From positions 109,970-173,969 of the IMG/VR virus record IMGVR_UViG_3300013426_000018: a stretch of 64,000 nt of DNA; one strand, given 5' to 3'. This DNA is from a virus. Lineage: Duplodnaviria; Caudoviricetes. Below are positions 1-64,000 of this stretch, piece by piece. The position numbers and the translations under genes are program-made. How positions within the stretch are numbered: position 1 is the stretch's first letter; every line of letters starts with the position of its first letter. Under the pieces are notes generated by a model that did no database searches, was not told the DNA's origin, and was given only the letters and a program-made list of their open reading frames with translations.

Positions 1-1
1 T

Positions 2-220
2 CCTTTAAAGGATTTTCCTTTACAAAAGCGTGCGGGAAAGGGCATTAAAATTGGGGAAGTAGCTGATATGACTCTTGTCGCACCAAGTGATACTTTACTA
101 GTCTCTGGGCAAAAGAAGAACATTTGTATTGCCGCAAGTGATATTCCTGTTTTAGGCCGATTGGCACAAGGTAATCAAATTATTAAAGGTGACAGAGTTA
201 TTTCTGTGAGTAAAATTTAA
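2..220 (+). CDS. gyrA: DNA gyrase/topoisomerase IV subunit A, C-terminal end (5' truncated)
   Basis: Frame 2 reads PLQKRAGKG...DIPVLGRLAQG, matching GyrA-box/beta-pinwheel repeats; ends TAA at 220. Confidence 0.75.
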   Translation, partial: PLKDFPLQKRAGKGIKIGEVADMTLVAPSDTLLVSGQKKNICIAASDIPVLGRLAQGNQIIKGDRVISVSKI

Positions 221-252
221 GGGGCTGAAATGCCCCTTAAAAGGAGTTATAT

Positions 253-2220
253 ATGGTAAAAAATATTGACCTTTTAATTAAACAAAATGAAATCCGTAAA
301 AGAATTGATATTTTAAAAAGATATTGTAAGCTTTATGAAGAAGGTAGGCCAGCAATTTCTGATAGTGCTTACGATAGACTTTATTTTGAGCTTAAACAAA
401 TTGAAGAAGACACTGGAATTATTTATCCTGATTCCCCTACACAGTCTATCTCTTATGATATTGTAAATAGCTTAACTAAAGTCGAACATAATCATCCTAT
501 GCTCTCTCTTGATAAGACAAAAGATTTTGAAGAAGTAAAGAAATATTTTGGAGATTTTGTGGTTGTTGCCATGTGCAAAATGGATGGTCTTACTTGCTCT
601 CTTACATATCAAGATGGAGAATTGATTCGTGCCGAAACTCGCGGCGATAGCAAAGTGGGAGAAGATATTACTCATAACGCACGAGTGATTCCTTCTATTC
701 CCAAAAAGGTTCCTATTAAAGGGGAGCTTATTGTAGATGGAGAGATAATTTCTACAAAAGAAAATTTTAAGAGATTTGAGGACACTTATAAAAATCCTCG
801 CAACTTTGCTTCTGGAAGTATTCGTCTTTTAAATTCTAATGAGTGTGCTAATAGAGGTTTAACTTTCGTAGCTTGGGATGAAATTACTGCAAGATATGAT
901 GATAACCATGAATATTATTTCCATGAGAAACTAGATCATCTTTCTTCTCTTGGATTCACAGTAGTTCCTAATTATGTGCGGCCAGACGTAAATGAAGATG
1001 TCATTGAACTTTTAAAGAAAAACGCAGAAGAACTAAGTTATCCTATTGATGGCCTTGTTTTTAAATTTGATGATGTTGGATACGGCAACTCTTTGGGGGC
1101 AACAAGTCACCATTTGAATTCTGCTTATGCATTTAAGTTTTACGATGAAGCTCTTCCTACGACACTACGAGATATTGAGTGGAGCCTGGGGAGGACTGGT
1201 CGGATTACCCCCATTGCCATTTTTGAGGATATAGATTTTTCTGATTCTGTTGTTAATAGAGCGAGTCTTCATAATCTCAGTATTATCGAAAATCTTTTTG
1301 GTCCAGAAGGCCCACATAAAGGGCAAACTATTTATATTTCAAAACGAAACATGATTATTCCAACAGTTGAAGAAGTCGATGAAGCTCCAGAAGAAGCAGA
1401 AAGATTAGAGATTCCTACTATTTGCCCTTGTTGTGGTAAGCCAGTAGTAAAGAAAACTGATTATGAATCTACTTTCTTAATGTGTAACAACCCTGATTGT
1501 CAAGGACAAGTTATTAATAAAATTGAACATTTTGCAAGTAAAAAAGGACTTGATATAAAGGGACTTTCTAAAGCAACTCTTGAGAAGCTAATTGATTGGG
1601 GCTGGGTAAATAATTGCGGTGACTTGTTTACTTTACAAGGCCACAGAGATGAATGGACTAAGAAAAGCGGTTTTGGAGCTGCCTCGGTTGATAAAGTATT
1701 AAATGCAATTAATATTGGTGCAACTTGTGGATTAGATAAATTTATTTGTGCTCTTGGAATTCCATTAATTGGATCAACTGCTTCTAAAGCATTGGCAAAA
1801 GAATTTCGCACTTGGAATAATTTTATTAATGCAGTTGAGAATAAATATAAATTTTATCAAATTAATGGATTTGGTAGAGAAATGTCTAACGCTATTAACA
1901 CATTTGATTTTACTGAAGCAAAGTATATTGCTCATAATTTTATGACTTTTGGAGATGAAGAAGCGGTAGCGACCTCCACAAATAGTAATATCACAGGTAA
2001 GACTTTTGTTATTACGGGTAAGCTTCAAACTATGAATAGAGATGCTTTAAAAGAAAAAATTGAAAAATTGGGTGGAAAAGTCACTAGTTCTGTTACCTCT
2101 AAAACAGATTATCTCATTAACAATGATAAAGAATCTACTAGTAGTAAAAATTTGAATGCCCAAAAGTTGGGTGTACCAATTCTGTCAGAAAAAGAATTTT
2201 TAAAATTTTTTGAGATTTAA
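253..2220 (+). CDS. ligA: NAD-dependent DNA ligase
   Basis: HPMLSLDK, KMDG adenylation motif, NPRNFASGS, Cys4 Zn finger, HhH and BRCT (FVITG); no TAG codons. Confidence 0.97.
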   Translation: MVKNIDLLIKQNEIRKRIDILKRYCKLYEEGRPAISDSAYDRLYFELKQIEEDTGIIYPDSPTQSISYDIVNSLTKVEHNHPMLSLDKTKDFEEVKKYFGDFVVVAMCKMDGLTCSLTYQDGELIRAETRGDSKVGEDITHNARVIPSIPKKVPIKGELIVDGEIISTKENFKRFEDTYKNPRNFASGSIRLLNSNECANRGLTFVAWDEITARYDDNHEYYFHEKLDHLSSLGFTVVPNYVRPDVNEDVIELLKKNAEELSYPIDGLVFKFDDVGYGNSLGATSHHLNSAYAFKFYDEALPTTLRDIEWSLGRTGRITPIAIFEDIDFSDSVVNRASLHNLSIIENLFGPEGPHKGQTIYISKRNMIIPTVEEVDEAPEEAERLEIPTICPCCGKPVVKKTDYESTFLMCNNPDCQGQVINKIEHFASKKGLDIKGLSKATLEKLIDWGWVNNCGDLFTLQGHRDEWTKKSGFGAASVDKVLNAINIGATCGLDKFICALGIPLIGSTASKALAKEFRTWNNFINAVENKYKFYQINGFGREMSNAINTFDFTEAKYIAHNFMTFGDEEAVATSTNSNITGKTFVITGKLQTMNRDALKEKIEKLGGKVTSSVTSKTDYLINNDKESTSSKNLNAQKLGVPILSEKEFLKFFEI

Positions 2221-2238
2221 AAAAATTTTTGGTATAAT
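2210..2238 (+). promoter_or_regulatory. sigmaA-type promoter with extended -10
   Basis: TTGAGA-N17-TATAAT preceded by TGG; same architecture recurs six times. Confidence 0.8.
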
Positions 2239-2271
2239 AAGTATGTAATCAATGAGAAGGAAAAATTTCAA

Positions 2272-2469
2272 ATGAAGAAAAAAGAAATTAAAAACTTAGC
2301 ACAAAAAATTGCTAAGTATGAAAGAATTATTCAAACAAGCGATGACAAGAAAGCTATTGCTCAAGCCGAAGAAGAAATTATGAAAGTATCAAGCAGCGTA
2401 CATAGTCTGGAAGATATGATGGCTATTGACGAGTTAGTTCTTGAATTACTTAATGAAGAAAATTCTTGA
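2272..2469 (+). CDS. hypothetical small helical protein
   Basis: 65-aa ORF with AAGGA RBS, downstream of promoter. Confidence 0.75.
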   Translation: MKKKEIKNLAQKIAKYERIIQTSDDKKAIAQAEEEIMKVSSSVHSLEDMMAIDELVLELLNEENS

Positions 2470-2494
2470 AAATGAGAAATTTTTTTGGTATAAT
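2466..2494 (+). promoter_or_regulatory. sigmaA-type promoter with extended -10
   Basis: TTGAAA-N17-(TGG)TATAAT. Confidence 0.8.
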
Positions 2495-2560
2495 CTTAGT
2501 GTAATTAATAAGAGATTACAAATTAAAAATTATTTATGATTAAAAGGAGAAAAAATTATT

Positions 2561-2827
2561 ATGGCTATTTCTGTTAAGACTATTAATGTTCTGAATTTTC
2601 TAAAGGCTCACACTGGTGAGAATCTGACTGCGTAGGATGTTGCTGATGCTCTGAACATCGATGTGAAGGTTGTTAATGGTACTTTCACTTCCGGCATTCA
2701 GAAGAAGGGCTATGGCAAGCGTATTGAAGCCGAGGTTGAGCTGGATGATGGAACTCACCGTAAGGTGAAGTTTTTGACTCTGAGTCCCGAGGGCATTGCC
2801 TTTGACCCCACTGTGGATGCTGAGTAA
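2561..2827 (+). CDS. small winged-helix/HTH DNA-binding protein (1 TAG=Gln)
   Basis: AAGGAG RBS; MAISVKTINVLNFLKAHTGENLTAQDVADALNIDVKVV HTH pattern; followed by terminator. Confidence 0.75.
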
Positions 2828-2843
2828 TTTATATAGATAATTT

Positions 2844-2880
2844 ATAAGGTAGAGAGAGTTAATTCTCTCTACCTTATTTT
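2844..2880 (+). terminator. intrinsic terminator
   Basis: ATAAGGTAGAGAGA / TCTCTCTACCTTAT inverted repeat followed by T run. Confidence 0.8.
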
Positions 2881-2896
2881 AATAATAGGAGGAATC

Positions 2897-3880
2897 ATGA
2901 TTACATATATTCTTTTATCTTTGCCTATTATTATTTTAATTGTTCTTACTTTTATTTAGTCAAAAGCAATAGTTAAATATAAAAAAATGGCTTCTGAAGA
3001 AGAACGAGAAATTCATCAACGTATTCAAGAATAGTATAAAGATGAAATTGAATCTTACTAGTAGAGAATTAAAAATTTAAAAATCCAATAGAAGCAAGAA
3101 GTTGATTCATTAGATAATATTAATTAGCATATAGAAGAATCAAGGGCAACCGCAAATCGAAATGCTGAACAATATTACAATTAGTGTCTAGCTACAGTAG
3201 AAGAATAGATTAAATTAAAGCATGAGCAATTACTTCAAAATTATCAGAAAGTAAAAGAAATTCTTGATAAAGAATATGAGTAGAATAAAGTTCTAAAACA
3301 ACAAGAATTAGAATAGTTTGTTCAGCAGTGTGATAATCAAATAAATATCGCTCAAGCTTCATTAGATGAAGTCCAAAAAAAAGTAGACAGTACTACTGAA
3401 GTCGCTAGAAGGGCAGAAGCTGAATAGAATCAAAAAGATTTTTATCGGATTCAATTAAGTGCGGAAGATATTGAAGAAATTCAAAAAATTCGTTCTATTG
3501 AACCTTTTTTGCGTAATAAAGAGCCTTTAAATAAAATAATTTGGAAATATTATTATGAGAAGCCTGTTAATGAAATGATTGGCCGAGTTATTGGTCCAGG
3601 CATTCGTATTGGAATATATAAAATTACAAATATAGAAAATGGTAAATGCTATATAGGGCAAAGTACAAATCTATCAGACAGATGGAAGCAACATGTAAAA
3701 AAAGGCATCGGGGCAGATGGTTTAACAAGAAACAAGCTCTATCCAGCTATGCTAGCTATTGGCCCTGAAAATTTTACATTTGAAATTATCGAAGAATGTA
3801 AAAAAGAACAACTAGACGAACGAGAAGACTATTATCAACAATTTTTTCATGCCATTGATTATGGCTATAGTATAAAGTAA
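2897..3880 (+). CDS. membrane-anchored coiled-coil protein with C-terminal GIY-YIG nuclease (11 TAG=Gln)
   Basis: AGGAGG RBS; N-terminal hydrophobic helix; Q/E/K-rich coiled coil in frame with track ORF 3509..3880 (GIYKIT...YIGQS...RW..H). Confidence 0.85.
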
Positions 3881-3891
3881 AGGATGTTTAT

Positions 3892-4170
3892 ATGATTCAA
3901 CAAATTATTGGGAAGCGCAGTAGCGGCAAAACCTCTTAGCTTATGCTTTTGGCTAAAGAAAAGAATGCCAATTATGCTTGTATGAATCCTTATGCTATGA
4001 GAGAAAAAGCATTAGCATATGGTCTTACTGGAATTAATTTTATTAGTTTTAGTGATTTATTTACAGGTAACTATATAGATTAGCCAGTAGTAATTGATGA
4101 ACTTGAGATGTTCGTTAAACGTTATACTGATTGTAATTTAATTGGTTATACTCTGACCGAAGGGAATTAA
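3892..4170 (+). CDS. small P-loop-like hypothetical protein (2 TAG=Gln)
   Basis: GKRSSGKT Walker-A-like and VVIDE Walker-B-like motifs in 92 aa. Confidence 0.65.
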
Positions 4171-5018
4171 ATGAGGACTGAAGCTGATTATTATTTATAT
4201 GAAAATATTGATAAGATAGAAGAAAGCGGATATGTTGATGTTAATCCCCGTCCTAGATATGCAGATGGGACTCCTGCATATACCAAATCTATAAATCATC
4301 AGTATCGCACTTATGATTTATCTACTGGAGATTTTCCAATTTCTACTTTGCGACCAATAGCATGGAAAACTGCAATTAAGGAAATTCTTTGGATTTATCA
4401 AGATGCTAGCAATAGTTTAGATTTGCTTCATAATAAATATGGCGTTTACTATTGGGATGAATGGCCTAGTAAAGATGCGCCTGGAACTATTGGAGCCCGC
4501 TATGGCGAAGTTGTGCGACGGTATAATTTAATGGGCAATTTACTTCAAGACATTAAAAAAGATCCCTATGGACGTCGGCACATTATAGATCTTTGGCAAT
4601 ACAAAGAATTAAATGAAACAGATGGTCTTTATCCTTGTGCTTTTCTCACTGATTGGAATGTGCGAGGTGAGTACCTTGATATGCTTCTTTTTCAGCGTAG
4701 TGGAGATATGTTAATGGCTTCTGGAGCCGGAGGAGTTAATGAAGTTCAATATGCGGCTTTGTTAATGATGGTGGCTCGTCATTGTGGTTATAAACCTGGT
4801 AAATTTACTCATATTATTTGTAATGAATAGATTTACGACAAACATTGGGAAGCAGCTCATGAACTTCAAAGGCGTTTTGAAGAAGCTGTGCCTAATAAAG
4901 GTTCTGTGCATTTGATTCTTAATCCAAAGAAAACTAATTTTTATGATTTTACAATTGATGATTTTGCTATTGAAAATTATAATCCTGTTAAGCCACAATT
5001 AAACTTGGAGATTGCTAT

Positions 5019-5022
<4 letters not shown>
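4171..5022 (+). CDS. thyA: thymidylate synthase
   Basis: GRRH, LYPC, QRSGD motifs; TAG read-through gives NEQIY and the normal C-terminus (DDF...EIAI). Confidence 0.95.
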
Positions 5023-5494
<472 letters not shown>

Positions 5495-5498
<4 letters not shown>

Positions 5499-5523
5499 TT
5501 TTATAAAAATTTTATGGTATAAT
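5495..5523 (+). promoter_or_regulatory. sigmaA-type promoter with extended -10
   Basis: TTGATT-N17-(TGG)TATAAT. Confidence 0.8.
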
Positions 5524-5561
5524 ATTTATATAAAGTAAGAAAGTGAGAAATAGTAAATAAA

Positions 5562-5927
5562 ATGAGAATGACTAAAAAGCAAGAATTTATCAATTTTGTT
5601 AGTTCTCTTATGGAAAAATGCCCAAATGAAAAAATGAACGAAGATGCTTCTCTTTATTGGGAAGGGTTTTGTAGTTCTAAAGATTCTAGCGATAAGCCTT
5701 TGCTAAGTGATAATGGAAAAATCATTCTTGAATTTCTTCAGAATCAAACCGAAAAAAGGACTTGGACTAGTAAGGCTCTTGGTGAAGGAATTGGTATTTC
5801 TTCTCGTTCAGTTTCGGGTTCTATGCGGAAACTTGTTGACGCAGGTTTTGTTGAGAAATGTGGGGCTGACCCTATTGCTTATGTAATTACGGATGAAGGA
5901 ATTAATTTTAATTTAGAAACAATTTAA
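5562..5927 (+). CDS. winged-helix DNA-binding protein
   Basis: TSKALGEGIGISSRSVSGSMRKLVDAGFVEK...YVITDEG wHTH pattern. Confidence 0.8.
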   Translation: MRMTKKQEFINFVSSLMEKCPNEKMNEDASLYWEGFCSSKDSSDKPLLSDNGKIILEFLQNQTEKRTWTSKALGEGIGISSRSVSGSMRKLVDAGFVEKCGADPIAYVITDEGINFNLETI

Positions 5928-5990
5928 AGATTTTGGACAAAATTAGACATTTTCATCAAATGAAAGTTAATAAACATTGAGGTGATAAAA

Positions 5991-6872
5991 GTGTCTTGTG
6001 GTATTTATAAATTTGAAAATTTAATTAATCATAAAATATATATAGGTTAGTCTGTTGAATTGGAAGAGCAGTATTATAGACATAGATACCATTATGAAAA
6101 GAAAGATATTGATAAACGTCTTTATCAAGCTTTTTGGAAATATGGGTGGGATAAATTTTCTTATGAAATAATTGAATATTGTTCTCCTGAAGAATTGGAT
6201 GAAAAAGAAATTTATTACATTTAGCTCTATGACAGTTATAATAATGGATATAATGCTACTAAGGGAGGTAAAGGCGGGGCTAATCACCCGTCTAAATCCG
6301 TACAGTAGTTTGATTTAGATGGAAACTTTATAAAAGAATTCTCATCAATGTCCTTAGCTGCGGAAGAAGTTGGAATTAGTCCTAATATTTTAACAAAGTG
6401 TTGCCAAGGAAAAACAGACCATTGTGGATTATATCAATGGAAATATAGCAATGATGATAGTCGTATCATAAAGTAGCTTTCTAATAAAGAAGTTTCTTTA
6501 TATGAAAGAAAAATTCTATAGTATGATTTAAAAAAGAATTTATTAAATACTTATAATTCAATGGATGAAGCGGCTGAATAGACAAATGTTGCGAAATCCA
6601 GTATATGTAATGTTTGCAAAGGAAGAAAAAATACTGCTGGGGGATATGTGTGGCGTTATTTTGATGACCCACTAACTGAGTAGGACCGTGTTAAAACAAA
6701 AGAAAAAAAGGTTTTACAATTTGACAAATTAGGGAACCTGATACAAGAGTTTCCTAGCTTATCTAATGCTTCAAAAGAAACTGGAGTATGCCTAGCTGCA
6801 ATAGGACTTAATTGTCAGCAAAAAAGAAAATCAGCTGGTGGATATGTATGGAAATATAGAGATAATATTTAA
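5991..6872 (+). CDS. free-standing GIY-YIG homing-endonuclease-like protein with three NUMOD1-like repeats (7 TAG=Gln)
   Basis: GAGGTG RBS, GTG start; GIYKF...YIG(TAG=Q)S; repeats of Q(F/Y)D..G..I.EF.S...AA...C.G....AGGYVW. Confidence 0.85.
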
Positions 6873-6898
6873 TATAATAACAAGGAGATAATTTTAAT

Positions 6899-7855
6899 AT
6901 GCAACGTATGAAGAACTCTATAGAGTTATTTGGAAGAATTTATGAACATGATTTAAAGAAGGCTGTTACGGGTCTGAATTCTAAGAATCCAGGCACTGAA
7001 TATATTACAGGCACAGTTAGTATCGCAACTGATGACGATTGTTTTAATGTAGTTCCTGTTCATTACACTTTTGTGACAGCGGCAACTAAAAGTGGTAAGC
7101 CTAATCCTACTTTTGCTGTCCTATCCAATATCATTGATGGTGTTTATGGCACTGTAATGAAGACTAGTAAGGATGATGCGGCATTTGCTCGTATTGATAC
7201 CCAAATTGGTCTGAATGAATTTTATACTGATCGTTCTGGCGAAACTACTCTAGTAAGTGCCAAGCGAGCTGAAGGCGGTTTTATTCATATCCAGGGGAAG
7301 AATGAAGAGCCTCCTAAGATTACTAATAAATTCACTTGCGACATGCTTATTACTAACGTGCGTCATATTGATGCAGATGAAGAGAGAGGTCTTCCTGAAA
7401 AGGCTATCGTTAAGGGGGCTATTTTTAATGATTATAACAAGACTTTAATGCCTGTTGAATTTACTGCAGCTCACCCCGATGCTATTGGTTATTTTGAAGG
7501 CCTTGATGCTACTGGTAAAAATCCTACTTTCACTCAAGTTTGGGGTAAGATTATTAATGAGACCATTGTCCGTACTATTACTGAAGAGAGTGCTTTTGGT
7601 GAAGCTTCCGTTCGTGAAATTAAGAGTAACCGCAGAGATTGGGTGTTGACTGGTGCTAAGCCTGAGCCTTATGATTTTAATACTGAAGGAACTCTTACTA
7701 CAGAGGAAGTTAATGAAGCTATTAAGACTCGTGAGATCTATCTTGCAACTCTAAAGAGTCGTAGTGATGAATATAAGGCTTCTCGTGCGGCAGCTACTAC
7801 ATCCAAGCCTACTACCAAGACAACCACTGTGGCTCCTGGGGATTTTGATTTTTAA
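6899..7855 (+). CDS. putative single-stranded DNA-binding protein
   Basis: OB-fold-like composition, flexible tail ending GDFDF, adjacent to Sak4-like ATPase; no TAG. Confidence 0.6.
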   Translation: MQRMKNSIELFGRIYEHDLKKAVTGLNSKNPGTEYITGTVSIATDDDCFNVVPVHYTFVTAATKSGKPNPTFAVLSNIIDGVYGTVMKTSKDDAAFARIDTQIGLNEFYTDRSGETTLVSAKRAEGGFIHIQGKNEEPPKITNKFTCDMLITNVRHIDADEERGLPEKAIVKGAIFNDYNKTLMPVEFTAAHPDAIGYFEGLDATGKNPTFTQVWGKIINETIVRTITEESAFGEASVREIKSNRRDWVLTGAKPEPYDFNTEGTLTTEEVNEAIKTREIYLATLKSRSDEYKASRAAATTSKPTTKTTTVAPGDFDF

Positions 7856-7910
7856 GAAAATTTAATTTTAATATAATATGATTTAATTTAATAAGGAGAA
7901 AAAGATTTAT

Positions 7911-10900
7911 ATGGCATTTGATTTATTAAATATTTAGCCCAATGTTGTTTCACGAGATCTCTCCGGATATATTACACTTTTATATGGCCCTCCTAAAATT
8001 GGTAAAACTACTTTTGGTAGTAAGATGCCTAAACCTCTTCTTTTGGCTGCAGAACGTGGATATTCGGCTATACCTGGTATTATGGCTGTTGACGTAACTT
8101 CTTGGGGTGAATAATATTGCCCTCTTTTTTGGAAACAAAAAAGTAATAAATAGAGTAAAAAACTGGAACCCTGAGATGGGAATCAGAGCGGAAGTCTTGA
8201 TTTAAAAGTCAAGACACGCACAACGCATAGAATAAATAAACTTTAAAAGTATTAGGAGGTTCAGTAAGATGCCTAAACTAAATTATCAAATGAAGAATTA
8301 AATAATATTTTAATAGATTATAATAATGGAATGTCTATGAGCGGTATTACTAAGAAATATCATCATGATAAAAATACTTTAAAAAAATATTTTATAGAAC
8401 ACAATATAAATATACATATTCGTAATAAATCTGAATCATTATCTTGTTCTCAAGAAAAGAAGAAATCTGATCTATTAAAGCGGTCTTATATGGTTAATGA
8501 TAATTATTTTTCTTCTCAAAATAATAAAATGGCTTATTTTTTAGGATTTATAATGGCAGATGGAAATGTCGCCAAAAATAGTAATAGAATACAAATTTGT
8601 TTAGCTGAAAAAGATTCTGAATTTTTAGAGCTATTTTATAAAGAAATTGGCGGCACCCCTGTTGCTCATTATTTTGCTAGAAAAGGTACTCAACCAATTT
8701 GTCGATGGGAATGCCTTAGCAGTAAAATTAAAAAAGATTTAAGTATTTATGGAATAATTCCTCATAAAACGGGATTTGCTAAAATTCCTAATACACTAAA
8801 AAAAGAATTTTATTCAGATTTTATACGAGGTTATTTTGATGGGGACGGTAGTATTTGGATTGAGGAAAATGGCGCCGCAGGTTTTGGTATCACAAGTCAT
8901 AATCCAGAAATATTACAACAAATTATTGATTATTTTGAAGAAAGAGATATTCCACCTGTTAAAATTAATATAGATAATAGAAGTAATATAAATTATAGTT
9001 TTAAATATAGAAAACAAGCTATTAAAAAGATTTATAAAATTTTATATTATGATAAAGAAATTTTTTATTTAAAACGAAAATTTGATAAATTTAATGAAAT
9101 CCTTTTAAAGAAATAAAATTCCACGAGACTCTACACCTAAAAAAATGGTGAAAAGATATGCTGAACTTATACAAAAAAGAAGTATAAGAAATAAGGATAA
9201 AAAGCCTTATGATAACACATTGGATATGAAGCAAATTATGCGTGAACTTAAAAAACCAGAAGTAAAAGAAATGTATAAAAGTATTATTATTGATACAGCA
9301 GATATACTTAGTGATTACTGTCAGAAATATATCTGTAATCAATTAGGTATTGAAAATATTGGAGACGGTGGCTGGACCATCAATGGCTGGGCAAAATATA
9401 AGAAAGAATTTGAAGATGTTTTTCGCACTCTTTCTCAGCTTGGGTAAATAAAATATAGAGGAGATTAGAAATGGACTTATTTCAGTTAGAAAGAATTACT
9501 TCTAATCGTATCAATTGGAAACCAGGACAAAAAGAAAAAATAGTAAAGCTTTATTCACAAGGAACTTCAATTAATCAATTAGGAAAAATGTTTAATGGAT
9601 TACATTATAATACAATTAAAAAAATTTTAATAGAATATAATATACCATTAAGAACTCGAGTGCAAAGTCATTATACAGACCATAGAAAAGAAGACATATT
9701 TAAAAAAATAAACAGCGAAGAAAAAGCTTATTGGTTAGGATTTTTAGCTGCTGATGGCTGTGTAGCTGGTAATTATATTAAAATTGGACTACAGGAAAAA
9801 GATGTGACTCACTTAGAAAAATTCAAACATTTTCTTCAAGCTGATTCTATTAAAATTTTAACTTTTACTAAACAAAATAAATATGAAATAGGAACTTATT
9901 GTTCTTTTTCTATTGGTTGCAAAGAAATGGCAAATGATTTAAAGGCTTTAGGTGTAGTAGAAAATAAATCATTAATTTTAAAGCCTCCTATCGGTTTAAT
10001 CCCAGAAAAATTTTATTTAGATTGGATTAGGGGTTATTTTGATGGAGATGGAGGTCTTTCATATTCTGAAAAAGATAATCGATGGCAAAGTTATGCTAAC
10101 TCTACCAAAGAAGTCTTGGAATGGATTGTTCAAATGCTAGAATTGAATACTAAGCCTTTTAATCAACAACATTATGGAAAAAAAGATAATGTTTGGAGAA
10201 TTCATTTTAATGGAAGAATTAATGTTTATAAAGCTTGGAATAAAATGTACCATAATGATACTGCTACTATTTTTTTAGATCGTAAACATGATAAATACTT
10301 ACAGCTTTGCTCAAGCTTTAAATAAAATGCGGTTAACTACTAGATGGTAGGTGTGACTTTAAGTTGCTAACGATGAAAATCTCTTAGAAGAGAAAACATC
10401 GTGCCAAGTCTGTTTTGTGAAAGACAGAAAGGTGTAACGACTAGAATATACGGTCTTTATAAAAATAAAGATTATGAAATTCGTAATTTATAAGCGAAAT
10501 TCTTATAGATGAAATGCCGCACCCTTTATAATAAAATATAAAGGTGAAGAGATAGTCTAAACTATATAGTGATATATAGAATAATTGATGCTATTGTATT
10601 TATCAGCCATGATAAGGAAAAAACTATTAAGCCTCAGAACGGTGCTGAATATCAGCAGATTGGTTCTTCAATGCAATCTTCAGCTCTTGCTATTCTTGAA
10701 AATATGAGCGATATTATTGCTTATGCCCACACTAAAGTTGATTCCGATGGCAACTCTGATAGAGTTTTAACTCTTCGTTCTCTTGATAATAGTGTACGTT
10801 GTGGGGGCCGTTTTAAATATATTAAGCCGGAAATTCCTTTTAGTTATGAAGCTCTTACTCAGGCTTTAAATGATGCTATTGACAAGGAAGCCGCCGAAAC

Positions 10901-11156
10901 TAATAATAAATTTGTTACCGATGAACGTATTGAAACTGCCACCCTTAAAACTTATGACTTTGATGCTCTTGCCGCAGAGTTCCAGGAGTTAGTTGGAAAG
11001 ATTATGACTAAGAATCAGTCTAACGCTCCTAAGATTAGTGCTATTGTAAGTAAATATCTTGGTAAGGGTAAGAAAGTTTCTGATGCTACTCCCGAGCAAG
11101 CAGAATTTATTTATCTTATCAATACTGAGCTTAAAGAAGATCTTTTAGATAAGTAA
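7911..11156 (+). CDS. Sak4-like AAA ATPase/ssDNA-annealing protein, spliced; exons 7911-8108, 9223-9445, 10588-11156 (329 aa)
   Basis: YGPPKIGKTT Walker A; splicing restores TSWG|DMKQ and QLG(Y)AIVFISH; IIIDTAD Walker B. Confidence 0.85.
8109..9222 (+). mobile_element. group I intron 1 (Sak4-like gene) with LAGLIDADG ORF
   Basis: 5' exon GGGGU pairs with GCCCU; P7 GCAUA/UAUGC; terminal G; removal restores frame. Confidence 0.88.
8331..9116 (+). CDS. LAGLIDADG homing endonuclease (intron 1)
   Basis: AYFLGFIMADG and FIRGYFDGDG; true start uncertain because the RBS-linked ATG at 8269 is out of frame. Confidence 0.88.
   Translation: MSMSGITKKYHHDKNTLKKYFIEHNINIHIRNKSESLSCSQEKKKSDLLKRSYMVNDNYFSSQNNKMAYFLGFIMADGNVAKNSNRIQICLAEKDSEFLELFYKEIGGTPVAHYFARKGTQPICRWECLSSKIKKDLSIYGIIPHKTGFAKIPNTLKKEFYSDFIRGYFDGDGSIWIEENGAAGFGITSHNPEILQQIIDYFEERDIPPVKINIDNRSNINYSFKYRKQAIKKIYKILYYDKEIFYLKRKFDKFNEILLKK
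9446..10587 (+). mobile_element. group I intron 2 (Sak4-like gene), LAGLIDADG ORF in P1 loop
   Basis: Exon CUUGGGU pairs with GCUCAAG at 10309-10315; core GCUAACG...CGUGC, P7 GACUA/UAGUC. Confidence 0.88.
9471..10325 (+). CDS. LAGLIDADG homing endonuclease (intron 2)
   Basis: GAGGAG RBS; AYWLGFLAADG and WIRGYFDGDG. Confidence 0.92.
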   Translation: MDLFQLERITSNRINWKPGQKEKIVKLYSQGTSINQLGKMFNGLHYNTIKKILIEYNIPLRTRVQSHYTDHRKEDIFKKINSEEKAYWLGFLAADGCVAGNYIKIGLQEKDVTHLEKFKHFLQADSIKILTFTKQNKYEIGTYCSFSIGCKEMANDLKALGVVENKSLILKPPIGLIPEKFYLDWIRGYFDGDGGLSYSEKDNRWQSYANSTKEVLEWIVQMLELNTKPFNQQHYGKKDNVWRIHFNGRINVYKAWNKMYHNDTATIFLDRKHDKYLQLCSSFK

Positions 11157-11163
11157 GATATAC

Positions 11164-11200
11164 AACCCCAAGATGAAATATTCTTGGGGTTGATTTTTTT
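11164..11200 (+). terminator. intrinsic terminator
   Basis: AACCCCAAGA / TCTTGGGGTT hairpin followed by T run. Confidence 0.75.
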
Positions 11201-11218
11201 AAAATTTTATGGTATAAT
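11190..11218 (+). promoter_or_regulatory. sigmaA-type promoter with extended -10
   Basis: TTGATT-N17-(TGG)TATAAT. Confidence 0.8.
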
Positions 11219-11252
11219 ATAAAAAAGAATACTTTTAAGAAAGGAGCTTAAT

Positions 11253-11777
11253 GTGGCACATTATGTAATTTGCCCAATATGTAATAAAAGATTTGATCGT
11301 GATAAAGTTGAATTTATTAAAGAAGGTCGAAGATATTTACATGTTGAATGTGCTCAAACCGCAGAAGAACGATTAAGTAAAGAAGAAAGAGATAAGATTG
11401 CTCTTAATCAATATATAACGCAGCTTTTTGGTACTGAATATGTTAATCCAAAAGTTCAAGCACAGATTAAAGATTACGTTACAAATAAAGGATTCACTTA
11501 TAATGGAATTTTAATGTCTTTAAAGTATTTCTATGAAATAAAGCATGGAGACATTGAAAAGGCTCATGGGCGAATCAGTATTGTTGAATATATTTATTAG
11601 GATGCTAAAAATTATTATTATGATATTTGGCAAGCTCAACAAGTAAATAAAGAAAAACAAATAGATTTATATATTCCCGCAAATAATGTAAAAGAGATAA
11701 CAATTAAAGCTCCTGTTAAGAAGCCTTTTTTAAAAAGAATTTTTTCTTTTTTAGATGAAGAAAAGGAGGATAATTAA
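11253..11777 (+). CDS. Zn-finger hypothetical protein upstream of helicase (1 TAG=Gln)
   Basis: CPIC...HVEC; reads through TAG to TAA overlapping the helicase ATG. Confidence 0.8.
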
Positions 11778-14700
11778 TGCCTTCAAAGTATAATGATCCA
11801 GCTGCAGTTGTGTAGGTAATTGGTTGTGTTTACAATAATCCCTCTCTATTGGATATTGAAGATAAATATACAATTACAGAAGATGATTTCCAAGATAAAT
11901 TTCATCAAATTGTTTTTGGTTCTATATTTAAGCTTCATGAATTAGGAGCTTAGGAGATTACTTTAAAAAATATCGCTGATTTCCTAGCAGATAGGCCTAA
12001 AAGTGAAGCGATATATAAACAAAATAAAGGCGATGAATGGTTAGCTAAAATTGCGAAAAATGCTACGCCACTTACTTTTGATTATTACTATGGACGATTG
12101 AAAAAGTTTTCTTTATTACGGGCATATGATAATTTTGGGGTAGATGTCAGTGATGTTTATGACACAGATAATATTCTTGACATAAAAAAGAAGCAATTAC
12201 AAGAAGAGTTCCTTGATAATTCATCACTTGAAAAAATTGCGGATATGATTGATAGTAAACTAGAATCTATTCGTATTAAATATGTTACCGGAGAGAATGG
12301 CGTTTGCCATTAGGCAGGAGAAGGTATTAAAGAACTTCTTGAAAGCTTAAAAAAATCACCTGATGCCGGTGTTCCACTTTATGGTCCTCTTATTAACACA
12401 GTAACAAGAGGAGCTCGGCTTGGAAAGCTATATTTGCGCAGCGCAATGACAGGTGTTGGTAATTTATTTGCCGTCTTTAAAAGGAATTTTAAAGATGATT
12501 ACAGAGGAAAAAATCTGGAAGCCTAAGTCTTATTAGATAAGGTAATCAGAGGTGAAGGCTATATTAAATATAGCCAGCCGCAACGCATAGGGAGTGAAAA
12601 GATATAATCTCCCCACGAGGCCTCTGCTCTTAGCACATAATGGTGAAGATGAAAAGATATGCTGAGCTTATAGGAAACTATAAGAACTATTGGATAAAAA
12701 GCCAATAGGATAACAAAACTGAAAACACGCTCCATGGTCGCCGACTTTTGCTTTATAGGAACCGACTGGATATATGATGAAACTTTTGGATGGATAAGAA
12801 CTACTTTGGCCCAACCATGTTTATTTATTGCTACAGAATAGAATTTAGGCGAAGTCTAGACTATGATGTTAGCTTTTCTTTCTAACGTAAATGAAGAGCA
12901 TATTAGAAGTGGTCTTTATGTAGATGATGAATGGGAAAGAGTAATAAGAGCCGCAGAAATCATCGAACAGAGTCCTCTTTATATCGAAGAGATTCCTGAT
13001 TTCTCTCTACAAGATATCGAAAATATCATAAAGAAGAACATTCGGGAAAAGGACATATCGTATGTGTTCAAAGTAAAAAAATAGGACTGTGTAATATTTT
13101 ACTGATTAATTATCAGGGTTTAGTTTTTTTAACTAAGCTAACGGGGAAACCTTAACAAGTAAAGTTGAAGGTAATCCCGTGGGAAAATTTTTGGACAAAT
13201 ATAATCAAATAGTATTCGATGATATTTATATTTTTTATATAAAAAGGAATGGAGTTGAATACTATTATGGCTATTGTATATAGTTATACTAACTTAATAA
13301 ATGGAAAAAAGTACATTGGACAAACTGTTAATCCAGAACAACGAAAATGTACTCATAAAAGTTCATATCAAAATGAAAAAGATAAGGAATATGATTCTTT
13401 ATTTCATCGAGCGTTAAGAAAATATGGTTGGGATAATTTTGAATATGAAATTCTTGCAGAAAACGATAATTTAGAACTTATTAATGAATTAGAAATCTTT
13501 TATATTGATTTTTATAATACAAAAACGCCAAACGGATATAATATCTTAGATGGTGGAAAAAATGCTAAAAAACCTATGAAAGAATCTACTAAAGAGAAGC
13601 TAATGTGGTCCCATGGAAAAATGACTCAAGAAGAAGTTATTTATCTTCGTATGGCATACGCTAATAAAGAAAGTCCAAAAGCTATCTATGATAAATATTT
13701 TAAAGAACGGTTAACTTATTCAAGTTTCTTAAATATTTGGGATGGCCATCGATACGCTAAAGTTATGCCAGAAGTTATTCAAAAAGGGCGTAGAAAAAAA
13801 TTGACAGATGATCAAGTTCGAGAAATAAAAATAGCTTTATCATAGGGAGAAAAACAAACTAGTATAGCGAAAAGATATAATGTTGATAAAAGTATAATAA
13901 GTTTAATATATCGTAATAAAAGTTATAAAAATATTGTCTAAAAATTGCCCGTATCGACTATCCTAGAATCGTAGGAGTAAGATTATTATTAATACATAAT
14001 TTGAAATGGTATCCTATAACTTATAAAAGTTATAGTAAGAGATAGTCAGTGCTATTAGGAATAATAGACAATCATGTTACGATTACATTTTTACGAGCAT
14101 GAAGATATTAGAAGAGATCACACGAAGATCCGGTGGAGTAAAATTGAGAGAAGATAATGCTCTTTTTATGTTATCAAATAAATTAAAAGATATCTGTAAC
14201 AAATATGGGGTTTTTATTATGACTGCTACACAGCTCAATGGAGACGCGAAGGAAGCTAAAATCCCCGACCAGAATGTCCTTAGAGGTGCCAAATCGATAG
14301 CAGATGTCCTCCAGTGGATATCCAATGGAGATTACGTCGTCCTTAATAGAAATATTAAGGATAATAAAATCGTGAATTGCTGGGAACTCCTGAAAAGGAC
14401 AATCAGCATCTTAAATAATTTTTAATTAAAAAGTTCAACGACTATCCAGACATGGAGTAAATTTTTTATTGAAGTGCGATTTATCTAAAGTATATAACTA
14501 TGATAAAGATATAGTCTATTCCTTGTAGTAATATAAGGTAAAAAAGAAAATTGATTATGGCTCAATCCTTATGAATGTTACAGATGAAGATTTAGTTTCT
14601 TTAAATGAAATTTTAGCAACAGGAGCGTTTGCGACTCCTAACGTAAAATTATCAATTTATAAAAATCGTGGTGGACGTTATAAAAGTTTGTATCTCTGGT

Positions 14701-14819
14701 GTGCTGCTGATTTAGGCACCTGCCGGATAAAGCCTATGTTTGCTACTGCTTATAATTATGAATTAATCCCAATGGATGATATAAAAATTAATGTGGAAGA
14801 ACCTCCTTCCGCTTTTTAA
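11777..14819 (+). CDS. dnaB: DnaB-like replicative helicase, spliced; exons 11777-12460, 12722-13068, 14077-14305, 14547-14819 (510 aa)
   Basis: Splicing restores Walker A SAMTGVG|KT, YVF(Y)DY Walker B and RGAKSIAD|KID; also ATQLN and KNRGG. Confidence 0.9.
12461..12721 (+). mobile_element. group I intron 3 (helicase Walker A), no ORF
   Basis: Splits GVG|KT; AAUCAGAG P4/P5 region; P7 GCAUA/UAUGC; terminal G. Confidence 0.9.
13069..14076 (+). mobile_element. group I intron 4 (helicase) with GIY-YIG ORF
   Basis: GCUAACGGGGAA...AAUCCCGUG core, P7 GACUA/UAGUC; 5' splice site uncertain by about 3 nt. Confidence 0.85.
13249..13941 (+). CDS. GIY-YIG homing endonuclease with C-terminal HTH (intron 4; 1 TAG=Gln)
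   Basis: IVYSY...YIGQT...R, NGYN; read-through adds an HTH; start may be 13267. Confidence 0.88.
14306..14546 (+). mobile_element. group I intron 5 (helicase), no ORF
   Basis: AAUUGCUGGGAA...AAUCAGCA P4/P5; CAACGACUA...AAGAUAUAGUC P7; splits IAD|KID. Confidence 0.9.
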
Positions 14820-14835
14820 ATAAAGGAGAATTATA

Positions 14836-15057
14836 ATGGCAAGAGTAAAAGATTTTGGAAGTAAAAAGGATACCCAGATTAAGGCCCCTGAAGTAAATGC
14901 GGGACTTGTAGAATATAAAATGTCTCGAGCTATGGCTGAAGATATTGTTAAAACCGCAAAGGGTAATAAAAGTGACCCACAAACAGTTTTATGTAATTTT
15001 GTAAATAATTTTATGGGCCTAAAAGGTTATTGTGTAAAGGTTCTTGTCGATTTGTAA
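14836..15057 (+). CDS. hypothetical protein
   Basis: AAGGAG RBS, 73 aa. Confidence 0.75.
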   Translation: MARVKDFGSKKDTQIKAPEVNAGLVEYKMSRAMAEDIVKTAKGNKSDPQTVLCNFVNNFMGLKGYCVKVLVDL

Positions 15058-15076
15058 AATAAAAAGGAGAATACTG

Positions 15077-16177
15077 ATGCTTAGCTATGATAAAGATTAT
15101 GTGAAAGAACAATTAACAATCGAGGATGTTTTTTAGCTTCTTGATGAATTTGGGGCAGAGCCACAGTATTCTCCTTTTGGCATTTTAAGCTCAACAATTT
15201 GTCATAACCCTGTAGGATGTGGATCAAAAAAATTGTATTATTATTCTAATAGTCAGTTATTTCAATGTTATTCCAATTGCCAAAGTATTGATATATTTCA
15301 ATTAGTTATTAACGTAGCAGAAATACAATGGGATAAAAAATATGATTTAAATGATGCTATTAGATGGGTAGCTAATCACTTTGGAATTTCAGGAGCAATC
15401 ATTGAGGAAGATGATTTAAAAACTCTTGAAGATTGGAAAATTTTAGAAGAATATGAGCGAGTTGAAGAAGTGCGACCATCTTCTAAAGAAGTTGTTTTAC
15501 AAGAGTATGATTCAAGTATTTTAAATAATTTTGATTATAATATAAAAATAGCTCCTTGGCTCAATGAGGGTATTAATGCAGAAAGCCTTCAAAAAGCACA
15601 GATTGGATATTATCCAGGAGGAGATCAAATAACTATTCCACATTTTGATGTTAATGGAAGATTTATAGGATTGCGTGGACGCTCACTTTGCAAAGAAGAA
15701 TGTGAACTTTATGGTAAATATAGACCTCTTAAAGTAAATCAAATTCTTTATAACCATCCTCTTGGAATGAATCTTTACGGATTAAATTGGAATAAGAAAA
15801 CTATTGCCGCACTTAAAAAAGCTATTATATTAGAATCTGAGAAATCAGTACTTATGTTAGGTTCTGCTCTTGGATGGGAAAATAACTGTTCAGTAGCTTG
15901 TTGCGGTAGCAACATTTCTCTTTATCAAGTAGAACAATTGCTTAAGTTAGGTATCGAAGAAATGATAATAGCTTTTGATAGGCAATTTCAAACTATTGGG
16001 GACGATGAATTTCAGAAGCTGAAAAATAATTTATTAAAGCTAAAAAAACGGTATAAGAATGATGTAAATATTTCTTTTATCTTTGATAAGAATATGATTA
16101 CTGATTATAAAGCTAGTCCAATAGATGAAGGAATCGATAAGTTCATGAAACTATTTAAAGAAAGGATAATAATATGA
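15077..16177 (+). CDS. DNA primase (1 TAG=Gln, at codon 20)
   Basis: CH..C..C Zn-binding domain, IPH...G..GR, ESEKS and AFD TOPRIM motifs. Confidence 0.88.
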
Positions 16178-16461
16178 TTGGAATTGTTTGGGGAAGTACT
16201 CAAGGAAGAGCTATTAAGAAATTAGAGGAGATCAGAAAAAACTATCTTAGTTATCATATTAGTATTACACGAGTTGGTAGAGATTTCTTTGAATCTGAAA
16301 ATGGAGATATATGGCGTGCTGTTGTGGCAGATAATTCTGCAAGAGGGTATAGATGTAATATTTCCTATATTGATGAGCTAATTCCAAATGAAGTAAAGAA
16401 TGGTCTTATAGCTCATGCTACATCAGCTTATCCTTACCAAGCAACCCATTATTACGAATAA
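16174..16461 (+). CDS. hypothetical protein (ARGYR...YIDE, ATPase-fragment-like)
   Basis: 95-aa ORF with ATGA overlap with primase. Confidence 0.7.
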   Translation: MIGIVWGSTQGRAIKKLEEIRKNYLSYHISITRVGRDFFESENGDIWRAVVADNSARGYRCNISYIDELIPNEVKNGLIAHATSAYPYQATHYYE

Positions 16462-16464
16462 TAT

Positions 16465-19445
16465 ATGGAATATGAATTAATAAATAAAACAGCAAAAGAT
16501 TCTAATGTTTTAAATTAGATTTTATTAAATCGAGGATTTAAAACAGTTTCTGAAATTTAGCATTATCTAAATACAACTAATGATGATATTCTAGACCCTT
16601 TGCTTTTGGACAATATGCGGGAAGGGGCTTAGATGTTAATACGACATGTATCAAACAACGATAAGACACTACTCTGGTTCGACTGTGATTAACTGAAAAT
16701 GGTCTCAGTCATAAAATAAAATCTTGTAAATTGCGGGAAGTTCCTTAATGCTTTAATAACCAAACTAATGCAGAAATGTATTAGTGGCGAAGGTAATGAC
16801 TAAGGTATGGTAAAATCATTAAAGTTGGATAATCCGCAGCGAAATCTCAATAATTTGAGAAACGTTCAACGACTATAATCAGGAGGTATAATTATTAATG
16901 TATAGTCTAAACCCTTTATTTAGTTCAAGAAAAGCAAATGCTCCTTTTTCTTAGGAGCAGTTAGACCAAATTAAAAAATACTTAGAAGATGGTTTTTCTA
17001 AAAAAGATATACAAGAATTAACGGGAATTAGTGCTAAAGCATTAAATAGAAGAATTAAAGAAAACGATTGGTCTTCTTCTCGTAAAAGACATAGTGGATT
17101 AACTTAGAAAGAACTTACTGAAATTAAAGAAAAATATGAAAAAAAAGAAAAAACTCTAGAAGAGTTGTCTAAAGAGTACAATATTTCTTTAAGTAATTTA
17201 GCCGATCGAGTTAGTAATAATAAATGGAAGCGGACCAAGAAAAAAACTCAATATAATTGTAATGAAAATTATTTTGATAATATTAATGATGAGCATAAAG
17301 CTTATTGGCTAGGTTTTTTATTTGCCGATGGTTACATTCTTTCAAAAAGAGAACGAGGATTAAATGAAAGTCAAAGTTTTGGGTTTTCAATTAGCGTTCA
17401 AGATATTGAACTTTTTGAAAAATTTAAACAAGATTTAAGTAGTAATTATCCAGTTAATATTTATGATGTAAAATCAGGCTTTAAAACAGATAAAAGTTAT
17501 GGAAGAATTCTTATTACTTCTCAACACATGGTAAATCGTCTTAAAGAATTAGGTATGACAGAAAACAAAACTTATACTATAAAGATACCTAATATCGCGT
17601 TAGAGCTAATACCTCATTTTATTAGAGGCTATAGTGATGGAGATGGAAGTATCATTATTTCTCGTTTAAAGTCAGGAGAAATTAAATATGAATGGACTGT
17701 AACTTCTACTAAAGAAATGTGCCAATCAATTTTAAATTATATAGAAAAACCTGAACTAAAATTATCTCAACGATGGCCTGAAAGGAATGTAAATAATTGG
17801 ACTTTAAGGATATCTGGGAATAAACAAGTCCCTTTAATTTTGTCCAAAATATACGATAATGCGACGATATTTCTTGAACGAAAATATAAAAAATATGCAG
17901 AAATGCAGGGTAAAGATGCTTGATGGTTACACAAGCGGAGCCGCATTCCTTAACTATTTTCATTATTTATTCCCTACTTTCATAGAAAATAGTGTTAGCT
18001 ATTAGACTAATGAAGGTAAAAAGCATGGGCTAATTTTAGATAATGTGCCCGAAGGAATTAAATTTATTATAATGCCTGACGCAGGTTCAAACAATATAGA
18101 AGAATGCCGAGTTTTAAAAGAACAACGAAATATTGATGTGCTTATTTTAGACCATCATATGTGTGAAACTTAGAATTCTTATGCGTGCGTGATAAATAAC
18201 CAAATGTGCGATTACCCTAATAAAACGCTCTCTGGTGTTGGTATTGTCTATAAATTTTGTTAGTATTTTGATAGTTTATTGGGGACTAATTATGCTAATA
18301 ATATTATTGACTTAGTAGCTTTAGGAATGATTGCGGATGTCATGGATTTGCGTGATTTCGAGACTAAAAGACTCATAGATATGGGGTTAGCGCATATTAC
18401 AAACCCATTCTTTCAAATAATGGTGTTAAAACAAGAGTACTCTTTGAAAGGTGAAATAACTCCAATCGGAGTTGCTTTTTATATAGTGCCTTTTGTAAAT
18501 GCTGTTGCCAGAATAGGAAAACCGCAGGAAAAGCTCTTAATCTTTGAATCTCTTTTGGACTATAAAGGTAATGAAATGATTTCTTCAACCAAAAGAGGAT
18601 GTAAAGGACAAGAAGAAACACGTGCGGAATAGGCTTGTCGCACAGCTTCAAATATAAAAGCCCATTAGCAAAAAGAACGAGATAAAGCAATCAAAATTAT
18701 AGAAGAACTTATTGAAGAGCAAGGTCTATTGAAAAATAAGATTCTTGCAGTAAGATTAGATAAAGAACATTCTATTAATCGAGCACTTACTGGTTTATGT
18801 GCAAACGTTCTTATGGGGAAATATAAACGTCCAGTTTTACTTTTAAGCCAAACAGAAGATGAACATGGTTGTATCTGCTGGGAAGGTTCTGGTAGAAACG
18901 TGGGGCATTCTAAATTCGATAATTTTAGAGAGTTCTTGCGAGAAAGCGGATATGTAATGTATGCAGAGGGCCACAATAGCGCTTTTGGTACGGGCATCTG
19001 TGATGACCTTTTCGATGCCTTCATTGCATACTCTAACGAGGCTCTTAAAGATTATGATTTTTCTGCTTGTTATCAAGTTGATTTTATTTTTAATCAAGAA
19101 ACTCTTACTGGAAGAAATATTCTTGATATTGCTAATCTAAATCACCTTTGGGGAACTGGCATAGAAGAGCCTTATATTGCGATTGAAAATATTAAAGTGA
19201 CTGACAATATAATTCTTATGTCACCTGATAAAAATCCTACAATGAAAATCCTTCTTCCTAATGGAATTACAGCTATTAAATTTAAATCTTCTGCTGAAGA
19301 AGTCGAAAAGTTAAAAGGGAGTAATGGCTTAACTACTTACATTAATATAATTGGACGTTGTGCTTCTAATATTTGGCAAGGTAATGTTACTCCTTAGATA
19401 TTAATAGAAGATTACGAGATTTGTAAGAAAGCATATGACTTTTGA
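16465..19445 (+). CDS. recJ: RecJ-like DHH ssDNA exonuclease, spliced; exons 16465-16689, 17919-19445 (583 aa)
   Basis: Splicing restores DCD|LDGYTS; ILDHH, LSGVG, GMIADVM, GSGR, GH..AFG motifs; 9 TAG=Gln. Confidence 0.92.
16690..17918 (+). mobile_element. group I intron 6 (recJ) with LAGLIDADG ORF
   Basis: Exon GACUGUGAU pairs with GUCUCAGUC; AAUUGCGGGAA...AAUCCGCAG; P7 GACUA/UAGUC. Confidence 0.9.
16898..17923 (+). CDS. LAGLIDADG homing endonuclease with N-terminal HTHs (intron 6; 2 TAG=Gln)
   Basis: AGGAGG at 16881; in frame with track ORF 17165; AYWLGFLFADG and FIRGYSDGDG. Confidence 0.85.
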
Positions 19446-19449
19446 TAGA

Positions 19450-19487
19450 GAAATTAGTTGCTCGGGTCGAACTGGGTAGCTAATTTC
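19450..19487 (+). terminator. stem-loop after recJ (probable terminator)
   Basis: GAAATTAGTTGCTCGG / CTGGGTAGCTAATTTC with G-U pairs. Confidence 0.6.
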
Positions 19488-19531
19488 GCTTTCAGGAATC
19501 AAAAATGCTTTTAGTAATTTTTGGAGAAAAG

Positions 19532-19561
19532 TTGGAAAATATAAAAAAAATATGGTATAAT
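19532..19561 (+). promoter_or_regulatory. sigmaA-type promoter with extended -10
   Basis: TTGGAA/TGGAAA, then (TGG)TATAAT. Confidence 0.7.
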
Positions 19562-19593
19562 ATAATAAAAGAGAAAGGAGGAAGTAGAGCCAA

Positions 19594-20786
19594 ATGGAAC
19601 TTACTGAGAGATAGAAACAAGGTTTGAAAATCGCTGTAGCCAGATATAAAGCACATGAGCATTATACTGTGATATCTGGCTACGCTTAACTGGGACAGGC
19701 AAGAGTACACTTGTGCGATTTATAATATCCGCTCTTGGATTAAAAGATCGACAAGTAGCGTATATAGCTTTTACTGGAAAGGCTTCACAAGTGCTAGTAT
19801 AGAAAGGATGTCCGAACGCTACTACTGCACATAAATTACTTTATTATTCTCATAGAAATAAAGATGGAACTTTTACTTTCCATCCAAGAGGAAAACTAGA
19901 AAATCCTTTTCTTAAACTAATTGTAGTAGATGAAGTTTCAATGCTGCCAATGTCGCTTTGGAATACGCTTTTGTCTCATCATATTTACGTCATAGCTTTG
20001 GGGGATCCCTTTTAGATCCCTGTCATAAATCCGAATGAAGATAATCACGTTTTAGACAGACCGCACATCTTTCTTGATGAAATTATGCGACAAGCTTTAG
20101 ATAATGAAATCATTCGATTCTCCATGTGGATTCGTAATGGCGGAACAATAGCAAATTATCATGGAGAAAATAAAGAAGTAAAAGTATTGAGTCCAGAAGA
20201 ATTGAATACTGGAGTTTTAGCTTGGGCTGATTAGATTTTATGTGCTACAAATGCCACTCGCAATAAAATGAATATGGAAGTCCGCAAGATTAAAGGATTT
20301 CCTGAAGCCCCGCAAATTGGAGATAAAATTATTGGTTTAACTAATCATTGGAGCTTTTCTGATCCTCCTCTTACAAATGGTTCTATTGGGACAATCACTG
20401 ACGCACAAACTGAGTTTATTAGACTTCCTAGATATATTAGTTCAGAACCTATTAAAATATTAAAAACTACTATGGTAGATGAAATGGGAAACACTTTTTA
20501 TGATATTCCTATTGATTATAATTGTTTAATGACAGGACAAAAAACTTTAAGTGTGAAACAAGAAATACAAATTAAAAATAATGAATTATTAAAAGAACAA
20601 GGAATTGAAGCTCCTTTTGATTTTGCTTATGGATATGCTATTACTTGTCATAAATTCCAAGGTAGCTCTGCTCCAAAAGTTTTAGTATTTGAAGAGCATT
20701 TTCCTTTTGAGCCTGTTGAGCATGCTCGATGGATTTATACAGCAGCCACAAGAAGTGAGAACCGTCTTGTGCTTGTAAAGAGGTGA
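19594..20786 (+). CDS. RecD2/Dda-like SF1B helicase with a 5-nt frame-breaking insertion at 19687-19691
   Basis: SGYA[TAACT]GTGKST, AFTGKA, TAHKL, VVDEVSM, LGDPFQ, YAITCHKFQGS, YTAATRS. Confidence 0.85.
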
Positions 20787-20791
20787 ATTAA

Positions 20792-23700
20792 TTGACACTT
20801 GTTTACCCTGGAAGTTTACATAATCATACTGAATACTCAAATTTACGCTTAAGAGATTCTATTAACCGTATTGATGATTTAATTAATTATGCTATTGAGT
20901 TAGGACAAGAGGTAATTGCCATTACAGAACATGAAACAATAGCAAATGCCTTAAAGATAGAAAAATATTATGAGAAAATTAAAAAAGAACATCCAAATTT
21001 TAAAGTAATTCTTGGCAATGAGATTTATTTGTGCCGTAATGGATTGACTAATGAAAATTTTCAAAAAGGAATAGATAAATATTATCATTTTATTCTCTTA
21101 GCGAAAGATAGTATTGGTCATCAGCAAATTAGAGAATTATCTACTAGAGCTTGGAATCGTTCTTGGATGACTGGTAAAATGCGGCGAGTACCTACTTATT
21201 ATAGTGATATAATAGAAATAATTGGGGCTAATCCTGGCCATGTCATAGGAAGTAGTGCCTGTTTAGGCGGTTTTCTTGATTCTAAAATTCTTGAATGGTA
21301 TAACAATGAACAATCAAAAGAATTATATCAAAAAATTAAAGAATGGTGTTTAAGCATACAAAATATTTTTGGTATTAATAATTTTTATCTTGAAATGCAA
21401 CCTTCCGCAAATAAAGACCAACTTATTGCCAATGAAATTATTTATCAATTATCAGAAGAATTAAACATTCCTTTTATTATTACGACAGATAGTCATTATT
21501 GTAAAAAAGAAGACGCAGCTATTCATAAAGCTTTTCTTAATTCTCAAGAGGGTGATAGAGAAGTTGATGCTTTTTACGCTACTACCTATTTAATGGGAAC
21601 AGAAGAGCTTGAAGGATATATGAATAATTTTAACAAAGAAGTTTTTTCTAAAGCTTATGAAAATATCTTAAATATTAAAAATTCTTGTCAAGACTATTCT
21701 TTAAAGAAAACATTAAAAATTCCTTCTCTTTATTGGAAAACCCCAAAAACTCAAATAATTGAACCTATTTGGTTTGAAAGAATTCCTTATTTTAAACAAT
21801 TTGAAGAATCTACTTTTAATGGAGATAAAATTTTAATTCGTTTAATTGTTGACAAACTCTTAAGTGATACTAGATTACAAAATAAAGAAACTTATGATGA
21901 AATTAATGATAATTTAAGAATTACATGGATTTCTTCTGAAGTAAATAAAGCGCATTGGAGTGCTTACTTTTTAAATCTTCAAAATATTATTGATGTGTGC
22001 TGGGAAGCAGGAACTATAGTAGGGCCAGGTCGTGGTTCAGGCGTTGGGTTTTTATTATTATATATTTTAGATATTATTCAAATTAATCCTATGTGGGAAA
22101 CTACTAAAACTTTTTCATGGAGGTCAACCAAATCGGTTTAAAGGCTTCCTCTGCTTGGCGACAAGCTTAAAATAAATTATATGAACACATAATAACGTGG
22201 TGTAAAATTATAAAATAATTTTGCTAACGGTGGACAGTTTTAAATAAACTAAATACCGTGCTTTTTACATACACTTGGAGAGCCAATCGTATGTAAAAGT
22301 GTATCGACTATGGGTATAACCCAGTAGATTAGATTTTATTACTAATCGAAGCGTATAAACTCTCCATAATATATTAATAAAGGATATGATATTATGGGAT
22401 GTATTTATAAAATTACAAATACTTTAAATAATAAAATTTATATTGGTTAGACGGTAAAAACTATTGAAAAAAGATTTCAATAGCATAAAAACAATAGCAA
22501 TAAACCCTATTTTTCTCAAATAGTATTATATAAAGCCTTTAATAAATACGGAATTGAAAATTTTATTTGTGAACAAGTAGAAGAAGTAGATAATGAAAAA
22601 TTAGATGAAAGAGAAAAATATTGGATTGAATATTATGATAGTTTTTTTAATGGCTATAATTCTACTTTAGGAGGACGAGCTACTCAATTATATAATTGGG
22701 ACATTGATGATATTATTGAAAAATATCAATAGTTAAAATCTGCCCGTAAAGTAGCAAAAGAAATTGGATGTGACCATTCTACTATAGATAGATTATTAAA
22801 TGAAAACGGTATAATACGTTTTACCCCAGCTTAGTAGTAGTCCAAGGCGTTAAGTATAATTGATAAACAAAATTAGATTCATAATTTCGATACTACTACA
22901 GATGCTGCAAAATGGTTAATAGAAAATAAATTTACCAAAATAACCAATCCTGTTATTGTAAGACAAGAAATTTGTGTTAGATTACGAAAAAATAAAAAGT
23001 ATTTGGGATTAAAAATGTATTATTAGGAGAGTAAGAGATAGTCAGCACTTTCAGTGATGGAAGATTAATGCGTTTTAAATCCTAATCGAGTTTCTGTCCT
23101 TGATATTGATACAGATATTGAAGGAGGGCGTCGCCCACAGGTTCTTCAAGCCCTTCGAGATTATTATGGAGAGGATAGAGTTGCTAATGTTGTTACTTTT
23201 GGAACTGAAAAAAGTAAAAGCGCAATACAAACTGCCGCAAGAGGTTTGGGCGTTGATAATGATATTGCTTTATATATTTCATCACTTATTCCAGCTGATC
23301 GAGGTATTACTAGAACTTTAAAGCAATGTTATTATGGTGATGAAGAAAATGATTTCAAACCTATTCCTGATTTTATTAAAGAAATGAATAATTATCCTGA
23401 ACTTTGGAAAGTCGCTCAAAAAGTAGAAGGATTAACGGCAAAAACTAGTCCTTCAAAGATTTAAAATATTTTTTCCTAATATATTATTAGGGGTTATATA
23501 AAATTATAGCTAACGGGGAAGCCTTAACAAGTAAAGTTGAAGGTAATCCCGTGGGATTAATTTCTTATGGTTAAAAGAGTTTAACAGCATTTTTTATTTT
23601 TTTATTATTAAGAAAGGAGGATAAGAAAAATGAATTATATTTATGGTTATTTGAATAAAATTTCTAATAAATGGTATGTTGGACAAACAACTTTACCTAT

Positions 23701-26700
23701 TAAAGAACGTCATAGGTTACATCTTTCTGGAGCCAAAAATAAAAATAGTTCTGATTACAATTGTTTGTTTCATAAAAAAATACGAGAATATGGAATAGAA
23801 AATTTTGAACTTTTTATTTTAGAAAAAGTTCCTAATAAAGAAGATTTAGATAAAAAAGAGCAATTCTGGATAAAACAAAAAAATAGTTTCGTTAAATATG
23901 GACAAGGATATAATATTACTACTGGTGGATAGAAAAGAAAAGTTAATGAAGATTATTGGGATATAAGATGTTGCTTATCAAAAGAAGAAGCTTTGAACAT
24001 AATAAGACTTTTAAAAGAAACAGATATTCCATAGACTGAAATAGCGAAACAGTATAATATTAATATTGGTATTGTCAATCAAATAAATAGCGGTAAAAAA
24101 TATCGTTTATTGGAAGAAAATCAATATCCAATAAGAGAAAAAAAAATTCTCCCTTTATCTACAGAAACAGTGGAAGTAATTATTGCTTTATTGCAGTAGG
24201 GTTATGGTAATGCAGAAATTGCTAAGATGTTCAATGGAGAAGTAAAACCAGGAACTATTTCAGCTATTAATATTGGAGATAAGCATAAAAGCCCAAAATA
24301 TTCTTATCCTATTCGTAAAAAGACTAATGAAAAAATAAAAAAACAAGAACAAGCTGAAAAAATTAAATATCTTTTAGAAGAAGGAAAATTAAATAATAAA
24401 CAAATTTCTGAAATTATAGGTTGTGATCCTTCTATTGTTTCTAGAATAAATTATGGGAAAACTTATAAAGATGAAAATAGAAAATATCCTATAAGAAATT
24501 AACCTGTATCGACTATAGTGGGTCAATCCGCTAGTAAGAATACTATTAATAAGTATTTTGAAACATTTATTACCTTTAAGGTTAAGATATAGTCAATACT
24601 AGTAGAAATACTAGATTTTATGTAGTATGTCGTGTAGGAGAACACGCGGGTGGTATTGTTTTTGTAGATGAACCTTTTACCAACTCTACAGCCCTTATGA
24701 AAGTTCCTAATGGAGATACAGTTACTCAATTTGATCTCCATGATGATGAAGATGTGTCCCTTATTAAGATAGATATGTTATCTGTAGAAGGTTATGATAA
24801 AATTCATAACTGTCTTGATTTATTGTGTGATGCTGGATATATTAAAAAAGAAGCTACATTACGAGAAACTTATGAAAAAGTATTGGGTATTTATAATCTT
24901 GAAAGAGAAAATCCTAAAATGTGGGAAATGGTTTGGAATCATAAAATTCAATCATTATTCCAAATGGAACAGCAAAGTGGAACTCAAGGTATTGCTTTAA
25001 CCCACCCAGAATCCGTAGATGATCTTGCTGTTTTGAATTCAGTTATTCGATTAATGGCGCAAGAAAAAAATGCTGAACAGCCATTAAATAAATATGCTAG
25101 ATTTAAAAATAATATTTCTTTATGGTATAAAGAAATGGATATGTATGGTCTTACTAAAGAAGAACAAAAACTTCTTGAGCCAATAGTTAAACAGTCTTAT
25201 GGTATTTGTGAATCTCAAGAGAAATTTATGCAATTAGTTCAAATGCCTGAGTGCGGAGGTTTTGACCTAACTTGGGCAGATAAATTGCGTAAATCAATAG
25301 CTAAATTTTTGGCGTTTTAAAAAGAAATTTTTAAAATTATTATTGGGCAAAATCGGTGAAGGCTAAATAAAGAATTTTTATAATTAACGACAGATAGAAT
25401 ATGAAAGGTCGTTGAATATGAAAAAAATAGTAAGTGAAGAAGAAAAAAATATATGGAAACAAAGATACCTAAACGGTGAAACAGCAAGAAATATTGCTAA
25501 AGATTTCCCTTAGTATAACGAAACTACAATAAGTAGACATATTAAAAAGATGGGAATATCCAGAGGAAAAGGCAAAATTGCTGAATATAAAGATTTAGAA
25601 GAAATTATTATTTAGGAATATCAAGACGATAAAATGGCAACTTGTTCATCATTATCCTTGAAATATAAGATTAATGATAGAACAATTTCTAAATGGTTAA
25701 AAAATCATAATATTCCAATAAAGCAGAATAGTGGTTATATTTCTAAAGCAGATTAGAATTATTTTAAAATAATAGATACTCCAAGCAAAGCTTATCTATT
25801 AGGTTTTATTACAGCAGATGGCGCTGTAACTGGAAAAGTAAAAGAAAAACCAACTTCTTGTAGTATTGAAGTTTAGGAAAAAAATAAAAATATAATACTA
25901 TTTGCTCAAAAAGAAATTAATCCTTTTGCTACTATTACTAATTGCCATTATAAAGGGAAAAATAATTTAAGAATAAGTTTTAATGGAGTTTAGCTATGTT
26001 CTTATTTAGAACGATATGGAATAGTTTAGAATAAAAGTAAAACTATAAAAGAAGTTCCCTATGATTTAATCCCTAAAGAATTATTGTGTTTTTATTTTAG
26101 AGGATTAATTGATGGAGATGGTTGTATAGGAAAAAGAGGACAAGTTTCTATTTATTCGGGAAGTAAAGATTTTTTAATTTCAGTTTAGACCATTTTATGC
26201 AATGAACTTGGCTTAAAAAAATTAAAAATTTATTAGGGAACAGCATATTTTCTTACTTGGACAAGTAAAGAAGATAGAGAAAAACTTTTTAATTTTTTAT
26301 ATAAAGATAATTTAAATATGACTTACTATTATGAAAGAAAATACAATCGTTTATATAATTCTTTATATGCTAATACCGAGGTAACTTCTTAGATTACGCA
26401 AGGCTAAGAAGCACCGTAGAGCGTAGATAGTGAATAAATATAATCTATCCAAGAGTGTCCGACATCTTAATCTTATAAAGAAAGATGAAAATGTACGCCG
26501 AACTTATAAGAAATTATAAGAATTATTGGATAAAAAGCCAATAAGATAACATATTGAAAAAAAACCCCAAAGGTTTCCTTGAATTACAAAAAGAATTTTT
26601 TAAAAACGCAAAAGAAAAACATTTAAGTGAACATTTTTGTAATTATGTATGGAATGTGCTTGTATCAACAAGTAAAGGCTATGGATTTAATGCTTCACAT

Positions 26701-28065
26701 ACATTAGCCTATTCTCTCGTTGGACTTCAAGAAATGAATCTTGGCTTTAAGTATCCTATTATCTTTTGGAATACTGCGTGTCTTATTACTGATAGTGGTG
26801 GAGCAGATGAAGATATTGGAGATAAAAATAATAACTATGATAAAATTGCTACAGCAATTGGTAAAATGCAACAAGCAGGAGTAAGTATAGCTCTTCCTAA
26901 TATTAATAAATCTGAATATACATTTACCCCAAAAGTAAATGAAAATCAAATTTATTTTGGCCTACGAGGTATGCTTAATATTGGTGATGAACTAATCCAA
27001 ACTATTATTGCTAATCGTCCTTATGAGTCTCCTAAAGACTTTGTAAATAGAGTGTCGCCCAAAAAACAATCTATGATTTCTCTCATTAAAGGTGGCGCTT
27101 TCGATGAAATGGCTGACCGCAAATTTGTTATGGCTTGGTATTTATGGTCTGTTTGTGATAAAAAAACTCGTTTGACTCTCCAAAATATGCCAGGATTAAT
27201 TAAATATAATCTCTTACCTCTTGAAATCCCTGAGCAAAAAATGGCAAAAAGAGTTTATGAATTTAATCGTTATCTTAAAGCTATTAACAAAGGTAATAAA
27301 TCTGATTATTTTGAATTAGACAATAGAGCTATTAATTTCTTAATTGAAATTGGAGCAGAAAATTTAATTCATCAAAATACTTTATTAAATCAAAAGATTT
27401 GGGATAAACAAATTTATCAGAAATATATGGACATTTTTCGTTCTTGGATTAATGAACATAAAGATGAAATTCTTCAAAAAATGAATGATTTAATCTTTAT
27501 GGAAGAGTGGAATAAATATGCGGGTAATGGCAATATCTCAGCTTGGGAAATGGAAGTTCTTTGTTTTTATTATCATAACCATGAATTAAAAGATGCCAAT
27601 AAGACTAAATATGGCTTTACTAATTTCTTTAATTTACCTGAAAATCCAATAGTAGAAAAAAGTTGGAAAAAAGGCGATAAAGAAATTAAAATCTTTAAAC
27701 TTTCAAGGCTCTGTGGTACTTGTATTGCGAAAAATAAAACTAAAGGTATTGTTACAATTCTTACTACTGATGGAGTTGTAAATGTTAAATTCCGAAAAGA
27801 AGTATTTGCTCTTTTTGATAAACAAATATCTCAAAAGAATACAGATGGAACAAAAAAGATTATTGAAAAGTCTTGGTTTAATCGTGGAAATATGATTGCA
27901 GTTACTGGTATACGATCAGGTGATAATTTTATTATGAAAAAATATGCAGCGACTCCTGGGGCGTCTCTCTATAAGATTAAAGAAGTTTGCCCAAATGGAG
28001 AACTTATTTTAACAGATCAGCGCGCGCAGGGAGAACTTGAAGAGGAGGAAGAGGGAACTATTTAA
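20792..28065 (+). CDS. dnaE: DNA polymerase III alpha subunit, spliced; exons 20792-22124, 23073-23432, 24623-25302, 26557-28065 (1293 aa)
   Basis: PHP HNHTEYS, GPGRGS; splicing restores WR(F)LNPNR..DIDTD, EG(L)VCRVGEHAGG and RKSIA|KK; also KIDML and YGFNASH. Confidence 0.95.
22125..23072 (+). mobile_element. group I intron 7 (dnaE) with GIY-YIG ORF
   Basis: Exon GGAGGU pairs with GCUUCC; P7 GACUA/UAGUC; terminal G. Confidence 0.9.
22394..23068 (+). CDS. GIY-YIG homing endonuclease (intron 7; 9 TAG=Gln, absent from ORF track)
   Basis: MGCIYKIT...YIG(TAG)T...RF..H, NGYN, HTH. Confidence 0.85.
23433..24622 (+). mobile_element. group I intron 8 (dnaE) with GIY-YIG ORF
   Basis: Exon GAAGGAU pairs with GUCCUUC; P4-P5 nearly identical to intron 4; P7 GACUA/UAGUC. 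Confidence 0.9.
23630..24502 (+). CDS. GIY-YIG homing endonuclease with repeated HTH modules (intron 8; 3 TAG=Gln)
   Basis: YIY...YVGQT...ERH, GYN; track ORFs 23630 and 24227 share a frame. Confidence 0.88.
25303..26556 (+). mobile_element. group I intron 9 (dnaE) with LAGLIDADG ORF
   Basis: AAAAUCGGUGAAGGC...AAUACCGAG; P7 GCGUA/UACGC; 3' end similar to introns 1 and 3. Confidence 0.9.
25418..26407 (+). CDS. LAGLIDADG homing endonuclease (intron 9; 9 TAG=Gln, absent from ORF track)
   Basis: AYLLGFITADG and FRGLIDGDG. Confidence 0.85.
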
Positions 28066-28077
28066 GTCCTTAAAGCA

Positions 28078-28839
28078 ATGAAAAAAAAGAAAATTATTAA
28101 TGCTTTTTTATATGAAAATAAATGTGAGACTTGCGGAGAGACTCTCCCAAATTACGGCTATATTTTTGAACATTCTGTGAAATGTCCGAATTGTAATTTT
28201 CCTAATTGGGTACTAAAAGATATTAAGTATGTTTTTGAAGATAATGGAACTCCAAAAGCATACTATCCAAAATATAATATTATTGCTTTAACTGGCAAGA
28301 GTGGTAGCGGAAAAGACACTATTTTAAAAGAATTTAAGAAAAATCATTTTCCTGGGATTCTTCCTGTTGTACAAGCAACAACTCGTCCTAGACGCTCTCC
28401 CTCTGAGCCAGGGTATCTTTTTTATGATGATGAAGAATGGGCTGCTCTTGAAGAACAAGAAGCTTTTCTTGAATCAACAGTTTTTAATAATTGGCATTAT
28501 GGAACATTAACTTCTTCGTTAACTTCTAATCCTGACTCTTGGAACATTGGTATCTTTTCTCCTGCGGCAATTGAGCAACTGCGCACTAACCCAAAAGTAG
28601 GCAAGTTAAAAGTTTTTGAAGTTTGTTGTGGCGATAAAACTCGCATAGAAAGAAGTCTCGCCAGAGAAAAGACTCCAAATATTATGGAAATTTGTCGTAG
28701 AATGTTAGCTGATGAAGAAGATTTTAAAACGCTATCTCCCCTTCTGGATATTAGACTTTTAGGAAATGATTGCCCAGATGATATTGATACATGCGTAAAT
28801 ACTATATTAAAATATACCACAGGTCAAGAAAGAGAATAA
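28078..28839 (+). CDS. guanylate-kinase-like protein with N-terminal Zn ribbon
   Basis: GKSGSGKDT, TTRPRR, YGT; N-terminal CETC...CPNC. Confidence 0.85.
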   Translation: MKKKKIINAFLYENKCETCGETLPNYGYIFEHSVKCPNCNFPNWVLKDIKYVFEDNGTPKAYYPKYNIIALTGKSGSGKDTILKEFKKNHFPGILPVVQATTRPRRSPSEPGYLFYDDEEWAALEEQEAFLESTVFNNWHYGTLTSSLTSNPDSWNIGIFSPAAIEQLRTNPKVGKLKVFEVCCGDKTRIERSLAREKTPNIMEICRRMLADEEDFKTLSPLLDIRLLGNDCPDDIDTCVNTILKYTTGQERE

Positions 28840-28921
28840 CTATTATGTAAAATCCCATATTAATTATGGGATTTTATTCCCTACTCAAAATTAATTTATA
28901 TATATGAGGAGGACTTTAACT

Positions 28922-31429
28922 TTGGTTAATGTTAAAATTTAGAAACGAGATGGACGAATAGTTCCATTTGATGAAAATAAAATAGTTGATGCAGTATTGG
29001 CAGCTTTTAAAGAAGTAGATGGAGAAATTACTGAATATGCTGAAATTAAAGCTGGAAATATTGCCGATTATGTTTATGACTATTGTGAAAATCTTCCAGA
29101 TGGAAAAATACTAAATATTGAAGAAATTCAAGATTTAGTAGAACATGGTTTAATGAGTTTAAAGAAAAAGGATGTCGCAAAAGCTTATATTCTCTATAGA
29201 GATAAGCGCAATGCCGCAAGAGGTAATTTAACAGACAAGACTTTCCTTGATTTTCTAACTGGGCAAAGTGATTATTGGAATACCGAAAATTCTAATAAAG
29301 ACGCAAAAATTGTAACTACACAACGAGATTATATCGCTGGCATAGCAAGCACTGATATAGCAAGACGTTTTCTTCTCCCAAAAGATGTGTGTAATGCTCA
29401 CGATTTAGGAATTATTCATTAGCATGATGTTGATTATATGGCTCAAAATGCTTTAACGAATTGTTGTCTAATTAATTTACATGATATGCTTCTAAATGGA
29501 ACAGCAATTAGTGGAGTTAAAATCGACCCACAACGTCGTATTACAACTGCTTCAACAGTAGCTACTCAAATTATAACGGCAGTTGCAAGTAGCTAGTATG
29601 GCGGCTGTACAATTACTTTAACCCATTTAGCCCCTTTCGTAAGAATGAGTTACCAAGAAAACTATCAAAAAGGATTAAAGTATTTCAATGATGATAAGGA
29701 AAAAGCTGAATTCTTTGCCGAAAAAGAAACTAAAATTAATATAAAAGATGCAGTTCAAACTTTTAATTATCAAATTAATAGTATGAGCACAACAAATGGG
29801 CAAGCACCTTTCTTATCTGTTTGTATGTATATTAGTGAAGATCCCGAATATGAAAAAGAAACTGCAATGTTAATTCAAGAATTTCTTGAACAAAGAATTC
29901 AAGGAATGAAAAATAGTAAAGGTGTTTATATTACCATTGCATTCCCAAAATTATTATATGTTCTTGATGAAAATAATATTTATCCAGGCGGCGAATATTG
30001 GTATTTAACACAATTAGCAGCAAAATGTACAGCTAAACATATGGTTCCTGATTATATTTCTGCTAAGAAAATGCGTGAATATAAAGTGTCACCTGTAAAT
30101 CAGACTCATGATGTATATGGTTGTATGGGTAAGTGTAATACTATAGCTCATATAAAATTTTTTGAACTTTTCCAAAAGGTGTTTTATAATTATTATAAAG
30201 CTAACGGTTAGGTCTAAATTGGTTAGATGAGACCGTGTAAAAATTACTTTAGAACTTTATAAAATAACAGTTCTAAATTAATTTTATGTATCGACTATTC
30301 CTGATGAATGTAAGGAAGTAAGACAAGGATTGGATCTTGTTTGAAGCGAAAAACAACTCTACAAATTGTAGAATGAAGATATAGTCAGTACCATTAGTGA
30401 TAATGGAATAATATGTGTAGAAGTTTTTTAACTCCCGATCGATGTACAAAAAACTATGCAAAAGCTTTAGATTATATTCCAGGAGTATCAAAATACTATG
30501 GAAGATTTAACATGGGCGTAACAACTATAAATCTCCCTGATGTCGCTTTTTCAAGCGAAGGAGATCTTGATAAATTTTGGGATTTAATGGAAGAAAGAAC
30601 TGAACTCTGCCATAAAGGTTTATTAGCAAGAATTAAACGTCTTGAAAATGTAACTTCTGATGTAGCTCCTATACTTTGGCAAGACGGAGCTTTTGCTCGA
30701 TTAGACAAAGGCGAAAAACTACATGATTTAATCCATCACGGATATTCTACTGCTTCTCTTGGATACGCTGGTCTTTATGAATGCGTAAAATATATGACTG
30801 GGCAATCATTAAGCCAAGAGGAAGGCAAAGAGTTTGGTCTAAAAGTTATGCAATTTTTAAACGATAAATGCGCTCAATGGAAAAGTGCTGAAGATATAGA
30901 TTATTCAGTTTATGGCTCTCCCATTGAAAGCACTACTTATAAATTTGCCAAATGCTTAAAGAAACGTTTTGGTGATGATATTTTTATTAAACTTGATGGT
31001 CATGATAGAAGTTACATAACTAATAGTTACCATTTGCCAGTATTTGAAAAAATTGATATTTTTTCAAAATTAAAAATTGAGAGTGAATTCCAGAGACTTT
31101 CTCCAGGTGGAGCAATCAGTTACGGAGAGACAGCTAATCTGCAAAATAATATTGATGCAGTATTAACTGTTATTCAATTTATTTATGATAATATCATGTA
31201 CGCAGAATTAAATACAAAAAGTGATTATTGTCAAAAATGTGGTTACGATGGAGAAATCTTAATAGATGATAATATGAACTGGTATTGTCCTAATTGTGGT
31301 AATAGAGATCAAAGAACCATGAATGTAGCTCGACGCACTTGTGGATATGTGGGTAGTCATTTTTGGAATTATGGTCGCACACAAGAGATAAAAGAACGCT
31401 ATGTCCATCTTGGTGGAGATGAAACTTAA
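28922..31429 (+). CDS. nrdD: anaerobic (class III) ribonucleotide reductase, spliced; exons 28922-30130, 30416-31429 (740 aa)
   Basis: ATP cone KRDG, H(Q)HD, NCC, SS(Q)YGG, MG|CRSFL, RRTCGY glycyl-radical loop. Confidence 0.95.
30131..30415 (+). mobile_element. group I intron 10 (nrdD), no ORF
   Basis: Exon AUGGGU pairs with GCUCAU; P7 GACUA/UAGUC; inserted immediately before the catalytic Cys codon. Confidence 0.92.
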
Positions 31430-31920
31430 TGAAATATGCAGATATAAAATATAATGACATAGTAAATGGGCAAGACATATGTGTGTCATTTTGGTGTCAA
31501 GGATGCCCCATACATTGCGAAAATTGTTAGAATTCTGTTATATGGGACTTTAATGGGGGTAAAGAATTTACCCCCGCAACCATGTCAGAAATCATTCAAG
31601 CCATTTCTGCGAATGGTATTGAACGCAATTTTAGTATTTTAGGTGGAGAACCTTTATGTGATGAAAATCTATTTTTAACAACTTTAGTCATTCAAGAAGT
31701 GCGTAAAGTTTATCCAAATATTAAAATTTTCCTTTGGACAGGTTATTATTATGAAGATTTATTAAAAAGAGAAAATCCTCATCTAAAATATATCTTTGAT
31801 AATATTGATTATCTTATTGATGGCCCGTATGTTCAAGCGTAGAGAGATATAACTCTTAAATTAAGAGGTTCCCGCAATCAGCATATTATTTCTATGCCAG
31901 AAGGAAAAGTTGAAGAATAA
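31429..31920 (+). CDS. nrdG: anaerobic RNR activating enzyme (radical SAM)
   Basis: GCPIHCENC(Q)N, LGGEP, IDGPY, RGSRNQ; 2 TAG=Gln. Confidence 0.93.
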
Positions 31921-31938
31921 TAAAATTTTTGGTATAAT
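31910..31938 (+). promoter_or_regulatory. sigmaA-type promoter with extended -10
   Basis: TTGAAG-N17-(TGG)TATAAT. Confidence 0.78.
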
Positions 31939-31963
31939 ATAAAAAAGAAAAAGGAGAATTTTA

Positions 31964-32320
31964 ATGAATCTATATTCTCTAAATAAACAATTAGTAGTAT
32001 AGCTTCCTGATATAGAAGAATTTAAAGAAAGCATTGCTCTCTTTAATGAATTCGCCCGAACTAAAAATAATAAGTATTATATGCTTTTAGGCAAAGAAAT
32101 TTCTTATTATACAGTGTTTGAACGCTCTCTTGGACTAACTGAGTCTATTGGGGAAGCGACCATTGATTGTTTAAAGAATATTGGGCCTTCCATTAAATCT
32201 ATACAAAAGAACGAAGACGAAGAATCTATTGAATGTTGGATTGTTCCAAAAGCATCAAAAGATCCAATTGTACTTTATTTCTTTCCTTATGATTATGGTA
32301 TGTGCCCCGTTGGAGTGTAA
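31964..32320 (+). CDS. hypothetical protein (1 TAG=Gln)
   Basis: AAGGAG RBS; in frame with track ORF 32081. Confidence 0.75.
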
Positions 32321-32323
32321 TAA

Positions 32324-32590
32324 ATGAAAACAATTTATTGTTATTTTAATCTTTTTGATATGCAACAGTGGATTAGCTTATATGATGAGGAAACAAAAGA
32401 TACTATTCCGCTAACTGTAATTCCTACAAGAGAGTTCTCTAAAAATATTGTGTTACAATGTCATAAAATAAATACTAAAAATATTCATCTTTATGGGAAT
32501 GAGCAATATTTAAATTCAATCGCAGAAGAGATTAAAACTATTGGAAAAACCGATTATTCTTATGATGATATGATTGTGGAGGTAAATTAA
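32324..32590 (+). CDS. hypothetical protein
   Basis: 88-aa ORF, GGAG RBS. Confidence 0.7.
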   Translation: MKTIYCYFNLFDMQQWISLYDEETKDTIPLTVIPTREFSKNIVLQCHKINTKNIHLYGNEQYLNSIAEEIKTIGKTDYSYDDMIVEVN

Positions 32591-32592
32591 TA

Positions 32593-32802
32593 ATGACTAG
32601 AATGTCAAAAGTTGTAGAAACCTATAGAGCTGATTCTGAAGATGAAGTTAATGATTTAATCGAAAATGCCAAGGCAGATTCTTCTTTTGACCTTGCTAAG
32701 TATAGTAGTGAATATAAAGAAAAGAAATCTAAAGGCGATGTAGTGGATAGCGGCTGGGTGACTTAGCTTACAAAAGTCTACTCTCAAATGTGGGAGGAAT
32801 AA
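32593..32802 (+). CDS. hypothetical protein (1 TAG=Gln)
   Basis: GGAGG RBS, 69 aa. Confidence 0.7.
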
Positions 32803-32805
32803 TTT

Positions 32806-33357
32806 TTGAAAGATTGTAGATTTGAATTTATTGAAGGTTACGAAGATAAAGGTTTAATTCTTCCTTAGCGTAAAACCACTGGGGCAGCTGGATATGACTT
32901 TATGTGTGCAGAAGATACAGTTATTCCTTCTTTAGCTAATATGACTAAAGATGTTCTTGATAATATTAATGTTAATATTCAAAGTGATGAATATATTAAT
33001 ATAGCTACGATGGAAGAATTAACTAAATAGTCTGGTTTCCGTCCCTCTTTAGTCCCTACTGGCGTGAAATGTAAAATTCCCGAAGGATATTATTTACAAT
33101 TAAGCGTCCGCAGTTCAACTCCTTTAAAAACTTGGCTAATTCTTGCTAATTCGGTAGGAAATATAGATGCCGATTATTACAATAATATGTCAAATGAAGG
33201 ACATATTTATTTCCAAATAATGAACCTTTCCCCTTTTAATATTCAAATTAAAAAAGGAGATATTATTGGACAAGGTATTCTACTTCCTTATGAAATTACG
33301 GAAGATGATATTCCAGGAGAAGAAAGAACTGGTGGATTTGGTTCCACTTCTAAGTGA
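32806..33357 (+). CDS. dut: trimeric dUTPase
   Basis: LP(Q)RKT.GAAGYD, RSS, GNIDADY, GQG, RTGGFGST. Confidence 0.92.
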
Positions 33358-33848
33358 TAATTTTAGCTTTTGATTAGGCTTCAAGGTGCAGTGGGTACAG
33401 CGTCTTTGAAGATTAGAAATTAATTGCTTAGGGAACTTTTACATTTACAGATAGTAATATTGGTGTGCGGTTAACGCAAATTCGTAATAAAGTTATTGAA
33501 TTAATCACATAGTATAAACCAGATTTAATTGCTTTTGAAGATATCCAAATGCAACAAAACGTAGAGACTTTTAAAGTATTAGCTCATGTCTTTGGAATTA
33601 TATGGGAGCTTGCAGAAGAGCTTAATATAAAAAATGAGCCTATTCTATCAGGCACTTGGCGAAAAGGTTTAGGCATAGCTGGGAGAACTCGCTCAGAATA
33701 GAAAAAAAATGCCTAGAAATGGGTTAGTGATAATTTTAATTTAAAGGTTTCTGAGGATGCTGCTGATGCAATCTGTATAGGGGCATATTCTACAGGCATT
33801 AGATGCAAGAAACAAAAAATTTGTCAAAAGCCCTTTGACTGGTCGTAA
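33354..33848 (+). CDS. RuvC-like Holliday junction resolvase (6 TAG=Gln)
   Basis: ILAFD(Q)AS..SGY, IAFED, W.K.LG...K, EDAADAICIG. Confidence 0.85.
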
Positions 33849-33916
33849 ATTATTAATAATCATTCCCTTTTTTTTATAATACTTTGGAAGGTTTATAAGA
33901 AAGGGGAAGTTTACTG

Positions 33917-34384
33917 ATGGAGTTTCTCTCTGAATGGGGCTCTCAAATTGTTCTTTCCTTGGTCGTTGCTGTTTTTACCTATATATTAAATAAAAATATG
34001 AAGGAAAAAGATGAATCTATGAAACAATATCAGGAACTTCTTATTAAAGAAGCAGACAATAAGACCAAAAAAGAAATCGATATTTAGTTAGAGCCAATCT
34101 ATAAAGAACTAGAAGACATTAGAAAACGTATTCTTTCTTTATAGGATAAAGAAAACAAAGACCTCGAGGACATTAATGAAAATTTTGAATTGATAATAGC
34201 TTCGTATAAATACAGACTTGTGCAATTGTGTAAAGAACTTTTAAAATAGGGATTTATGTATTAGTATCAATATGAACACCTCAATGAGTTTTATACTTTG
34301 TACCATAACCTCGGCGGGAATGGCTCGGGAACAAGCTATTATGAAAAAGTCTGTAGTGAATTAAAGATTAGGTCCAATCCATAA
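33917..34384 (+). CDS. membrane protein, possibly lysis-related (4 TAG=Gln)
   Basis: N-terminal TM helix, coiled coil, C-terminal Y..LGGNG motif seen in phage holin-adjacent proteins. Confidence 0.65.
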
Positions 34385-34422
34385 AAAAATAGGGGAGACT
34401 TTTTTAGTCTCCCCTGAATTTT
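34383..34422. terminator. bidirectional terminator at the convergence of the two arms
   Basis: AGGGGAGACT / AGTCTCCCCT hairpin flanked by A and T runs. Confidence 0.8.
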
Positions 34423-34724
34423 ATTTCTTTATAAGCTTTATTCGTTAATCTATTTATTTTTCTTCCATAGTTAGTAATAACTTCAACCACAGTTTCTTCC
34501 TCTCTTGGCGTTAAAGCGATATTATAACTATAAATTACTGCGTGAGTAATTTCATGGCATATAACTTTTTTGATTTTTCTTTTAGGCAACTCTTTATTAA
34601 TATAAATAATATGAAAAAAATTATCACAACACCCAAGAGCCTATTTACCTTCTGGGGTTAGAAGAACAGGATTAAATGATGGTACTAAGGCAAGATTCCA
34701 CCTAATCCCATTTATTATAATCAT
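34404..34724 (-). CDS. small HExxH metallopeptidase-like protein
   Basis: LGCCD....I.I......K.VICHEITHA; ATGA overlap with upstream gene. Confidence 0.7.
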
Positions 34725-35176
34725 TTCATTGAGCCAATTTTAGTTGCAAGAGCAGAAATTTTCTTCTCAAGATACTGCTTTTCTTCTGGAGACGAGTCCT
34801 AAATCATATCCACAATATCAGCAGTTAATTCTTGCATATATCTTTCTAGTTCTTTTAACTAAGTGGCTTTATCTTTGTGCATTTCTTTAGCTTCCATATA
34901 CATACGACGATTTTTATGGCTATGCCCTTCATATTCATCATTATCGTCATTATAATCTTCATATAGATATCTTTTATGGCTACCAGCTCTTTGTTGGTAG
35001 TCATTTTTTTCGTTCATCGCTTCTGTTATGGTAGCATAATAAATGGCTTCCTCCAAATCCTTTAACATATCAATAGCTTCACTCAATTCATGAGTATCTG
35101 CGTTAGCGATATCACAAAGTTCACACTCTACAGCACAAGCGATTTGACGTTTCATTTCATGTAATTTTTGCAACAT
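34721..35176 (-). CDS. acidic helical hypothetical protein of the unknown cassette
   Basis: GGAGG RBS; extends through TAGs to TGA at 34721. Confidence 0.75.
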
Positions 35177-35190
35177 ACCAAAAAACCTCC

Positions 35191-35616
35191 TTAAGCAGTT
35201 CTAATAGCTGTTAAGTTAGCATTCTGGACGTTTATTGCAATTGTAGAGGTATTTTCTACGCTTACAGAAACACAACAGCCACGGGGGACCTCAATAAAAG
35301 TATCTCCATGAACATTAAAATAATTATCAGCTACAGCTGGGGTTACTATCATAGTAGTTGCGGGAATCGTCTCTCCATTTAAAGCAATTGCTAATTGAAT
35401 AGGACCAACTGTCCCGCCAGTAGGAATAGCAATATTGCCAGTAAAAGTAACACGATATCTTGCTCTGCACTGATCGGTTAAACCGCGGAGGGTGACTAAG
35501 CCACTACCTGATCTGTGGATAATATTACAATTGCCACTTATCACTGTATTGGTAAAATAAACATTTTGTCCAGCATTAACAGTTTGTACTGCGTCAGCAA
35601 TAATTTCCATAATCAT
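35191..35616 (-). CDS. beta-sandwich protein (BclA C-terminal/C1q-like), unknown cassette
   Basis: All-beta pattern (YRVTFTGNI, LAIALNGE, VSVEN.S...INVQNANL). Confidence 0.65.
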   Translation of the reverse strand: MIMEIIADAVQTVNAGQNVYFTNTVISGNCNIIHRSGSGLVTLRGLTDQCRARYRVTFTGNIAIPTGGTVGPIQLAIALNGETIPATTMIVTPAVADNYFNVHGDTFIEVPRGCCVSVSVENTSTIAINVQNANLTAIRTA

Positions 35617-35632
35617 TAATCCTCCTTAAAAA

Positions 35633-36355
35633 TTAATTTCCACAATTACAAGTGTTATAGCCATAAAGACCATAATTATAGCATTGAGGAGGACTTACCT
35701 GATAAGCAGGGATTGGGCTTGGACGCAATGTATTTACCAGATAATTATTCTGAGCCTGCTGAGAAGCCGCAAACTTCAAGGTCTAGTTCTCGTTCTGTAA
35801 AGTAGCAATTTTATCCTAAGTTAAGAAGTCTAAAATAGAACGAATACCAGCATTATTATTATCAATAATATCACGAGTACTATCACAAATAGCCCTACGA
35901 GTATCGCAAGACTGAGTAGCTAAATTATAGTTAGTATCAGCGAAACCTCTTTCGAGAGTTCTCTGTGTGGTACAACAGCAACTAGAAATCTAATTAGCAA
36001 TGTTATTAAAACCTTCTTGAGTCTGATAACCTAAAGTGCAAACAGCATTATCAACGCCATGGAAGCCATTAGTAATACCGTTATTTAAAGCATAAGTAGA
36101 ATCAGCTAATCCATAAGTCTATTGATCTAATTTAGAAATTAAAGTCTACTGATCAACAGCAGCCCGCACATCAGCTTGAGTGGCACAAGGAATGTTATTG
36201 CCTTCACCCCAGCCTCCACGGCCCCAGATGAACAAGAACAGAAGGATAATCCACCAACCGGAATTCCCACCAAACATACCATCATTGTTGTAGTCATTGC
36301 TACGAGTAGCCGCAGCAACATCCGCTAAGCTATAACCATTATTACTATTAAACAT
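35633..36355 (-). CDS. Gly-rich TM plus coiled-coil protein with Cys-rich tail, unknown cassette
   Basis: GWWIILLFLFIWG, SCCCTTQR, SQQAQNNYLVNTLRPSPIPAY...CNCGN; several TAG=Gln. Confidence 0.8.
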
Positions 36356-36370
36356 AAAATTTTTTCCTCC

Positions 36371-36601
36371 TTAAAGTCCCATATTTCTTCGGAAATTATT
36401 GAACTCTTGGTCAAAATCTACGCCTTTCTCTTTGCAAATATTTCTTGCTATTTTTTCGATTTCGGCAATTTGACCTTGTTGAGCCAATTGTAGGAGATTA
36501 GCTCCTAATGGAGTATTTGCTTGCTATTGTAACATCATCATAACAAGCTATTGAGGGTTTTGTCCTTGTTTAATTAGTTGAACGATTTGCGTAGGATTCA
36601 T
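36371..36601 (-). CDS. small Gln-rich hypothetical protein, unknown cassette
   Basis: AGGAGG RBS; MNPTQIVQLIKQGQNPQQ...ARNICKEKG. Confidence 0.75.
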
Positions 36602-36613
36602 AACATTTCCTCC

Positions 36614-37021
36614 TTAAAAATTTAACAGTCCAGAAGAAGCCGACTAGGTCTCAGATGCTTTTGGCTATTCTTTTTGCGGTTTAAGCGAAGCTTTTATCTA
36701 TTCTAATGCCTATTGGAATTCTTCTCTTGTCACAAAATTTGTGGCCATACTCTGCTATGTGTCCTACTGTATTTGAATAGGTCGTAGTTCATACATATTT
36801 AAAGTAGCCGTGCCATCAATATTAATCTGTTTTGTATAAATGCGTTTATTGGCTAAATCTGGGAAGTAGAAAATTGAACCATCAAAATCAATAGGCGAAG
36901 CCTTTGCCTCTTCTATTGAAGAAACCATACGTCCTTTTAAGGCCATCGTTTGTGGCTATCGCATATATTGATTTATTGGTTGCTATTGTGGATAATAATT
37001 ATAGTTCTAATTTGGGTACAT
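36614..37021 (-). CDS. hypothetical protein, first gene of the unknown cassette
   Basis: AAGGAG RBS; Y/Q/P-rich N-terminus, LKGRMVSSIEEAKASPIDFDGS, FVTREEF. Confidence 0.78.
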
Positions 37022-37124
37022 ATGAGAGTATCTCCTTTCTATCTCAAAAAATCTTTTATCCTTTCCCTCATTATAATGTAAATTTTGTGACAGATTTATT
37101 ACATATTTTTGACCTGAAAATGGC

Positions 37125-37172
37125 AAAAAAAAAATTTCCCCGACAAGTTTTACTATCTTGTCGGGGGTTTTT
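37125..37172 (-). terminator. intrinsic terminator after holin
   Basis: CCCCGACAAG / CTTGTCGGGG hairpin with U tract. Confidence 0.8.
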
Positions 37173-37179
37173 ATTATTT

Positions 37180-37578
37180 TTAAGAATTTTTTTTAGCTAA
37201 TTTAACTTGAGCTTCAATCATACTTTCAATGAATTTATCTAAATCTCCATAGATACTAGCTAAATACTTTTTAGCTTCATCACTAAGAATATTCATAACA
37301 GCTTCTTTGGTCTTATTAAAAGCTTCCTTTTGAGCAGCTTCATCAAAAGCTCCAGTTTTCTTTAAAGCTTCTACATAAGTCTAATTCGTTGCTTCGACAC
37401 AAGTACAAATAGTTTCAGTCAACATTTTAATATATTTACTTGCTAAAGCATTATCTGTGCTATCAGCTATTTGATTTCCCTTCGCTTTTAGATATTGAAC
37501 TAGATAAGTAGTTAAAACACCTAGAAGAGGAATAACGCAAACATAAAAAATTTCTTGTAAAAGTTTTACCCAATCCAT
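37180..37578 (-). CDS. putative holin (LL-H-like)
   Basis: Single N-terminal TM helix; V.ATN(Q)TYV..LK...IEAQV pattern. Confidence 0.65.
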
Positions 37579-37595
37579 AAATTTTCTCCTTTATA

Positions 37596-38216
37596 TCAAA
37601 GAATTTCCCAATAGAGATCAAATCCATTTTCTAAAGTAGATAATCTATTATAGATTTCTTCCACTGTAGAAACATCGTATTGATAATTTTCACTATCATT
37701 GCCAACAAATTCCATACCATGTAAGACTTTACTTTTTGAAGGCTAAGTGTTTAAATTATATAAATATTTTATACTTTTTCCGTCTTCTGTGCGGGTAGTC
37801 TAATAAAATTTAATAGAAAAAGTTACGTCCCCCGCAAAAACGGTAGCAGGGCCTTCAATGACCCAAGGGAATGCTATTTTTTCATCTTCAGCAAAGGTGG
37901 TCACATCTTTATAAGTTGGGACATATATATAACCGCTCTTTCTGGCTTCTGGGTCAGCATTTTTATATTGAATTAAAACAGTTATATCATCTGACCCTAA
38001 GTCCTTCATATCAAAATAACGGTCACATTTAAAATAGATAGTTTCCGCACGATGGTCATATTGAACACTTAAAAACTAAGGAGCATTAATGATTCTAGTT
38101 TCTAAATTTATTTCATAAATAGGCTCATCTTTTGGAAGTGGAATAATTTGATTCTATTTATTCTTACTATTTATTTGATGTAATAATTCATTATAATCAA
38201 CAGGAGAAGTAATCAT
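37596..38216 (-). CDS. BppU-like baseplate/tail-associated protein
   Basis: DHRAETIYFKCDRYFD.KDL ... FPWVI..AT..AG.V.FSIKF. Confidence 0.6.
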
Positions 38217-38238
38217 AATAATTCACTCTCCTTATTTA

Positions 38239-40023
38239 TTATATAGAAAGCACGAACAACGCAGTAGTTAACTCAGGGCTCTCATTAAGAACTGAAGTAT
38301 CTTTATTATATTGATTAATTACTTTTGCGTAATAAGTGCCAGTATGATTAGGAGTACAAGTTTCTCCAAGGCCTAAAGAAGTAGCTTCGGTTTTACTTAA
38401 TTTCTCAAACCACTCAATGGTATAGCTATCAGTCCTTTCAGGATTAGCAAAGTCTATCTCAACAGAAAGAGGAAGAATTGAATCTGGGTCAAAAGTAGCT
38501 CCTGTAGCCTCCTAATCTCCGTACCGATAAGTTAAAGTAAAATCACTAGCGGGATAAGTAACACGCATATCTTCGCTAATAGTTTCCTTTATATCTTTAT
38601 TTCTCTCGTTAATAGCTTTGATAGAGTAATAACCTTCCTCGTTGACAGTTAGAGTTTCGTTGGTTTGTCCTTCTAAAATAGTAGCCTTATCACTTTCATT
38701 GACTTTTTTATACCATTGGTAGGTAGTTTTTCCGCCATTAGAAGTAATTATTGGGCTTAGAGTAATAGAGTCATCTTCTATTTTATAATGCTCAAAATCT
38801 TCCTCAATATTGGGAGCTTCCGCAAAATTAATAAGCCATTTTTCAGAGTTGACTTCAGCAGAATTACCCCGTCCAGCGGCATTAGTAGCTTTTACATAAT
38901 ACCATCCAGCTTCTTCTGGCATATAAGAAGTATACTTATAATAAAGGACTTCTCCGCTTTCAGTTTTACCTCCACTAATATTGCCAGAATACTTTTTATA
39001 ACTATCTCCATCTTTAATATAATAAATTTCACTAGAATCATTTGTGTTTATAGTAGATTCAATTTCTGTATAAGATTCTTTTTTATTATTTTCTGTTATT
39101 TCATTCCCTTTATCATTTTCGATCACAGAATGATACCACTTATAACTGATTGTACCGAAGCTATTAGTATCTTCTTTCTTGTCAAATTTGGCTCTAGTAT
39201 TAAGACCTTTAGCTAAATCAATAAGGTCATAATTGCCAATAAGAGGATTGTAAAAAGATGATTCAAAAATAGGAATAGAAGCAGGGTAATCAAGTCCATA
39301 AGAAGAGCTATTTTTATATAATGCCATAACCGCATCCGTGTTATCTTCCAATAAAGCTTGATAATAAGCATCATCACTTAAATCAAAATCTAAGCCAGGA
39401 TTTATTTTGATAGTTGCAGTTAAAGTGCTAAAATTATATTTTAAAGTAAATTTACTAGAATCTTTTTCATCCTATTCTCTTGTAAAGAATCTAACAGAAA
39501 ATTTTAAATTGCCAGGGATTTTAGTGATATTTTCACTAATGGGCCAACCAAAAACAACTTTTCCAGGGATTAAATTTACTGTTTTATTAATAGCAAGTGT
39601 TAAACCAGTATCTTTTTGGTTTACTCCTTGGGCTGGAGCTTCCCATTGGATAAAAGCTTCTTGTTCAAATAAATCAGTAGCATCAAAATATCTATCTATA
39701 GAAAAATAAATAACTTCAGCAAAATGATCGCCCTAAACTCCAATGCCATTTTTAAAAGCATCAGGAATCTTAATAGTTCTTGTATTAGCATTTATTTCAA
39801 AAGGTTCTTCATCGGTTATGCCAGGTAAGATGAGAAAATAAGGATCTGCTTTTTTCTCTACTACTAAATCTTTAAGGTCTTCTAATACGGTAAAATAGTC
39901 ATTAATATCATCAAGACTATCATCATTACCAAGAACTCCTGAGTTATATTCCTTTAAGATTTTAGTAGCCTCAGCACATAATTCGCTATAGTTATTACCA
40001 TTATCTTTAGTAATCATGTACAC
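38239..40023 (-). CDS. BppU-like N-terminal plus Ig-like-domain structural protein
   Basis: Track ORFs 39733 and 38512 share a frame via TAGs; GDHFAEVIYFSIDRYFD; Ig-like YQWY...GYY.V.A.N repeats. Confidence 0.7.
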
Positions 40024-40046
40024 CTTTTCTTCCTTTCTTATAGAAT

Positions 40047-40080
40047 AGGGAGTCCTTTTTCAGGACTCCCCTCTTTTTTT
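40047..40080. terminator. stem-loop terminator
   Basis: AGGGAGTCCT / AGGACTCCCCT. Confidence 0.65.
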
Positions 40081-40106
40081 TATTAAAAAGTTTTTATTAA
40101 TAAGTA

Positions 40107-40313
40107 TTACTCTTGACCATTTATTTCATACCAGCTATCTAAATCCCTCTCAGAAATAATAACTGTTGATACTTTCTTAACTCCATTCGTTAAAAGTTTA
40201 TCTTTACTAGCAGTTAATTGATATTTCTTTACGCAAGGAGTCCCAGGTAAATAAATACCAGTAGTAATAGTACCATTATCACCTAAATAAACAAAAAGTT
40301 CATTTTTTATCAT
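40107..40313 (-). CDS. small hypothetical protein (tail-fibre-chaperone-like position)
   Basis: 68-aa ORF with ATGA overlap with the giant gene. Confidence 0.7.
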   Translation of the reverse strand: MIKNELFVYLGDNGTITTGIYLPGTPCVKKYQLTASKDKLLTNGVKKVSTVIISERDLDSWYEINGQE

Positions 40314-43300
40314 TTATTTGTTCCTCCTTTATAGAAAGTCCAATTGAATAAACCAGCTTCTTGATCACCTCTTACGAAATACTAAAATAGCTAATAATTG
40401 CCAATTGTATCATCAATCTTAGAATACTTATTACTATAAATAATAATATTCTAAAAACCTTGATCAAAGGTTCCTGTTATACCATAATTTTGGCTGAATA
40501 AGGCAGAAGGCTCTTGCCCAAGGGAGTTATAATACTCAAAAGAAAGTAAAGAAGGTTTATCAGAACTCCCAAGCTATAGTGTCCATCCTTGCAACATATA
40601 CTAACTATTAAAGGCATCTGGATTAGCGTATCTTAATTCTCCGGGAATATATAACGTAACATTAGAATTAGTTGGACAAGAAAAAGCTCTGTTAAAAGCC
40701 TGCTATCCAACTATAAACATCTTTGAACTTAACCCATGGTTTGGCTATGAATAAATTTCAGCATCTAACTCACAATTGACAAATGCTTTTGTATCAACAA
40801 ATCTGATTGTATTTGGTGTAAAATCGAAATACTTTAAATAAGATACTTGAGTTCCATAATTATCTATATGGGTTTGTTCATTCTCGAAAGCACTAGCTCC
40901 AATTTTTAAAATATTACTCTTTTCTTTCTCGCAGAATACATGAGTAATTTTCTGTTTATCTGCAAAATTGCTATCTACTAAAATAACTGTTGCAGTGACT
41001 TCATTTCCGGAAGTATCAATATAAGTACCAGTGGCAGGAAGTGTAATTTTACCCTATAAAATTAATCCAGGTTTAATTGAAATTGCACATCCTTTGAATC
41101 CACCTTCATAAGAAGGAGAAGGTACTCTATCATTTCTATTTGAAAAGTAACTATTCATACTCAAATAGTAATCATCATCGGTATAGGTAGCTGGGGCAAA
41201 AGTAAACCATTCTGGATGAATAATGGTGCGAACATCATTAAGTTTACGATATTTAGCATAAAATACCATGTCGCTCATAGAAATCATGCTCTCAATATCA
41301 TCAAGCTTATCTCCACCATTAGTTAAACTATATCCTACAAAATCCCAAGTTTCATATAACCCCATATCAACGTCTTCAGGGTGATAAGGAATAGTATTAG
41401 GAGTTATTAAATTCTTACCATAATCAATCTAAAAAGATTCAATTTCACTATCATCATAATTTTTATAAATAATATTAAAGGCATGAATACGAAATATAGC
41501 ATAATAAGTATAATCAAATTGATTCTCAGTAATAACTTCTTCCCAAGCAGTACCTTTAGTATATTTTGGGGTCTTAGTATTCCTGTCTGTATCCCAACCC
41601 AAGAAATCATAATAATCTTTTTCAGGTTTATATAAAATCCAAGGGTCTTTAAAAGCAGTATTTCCTGCATTAAACTCTTCAATAGAAATTTTCTAAATAG
41701 AAGGCTAAGTTATATTAATATCTTTAAAACTAACATATTTTTCACTGTTGGTTCCAGCATCCCAAATAACAAACTTTGCACTATACCCTTTAGTAACTCT
41801 ATTAACAAAAATTGTTAAATCTTGATATTTCTATTGTAAAGCATAAATGTCCCCTTCATCGATGGCCGTATCATTATCTATATAAATAATACCACTAATT
41901 ATCGGCTTAGTTGAAGAAGTCTCTCCTTGGAAATGTGAATCCGTATCCTATAAAGCTACAAGCATATCAAAACTATCATTGTTTATCATTAAAGAATCCT
42001 CAAAATATCCTTCATTATAATAATACATTTGACCGCTTAAAACTTTTCCAGTGAAATCTTTATCCGTAGAATAAGTATAAGATTCAAGCCCATAATGCCC
42101 ATTGTCATAATAATATTTAGTACTGTTATTAGCGTCATAGATAGCTCCTTCAGTTAACTATTCATATGGACTCCAATTAATATCTTTCATAACAATAGTA
42201 GGAGATTTATCGGTATCTTTATAAGCTAAATATAATCTCTTTAATAACTTATAACTACCATAATGTAAAGAATCTTCACTAATTCTTAAAGACGTAATTG
42301 AAGAGTTCATTGCTCCTGAATAGATGTCTTCGCTACCTTCATTAAAATATCCTTCAAGATATAAACCTTGGGGAGGTATTGGACGACCGTCTTCTGAGAC
42401 ATTGTCATAATTAATCTATTTTTCTTTACTAGTAATTAAAATGGTTAAAGCATATGGATTAACAAGATTTAGTCCTGTCACAGAAGCAGGTAAATATAAA
42501 GTATTTAAAGCCGGAGACTCAGCAAATTTAATACTTACAAGATTACTTGCACCAATAGCACGAAAATTCTCCAGTTTCTAAGATGCAGTTAAATCAACAA
42601 CTTGCTCATTTTTAAAACCTAAATTACTTAAATTCATTTCTTTAAGTAAGGGCATTGTCGCTAAAGACGTTTTACCAACATTATGATTATACCAAGTTTT
42701 TTTAATAGTCTAAGCATTATCTAAAAAATCTGTACTACTAGGAGCATCATGCCCAAGTTCAAACCGAATCATTTTATCAAATGAGCCATTCATCTCAATT
42801 TCTGCCCAGTATAAATTATATAGATTGCTTATTTCAGACATTAAATTCATTCCATAAATATAGCATAACTATTCATGATAATTAGCTTTTGTAGCAAGTC
42901 CTAACCTCAATCCGCTCATTTCATACTAGACAGTATTTATACCATCAAACTTTTGAGAGGGGTAATTAGTATCTTGGTCTTCACCAGCAATAACATAACT
43001 ACTGCGAATAGGACGCATATTTATCCAATACTCACCATCAAAATCATGTCTCTTAATTCCGTATTCTATATTATCCTACCAATAATTAGTAATTTTATCA
43101 TCTGTATACTCACCAATCCAATTATCAGAAATACTAGGATTAGAGGACATATCGTTAGCAGAAATACGACCAACAATACTATTAGTACCACCACGAGCAT
43201 AATTACCTTGGCCCAACCAAGAATCAATATAATCCATACGATTAGATAAGAATTGTTTTCTTGACTATTGTCTATCACCTTGAAGAGCATAGAAATAAGT

Positions 43301-46300
43301 ACCATTATCAATTTCGTGATAAGCACCATTCCCTATATACCAACCAACTTTTAATTCATTAGCTTTTGAATTAGTAATAGTAATATATTTAAAATACATA
43401 TCCAAATTGGTAGCAATTAAAGGCCTAATTCCGCGACAAGCAATATTATCAGTAATTTCTGGATCAAAATTATACCATTTTTCAATATTCTCAATAGAAG
43501 TTAAAGGAGCTTTATCAGTATTAATTTTATCAAAAACATTCTAATCAGTTCCTTTTAGATTCTTATAGGCAGCAAGGATATAAGAATCTTTAAAACAACT
43601 ATAAAAATTATTCCATAAAACACTATCAGATGTTGAAAAGTTATTCGCTTCAGTAGCATCAACATTAAATTCAAAAGAGGGGATACCAGAATTGTTAATT
43701 CCTAATTGAGTATCAATATCATAGAAAATAGGATACCAAATATACTCTCCACCCTCTTCTTGCGGACCCCAAGAAGCCATCATACAGTTTTTACCACGAG
43801 AATCATAACATTCAAAGAATTCAGTCATAATGAAATAAACAGATAAATATTCCATATCAAAATGTTTATTTACTTCACTCTTGAATTTTGCAATACGATA
43901 TTCTTTTGTCTCATGGGTATAAGAGATACCATAATAAGTTACTGTAATTGGTTCATAATATAATCCCTAATTAAAGGCTTCCTCTGTAGGAGTTTCTACT
44001 TTCGTATAAGCATCAGATTTCTTTGGATTGCCATTTTCATCATACTAATGAGTTTTATTAATAAAAGTATAATATTCTTTAGATATATCAAATGCGCCAC
44101 TTGCGGGAGCCATTATTTTATCACAGATTTTATCTAGCTCTTCTTCATTTAAAGATATTAATTCATAATAATCAGAAATCTAGCTATCAAAAGAATCAGC
44201 ATCAATTAATTGATAAAGATCATCAACTTTTTTATAATAAGTATTTTTCTTATAAAGATATTTTTCTTCACAGATATAAGCATTTCGATAAACGTCTTCA
44301 TTTTCATCATACTCATAATATGTTTTTGAAGAATCGTAGCTTACAGCTGGAGTATATCCACCATTATCATTTTGCTCATAGAATTTACCTACAACAAAAA
44401 TCTATTTACCAACAGGGGCTATTGAATAACCACCTTGAGAAGGGACAGAAGACGTATCAGTGCTCCAAACCCATTGGCAAACTTTTTCCCAATTTCGATA
44501 TAAATAGAGTAAATACTTACCGGCCTTAAGAGCTTCATTTGGATTTTCAGAATTAACCACTCCAGGAATAGGATAACCATTTTCTTCAGAAAGACCAAAA
44601 TCTTTCTACATTCCAGTAATTGTGTCAGCAAGATCCTAGGGGTCTGCTGCAGCTGGATTCATTAAAACATCTAAATAATCTTCATTAGCATTGTATCGAT
44701 ATTCAAAATTATCTACGATATTTAAGCCCATATTTGCATTAAAACGACCATCTTTAGCATCTTCTTCCTTATCGCGTAAGAAAGAAAGTTTTACTCTATT
44801 CTGAGGATCTTTAAAAGAGCAATACTATCTATTATTGGCTGAGAATTCCCAACATTCAGCGATATCTTTAACTTTAGCGTCTTTACCTTTAATAGTTTTT
44901 ACATATTTGGTAGTAATCTTTTTATTTGGACTGAAACCTAAAACATCATCACTACCCTTATCCAAAAGCATTCTATAATAGCCAATGAATAAATAACTAC
45001 CATCGGTTCTCTTTTGGAACATCATAAGAGGGAAGCCCTCCATTGAAGTCCTATAATCATCCCAAACTATTCTATTTTTAATAGGACTATTTAAGTTTTC
45101 TGTCCCATCAAAAGCTTTTTTATCAATATAGTCTTTTAAAGGATGCTTAGTATAAGCATTGCCAGCCATATTAGCAAAACCTGCGTTATAAGATCCAGAA
45201 GATTCCATATAATCAACCTTAAGAGTCCATCTATCAGTAGCATTAGTATAATTATTTAAATACCAGCCATCATTTAAACGACATTCTTCATGACCATAAT
45301 ATTTGGGGTCTTCTTCTACTTTAGAAGATTCCTCAACATATTTATTAGCATAGGGGCCTCTATTCATATATATGCTTAGAAGACTTTCTTTTTCAAAAGT
45401 TCCACCCTCTGGTTTAGAAGCATCTTCTGTCCAAACGTCTACATCTTTACATTTAGTCTTTCCTTTAAAATTTTTTCTAGGATAAAACTAAGAAGAAGTT
45501 CCTTGTAAAGTTAAAGAAATTCTTTCCTTTTCTGGAATAGCTTCATCAATTAAATCCTCAGAAATAGTTGTTGTAAAAGAAGGACAATGGTGTTTATAAT
45601 AAATTTTAACAGCTTCTTCAATTTTATCTCTATTAGTTTCACTCTTTGAAATTAAACCATCATTTTTACATAAATCTTCAAGTTCACCATTTCGATAAGC
45701 AAGTTCCAAAGGAATATTAACGAATTCTGCTTTCACACAAATTGCGTTACCTGCTTTACTATAAGGTAAATCATCTGTCTTATTGACAGAAGTATCTAAA
45801 ATCATATAGGGCATCAAATAAGTATTACTTAAATGAGTTTCGTTATAAGTATTTATTTTATTAAAATCTAGCTAATATTCACCCAATACATCATTACTTA
45901 TGGCTAAAGACATAGTCTAATCATAAATTACAACGTCTTTACGATCAACGGCATAATTAATACAAACGTCACTAATATCCAAAAAGTCATTATAAACTCT
46001 TAATTTATAAAGACTAATATCACAATTGTTTGAATTAAAAACAATTCTAGCATCTCTAATTTGGAAAGTTTCATTTTCCAAGCTATTCTTAATAACACCG
46101 GTAATAACACCATTGATAAAAATAAATAACAATTTTAAGTAATAATTATATGAAAATGTTAAATTTATCATTTCCTTTTCGACAAAAGAAACACTTAAAG
46201 TATTCTATCCATTAGTAAAGAAAGTATCCTATGTACCAATGCAAATACCAGTAGAACCAGTATATAAACTCATAACAAGATTTTTTGTATTTATAATTTT

Positions 46301-48160
46301 TAGGATATAATCAAAAAGTAAATTATCATATTTAATGCCTTTAGGGTTTAAATTTTTTCCATTAGAATCTAACCAAGAGCTCTTGGATAAATTAGCCTAT
46401 AGAAAAGCATCATAGTTATTATACTAAGTCTAATTCTAATCAATGAAAGCATTATACCAATCAGTATCTTTAAACTCTGGGTCGTCATCGCCTGTAGCAG
46501 CTGGGTCCTTGTATTTATATCTTGTAACATTTGTAACTAAATTAGAATAGTTCTAAATATTCGTTAATTTTAACTACACTTCAACAGTATTACTTAGTTC
46601 ATTTGCGGTTGAGCCACTAAAAACAAGATTTCCAATAGGAATCTCCAAAGAAGCTCCATTAGAAATTTTTAAACTGGTTTGAATATCATCATCCCATTTG
46701 CCCCAGCCATTATTATGCCAGTTGAAATTATTAAAACTAGCACTAATACCATTATTACTATACTTTTGTCTATTAGCTTTAGACTCATTATTAGAACGAC
46801 CAGTAGGATCAAAATTAAATTTTAAAGCACTCTGTTTAATAATTTCCATAGGTCTTTCTGGGTCCCGTTCAATGGTAATAGTAAATTGACGAAATACATC
46901 GCCACAAATAATTTTATAAGTACTAACACCTAAACCCTCATAAGGGATTTCCCAATAAGTGTATTCAGTCATATTGGTAATATTAACTTCACCAATATTT
47001 GAATTATTTCTATTATAAATAATATGAACACTATTCACATTGCTTGGATTATAGACCATATAAGGAATAGTAATAGTTTCGTAATTATAATATTTATTCT
47101 TAAAAGTTCCCATCCAAATGATAGGCGTAGAATTGCCCTATTCATAAATAGGAATCTCATATTCCAAAGCTGGAATTTCAATGTTCTCATCTTTGACAGG
47201 AATGTCATAGGTTCCACTATTATAATGCAATTGAATCTTAACTTTATGATATCCATGAGTACAATACTCAGAGGGAACTGTAATAAATTGGGTGCCAGAC
47301 TCACTTGATTTTAAAGGAACTTCTTTAATAATATCATCATCAAAATAATATGTTAAAATTTTCTAAAGATTACCTTCAACCACACAAGTCAAATTAACAG
47401 GATTATTTGCATTATATCTAATAGTTGAAGAAAATCCACTCGGATAATTTAAACTCAATGGAGAAGTCATTACAGTAAAAGATTTTACATTAGGCTTATC
47501 ATGACCTTGGCTAGATAAAGTTAATGTAATTTCAGAAGTAGCAGATTCTCTTAACCCTTCTAACTCTACATAAGTTCTAACTTCATTATCAACAGTCATC
47601 TAACCCTGAATATATGGGGTATTGGTTGTTCCCAAAGAAGATTTAATAGCCACGCTCCAGCTTAAAGTCATTCTATCGTCTACTGGAACTCCATCTACTT
47701 TTGCAGCAACAGGTGTAAAATATATTTTCAAACTTTGCCCATTAACCATATTCGCAGGAACGTCTTCAATATTTAATCGAGGTCTTAAATTATCTCCTCC
47801 ACCACCGCCAGATAAAGCAAGAATTTCGCAAATATAATACTCATCATTAGAATCAAGAACTTTGTAAAAAGTCCCATCAGCGTTAATAATAACATCATTT
47901 TCTTTTGGAGAGTCTTCTTTCTTTTCCATAGCACTTTTTGGAAAAAGATAATTCTTTGTTACAGCGTCTTCTTGAACAGTATCAGCATTTCCATAATAAA
48001 TTGCGGCCCCTGAGCCACCTAAAGGGATACGTCTATCTTCGGTATCTAAATAAATTTTTCCGCTATCAGTAGCACAGTAAAAATATCCTTTAGTCAGTTC
48101 ATGTTCAGCAATTTTTGCTTCTGTCCCTTGGACTGGACGGAAAGAAACATTATTGTCCAT
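40310..48160 (-). CDS. giant (~2616 aa) putative virion protein with LamG-like, CotH-kinase-like and leucine-rich-repeat regions
   Basis: Eight track ORFs share one frame separated by TAGs; QGTSS(Q)FYPRKNFK, LKVDYMESSG, DSRGKN, FYDIDTQLG; not every codon checked. Confidence 0.8.
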
Positions 48161-48195
48161 CCATAAATCTCCTTTCTATCCTTGTATAAAAAAAA

Positions 48196-48227
48196 TGGGA
48201 GAGGATCACATAAAAATCCTCTCCCAA
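48196..48227 (-). terminator. intrinsic terminator
   Basis: TGGGAGAGGAT / ATCCTCTCCCA hairpin with U tract on the minus strand. Confidence 0.75.
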
Positions 48228-48294
48228 AGTGATTTTTATTTCTTCATAAGAAATAAAAAGTTTTTTAGAAAAATTATTCTACTTTAACCAGAGA

Positions 48295-50433
48295 TTAGAA
48301 AGAACCCCACTCTAAATTCATAGTAATTGTATTATTACTTGCCGCAATGTTTAAAGAGCTAGAGCTAATTTTAGCTTGAACCGTACCAGCGTTATTATTG
48401 CTAGAATCAGTTAAAGTATTAGAAATTGTAGCCACATTATTGCTTGCTGCAGTAGCACTACCAGATAATTTATAAGTAGTATTATTATCAGCAGGTAGAG
48501 TAAATACAGTAGTATCAATCTCAGAGAGGTGGCCAGTAGCATCTCTCTTAACTCCAGTAACAGCGGTAAAAGTTCCTTTAGCTGTTAAAGTCTTAGGATC
48601 TTGAGCAGTTGCAGCAAGGGTCGTATCATAGGCCGCATGATTTACAGTGATAGTCCCTTTAGAAGCATCATCTGCCATAGTAATCTTAGTACCAGGAACC
48701 AGCTTAATAGTACTAGAAGAACTGCTAGGACCATTTAAAGTAATAGAATGATCAGTGCCAACTTTTAAGGTATGAGAAACATCCTGCGCAGAAGGCATCG
48801 TAATGGCAGTAGTTTCAACATTAGTAACATGGCCCTAAGCATTTACAGTTACGCCAGTAACAGCATTAAACTTACCACCGTAGCCAGACACAGCAGTTCC
48901 GGCAGAAGTGCCATTAGTTACATCGGCATGACCAATAGTAATCTTGTTAGCAGAGCCAGTTACACTAGTAGCAGTACCAGCAGCTAAAGCGACAGATGTA
49001 GAGTCGCTACCAACACTGGGGGTTAAGGTAATTGTAGTACTATTATTATTACCAATACTGTAATGAGTATCGGTATCATCACCAGAAGGGACATAAGTCC
49101 AAGCAAGATCACTGGTAATAACATCATTGGTTTCCGTACCAGTAGCAATTAGTAGATCACCAATTTTGCACGCATGAGAGCCGAAAGTACCCACAGCCGC
49201 AGCCATATAAGTATCACCAATAGCAACTCCGGAAGTAGGCAAATTCTTAGTAGCACCAGTGCTATCTTTATCGCCGACAGTCCCACGATAAACCATAGCA
49301 TTAATACCATTAACTTTTTCATCAATCTGTGCTTTAGTATAGAAATCAATAGCACCTTGATTATAAACCTTGGTACCATTAACAGTCATATACAAAGCAC
49401 CTTTAGAGGAACCTGTAACAGTATTATTGCTACTATCGGTAACAGTAAAAGTTAAATCTCCAGAAGCATTAGCGGAAGCTGTAGCGCTCTTATTAGTGGT
49501 ATTATTATCAGTGGGAAGAGTAACTTCTTGAGTGGTATAGCCAGTTAAATGTCCACCATCATCTCTGGTCATATCAGAAACAACAGTGAATTTACTACCA
49601 TGAGTAGCACTAATAGCGGTCCCTTTGGTAGCTGTTAAAGCAGAATAAGTTTTATGAGTTGCTTTTACTCCATTAGTTGCATCAGCAGTTAAAGAAACAT
49701 AACCATCACCAGCAACAGCAACAGAACCAGAAGCAGTAGAACCAGCGGTTAAATTTAACTTATTAGCAGCTGCACCAAAAGAGTACTTAGTGTCAACAGC
49801 AGAAATAGTAATATTATTGCTACCGTCATCACTAATAGTAACATTGGAGCCCTACTTTAAAGTTACAGAGCTAGCTTTAGACCCAGCTCCAGAAACAGAA
49901 ATAGTAGAACCACCGGTTACAGCTTTAGAGCCAATAGCAACTGCAACAGAGTTAGCAGTAGCAATATCGCTTGAGTTAATCTTAAAGCTCACCGGAATAT
50001 CGGCTTTGGGAGTAGTATTATTATTCTTTTTATTAGTTTCAGTTTGAGAAAAGGTAAAAGAAATGGTAACACCAGTATCATCAGAAGTGACGCTAGGAGT
50101 ACCCTTGACAGCAATTGTAGTATCAGTGTTAGTATCAGTAGCCTAAGAATTAATTTGAGTCCATTTTTTAATACCCTCTGCGCTAGGGTCTTTGCATACT
50201 AATAACATATTGCCAGCAGTGACAAAGGCGAAATCATCCTTAGCAGGAGCAGAAGGCAGATCATCAGTTGTAGCGACAACTTTAACGTATCTGTTTAATT
50301 CAACTAACTCACTATCTTGTCCCACATATAAACGATGGGAATCTGTAGTTAGATAAAATACGCCATCTTGAGCGGTAAAGCCAGTTGCAGTTAAAGCAGA
50401 AGCTAAACCTCTCTTAAAAGAAACATTAGCCAT
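48295..50433 (-). CDS. tail-fibre-like protein (712 aa)
   Basis: MANVSFKRG...DGVFYLTTD N-terminus; T/S/A/G-rich repeats with D..GH; C-terminal LEWGSF. Confidence 0.75.
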
Positions 50434-50456
50434 ATATTATATTATCTCCTTTATCT

Positions 50457-51716
50457 TTAATTAGATATTGAAATATCTTTCCAAGTTAAAATATCCATTA
50501 TATTAATAGAATCGGTTTTTAGAGTTTCAAGGTTTCCTACTACGGTATTAAAATCAGCAATAGTAACATAATTTTCTTTAGCCTTAGCAATTTCATCTTC
50601 GAGGCTAGAAATTCTATTAGAATGATCGGTTAAAGTAGCCTATAAATTAGTAATATCAGCAATAGTAATTTCCTTATCTTCTAAAGAACTTACTTTTTCA
50701 TTAATACTTGTAATAGTATCTTGTAAGCTAGTAATTTTAGCGATAGGAATATCATTTAGAACTAACTTGCGGTCAACCCCAACAGTAAAATTATCATCAA
50801 CACTTGCAATGAAATTCTTTTCTGCACCGATCTCTTTTAAATCAGCAACATCATCTTCAACGGCTTTTACACGAGCATCATTAGCGGTTTTATAAGCAGT
50901 TAACTCAACTAAAACACTGGCAGCAGACTCACCACCAGTAGCACTCTTGACAGCATCAGCGATCTATTTGTCAACTTCAGCTTTAGTATAATAACCGCTT
51001 AAGTCAACTTCCCAATCACCGACTTTTTCAAGTTTCCCTTCGATAACAATATATTCATCATATTTATCATCGTCATGCTATAAGCCATTGGGAACCATAT
51101 AGATATACTAGTCAGCATCTTTAGCAGTAAGATCAATCTCACCAGTAGCAGTTACAATCTTACGCTTTAAATGATCTGCATTATTAATTGCAGTTTTAAT
51201 TAAAGTATCAGTTTCAGTCTTGGTATAAAATTCTTTATTAGAAGGCTAATACCAAGCAATTTCAAGAGCACCTTCAGAGTTAGTTACCACTCTTGGCTCT
51301 AGTCCGGCAATAAAGTTATCAGCAACAAATTGATATTTTTCAGCTTCATCTGAAGTCGCAGGAACATACTTATAATAGCCTTTGCCAAAACCTTTAACTT
51401 GAAGCTTACCATTAGCAAATTCAATAGAAACGTTATCTCCCGCAGGGGCAGAGCCAACTTCCTTTAAACTCCTATCAGCTTCAATAATATAAAGAGTAAC
51501 AGAACCGTCGTTATAAACAGAAATAGTTTGGCCAACATAAGAAGTGCCGCCAAGGCCTCTCTCATCATCCCCAGCACCAGCCGCATATTTCACAGCATCG
51601 GCATAAGAACTAAAAACAGAACTTCTATCAAGAGGGAAAGCACCTGTCCGTTGGAAAGGCATAGCCCAGTCAAGTTTAGAACCCTATTCTATAACATTTA
51701 AAATATACTCAGCCAT
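50457..51716 (-). CDS. tail-fibre/collar-like structural protein
   Basis: FQRTGAFPLD, YVGQ, IYMVP..D.YDEY, DLSGYYTKAEVD motifs; coiled-coil C-terminus. Confidence 0.7.
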
Positions 51717-51734
51717 TTATCTTTTCCTCCTTTC

Positions 51735-53132
51735 TTATCCATTCGCAAGAGTAACGTTGTATGTATTGGCTCCAAGAGCTGCCGCAGGGGCATACACATA
51801 AACATTATAATCTTTAGCATAATCACCAATTGCTTCAGCAGTAGCATCAGCACCGCCCACAGAAACAGTAGACTTAACAAAACTACTAAAGATATCAGTT
51901 CCAAAAGCACCAGTATCAGCAACAACTGTCACAACACGGCCAGCAGGAACCGCAATAATAACTTGTTTAGCACCTTCTGGGACAGTGATCTTAATACTAC
52001 TACCAGAAGCATCTTGACCACTTAAACCACGAATATTAGCAGAAGTTAAGCCAATAGGAGCAGTCTTAGCACCATAAAATGCCTTACGATAGCCTTTAAT
52101 AGCAGAGCCGGTCTTAGAAGCAGAGCCAGCCTAAATTTGGCAATTCTTTAGTTCAGTGGCATCAGTAAGTGCTTCGCCCAAATTATCAACAGGAACTGCA
52201 CCAGCTTCATAATTAGCAGTTGCTTTAATAGTTAAATTAGTATCATCAGCAATTGTAATAGCATCAAAAGTGCCAGAAGCAGTAGTTAAAGTTTGCTCAC
52301 CTAAAGTAACGCTCCAAGAAGAAGCAGTGATACCAGTAGCAGGACCATAAGTATAAGAACCAGCAGATAAAGTAGCAGAATACTTAGGTGTAACAGAAGT
52401 ACCAACTTCATAGGATTTACTATCAGCAGAAGTTAAAGTAACAGTTGGAAGGGTTCTAGAGGGAAGCTTACGAGCAGCAAACAACATATCAAGAACTTGC
52501 TTAACATTTTTGCCAGTGGTTTCAAGAGTCTTAGAACCAGAGCTAGGAATGGTTTGAACACCAACATTTGCGGTCAATACTAAATTACTATCAAAATAAA
52601 CATTTTTAGCATTGTAATTGCCATCCATTGCAGCCCACGCATTGTTCGTATAAACATAGGCAGTATATTCATACTTTCCATCTGCAATAGCTTTCTTTAA
52701 AATAGCATTGTCACCATCGGCAGGGATAGCTTTACCAACTATTCTGGTAAGGGCGGCATCCATTGTTTCACTAGCTTGAACTTCACCCTAGAATATTTGA
52801 GATGTAGAAGCTACATTTCCAAGATTTGTCTTAATTAAAGAAATAACATCTTTAAGTTCTTTAGCGACCCAGTTTCCACCTTCATCTTTAACTAAAAAAG
52901 AATCAGTGCCCGCACCCTTGACAACCACATCAGCTAAATCATCTAATGTAGCAGAAGCAATGGTGATATCGCCACCGCTAATAATGCGGTTGCCCATATA
53001 AAGAGCACCAACTGAGTCAGCTTCATCTTTGTAAATAAAATAAAGAGTATTAGCATCTAAATTTCCAGCAGTTTTCAAAGCATCATAAGCCGCTTGAGAA
53101 CCACGCTAAAATTTAACATAATTAATAGCCAT
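51735..53132 (-). CDS. structural protein (tail-fibre-associated)
   Basis: MAINYVKF(Q)RG; three track ORFs joined in frame by TAG. Confidence 0.72.
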
Positions 53133-53185
53133 TATTTATCTCCTTTCGTCTATTCTCAATATAACCTCAAAAATAAATAAAAAAA

Positions 53186-53221
53186 ATTGAGTCAACTCGA
53201 CCAATGTCAAGTTGACTCAAT
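53186..53221 (-). terminator. inverted repeat / terminator
   Basis: ATTGAGTCAACT...AGTTGACTCAAT with flanking A tract. Confidence 0.65.
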
Positions 53222-53244
53222 ACAATTTTTTTAATTAACAAAAC

Positions 53245-56200
53245 TTAACTATTCAATTTAGACTTTAAATCATTTACCTCGTTTTCAAGGTTAGTAATTT
53301 TATTTAACAAATTTTCTAAAGCCTGCGATAGTCCAGTAACTTGTGACTGCTCTATTTGGATAGATGTAACTTTACCTATAATTATTTCACCATCTGTTTC
53401 CGCTAAAGAAGCAATTGTATTTGCCGCTCCAATTTCTACTTCTTCTACATTTAAATTATTTACAGCCTTTGTAATTTCAGAGGCTCTGGTAGCTTCCTCA
53501 ACTTTAATTCGATCCTATAATTTTTTAAAAGCACCATTAATAGAATCACTTGTCTTTAAAGTATAAGCATTTCCAGCATCTACTTCACCCTGATCAACAC
53601 TGAATTCTGCAATTCCTAAAGCACCAACATTCACTTTATCCTAAGTAAAAACTCCTGTAGAGCTGTTTACAGATATACCAGTCATAACATTCCCTTCAGT
53701 ATTGGGAGTTACACTTGGCTAAGGAAGTTTAATAGAATACTTACCAACGCCTGAAATGTGTCCTGCGTTATCATGAGACAGCCTAGGAATATCAAATTGC
53801 TACCCAAAAAGAGGACTATCTGGACTAGTATCTTTAGGAACATTTTTAACATTTGCTTCAGTCGTGAAGATCTTATTATTAGTTTCAGGAGAATTATGAT
53901 AAATTTTAATAATTTTGTTATTATCTCCGACTTTAATCCAATGATTAGCCCCTTCTATAGTAATTGTATCTTGCGTATCACTTGCAATTTGTCCATTATC
54001 AGATGGGGAAGTTTCTATTTTTATTTCATTCAGAGTTGAAGTATTTATAGTCTTAATAATTTTATATCCATCTGGAAGCTTATAAGTATGAGACTAATTA
54101 GCTGTAATATGACCAGCCGCATCATTTGTTATATCATTAACTGTAAAAGTATTCTATATAATAGTTGCATTTCCACTAGTATCATTAATCTTATCGTTTA
54201 AATTTGTTTCATCCTTCGCTTCGGTTGTAATTGAATTTACCGTATGACCTAAAGATAACGTTTTATTTGCTACAGAAGTTTTTATCCATTTATTAGATGG
54301 GGCAATTTTTAAAGTATCCTAAGTATTAACTGCGGAAATAGTACCATCATTTGACGCAGCATCTCCAGTTTTTTCAGAAGTACTTTTATTTGTTATATTT
54401 CTAAAGCTATAAGGAAGAACATAAGTGTGGGCTTTATTAGCTGTAATATGTCCGGCCGCATCAAAAGACATATCCTAAATCACCAACTCATTAGGACTCT
54501 CATTTTTTGGATCATTAAGATCTGTTTTACCATCAATAGCAACCTTGTCAACATTATGAACTTCATGAGCAATGATGATAGTATCGCTATCTGTATTATT
54601 TGTAATTTGAGTCTAAATCCATTTATTCTTAGGATTAATAATTATTTTGTCCTAAGTGTTTTCAGCTTTGGCGGTTTTTTCAGTATCTTCGACAGTCTTT
54701 TTATTTATTTCATATCCTGTGATATTATCTTTATTGTCTTTAATAGGATTAGTATATAAGTCTATTTCTTCTTCATCAACACGGCCATCGGTTTCTAAAT
54801 ACTTATACCCATAAGGTAGAGTGACAATTTCAGTATGATTACCAACAATATGACCAGTATTATCTACTATTGGACTATATAAGCTAATAACATCAGAAGA
54901 ACCGTTAATATCAGATTCGTGTTCGGTATCTTTTTCTTTATGAGCTTGATGCGTTATACTAATAAGTCGATTATCTTCATCTAAGTCTACTTTAATCCAT
55001 TGATTCTCATTAGATTCAGGAAGAGAATCATTCTCATTAGATTCAGGAAGAGAATCATTCTCATTAGATTCAGGAAGAGAATCATTTGAATTGCCAATAT
55101 TATTATAGCTATATTTTTGAGCAGTTGTCCAGTTAGCACTATTAACATGTCCATTAGCATCACAAATTAAAAACTCTCCGGGAACTAAATCTTCAAAAAT
55201 ATTAATAATGTCATTTAAAGTATTAATAGTTCCTTGGACAGTTTCTCTATTCCTGGTTTCTGAATCATCGGATTCTATTAAATTCTTTAATTCAAGAATT
55301 AAACCATTAATAGTGCTTAAATCGGTAGCAAAGCCTTTAATTTCCTATTTTTTATAGCCATATTGTATATCTCCATTAGACAATCTCGCAATATGGGCCA
55401 ATGATTTTTTTTCTTCTCCATTAAAGATTTTAGCGGTTAAAGCTTTCTTATTAAAACGCTATACTTGCCAATTATCATCTGTTTTATCAATTACCAAATA
55501 CCAATCCTCATCAGGATAATCTTTAAGAATATTATTAATTTTTAGCTCAAAATCTGCGTTATATTCCTAATCACTGGTATAGTCGCTAGGATCTAAAGTA
55601 ATAACACCAGAGATATCAACTTCCTCATAGAGAGGATATCTATAGAGTCGATAATATTTTTTATCAATTTTATCAAAGAAAATCTTATTTAAAGCATAAG
55701 TCTCTTTATTCGCAACAAGCTCTTTGGAAGTAAGAATCATTCCTAATAAATCATGAGTTAAATTAATACAACCAGCAATAGTTTCTGTATCATATGATCT
55801 ACCGCCTAATACAGATTTTTCCCATTTGGAATCTCTGACTGGAGAAGTCAAGCCTTCAAATTTTTTCAACTCTCCATTTTCTACTTCCATAGCATCTTTC
55901 CACTCAAGGTCACGATATCTTTTATTATTATTCTCTTGATTATACCCATATACCTTATCCCAGATAGCACATACAGTATTACCCAGAGCGGGTAATAAAA
56001 CTTTCATTTCTTGAATATCAGGAGCTTCTTTAACTTCTAAGCTACCATCATGAGTATTATATAAATTTCCACTTTTGCCAGTAGGCTAAATAGAAATCTC
56101 ATTAGTATCTTTAAATTCCCCAGTATATTCATTATGAATTGTCTCATCAAGGCCATCTTTGTTAAAATAAATAGCTCCAGGGTAACTTATTGACGTAATA

Positions 56201-57015
56201 GTATTTTTACCAGTGGAAGCATCATAAGCATTTCTATTATAAGAAACATCTATGTCGCTTGGATAAGTGCCTGTCGCCGCATCGTCTGAAAGTGTCTTAC
56301 GACTATCTGTTTCGCCCTCAGCGACTCTAAAGCCCCAAGCAGGTTGCCAATGAAGCTTATAATAGATATCTGTACTTGAAGTATCAAAATGCGGAACCAA
56401 TGGGTCCATTGTAGGAGCATCTGCGGAAATCCCAAAAGTAGGAACTACACTATTCAACTCCGCAATCATAATATATTTTTCGACATTATCAATATAAGCC
56501 TTCTGCCAAACAGTTGAGTCATATCCTCTCCCCGCTCCATAAACAGAAATATCAATATTGTAATTTATTGTATAGTTAGGATTATTTGATCCTTCTATAA
56601 TTTTTTTAAATCCAGCATGGCCATCTGTAAATTCTTCATCAGTTATCTAATAATACTAAACATTATTATACTAATAACCACTTTCTGATGACGTTTTATC
56701 ATCAGCTGTAAATACAATAGTTCCTGCTGCAATACTAGATAATTTATTAGTATCAGAAGAGCTCGTTACACCTAAATGAATTAGATAATTTAAATCTTCA
56801 TGTTCAACTTTTGTATTATATAACTTATCATTAAAAATCCAAACTCGATAAAAATCATCCTATTGATAATCGTTATCATACTCAACTAATACATATCGAC
56901 CAGCATAAATACCATCAGTATAAGTATGTGCGTCCATTTCATAACGAGAAGAATAAATTTTGTCAAATTGGAATTGGGTTTTAGATGTGTTAGTTATATT
57001 ACCATAAAATCCCAT
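53245..57015 (-). CDS. large tail-fibre-like protein (~1256 aa)
   Basis: MGFYGNITN start with RBS; repeated N.WI...H...D.AGHI....LP modules; coiled-coil end. Confidence 0.72.
55003..55086. repeat. 27-bp perfect tandem repeat, 3.1 copies (NDSLPESNE)
   Basis: ATTCTCATTAGATTCAGGAAGAGAATC at 55003, 55030 and 55057. Confidence 0.95.
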
Positions 57016-57019
57016 TTAA

Positions 57020-57358
57020 TTAATCCTCCTTCTCATAAATCATATCTATAATTAAATAAGAATTGATGTTTCCATTCACTGCTTCTAAAGACTTTGCGTC
57101 GAAAGATAAAGCAGTAATTTCAGCCAATCCTTCTAAATCCAATTCATATATTCCAGTATACCCTATAATAATAGGGCTTGTGGAATTATTTAAATAAAAT
57201 TTTGTCCCTGGAAGAGACTAAATACCTAACTGCGTAATAGGCATATAATCACTAAAAGCACTTCCAGAAATTAAACTTCTAAGAGTTAAATTCTGGGGGT
57301 TATTTTGACCAGGACTCTTTGTATTATAAAATCTAAACTGTTTCACCCTTTTAGACAT
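57020..57358 (-). CDS. hypothetical tail-region protein
   Basis: AGGAGG RBS; LGI(Q)SLPGTKFYLN...IGYTGIYEL. Confidence 0.75.
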
Positions 57359-57372
57359 TTTCCTTTTCCTCC

Positions 57373-60087
57373 TTAAGTAATATTGGAAATTACTTTCGTT
57401 GCCGTTAAACTCATAGTTCCATTATAAGTTAGTGGAATTGTTATCCTGCTTACGACATATTCACCATTTATTTTACTATTCTAATCTTTAATTAATATTC
57501 TAGTATTAGGTTCCAAATGATAAACAGGAAGAACCGTAATATTAGCACTTTCAATACTATATGAATATTTATATAACATATTTTCTAATTCTTCTTGAGC
57601 AGATTTACCTTTTGAGCTAATAACAAATAGGTTTTTCATCTCTGGACGCAATTGTACGTAGGTATACCCAGTTTGATGTTCATAAGTTTCTGCCCCACTC
57701 TAAAAGATTGTTTGAGGAATCTCTCTATAATAGATACATTTTACATCATTATCACTAACTGCTTTAGACCGAGTTCCGATAGCACTAACAGAGTATTTCT
57801 CTAAATTGCTACCTTCTGCCTCTAAAAAGTCAAACCAGAAAATTAAGGATTCTGGATTACTTGTTACAATTTTAGCCCACCCATTTGAGCCATAATCATA
57901 TTGCCCAGAATAATACTAAATTTCTTTAGATGTGGGGTTGTTACTTACTACCTATCCAACAATGTCATAATCATAGTAACTAAAGGTTTTCATAAATCTA
58001 TTACTTTGCTAATATATCCATTTAACGGGATCTTTTAAGTCCACAAAATTCAAGTATTCTGGAGACTGAATCCTTAGAGGATTATTTTCTCCTTCATTGA
58101 TATAATCTTCTAAATCGGCCCCAATTAGTTGGATATATTCATCATCTTGTGCGGGAACCCCTCCTAAAGAATGGATTTTTGCCTATAAGATTTTTTCTCC
58201 CTCTTCGTCACTACTGCATTCAAGGATCTTTCCATTAGCATCTTTTAGCTAACAAATATTATTAACATAAACCTCTTCTATTCTAATATTTTTTAATATC
58301 TAATTATTGCTGATATCTATTTCGGTCATTTTATTAGTAGATATATTCAAAGAGTAATACTTTTTATCTCCTTTGATATAACAAGCTCCATTGAGATATG
58401 GCTTAATAGTTCCATCTTTTTCAATAAAAAATATATCACTATATTTATTATTCCCAAATAAGTTTTCAAGCTCACCATCTTTAGCCTTAACAAAAGCGTT
58501 CTTTATAAAGACATCATTCTATTTATTCCCATCTGGCAAGTACAAATCAGTAGCAGTATCACTTGAAATCTATTCATATCTTGAGACAGTCTATTCTCCA
58601 TCTGGATTATATATCTATCTCCAAAAACCTTCCATATCGACATAATACTATTCATAGCCAGTATGGCCATCTGGATATTGAGGATTAGCTTGAGCTAAAT
58701 TATACAAAAAATCATCATCATGATAATATTTGCGATAATCCAAAGCCATCTTATATATCAATTCACGCCAATCAACAACTGTAGCGTCACTCCTATCAAA
58801 TGTAGCATACTACTTCTAATCAATTAAAGAATAATATTCAGTAGGCTTTTTATCAATCGCATATCTCATATGGATGTCTATCTCTGTGCCCGAAGTAGTC
58901 TTTTTCTTACCCCAAATAGCGAAGTCATTACGCAAATTTAAAATATTGGGAGTATTCTAAAAAGCAGAAACTAATTGATTATCAGTAAAATTCCACATAG
59001 GGACAGACTTATTCACGGCGGCATTAGCATATATCTAATCACCTTTTTCAATATCATTCCAGTAAACATCAACATAGGTCTGCTTCTTCTGAAATACAAA
59101 TTCTCCATCAAGATTATAGAAATACTCGAATTCGCCTAGCATATTAACTATTTTATCTAACATTGAAGTAAGCGTTTCGCCTACATTACAAATTAAATCC
59201 CCCGCATAGACTAAATCAGTAAGCTCATATCCGGGAATAGACCCATATTCAAATTTAGCAATAGTATAATAATTTGATCCAATTTTTACTTTAGTGGGCT
59301 ATTCACCTTCTGTTAAATTAACTAAATTATCATACTTAATATCAACATCATCAATGGTAGTTTCTTTTAATGAGTTATCATCTTTTATAATAAAGCATTT
59401 CAAATTTCCATTTAAAGTCATATTTATAAATGTATCTGTTTCAACATTTCTAAACATGTAAATAGGTGTATCTCCACGATATTCTAATAGGTTCAAGCCA
59501 GCATCTTCTAAGTCATTTATAATAATATTTTGCGGAAGCTCATTACCAAAATTCTAAACACTTTCTCTAATGATTCTTTTAAGAGGCACGCTAGTATATG
59601 TTGTAATATTATTCTCTTTATCATAGTATTCTTCAATACCAAAATCAGTAGTGTGGGGCAATGCACCTGCTAAATCCCCATTCAGCAGGCACATTTTATC
59701 TTTACCACTAATGCTAATTGTATAATTATTAGTTCCATAAGAAGTGCTAAAAGAAGTTATTACATATAAACCCTATTTAAACCAGCAAACATCTGGATAT
59801 TTAGAATTTATGTTATTTTTTAATCCAATTTCTAATTTGAATTTATTCTTAACGCCCCAATAGAAATCATTAATATTAATATCCTAAGCTACTAGAGTTA
59901 AAGAACATGTACGACGAACCCTAGAAGTTCCATCAATATTAATTGACCCACCAGTCACTTTACCTTCTATATATTCGATAGGCCTTTCCTTTTGCGTTAA
60001 AGCAGTTACTCGGGCAAAAACAGTTCTTTCATTTGCCCTAAAGAGCTCCTATAAGAAATTTTTATCATATAAAAAATTACTCTTCAT
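57373..60087 (-). CDS. baseplate hub/tail protein (DUF5048-like, 904 aa)
   Basis: GGSINIDG.S.VRRTCSL, GKDKMCLLNG, EYFYNLDG.FVFQ, PVYHLEPNTRI, GEYVV..ITIPL..NGTM. Confidence 0.75.
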
Positions 60088-62776
60088 TTAAGCCCTCCTC
60101 TTCTTTCTGCTATGCCTATGCCTTAACTAATGCTAAAATATAATTAATATAAGAATTTTCTACATTTTTAATTAATATATTTAGCTCAGCCTAATAGTTT
60201 TCTAGAGTTTCGCTCACGTTAGAATCATTAATACTATCAATTTCTCCGCCTTTTTCTAAGTATTCTTTCAATGCTTCTAAATTGTTTAAATAAATAGTTT
60301 TAGCTCCATAAACCTCATATCGAACATCATTTTCGATTGAATATGCAATCTCTCTAATTTGGTAAGAAGCTTCCACAATACACCCATTCCCAATGACTAA
60401 AGAGTTTGGTTTACCGAAATCTCTTACTTTAAAATCTTGAGTATCTTCTACACTTACCTACGATTCGTCCAAAAGAATAAAAGGCTAATATATCTCTTCT
60501 TTAACTGGCTCCGTAAGAGAAGTAGAAAAATCTAAATAATTTTTTATTATAAACTCCCAATTGAATCTATCATAAGGCTTATAAGAAGGATCAGTAGTAT
60601 TATTATATTGTTGCTTCTATTTCCATTCCCCCAAAGCATATAAAGTAAAAATATCTTGGTTCTTTAGTTCCTAAGTATGATCTTTATCTTTATAATATTT
60701 CCCTCCATACTTCACAATCTTTTCAATTGACCTCTTTTGGACATGGAGATTATAAAATTTAATTAAATCAATCTTTGGATTTCGCACCCAAGTATCATTT
60801 AAAGAATCGTAAACATACTCTATCTCTTTGATAATATCATGCTCTCCAATAAATTGTTTAGTCGGCACTTCTATAATAGAAATATTATCTACTTTATCAA
60901 AAATATTCTATTGGGTAGAATAAAAACTATAAGTAGCTTGCCCAGAAGGGATAATGTTTTCCCCAAAATAAATTTCTTTAATAGGAACTCCCAAATCAAT
61001 ATTATAGCTTCCAGTAATGCCTATCTATATCTCTTGTGGCGTTTGGTTGCTCCCCTCAAGAGTTATTAAAAGTTTACTCCCTGGATTCATATCAGTAAAT
61101 CTTATTGTCTAAACAGGATGAGAATTAATTTTTAATCCTCTACCTTCTATACCAGAAATAGAAATATTATTTCCATAAGGATAGATAATACTCCCTGAAG
61201 TGTCCTTATAGCATTCTCCTAGATTGACTGTCTCAAAACGGAGTAGCTAAACTTCTGGGTCATCAATACTAATAAATCCAAAAGAGTTAAGATTAGAGTA
61301 ACTAAAATCAGCTACTTCATATGCGGTTGCAGTAAAAGTGTGTAACATGCGTCCAAGAGTATCATTTGGGGCAAGTGAGACATTCATTAACCGCACAATA
61401 TAGTTGCCTTCTCCTGGAGATCTAAATAACTTAGATTTCCCGTTCGTTAACCAATCATAAACTTTTAATTTAAATTCTCTCTCTCTGGCAATATTTTCTC
61501 CAGTGAGCTAAGTAGACTTTAGTTCATCACTTGTGTCAAAATCTTTTGTACTATCCATTAGATAAGAAATAAGGCCCGAAATAGAAAACTCTTTATAACT
61601 TACCTACCCATTCCGCAAAATGAAAGGATGCTTACTTCCTATCGTTTCTACCTTGGTTTCTAATAAGTCTGTTTTAAAGCTTGCGATTTTGGGGTTATAC
61701 TTAATTTTTAACTACTTTTCCCCATCAAATAAAAAAGCATCTTCAAAATCACTTTTTACTATATTAGAATAAATTCTATTAGAGTACAAGCCTTTATCAT
61801 TATACTATTGAATAGAATATTTATAAGATTTTCCTTGCTCAACAGTATAATCTTTCCATAACTATCTAGAAGGCTTTTGGGCAGATAGCTTAAATCGAGC
61901 GATTTCATCCCAATCAGTATAATTATCATCTTCACAAGAACGAGTAAGGAGGAATGCTCCTGATGCAGGAATTTCTAAACCTTCATCGTCTTTCTTTCCT
62001 ATAAGATTAAGAATAATTTCACCATTATCAAAATCTGCTGTTGCCTCTAAAGTAGCCTATATATCTGAATCTATTGATATTTTCTACATTATCCGATATC
62101 TGGGGCTGGAAATAACCAGCCCATTTATCGTTGTAACAGTATATTTAATCCGATAAGATTTATTTAAAGGAAGCTCTTTAGAATATGTAAATTCATCATA
62201 TGATAAATCCTCTTCTGTATCATTAGAGCTATTATGTAGCTACTCGCCAGAAGTTGCTACGATGTTATTATTTTCATCATAAACGTCAAATTGATAAGAA
62301 TAAACGTGTTCAGTTTTGTCGCTATTCTCTTTCTCTTGACTATAAAAGCCAAAATATTTATATTGATGAGTATTGATAGTTCCTTCTTCTAAATCCCCAA
62401 TATAAATATCTGGCTTAGTAGTATATTTACCAACTCCAACAGTAGAATAATAGCCAATATCATCATCATTATCAATATAAGCTATCTAGAATTTATAATA
62501 TTGGCCTTTTTTCATTTGAGTAACTTGTAAGGGACTTATATATACTCGCACCCAGCAGCTATTTTCCAATTCATAATCTACTGAATCTTCAACTTTTTCG
62601 GTATATATATAACTACTACTTTGAACCGTTTTTACTTTAACTGCCAAGCCTTTTACTTGTGATTGACTAACTGCTCGGTTCATAGAAAAGGGGATTGTTA
62701 CTACTATATCCCCATTTTCATTTTCGTAAAAGGCTGGCACAATTCCTTCTATTACAGGAGGAAACAGTTTAGCCAT
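60077..62776 (-). CDS. tail/baseplate protein (899 aa)
   Basis: Three track ORFs in frame; ETIGSKHPF, WLTNGKSKLFRSPGEGNYIVRL. Confidence 0.75.
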
Positions 62777-62783
62777 TTATTAT

Positions 62784-62960
62784 TCACTCCTCTATAGAAG
62801 TATTTTCTTTTTCTTCTTGAACATTTTCAGACATATGCTCATATAAAGCTTTAAGAGCTTTTAAGCATTCTGCCATTGTAATAGTATCATCGCCTTTAGT
62901 TGACACTAAAGTTAATGTATTATATATTTTACCCAATTGGGTTAATTCCTTTTTTGTCAT
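62784..62960 (-). CDS. small hypothetical protein
   Basis: AAGGA RBS; 58 aa (YNTL.LVSTKGDDTITMAECL). Confidence 0.7.
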   Translation of the reverse strand: MTKKELTQLGKIYNTLTLVSTKGDDTITMAECLKALKALYEHMSENVQEEKENTSIEE

Positions 62961-62986
62961 ATTCCTTTTTCTCCTTAATCTTTTAA

Positions 62987-64000
62987 TTATTTCATAAGAA
63001 CATCTTTATCTTTTTTTATTTTTCCACCAGTCCCCAAAGAAAACCAGTACTAACCTGATCCACCGGATTTAATTTTATGGGTACCATTCAACGTACATAT
63101 AGCATCATTATTATAAACTGTCGGTATTTCAATTTTAGTATAACCATAATTTTGGGTACGAACATAAACAGTTGCTCCACTCCACTCATTTATTGATGGC
63201 GAACTCATTTTAATTGTGCCAGATGTGACTGTAAGAGCATATTCTTGTCCCCCTGGCGGAGTATACTTTATAGTGCCTGCAGTTCCTAAATCAACTACAT
63301 CTTTAATTAGACTATATCTTCATCCTAAAATATTAGGCGTTTACCACTTCCAATAATTTGTACTCCTAAAAGGATAGTCGTTGAGCGTTCTTCTTAAATA
63401 AGAAAATTCGTTGCTGATTACTAAGTATTTAGCTTCCCAGCAGTTCAATAAAATTTTACATAACTATTACTAGCTATGGAACCTAGTTGTTTTAATTTTC
63501 CGCTAATACAGTAACATTTAAGTTCGATAAACTTTGTGCTTTAAACCCAGCAACTCCTTTGACATTGCCTCCATAATATCCAGCTCCGCCATTTTGGCCA
63601 TTAACCTAAAATTGTCCCAAATTAATTTTAGTATTTCCGCCTATATTAGAGTCTCCTCTTACTGTTAAATTATAACAAGTTATATCTGAAGCTTCTATAG
63701 AGCCATCCCATTTAATTTTTAAATTTGTACCAATTATAAAAGGGTATTCATCAGCGCTACTATCTAAGATAAAAAATTTATTAATTTTATCAGAAGAATT
63801 AATTCCACTTAAATATAAATTATATCCTTTTATTAAGTTATTTTTTAAATCTAATTTAAATCCCTCCCCAGAAGAACTTTTCTCATAAATCAAAGAACAC
63901 TGAGTTTTAATTTCTTTAATTACTTGGTCAACGGGGACGTCAACTAATTCAGGTTTTGCAGCAGCTCCATCTTCTCCAGTTGAATACTCTGTTCGTGTTT
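62987..64000 (-). CDS. C-terminal part of a tail structural protein, spliced; exons >64000-63521 and 63297-62987
   Basis: Frame stops just inside the intron; removing the intron gives SN(L)VDLGTAG...LMK*. Confidence 0.7.
63298..63520 (-). mobile_element. group I intron 11 (tail gene), no ORF, 223 nt
   Basis: Minus strand reads AACUGCUGGGAA...AAUCAGCA...CAACGACUA...AAGAUAUAGUC; P1 GAACU/GGUUC; P10 CAACUA/UAGUUG. Confidence 0.87.

Follow-up and report, generated by a model that had tools for sequence, protein, structure and literature searches.

Ten predicted mobile group I introns interrupt five replication genes of a TAG-recoded gut-type phage

In the Firmicute phages Bastillevirinae, SPO1 and Twort, the genes for DNA polymerase, TerL and RNR carry as many as three group I introns each; their splicing was demonstrated by experiment, and the survey counted 45 introns in 52 genomes (PMC11878797). 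Zeta and Delta crAss-like gut phages combine stop-codon recoding with very dense group I introns in core genes; a genome can hold as many as 14 introns together with 3 inteins, and Bacteroidetes serve as hosts (Yutin et al. 2021, PMC7886860). Genomes of the Jug jumbo phages average 18.5 group I introns and have fragmented nrdD, terL and DNA polymerase genes, and splicing of 37 out of 76 introns is backed by metatranscriptome reads (Sci Adv 2026, PMC12880540). Their code is the standard one and their hosts are Bacteroides or Phocaeicola; the introns are mostly small (~206 nt) and the endonucleases mainly of the HNH type (PMC12880540).

We analysed a stretch of 64,000 nucleotides (the window) from a gut-type phage genome of 174 kb, obtained from a metagenome assembly and rated 100% complete as a phage record. 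The cultured phages nearest to it infect Enterocloster. TAG is read as glutamine, and in homologue alignments it stands opposite Gln 235 times. Between positions 7911 and 31429, five DNA-replication genes (Sak4-like, DnaB, RecJ, DnaE and NrdD) are interrupted by ten intervening sequences that sum to 8,672 of 23,519 nt. An independent re-derivation agreed with the initial annotation of this DNA on the ten introns, the five genes, and all sizes and ends. That annotation had overlooked that the ten make up about half of the genome's introns (at least 21 in scans of the genome), and that six of them are invisible to Rfam's model. We consider it highly probable that these are ten mobile group I introns of phage IA type that homed into conserved codons and would splice themselves from the mRNA. 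They appear to form three sequence families, of IA type with extra helices of the P7.1/P7.2 kind. All features lie on the plus strand:

7911..11156, +, Sak4-like (AAA_24) ssDNA-annealing ATPase gene; 3 exons (7911-8108, 9223-9445, 10588-11156), 329 aa, 1 TAG
8109..9222, +, Sak4-i1, group I, family B, 1114 nt
8331..9116, +, LAGLIDADG homing endonuclease ORF in Sak4-i1; 261 aa, 0 TAG; PF14528, E = 2.4e-12
9446..10587, +, Sak4-i2, group I, family A1, 1142 nt
9471..10325, +, LAGLIDADG homing endonuclease ORF in Sak4-i2; 284 aa, 0 TAG; PF14528, E = 2.5e-11
11777..14819, +, DnaB-like helicase gene; 4 exons (11777-12460, 12722-13068, 14077-14305, 14547-14819), 510 aa, 5 TAG
12461..12721, +, DnaB-i1, group I, family B, 261 nt, no ORF
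13069..14076, +, DnaB-i2, group I, family A1, 1008 nt
13249..13941, +, GIY-YIG homing endonuclease ORF in DnaB-i2; 230 aa, 1 TAG; PF01541, E = 3e-6
14306..14546, +, DnaB-i3, canonical group I, 241 nt, no ORF
16465..19445, +, RecJ-like ssDNA exonuclease gene; 2 exons (16465-16689, 17919-19445), 583 aa, 9 TAG
16690..17918, +, RecJ-i1, canonical group I, 1229 nt
16898..17923, +, LAGLIDADG homing endonuclease ORF in RecJ-i1; 341 aa, 2 TAG
20792..28065, +, DnaE (DNA polymerase III alpha) gene; 4 exons (20792-22124, 23073-23432, 24623-25302, 26557-28065), 1293 aa, 0 TAG
22125..23072, +, DnaE-i1, group I, family A1, 948 nt, ORF within P8 loop
22394..23068, +, GIY-YIG homing endonuclease ORF in DnaE-i1; 224 aa, 9 TAG; PF01541, E = 1.8e-12
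23433..24622, +, DnaE-i2, group I, family A1, 1190 nt, ORF within P6 loop
23630..24502, +, GIY-YIG homing endonuclease ORF in DnaE-i2; 290 aa, 3 TAG; PF01541, E = 4.6e-10
25303..26556, +, DnaE-i3, group I, family B, 1254 nt
25412..26407, +, LAGLIDADG homing endonuclease ORF in DnaE-i3; 331 aa, 9 TAG; PF14528, E = 4.1e-11
28904..31429, +, NrdD (anaerobic ribonucleotide reductase) gene; 2 exons (28904-30130, 30416-31429), 746 aa, 3 TAG
30131..30415, +, NrdD-i1, group I, family A1, 285 nt, no ORF

Junctions were set from homologue alignments, with an exon-final U and an intron-final G as requirement. All ten introns follow an exon-final T and end in a terminal G (omega G), as had been described. 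With TAG as Gln, the exon-exon frames are open in all five genes, and the exons match successive, non-overlapping positions on the family profiles. Alignment to intronless homologues, a check named in the initial annotation, gave spliced products that are collinear and free of gaps at all ten junctions. Each spliced gene yields one HSP against the intronless PMBT24 genes, and the junction alignments are gapless in the close relatives L143, L154, L163 and L167, and for RecJ in about 86 relatives.

The Sak4-like exons match phrog_124 positions 26-91, 93-160 and 165-328, in order; the product carries Pfam AAA_24 and its spliced form gives a single HSP against the PMBT24 homologue. A PDB search with exon 3 of this gene returned no match. 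The DnaB product (Pfam DnaB and DnaB_C) gives single gapless HSPs against the uninterrupted DnaB of L143, L154 and others, and the RecJ exons (Pfam DHH and RecJ_OB) cover phrog_2484 positions 1-73 and 75-560. In DnaE (Pfam PHP, DNA_pol3_alpha, finger domain and HHH_6), positions 26-84, 94-205 and 210-259 of the DNA_pol3_alpha profile are spread over exons 1-3, and residues 1-1290 fall in one HSP against the uninterrupted DnaE of L143-L146. The NrdD exons match Pfam NRDD positions 1-257 and 264-562, in addition to ATP-cone and Gly_radical, and the spliced protein is 67% identical to the intronless PMBT24 NrdD in one HSP. A megablast match to Enterocloster nrdD proved to be NrdD exon 2, and was rejected as an intron match.

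The introns sit at the motifs claimed for them (the slash marks the junction). DnaB-i1 interrupts Walker A at GVG/KT, DnaB-i2 Walker B at YVF/YDY, and RecJ-i1 the DHH motif I at DCD/LDG. NrdD-i1 lies at CMG/CRS, between Gly289 and Cys290 in T4 numbering (residue 409 of this NrdD), and the DnaE junctions are WR/FLNPNRVSVLDIDTD, EG/LVCRVGEHAGG and, for DnaE-i3, LRKSIA/KK. The Sak4-i2 junction G/YAIVFISHD agrees with PMBT24 and L163, and the DnaB-i3 junction SIAD/KIDYG with L143 and L154. Alternative 3' ends at G10569, G10571 and G10579 for Sak4-i2 and at G14537 for DnaB-i3 were rejected, as only G10587 and G14546, respectively, gave gapless homologue alignments.

Read-through from each exon meets a TAA or TGA within 0-39 codons, and the endonuclease ORFs occupy frames other than the exon frame or have their own starts. 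The insertions are thus not the in-frame, stop-free elements that inteins are, and no intein was seen in the 7911-31429 region. Among Rfam matches at E ≤ 10 there was no group II family, and the intron ORFs encode LAGLIDADG or GIY-YIG proteins, not the reverse transcriptase of a group II intron. The breaks are not mere in-frame TAG codons either: all ten persist when TAG is read as Gln, and the TAGs are separate features.

Covariance-model searches, also proposed with the initial annotation, recovered four of the ten introns with RF00028 and three more with our own family B model. The RF00028 matches are DnaB-i3 (70 bits, over the gathering score of 50 and the only one above the curated cut-off), RecJ-i1 (44.5-47.8 bits, E = 1.9e-9), Sak4-i2 (36.8 bits, E = 5.9e-9) and NrdD-i1 (24.2 bits, E = 2.9e-4 when searched alone); the other six had no RF00028 match at E ≤ 10. 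On the whole window, Rfam gave 0 matches at the gathering threshold, and a 25-kb E-value run gave one; its speed filters hide most introns. Searches of short loci and a per-genome search recovered more RF00028 matches than whole-window runs. Standard pipelines will therefore badly undercount introns in genomes like this one.

The P7 pair reported previously was found in all ten introns, as GACUA paired with UAGUC in seven and as GCAUA with UAUGC or GCGUA with UACGC in three. Of the CGACTA[TG] sites on the whole window's plus strand, 7 of 9 fall within predicted introns, as do 6 of the 8 A[GT]ATAGTC sites. For family A1, RNAalifold predicted P7 and P9, plus a P4 with compensatory changes; P3 was looked for by eye in five members, where the AT-rich sequence permits several AU-rich registers. 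The three introns that neither model matched (DnaB-i2, DnaE-i1 and DnaE-i2) have P4, P7 and P9 in common with two Rfam-matched introns, which for DnaB-i2 are Sak4-i2 and NrdD-i1. DnaE-i1 further shows R and S elements at 22305 and 23036 and covariation in P4, and in RecJ-i1 the P, Q, R and S elements are directly readable.

Our family B model, R1, was built with P7 left out. It detects three introns of the window and, among viral contigs, upwards of 100 members. The window members are DnaB-i1 (218.7 bits), DnaE-i3 (96.7 bits on 26340-26557) and Sak4-i1 (78.3 bits for the 5' part, 59.3 bits for the 3' part). Across the family 95.6% of cells pair, with changes on both sides in 42 of 45 pairs, and P7 itself pairs in 98.7% of cells, as GCAUA with UAUGC, GCGUA with UACGC (the form in DnaE-i3) or one of four rarer complementary variants. 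Covariation supports P3, P4, P5, P6, P7, P7.1, P9 and P9.1, including the P3/P7 pseudoknot, and the minimum-energy fold of DnaB-i1 contains P2, P5, P6, P7.1, P9 and P9.1. Features that distinguish the family are its compact P4-P5, the presence of a P7.1 helix, a P7 of non-canonical sequence and a 3' domain that is invariant, in which the P9.1 loop GGAUAAAAAGCC is followed by GAUAAC; sequences resembling this domain occur in the Bastillevirinae genomes Megatron, Eyuki and Nigalana. Family B is possibly, though we are doubtful, a large phage intron class unseen by Rfam's group I model. If current subgroup models miss it too, phage intron loads would be systematically undercounted, and many 'fragmented' phage genes would actually be intact.

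Seven introns have, close to the 5' splice site, a P1 that includes a U.G pair and spans 4 bp or more. P1 is GGGGU paired with GCCCU in Sak4-i1, 6 bp in RecJ-i1 and in DnaE-i1, 7 bp in DnaE-i2 (GAAGGAU with GUCCUUC) and 10 bp in NrdD-i1. In Sak4-i2, where the ORF lies within the P1 loop and the core is 3' of the ORF, the 9-bp P1 (AGCUUGGGU with GCUCAAGCU) is found at 10309-10317, beyond the ORF. RecJ-i1 has the reverse layout, with the core first and an ORF extending through the 3' splice site to a stop codon 5 nt into exon 2. P1 is short in DnaE-i3 (3 bp near the site, or 5 bp further in) and only 3 bp in DnaB-i3, and no convincing guide sequence was found within 120 nt for DnaB-i2. The set carries the catalytic core of group I introns, and the group I interpretation is supported by spliced-product collinearity and covariance-model recognition alike.

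Homing endonuclease genes are present in seven of the ten introns, four of LAGLIDADG and three of GIY-YIG type. The ORF in RecJ-i1 matches LAGLIDADG_3 and LAGLIDADG_1, both under Pfam's cut-off, and HTH_24. The ORFs in DnaE-i1 and DnaE-i3, with their nine TAGs each, may be decaying or dependent on a suppressor tRNA. Nine of the ten sites are filled in some relatives and empty in most. The occupied sites include those of DnaB-i2 (L149, L150), DnaE-i1 (L155, L180, L183), DnaE-i2 (L153, L177) and NrdD-i1 (L177); the DnaE-i3 site was filled in 0 of 80 relatives. Sak4-like and RecJ genes had been called non-classic insertion sites. This holds for the literature searched, which had nothing specific on phage introns in Sak4, RecJ, DnaB or DnaE, but only partly in nature: the Sak4 intron site is filled in contigs L049 and L175, in L049 by an ORF-less homologue of Sak4-i1, and that of RecJ-i1 in L206, while RecJ is uninterrupted in the ~86 relatives. 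Judged from sequence, endonuclease ORFs together with presence and absence among relatives identify mobile (homing) introns.

We hypothesize that endonuclease-mediated homing placed the introns in conserved, slowly evolving codons of replication and nucleotide-metabolism genes. Transcription would run through the introns, and each intron RNA would fold and excise itself by two guanosine-initiated transesterifications, the 5' site being specified by the U.G pair of P1 and the 3' site by the terminal G. Once ligated, the mRNA would be translated into an ordinary full-length protein. During mixed infection, the LAGLIDADG or GIY-YIG enzyme would cut intron-less alleles, and repair would copy the intron in. 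In this scheme the self-splicing of the RNAs, the activity of the endonucleases and any influence on timing are predicted properties. The most economical reading of the intron load is tolerated genetic parasitism, not regulation.

Some of the insertions could instead be dead introns or non-splicing endonuclease insertions, leaving the genes as pseudogenes or as separately translated fragments, for which T-even-type phage genes split by free-standing mob endonucleases offer a precedent. The six introns without an RF00028 match, the weak P1 of DnaB-i2 and DnaB-i3, the TAG-rich ORFs of DnaE-i1 and DnaE-i3, and an ATG immediately 5' of NrdD exon 2 point in this direction. We nevertheless regard it as improbable: all exons are open and conserved, a paired P7 is kept in every intron, and in a record rated complete no second copy of the five genes occurs within the window. 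Fragments are unlikely to function separately when broken within the two Walker motifs (A and B), the DHH motif and the active-site loop of NrdD. No Shine-Dalgarno sequence with a start codon was found at the beginning of any of the ten downstream exons or close to it; several of these exons lack any start codon, and DnaE exons 2 and 3 have none whatsoever. The pieces thus lack the individual translation starts that mark a gene split by a free-standing endonuclease.

The introns might also serve the phage, either by splicing that gates replisome assembly, through ten GTP-requiring events dependent on folding and translation, or by endonucleases that give marker exclusion against superinfecting relatives. 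All large replication proteins have an essential motif broken by an intron, a GTP-sensing 'molecular switch' has been raised for the Bastillevirinae (PMC11878797), and the differing TAG loads of the endonucleases could make their expression depend on the code switch. Homing-site selection alone, however, predicts positions at conserved motifs, the closest relatives have the same genes without introns, site occupancy is patchy and three introns have lost their ORF, so that we find a functional role very improbable. Mobile introns tolerated as parasites thus remain our preferred reading.

Because of TAG recoding and the ten introns, a gene caller renders the five genes as about 17 apparent fragments; the exon model restores five core replication genes. 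Sak4-like, DnaB, RecJ and DnaE join the list of homing targets, and the locus provides ten candidate ribozymes as a natural set, along with seven candidate site-specific endonucleases whose targets are defined at catalytic motifs.

The T4 introns in td, nrdB and nrdD/sunY (I-TevI, I-TevII, I-TevIII) are also of IA type and self-splicing, as is predicted here; they lie in nucleotide-metabolism genes, at conserved codons, with GIY-YIG-type endonuclease ORFs in peripheral loops. The annotation of T4 nrdD shows a gene in two pieces that encloses I-TevII. However, T4 has three introns genome-wide against ten here in 23.5 kb, and its NrdD intron occupies a different site, corresponding to about residue 288 here and not 409; identity with the NrdD-i1 site was rejected. 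Compared with the Bastillevirinae, SPO1 and Twort, the interrupted polymerase is of the DnaE type, and Sak4-like, DnaB and RecJ are also targeted. The Zeta and Delta crAss-like phages differ in intron number (at least 21 in this phage) and in hosts, the nearest cultured relatives here growing on Enterocloster, and the Jug phages lack the TAG recoding found here and have mainly HNH endonucleases. Intron-dense gut phages are thus already published, and the present case is a heavy example with no new mechanism. It extends dense intron colonisation from the crAss-like phages of Bacteroidetes and the Jug phages to a recoded phage whose closest cultured relatives have Enterocloster as host.

The source virus record measures 173,969 bp and is complete by CheckV, and the window, its final 64 kb, is AT-rich (GC approximately 31%). 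TAG is a sense codon in this phage. Reading it as glutamine opens a frame of 2,616 codons with 43 TAGs, plus many more frames; conserved motifs contain in-frame TAGs; and in homologue alignments of the genes studied, Gln stood opposite TAG 235 times, every other residue being far rarer. TAG was translated as Gln in every gene model. In the RecD/Dda-like helicase gene (window 19713-20786), an in-frame TAG twice occupies a conserved Gln position, in GDPF[TAG]IPV and in WAD[TAG]ILCATN. Among cultured phages, those of Enterocloster come closest, for example PMBT24 and the CB457/CB473 series; their replication module is syntenic and intron-free. Identity to these phages is approximately 41% over exon 1 of DnaE, 36% over the whole spliced DnaE, and 67% for NrdD.

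Intron junctions were placed independently of the coordinates in the initial annotation. PMBT24 proteins were mapped onto the window by tblastn, each junction was read in three frames, and the pair of sites adopted for each break was the only one that put U at the end of the exon and G at the end of the intron and kept the homologue alignment gapless. P1 helices were sought in which U at the splice site pairs with G.

Predicted introns: window coordinates, length, family, P1 guide sequence, endonuclease ORF (in-frame TAGs), and viral contigs (L numbers) with the same site occupied.
Sak4-i1: 8109-9222, 1114 nt; B; P1 5 bp; LAGLIDADG (0); L049 (ORF-less), L175
Sak4-i2: 9446-10587, 1142 nt; A1; P1 9 bp, 863 nt downstream, within the last codons of its own ORF; LAGLIDADG (0)
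DnaB-i1: 12461-12721, 261 nt; B; P1 4 bp; L201
DnaB-i2: 13069-14076, 1008 nt; A1; no convincing P1 guide sequence; GIY-YIG (1); L149, L150
DnaB-i3: 14306-14546, 241 nt; canonical; P1 3 bp
RecJ-i1: 16690-17918, 1229 nt; canonical; P1 6 bp; LAGLIDADG (2); L206 (R and S motifs, same layout)
DnaE-i1: 22125-23072, 948 nt; A1; P1 6 bp; GIY-YIG (9); L155, L180, L183
DnaE-i2: 23433-24622, 1190 nt; A1; P1 7 bp; GIY-YIG (3); L153, L177
DnaE-i3: 25303-26556, 1254 nt; B; P1 3 bp near the site, or 5 bp further in; LAGLIDADG (9); 0/80 relatives
NrdD-i1: 30131-30415, 285 nt; A1; P1 10 bp; L177

The re-derived introns sum to 8,672 of 23,519 nt, reproducing the earlier estimate of about 8.7 of 23.5 kb, and the claimed U at the 5' splice site and terminal G recur as a T before and a G at the end of 10/10 introns. 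NrdD-i1 lies between Gly289 and Cys290 (T4 numbering), the latter being the active-site cysteine of T4 NrdD; the T4 nrdD intron occupies a different site, at about residue 288 of this phage's NrdD. For the remaining sites, residue alignments to relatives agree with the conserved-motif positions first proposed.

All five conceptually spliced frames are free of TAA and TGA, and each product forms one HSP to an uninterrupted PMBT24 protein. The comparison set comprised 80 viral contigs encoding relatives of DnaE exon 2 and 23 encoding RecJ relatives. In the closest of these (L143-L146), DnaE (approximately 73% identity), DnaB (65%), and RecJ (51-53%) are all uninterrupted. Residue-level alignments revealed no gap across any junction, as in QINPMWETTKTFSWR/FLNPNRVSVLDIDTD vs. 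QINPMWESTRTFSWR/FLNPDRVSVLDIDTD (slash, junction). Exons also match consecutive profile positions: 26-91, 93-160, and 165-328 on phrog_124 (Sak4-like), 1-73 and 75-560 on phrog_2484 (RecJ-like), 26-84, 94-205, and 210-259 on PF07733, and 1-257 and 264-562 on PF13597. Given the gapless junctions and consecutive profile matches, homologues are thus collinear with the predicted spliced proteins; the initial annotation had named a lack of such collinearity as evidence against its reading.

Inteins were excluded, as translation continued past each exon runs into a stop after 0-39 codons, and so were group II introns, for which neither an Rfam match nor a reverse transcriptase was found. It is unlikely that the exon pieces are translated as separate fragments: no start codon of a downstream exon is preceded by a Shine-Dalgarno-like sequence, DnaE exons 2 and 3 lack any start codon, and the breaks interrupt Walker A, Walker B, DHH motif I, and the active-site loop of NrdD. 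The introns may have a regulatory role, but the data do not call for one; in the closest relatives these genes are intron-free.

The ten predicted group I introns fall into three sequence families. The canonical family (RecJ-i1, DnaB-i3) has textbook P, Q, R, and S elements, and the Rfam group I intron model RF00028 scores its members at 44.5-47.8 and 70 bits, respectively (gathering score 50). All five A1 introns share GCUAACGG... (J3/4 and P4), the R element GUAUCGACUAU, the S element AAGAGAUAGUC, and P9, and have P7.1 and P7.2, two AGUAAG-joined hairpins after P7 that are a hallmark of subgroup IA. RNAalifold predicted P7, P9, and P4 from the A1 copies in the window, with compensatory changes in P4 (ACGGGG/CCCGU, ACGGUG/CACCGU, and ACGAUG/CAUCGU). 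RF00028 matched Sak4-i2 with 36.8 bits in a genome-wide search (E = 5.9e-9) and NrdD-i1 with 24.2 bits when searched alone (E = 2.9e-4). The covariance-model check proposed initially thus gave RF00028 matches for RecJ-i1, DnaB-i3, Sak4-i2, and NrdD-i1, of which DnaB-i3 exceeds the gathering score; the other six introns, all of family B among them, gave no RF00028 match even at E <= 10. The module CUUAnCAAGUAAAGUUGAAG recurs in P5 of A1 introns (e.g. window 13156-13175 and 23530-23549) and in P8 of family-B members in contigs L024, L038, L042, and L044; its presence in differing helices of differing families looks like that of a portable tertiary-contact motif.

By eye, family B follows the group I order: P1, P2, P3, an A-rich J3/4, P4, P5, P4', P6, P7, P7.1, P3', P8, P7', P9, and P9.1. 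The guide sequence and P3 vary compensatingly among the three window copies, and the conserved 3' motif occurs in >112 IMG/VR contigs. We trained a covariance model (R1) on five ORF-less members, leaving P7 out. In a search of 100 sources R1 gave 133 matches, about 100 of them >80 bits, and in the window exactly the three predicted introns and no other match. In its alignment 95.6% of cells pair, vs. 64.7% after shuffling and 32-46% when the partners are slid, and both sides vary in 42/45 pairs. P7, unfitted by R1, was nevertheless paired in 98.7% of cells (133 rows: GCAUA/UAUGC 59, GCGUA/UACGC 35, and GCGCA/UGCGC, GACUA/UAGUC, GCUUA/UAAGC, and GAGUA/UACUC once each). On this covariation, P7 of family B is predicted to cross P3, forming the group I pseudoknot. 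In contig L063 a family-B 3' domain is joined to an RF00028-recognised core (45.3 bits), and such domains end endonuclease-bearing, gene-splitting insertions in Bacillus phage PJN02 and C. difficile phage phiCD211. The phiCD211 tape-measure gene (2856-3439 of its contig) is annotated as two pieces; the gap between them has a family-B-like 3' domain (3001-3122) with an annotated Intron_gpI (3149-3414) immediately after it, and may contain two tandem introns, only one of them annotated. Many IMG/VR contigs carry family-B introns in groups of two to four spanning a few kb (L049 at 3345-3941, L015, L039, L063, L108); the two of L049 interrupt a Sak4-like gene and are separated by 145 nt. Multi-intron phage genes are common in this collection.

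Endonuclease ORFs are present in 7/10 introns. The DnaE exons contain no TAG, and the ORFs of the DnaE introns (window 22394-26407) contain 9, 3, and 9, one with three consecutive TAGs, at 22832-22840 by the first reading; these TAG-rich ORFs are either suppressor-tRNA-dependent or decaying. Intron sites are empty in most relatives, DnaE-i3 being the only one occupied in none of the 80, and relatives carry further DnaE insertions near residues 157, 420, 610-619, and 835. Such patchy occupancy is what homing elements would be expected to produce.

RF00028 and R1 together indicated that this genome has at least 11 more introns, a terminase-region cluster among them, and at least 21 in total.

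Further intron matches, all on the minus strand; coordinates of the whole phage record (outside the window) unless marked.
11122-11374 and 15665-15818: intron signals, RF00028 72.6 and 40.6 bits
21845-23081: family-B intron with inserted ORF, R1 in two parts, 83.8 + 70.6 bits
30688-30876, 31062-31384, 31392-31615, 31741-31969: matches to RF00028 and R1, cluster 30688-35945
33333-33530, 33617-33728, 35750-35945: matches to RF00028 and R1, same cluster
Window 63301-63519: group I intron, RF00028 41.5 bits, E = 2.3e-10; R at 63380, S at 63317

ORF fragments around the cluster resemble a large terminase and its upstream neighbour, and the intron at the window end sits in a late gene on the minus strand.

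Dense intron loads in gut phages have been published. Zeta crAss-like phages are recoded and carry up to 14 introns and 3 inteins (PMC7886860); Jug phages, in which nrdD, terL, and polymerase genes are split, average 18.5 introns per genome and have metatranscriptome support (PMC12880540); and splicing has been demonstrated experimentally in Bastillevirinae (PMC11878797). The more useful by-products of our analysis are the exon model, the new target genes (Sak4-like, DnaB, RecJ, and DnaE), and a widespread intron family missed by Rfam's model. Since such loads are already on record, the ten-intron set, itself well supported, is a heavy example of a known phenomenon.

Follow-up and report, generated by a model that had tools for sequence, protein, structure and literature searches.

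A Widespread, Dispensable Six-Gene Cassette Adjoining the Holin Gene of a Stop-Codon-Recoded Gut Phage May Encode a Rod-and-Hub Complex

Introduction

ExsF is a trimeric adaptor whose inter-protomer clefts bind the Pro-rich leader peptides of fibre proteins (PMC12357932). In the exosporium of the Bacillus cereus group, ExsFA/BxpB (7r1m, 8d02, 9h3d) is a stand-alone C1q/TNF jelly roll of ~140-170 aa, belongs to the sporulation regulon and has collagen-like glycoproteins as partners. The C-terminal domain of BclA and F-BclA (1wck, 9h38; PF18573) ends a collagen-like stalk, while the Sf6 tail needle, gp26, joins a helical rod to a C1q/TNF-fold knob. The Rz/Rz1 spanins carry conserved cysteines and a Pro-rich end. 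Minigluzincins (selecase MJ1213 and projannalysin; 4qhf, 4jix) are small soluble HExxH proteins with a downstream Glu.

Here, we analyse a cassette of six genes, gA to gF, which lies in a 64,000-nucleotide stretch (the window; positions 109,970 to 173,969 of IMG/VR record IMGVR_UViG_3300013426_000018) of a 174-kb stop-codon-recoded gut phage. Full-text searching of the literature revealed no description of the cassette, a paper on the archaeal virus MSTV1 held no relevant proteomics, and no published system accounts for the cassette's role.

Results

Gene Layout, Terminators and Promoter Motif

Translation of the region with table 11 yields only scattered ORFs of 30-140 aa. When the stops were marked separately, TAG was seen to fall within continuous frames, which end at TAA and TGA. 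With TAG read as a sense codon (the gene calls of the cassette were made with TAG=Q), six minus-strand genes with 20 in-frame TAGs are revealed at 34404-37021: gA (36614-37021; 135 aa, nine TAG codons), gB (36371-36601; 76 aa, two), gC (35633-36355; 240 aa, five), gD (35191-35616; 141 aa, none), gE (34721-35176; 151 aa, two), and gF (34404-34724; 106 aa, one). Gaps between the genes are 12-16 nt, an AAGGAGG-like ribosome site is located 6-9 nt upstream of each of gA to gE (aaaggaga in the case of gA), and the start of gF overlaps gE by ATGA, which points to translational coupling.

The cassette directly follows the holin gene (37180-37578, minus strand; phrog_13712 'holin', E 1e-34), the product of which has one N-terminal TM and a helical domain. 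It shares its strand with the structural genes and lies at the end of the late strand, 3' of the holin. No endolysin was found near the holin; the 174-kb record has no Amidase_2, Amidase_3 or GH25, and no integrase was seen in the examined parts of this large phage.

Upstream, an intrinsic terminator at 37125-37166 on the minus strand (a 10-bp G+C stem, CCCCGACAAG/CUUGUCGGGG, with U10; -18.2 kcal/mol, z -4.6, none of 200 shuffles folding equally well) closes the holin transcript and insulates the cassette. Downstream, a bidirectional terminator at 34383-34415 (10-11-bp stem, U7; -20.2 kcal/mol, z -4.8) serves both the cassette and the convergent operon on the plus strand; the final codons of gF (RGD-stop) lie in its 5' stem. 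The original prediction, which described a self-contained, tightly coupled operon with terminators on both sides, is thus confirmed. It also placed a promoter-like motif upstream, and here the outcome is divided. A perfect TATAAT hexamer is present at 37070-37075, followed by a purine-rich leader, GAGGGAAAGGATAAAAG (37053-37075 for the two together, minus strand), but no convincing -35 element accompanies it, and a general σ70 scan revealed no enrichment over shuffles. The combination of TATAAT and GA(R)(R)GGAA(R)(R)GA(W)AAAA precedes gA once per locus in cassettes that are only 45-60% identical in protein. The leader has no stable fold, and Rfam gave no match across 34200-37700. A shared late promoter was considered and rejected, the motif upstream of gA not recurring within the window.

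Distribution, Selection and Loss

The gA-gB-gC-gD-gE-gF order was found again in 72 of the loci fetched: 25 of the 75 viral loci retrieved via gC, five of the 45 from genomes, and 42 of the 54 retrieved via the neighbouring holin. Co-occurrence of the six genes is far beyond chance, and synteny across the fetched loci bears out the earlier remark that similar clusters exist in Clostridia phages. None of the six proteins matches a characterised virion or lysis protein. The order occurs both in phages (24-400 kb), whether recoded or using the standard code, and in Clostridia genomes; genome matches are mostly from Clostridia, with others from Paludibacteraceae, Gastranaerophilaceae and Bacilli bins. 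Carriers include unrelated virion types (sipho-, myo-, podo-, and crAss-like phages), and the culturable ones are Butyrivibrio phage Ceridwen and several Clostridium perfringens phages. As for location, the holin-then-cassette order is preserved in about 45 relatives; in crAss-like, Dulem and bajarodcaudo phages the lysis genes lie upstream of the cassette, which in temperate phages occupies a moron-like position between lysis genes and integrase; it is also found among early genes in C. perfringens phages, and after tail-fibre genes.

Purifying selection acts on each of the six genes (dN/dS 0.03-0.25). At the same time, three independent clean deletions, with flanks 96-98% identical on both sides, were revealed by comparing loci L158 and L175 with L154, and L168 with L169 and L172. 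Because these deletions occurred in near-identical genomes, the cassette is dispensable, and they argue against an essential role in lysis. We conclude that the cassette is a real, very widespread, mobile accessory operon, which is dispensable yet strongly conserved.

gC, a Predicted Helical Rod

The descriptions of all six proteins in the original prediction, from a Y/Q/P-rich gA to an HExxH-containing gF, proved accurate. Scans of the six proteins and of longer homologues against Pfam, PHROGs, NCBIfam and PADLOC returned only three PHROGs of 'unknown function' (phrog_16490 for gC, E 5e-38; phrog_20016 for gD, E 3e-56; phrog_1233 for gF, E 9e-16) and sub-threshold HExxH matches; the PADLOC defence models gave noise only (capP, E 0.02, for gF; Cas8e, E 0.01, for gE). 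Direct reading of the sequences revealed no signal peptide or export signal in gA, gB, gD, gE or gF, and no lipobox in any cassette protein.

The gC protein, which is the core of the cassette, begins with an acidic N-tail (3.1 D/E versus 0.6 K/R) and an invariant G..G, followed by a hydrophobic run flanked by W/G (residues 32-45), a Gly/Trp-rich linker, and a long helix (residues 69-210) that carries an invariant CCC and further Cys at heptad-compatible spacing. The C-end contains an invariant Pro-rich motif, RPxPxPAY..P, and then a Cys-rich end (alignment A1). In the AF2 model the helix spans residues 69-210, with pLDDT above 90 for 141-210 and below 50 for the N-terminus; its ~140 residues would measure about 20 nm if straight. 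The family comprises at least 1,599 clusters at 50% identity and at least 8,000 at 90% identity, without a match to gC in Pfam, NCBIfam or PADLOC, and takes in the crAss-like "spike protein/glycoprotein" of Bacteroidota phages (hhalign 99.9%). In the Atlas, the best 30 clusters neighbouring a gC homologue are all unnamed viral proteins. The Pro-rich tail persists in cassettes that lack gD or have an unrelated beta protein, gD2, in its place, so gD is not the sole possible partner of the tail.

The hydrophobic run has a median length of 16 aa and a median KD19 of 1.54 in 62 sequences; KD19 reaches 1.6 in 25 of them, making the segment borderline for a transmembrane helix. If gC were nevertheless inserted N-in/C-out, its rod, whose length roughly equals the thickness of a Gram-positive wall, could cross the wall and present gD on the infected or lysogenic cell, where it would mask a receptor or block superinfecting phages. 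The position of the segment near the N-terminus, the moron-like site in temperate phages, the cassette's own promoter and terminators, and its dispensability would all suit such display. However, gD and the other partners carry no export signal, and an acidic N-tail with almost no K/R is the opposite of an N-in signal anchor. Furthermore, the same core is present in phages of hosts with differing envelopes, PADLOC gave no match, and the carrier here is a large phage, with no integrase seen in the parts examined, in which the cassette sits on the structural-gene strand after the holin. We therefore consider display on the cell unlikely, and surface display of the membrane-anchored fibre proposed originally becomes doubtful, given five partners without signal peptide, the short hydrophobic run and the acidic N-tail; a rod on the cytoplasmic side, or one without a membrane anchor, fits the latter two features better.

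A profile of the 62 gC sequences had no significant match in the PDB (keratin and HA2, E 0.04-1). The HA2 chains were matched at E 0.19-1.2 over the Gly-rich segment and the helix, and TatA was likewise weak. The likeness to influenza HA2 and TatA (E 0.2-1), the conserved cysteines and Pro-rich end of the Rz/Rz1 kind, the adjoining holin here and in relatives, and the sites downstream of lysis genes would agree with a spanin-like or class-I-fusion-like gC (propeptide, Gly-rich hydrophobic peptide, coiled coil), which would act once the holin has fired, disrupting or fusing membranes. Such an accessory to lysis is nonetheless a poor prospect: most carriers infect monoderm Clostridia, for which no spanin is needed, the HA2 matches are not significant, a lipobox partner is missing from the cassette, deletions are tolerated, and a C1q-fold protein and three low-complexity proteins would be left without a role.

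gD, a Predicted C1q/TNF-Fold Knob

The AF2 monomer model of gD (pLDDT 95, pTM 0.87) is that of a stand-alone C1q/TNF-fold beta sandwich of the BclA-CTD/ExsF branch. The top Foldseek matches were 9h38, 7r1m, 8d02 and 1wck (E 8e-9), and VIA comparison gave Z 18.0 for 9h38, 16.5 for 1wck, 16.2 for 8d02, and 15.9 for 9h3d (rmsd ~2 A, 124-131 of 141 residues), while C1q and TNF proper scored Z 13-15.6. The BclA-C/C1q-like character ascribed to gD beforehand is upheld by this match of folds. At the level of sequence, no Pfam family was matched at E<=0.1, including BclA_C (PF18573) and C1q (PF00386), and nothing in the PDB was found below E 0.2. The protein starts straight in the beta domain, with no collagen-like GXY stalk or N-terminal exosporium leader, and has conserved Cys in QCR and GCC. 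A search among longer proteins revealed seven gD relatives, none with a collagen Pfam family; three of the seven are 353 aa long, the length of a gD+gE TAG read-through. With a mean column identity of 56%, gD is the most conserved cassette protein. Being essentially always stand-alone as well, it suits the part of a hub more than that of a variable receptor-binding tip. Genes that follow gC in crAss-like and C. perfringens phages showed no detectable homology to gD (hhalign probability <1%). Comparison of gD2 with gD was also negative, and the gD2 profile matched nothing in the PDB.

All the structures closest to gD are those of exosporium or appendage proteins from Bacillus, the low-complexity partners resemble coat proteins in being rich in Cys, Tyr, Gln and Arg, and genome matches are mostly from Clostridia; the cassette could accordingly be imagined to add exosporium-like proteins to spores of infected or lysogenic hosts, and the spore coat or exosporium was a target named in the original prediction. 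That proposal found no support. The gC of crAss-like phages of Bacteroidota is a true family member, matches extend to the Paludibacteraceae, Gastranaerophilaceae and Bacilli bins, gD lacks a Pfam BclA_C sequence match, and no sporulation-type promoter or regulator, nor anything else specific to sporulation, was seen at the cassette. Modification of the spore surface is thus very improbable.

Other structural neighbours of gD are the phi812 central spike knob, a fibre domain of cyanophage A-1(L), and the A4 portal-tail complex; its nearest named neighbours in the Atlas are BclA_C clusters (0.88-0.91) and Sf6 tail-needle knob (Phage_tail_NK) clusters (0.90). A rod with a TNF-type knob is the typical build of phage fibres, all parts would be produced in the cytoplasm, which is also the site of virion assembly, and the cassette may come after tail-fibre genes. 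Together, gC and gD might then form an optional virion appendage, a coiled-coil fibre with a C1q/TNF knob, like the Sf6 tail needle or fibritin-like whiskers. Yet the cassette moves among sipho-, myo-, podo- and crAss-like virions of 24-400 kb genomes, stands outside the tail module with a promoter and terminators of its own, is found among early genes in C. perfringens phages, and has been cleanly lost from three near-identical genomes; moreover, the knob is the most conserved part and not the most variable. An appendage of this kind seems to us improbable.

gA, gB and gE, Low-Complexity and Helical Partners

The gA protein consists of a Y/Q/P/N-rich low-complexity N-terminus, a conserved beta-looking domain of ~55 aa (GRxVSSxEE..VDFDGS..FPD.AN.RIYTKQ.N.DGT; family alignment A3), and a Q/P-rich tail. 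It has no match in Pfam, PHROGs, NCBIfam or the PDB, the best PDB profile match being centrin at E 0.13, and its dN/dS is 0.04-0.05. The Q/N/M-rich, helical gB (dN/dS 0.03-0.18) has the motif NPQQ ... NPM..N ... IE..ARN...E.G.D.D.EF..FK (alignment A6, 27 sequences) and sub-threshold Pfam matches only (DUF6240, E 0.0016, for gB, and GerPC, E 0.034, for a homologue). The acidic, helical gE (dN/dS 0.03-0.2) has homologues of 180-290 aa (alignment A5), whose R/Y/G/D-rich low-complexity middle (RDMDR..GRMYY) is mostly deleted here. Family and PDB scans gave only weak matches to gE; that to an archaeal ArsR/Phr regulator (E 0.003 over a helical stretch) was taken as compositional, and the relationship was rejected.

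gF and Other Cassette Peptidases

Across 24 sequences with 22-45% identity to gF, residues W9, D34, H57-E58-x-x-H61 and E76-E77 are invariant, in agreement with the HExxH peptidase-like assignment made earlier; the family is 103-121 aa in length, with no fused longer forms in a search among longer proteins. By its sequence signature, gF is a predicted minigluzincin-like HExxH...EE zinc peptidase. Pfam matches (DUF6782, M78, SprT) were all below cut-offs, and the best PDB match of the profile, the MJ1213 selecase/minigluzincin, was borderline (E 0.013), followed by projannalysin at E 1.8. Most cassette variants have a putative peptidase, either gF or an unrelated Cys/His protein of 121-125 aa at the other end of the cassette. 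Seven distinct loci of the gC class GYALG have no peptidase nearby, and locus L038 is also without gF; processing is therefore not universal. The crAss-like gC is preceded by a small HExxH protein, which was also considered; its identity with gF was not demonstrable (probability 4%).

Since a peptidase is usually present, and some cassettes have a small Cys/His enzyme, gC might be viewed as a large bacteriocin-like precursor with a leader (LSxxDIAAVTG) that the peptidase removes, the toxin being freed at lysis. The N-terminal motif of gC aligns position by position with LSxxELxxIxGG, the consensus of double-glycine leaders, and the G..FGG before the hydrophobic run is nearly invariant. Against this, no NCBIfam/Pfam leader or C39 match was obtained, the gC of the window has R-S at the 'GG' positions, and genes for immunity or export are missing from the cassette. 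Sorting gC by its N-terminal motif gives three classes, which are mixed across cassettes with Zn-, Cys- and no peptidase, without co-varying with peptidase type, and are not cleanly split by knob type; nor would a toxin need gD, gA, gB or gE. We give the idea hardly any credence.

Discussion

Our tentative preference, which we hold at well under even chances, is for a self-assembling rod-and-hub complex that is built in the cytoplasm and freed at lysis. The operon would use its own -10 promoter and conserved leader and build a self-contained assembly inside the infected cell. The gC protein would form a coiled-coil rod, probably trimeric, with its greasy segment either in the cytoplasmic membrane, the rod being on the cytoplasmic side, or bundling rods together. 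Trimers of gD would make up the hub, on which extended peptides of the partners, most likely the Pro-rich tail of gC, may dock in the manner of exosporium leader peptides in the inter-protomer clefts of ExsF. Scaffold or matrix would be supplied by gA, gB and gE, and gF would trim one partner. The presence of the core in phages of both monoderm Clostridia and diderm Bacteroidota, together with partners that are not exportable, argues for assembly in the cytoplasm, with the complex reaching the outside only at lysis.

The complex would serve neither virion assembly nor lysis itself. Its role outside the cell we infer purely by reasoning: in the extracellular gut phase it may stick, aggregate or protect particles or debris, perhaps hardened by cysteine cross-links, although anaerobic hosts make such cross-linking uncertain. 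The common placement next to holin or lysis genes could instead reflect a membrane or lysis-linked role. A more far-reaching version, to which we assign only a slight chance, is a portable kit for an exosporium-like or occlusion-like matrix in non-sporulating infected cells, with cysteine-laddered rods, C1q-fold hubs and low-complexity glue as its components. Set free when the cell lyses, the matrix would harden through oxidation once outside the gut and would coat or bundle virions or membrane debris, aiding survival and faecal-oral transmission; this, if true, would be a class of function undescribed for bacteriophages.

A set of six proteins that moves horizontally and is not needed for growth, yet has a dN/dS of about 0.05, must give a real advantage in the gut. 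Finding out what this advantage is would supply annotation for thousands of gut-virome genes in one step and could reveal a new kind of phage-made structure, and the culturable carriers make the question directly testable.

Like gC, the Rz/Rz1 spanins and HA2 have a hydrophobic Gly-rich segment, a long helix with Cys, and a Pro-rich end. In contrast to spanins, gC has an acidic N-tail and no N-in signal anchor, there is no lipoprotein partner, the hosts are mostly monoderm, and the cassette is dispensable. The Sf6 tail needle has the same general build as a gC (~240 aa) joined to gD, but the rod and knob of the cassette are products of separate genes, which lie outside the tail module, can be lost, occur in unrelated virion types, and show no sequence similarity to the needle. 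Minigluzincins share with gF a small soluble form and an HExxH with a downstream Glu, though the match is borderline and gF is absent or replaced by the Cys/His protein in other cassettes. The BclA/F-BclA C-terminal domain is the best structural match of gD (rmsd 1.9-2.0 A over 124 residues), whereas gD lacks a stalk and its conservation exceeds what one would expect of a distal tip. ExsFA/BxpB, which, like gD, stands alone, superimposes on gD with VIA Z 15.2-16.2 (131 residues at ~2 A) at 13% identity and without a sequence-level match. It is part of the sporulation regulon, while gD is encoded in a phage late operon behind the holin, and the collagen-like glycoproteins are replaced here by a helical rod and low-complexity proteins. 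By analogy, we infer that gD acts like ExsFA/BxpB, as a peptide-binding trimeric adaptor, with the RPxPxPAY..P motif of gC as the candidate peptide.

Genomic organization of the cassette

The source record, of which the window comprises bases 109970-173969, is 174 kb long and complete by CheckV. Translation of the 34.4-37.1 kb region with table 11 produced a litter of short ORFs. When the three stop codons were marked separately, TAG was seen to recur inside unbroken frames, with TAA and TGA terminating them. TAG is a sense codon across the whole window, on both the replication strand and the late strand; reading it as such opens a neighboring 2,616-aa ORF containing 43 TAGs (40310-48160, minus strand), and an ORF at 2897-3880 (plus strand) contains 11 in-frame TAGs. 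No tRNA genes were found in the 64-kb window.

With TAG read as sense, six consecutive minus-strand genes are revealed: gA (36614-37021), gB (36371-36601), gC (35633-36355), gD (35191-35616), gE (34721-35176), and gF (34404-34724). Spacers between the genes are 12-16 nt long, each of gA-gE is preceded by an AAGGAGG-type ribosome site, and gE and gF overlap by ATGA. Directly upstream of the cassette lies a holin gene (37180-37578, minus strand; phrog_13712, E 1e-34), with a strong terminator 3' of it (37125-37166, minus strand; -18.2 kcal/mol, z -4.6). At the downstream end, a bidirectional terminator (34383-34415; -20.2 kcal/mol, z -4.8) separates the cassette from a convergent plus-strand operon. 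A promoter-like motif, a perfect TATAAT without a -35 element, is located at 37070-37075 (minus strand). The cassette as originally predicted, with six coupled genes, flanking terminators, and a promoter-like motif, was thus borne out in every particular.

Several features of the flanks were also recorded. At 34404-34415 (minus strand), the 5' arm of the downstream hairpin codes for the end of gF, R-G-D-stop, the stop codon being inside the stem. The convergent gene abutting this terminator (33917-34384, plus strand) encodes a 155-aa coiled-coil protein with a TM helix at the N-terminus (phrog_4105/4257), and its position is kept in most relatives. Relatives of the L057 type contain an opposite-strand 238-aa ORF between the holin gene and the cassette (L057:4271-4987, minus strand).

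The TATAAT sequence and a downstream GA(R)(R)GGAA(R)(R)GA(W)AAAA stretch make up a non-coding element 5' of gA (37053-37075, minus strand). The same -10 element and purine-rich leader are present, in one copy per locus, in recoded phages whose proteins are just 45-60% identical (copies at L005:5249-5266, L057:5179-5196, and L068:3990-4007). Judged by sequence, the -10 element and leader travel between phages together with the cassette. The element matches no Rfam family and does not fold stably.

Distribution and natural deletions of the cassette

The gC protein, which matches phrog_16490 (E 5e-38), is the universal core of the cassette family and falls into at least 1,599 clusters at 50% identity and at least 8,000 at 90% identity. 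Among 75 viral contigs (24-402 kb) fetched via gC, which belong to both TAG-recoded and standard-code phages, gC is followed by gD in 42, and all six genes occur in the same order in 25. When loci were fetched via the neighboring holin instead, the complete ordered cassette was present in 42 of 54. Co-occurrence of the six genes is beyond chance, and the ordered sets contradict the possibility, raised with the original prediction, that the genes do not co-occur; nor did any cassette gene match a characterized virion or lysis protein. No publications describing the system were found.

When one genome per species was scanned, 45 loci came up, the majority of them in Clostridia (Oscillospiraceae, Lachnospiraceae, Ruminococcus). 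Isolates are among the carriers, for example Lachnospira intestinalis and Acutalibacter; a few bins were Paludibacteraceae, Gastranaerophilaceae, and Bacilli. Modification of host spores, a candidate function in the original prediction, is the least supported of the explanations considered. In temperate phages, the cassette follows the lysis genes and precedes the integrase gene.

Pairwise dN/dS values are 0.03-0.25 across all six genes, similar to the holin. Three genomes nevertheless carry clean internal deletions of the cassette, with both flanks 96-98% identical to those of intact siblings. Compared with L154, locus L158 lacks 2,634 bp (gA-gD and half of gE) and L175 lacks 2,469 bp (from mid-gA to mid-gF), while L168, compared with L169 and L172, lacks 1,816 bp (gB-gD). 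The three deletions are independent events. In L038, gF is wholly missing. Since clean deletions occur in near-identical genomes, and since L038 does without gF, we conclude that the cassette is essential neither as a virion component nor for lysis. Less probable explanations of its role are an optional virion fiber and a lysis accessory. The latter would accord with the adjacent holin; no endolysin adjoins that holin, and the 174-kb record as a whole has no Amidase_2, Amidase_3, or GH25.

Properties of gC

In an AF2 model, gC forms a single helix over residues 69-210 (pLDDT >90 over 141-210), with a poorly defined N-terminus. Conserved features of the N-terminal part are a short N-terminal motif, G..G, and a W/G-flanked hydrophobic run; further on, there are a CCC, more cysteines ca. 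21 residues apart, a Cys-rich end, and a tail motif RPxPxPAY..P in which P223 is invariant. The hydrophobic run has a median of 16 uncharged residues and a median KD19 of 1.54, reaching at least 1.6 in 25 of 62 sequences, and the tail preceding it is acidic (3.1 D/E versus 0.6 K/R). By sequence, this charge distribution is the reverse of that of an N-in signal anchor, and the segment would be compatible with N-out/C-in insertion or with greasy bundling. No signal peptide could be read from the sequences of gA, gB, gD, gE, or gF. Surface display or superinfection exclusion, the latter also suggested in the original prediction, is a less probable alternative.

The gC family genuinely includes the crAss-like "spike protein/glycoprotein" (hhalign 99.9%, E 6e-32). 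The resemblance of gC to HA2 is non-significant (E 0.2-1) and is probably the source of this label. In the crAss-like phage cr116_1 (L003:4405-7380), the surroundings of the gC homologue encode two small proteins with HExxH motifs (HECLH and HEKNH), along with a beta protein of 136 aa that contains Cys and a Y/E/R/K-rich protein of 74 aa. The layout parallels that of the cassette, with homology of these neighbors to cassette genes not demonstrable.

The knob, the peptidase-like protein, and variant architectures

Of the six proteins, gD is the most conserved (56% mean column identity). Its AF2 model (pLDDT 95), compared by VIA-align, has the fold of the BclA-CTD/ExsF branch of the C1q/TNF superfamily: Z scores were 18.0 with the F-BclA CTD (9h38), 16.5 with BclA (1wck), 16.2 with BxpB (8d02), and 15.9 with ExsF (9h3d), each at ca. 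2 Å, versus 13-15.6 with C1q and TNF proper. The protein nearly always stands alone, just 7 longer relatives having been found, and metagenomic genomes of sipho-, myo-, and podoviruses encode stand-alone look-alikes of 130-145 aa.

In gF, residues H57-E58-x-x-H61 and E76-E77 are invariant, and the best PDB profile match is the minigluzincin selecase (E 0.013). No known relatives of gA, gB, or gE, which are low-complexity or helical proteins, were found.

A second architecture (phage Ceridwen, L040, and L021) is headed by a 121-125-aa Cys/His peptidase-like protein, unrelated to gF, where the first has the HExxH protein gF at its end. The order is the Cys/His protein, diverged gA and gB, gC, a knob, an R/Y/S/G-rich gE, and a seventh protein. 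The Cys/His protein (L002:3077-3451 in Ceridwen, L040:4804-5166, and L021:4655-5170; motif ..GDC[AT]VRA.. / ..H.V......D.WDS..) has no Pfam match. The knob slot is occupied either by gD or by gD2, an unrelated Cys-rich beta protein of ca. 130 aa (L040:6777-7175, L020:6820-7203, L001:5667-6041, and ca. 20 further loci; alignment A8) with the N-terminus M-x-C-x3-C-x2-C. A relation of gD2 to gD or to a PDB sequence could not be detected. The N-terminal arm of gD2, which is rich in Cys, presumably recalls the subunits of endospore appendages (Ena). Because the gC proteins of L021, which has gD, and L040, which has gD2, are 80% identical, the knobs are swapped by recombination. In C. perfringens phages, gA-gB-gC-gD2 sits among early genes. 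Carriers that can be cultured include Butyrivibrio phage Ceridwen (host B. fibrisolvens DSM 3071) and C. perfringens phages such as XP41-N3 and CPD1.

A possible mode of action

Pro-rich leader peptides dock in the clefts of the ExsF trimer (PMC12357932). By analogy, gD trimers may be hubs for extended peptides of their partners, with the invariant Pro-rich tail of gC as the best candidate peptide. In such a scheme, gC would form a coiled-coil rod with a ladder of cysteines; gA, gB, and gE would be scaffold or matrix; and gF, a putative peptidase, would trim one of the partners. Signal peptides are lacking, the hydrophobic run of gC is short with an acidic N-tail, and the phages that carry the gC core infect hosts whose envelopes differ; for these reasons, the complex would be assembled in the cytoplasm or at the inner side of the membrane, and only lysis would bring it outside. 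As phages can propagate without the cassette, yet its genes are strongly constrained, the role of the cassette may belong to the extracellular gut phase. A released toxin is an unlikely alternative.

The reading as a whole, a cytoplasmic rod-and-hub assembly that is released at lysis and acts outside the cell in the gut, is put forward tentatively and is rather doubtful. It is weakened by two observations: the Pro-rich tail of gC is kept in cassettes without gD, and the classes into which gC falls by its N-terminal motif show no co-variation with the type of peptidase, one class having no peptidase at all. As to the known proteins from which the analogy is drawn, gD has no sequence-level match to ExsF, the BclA CTD, or its other fold relatives, but the fold is common to them.
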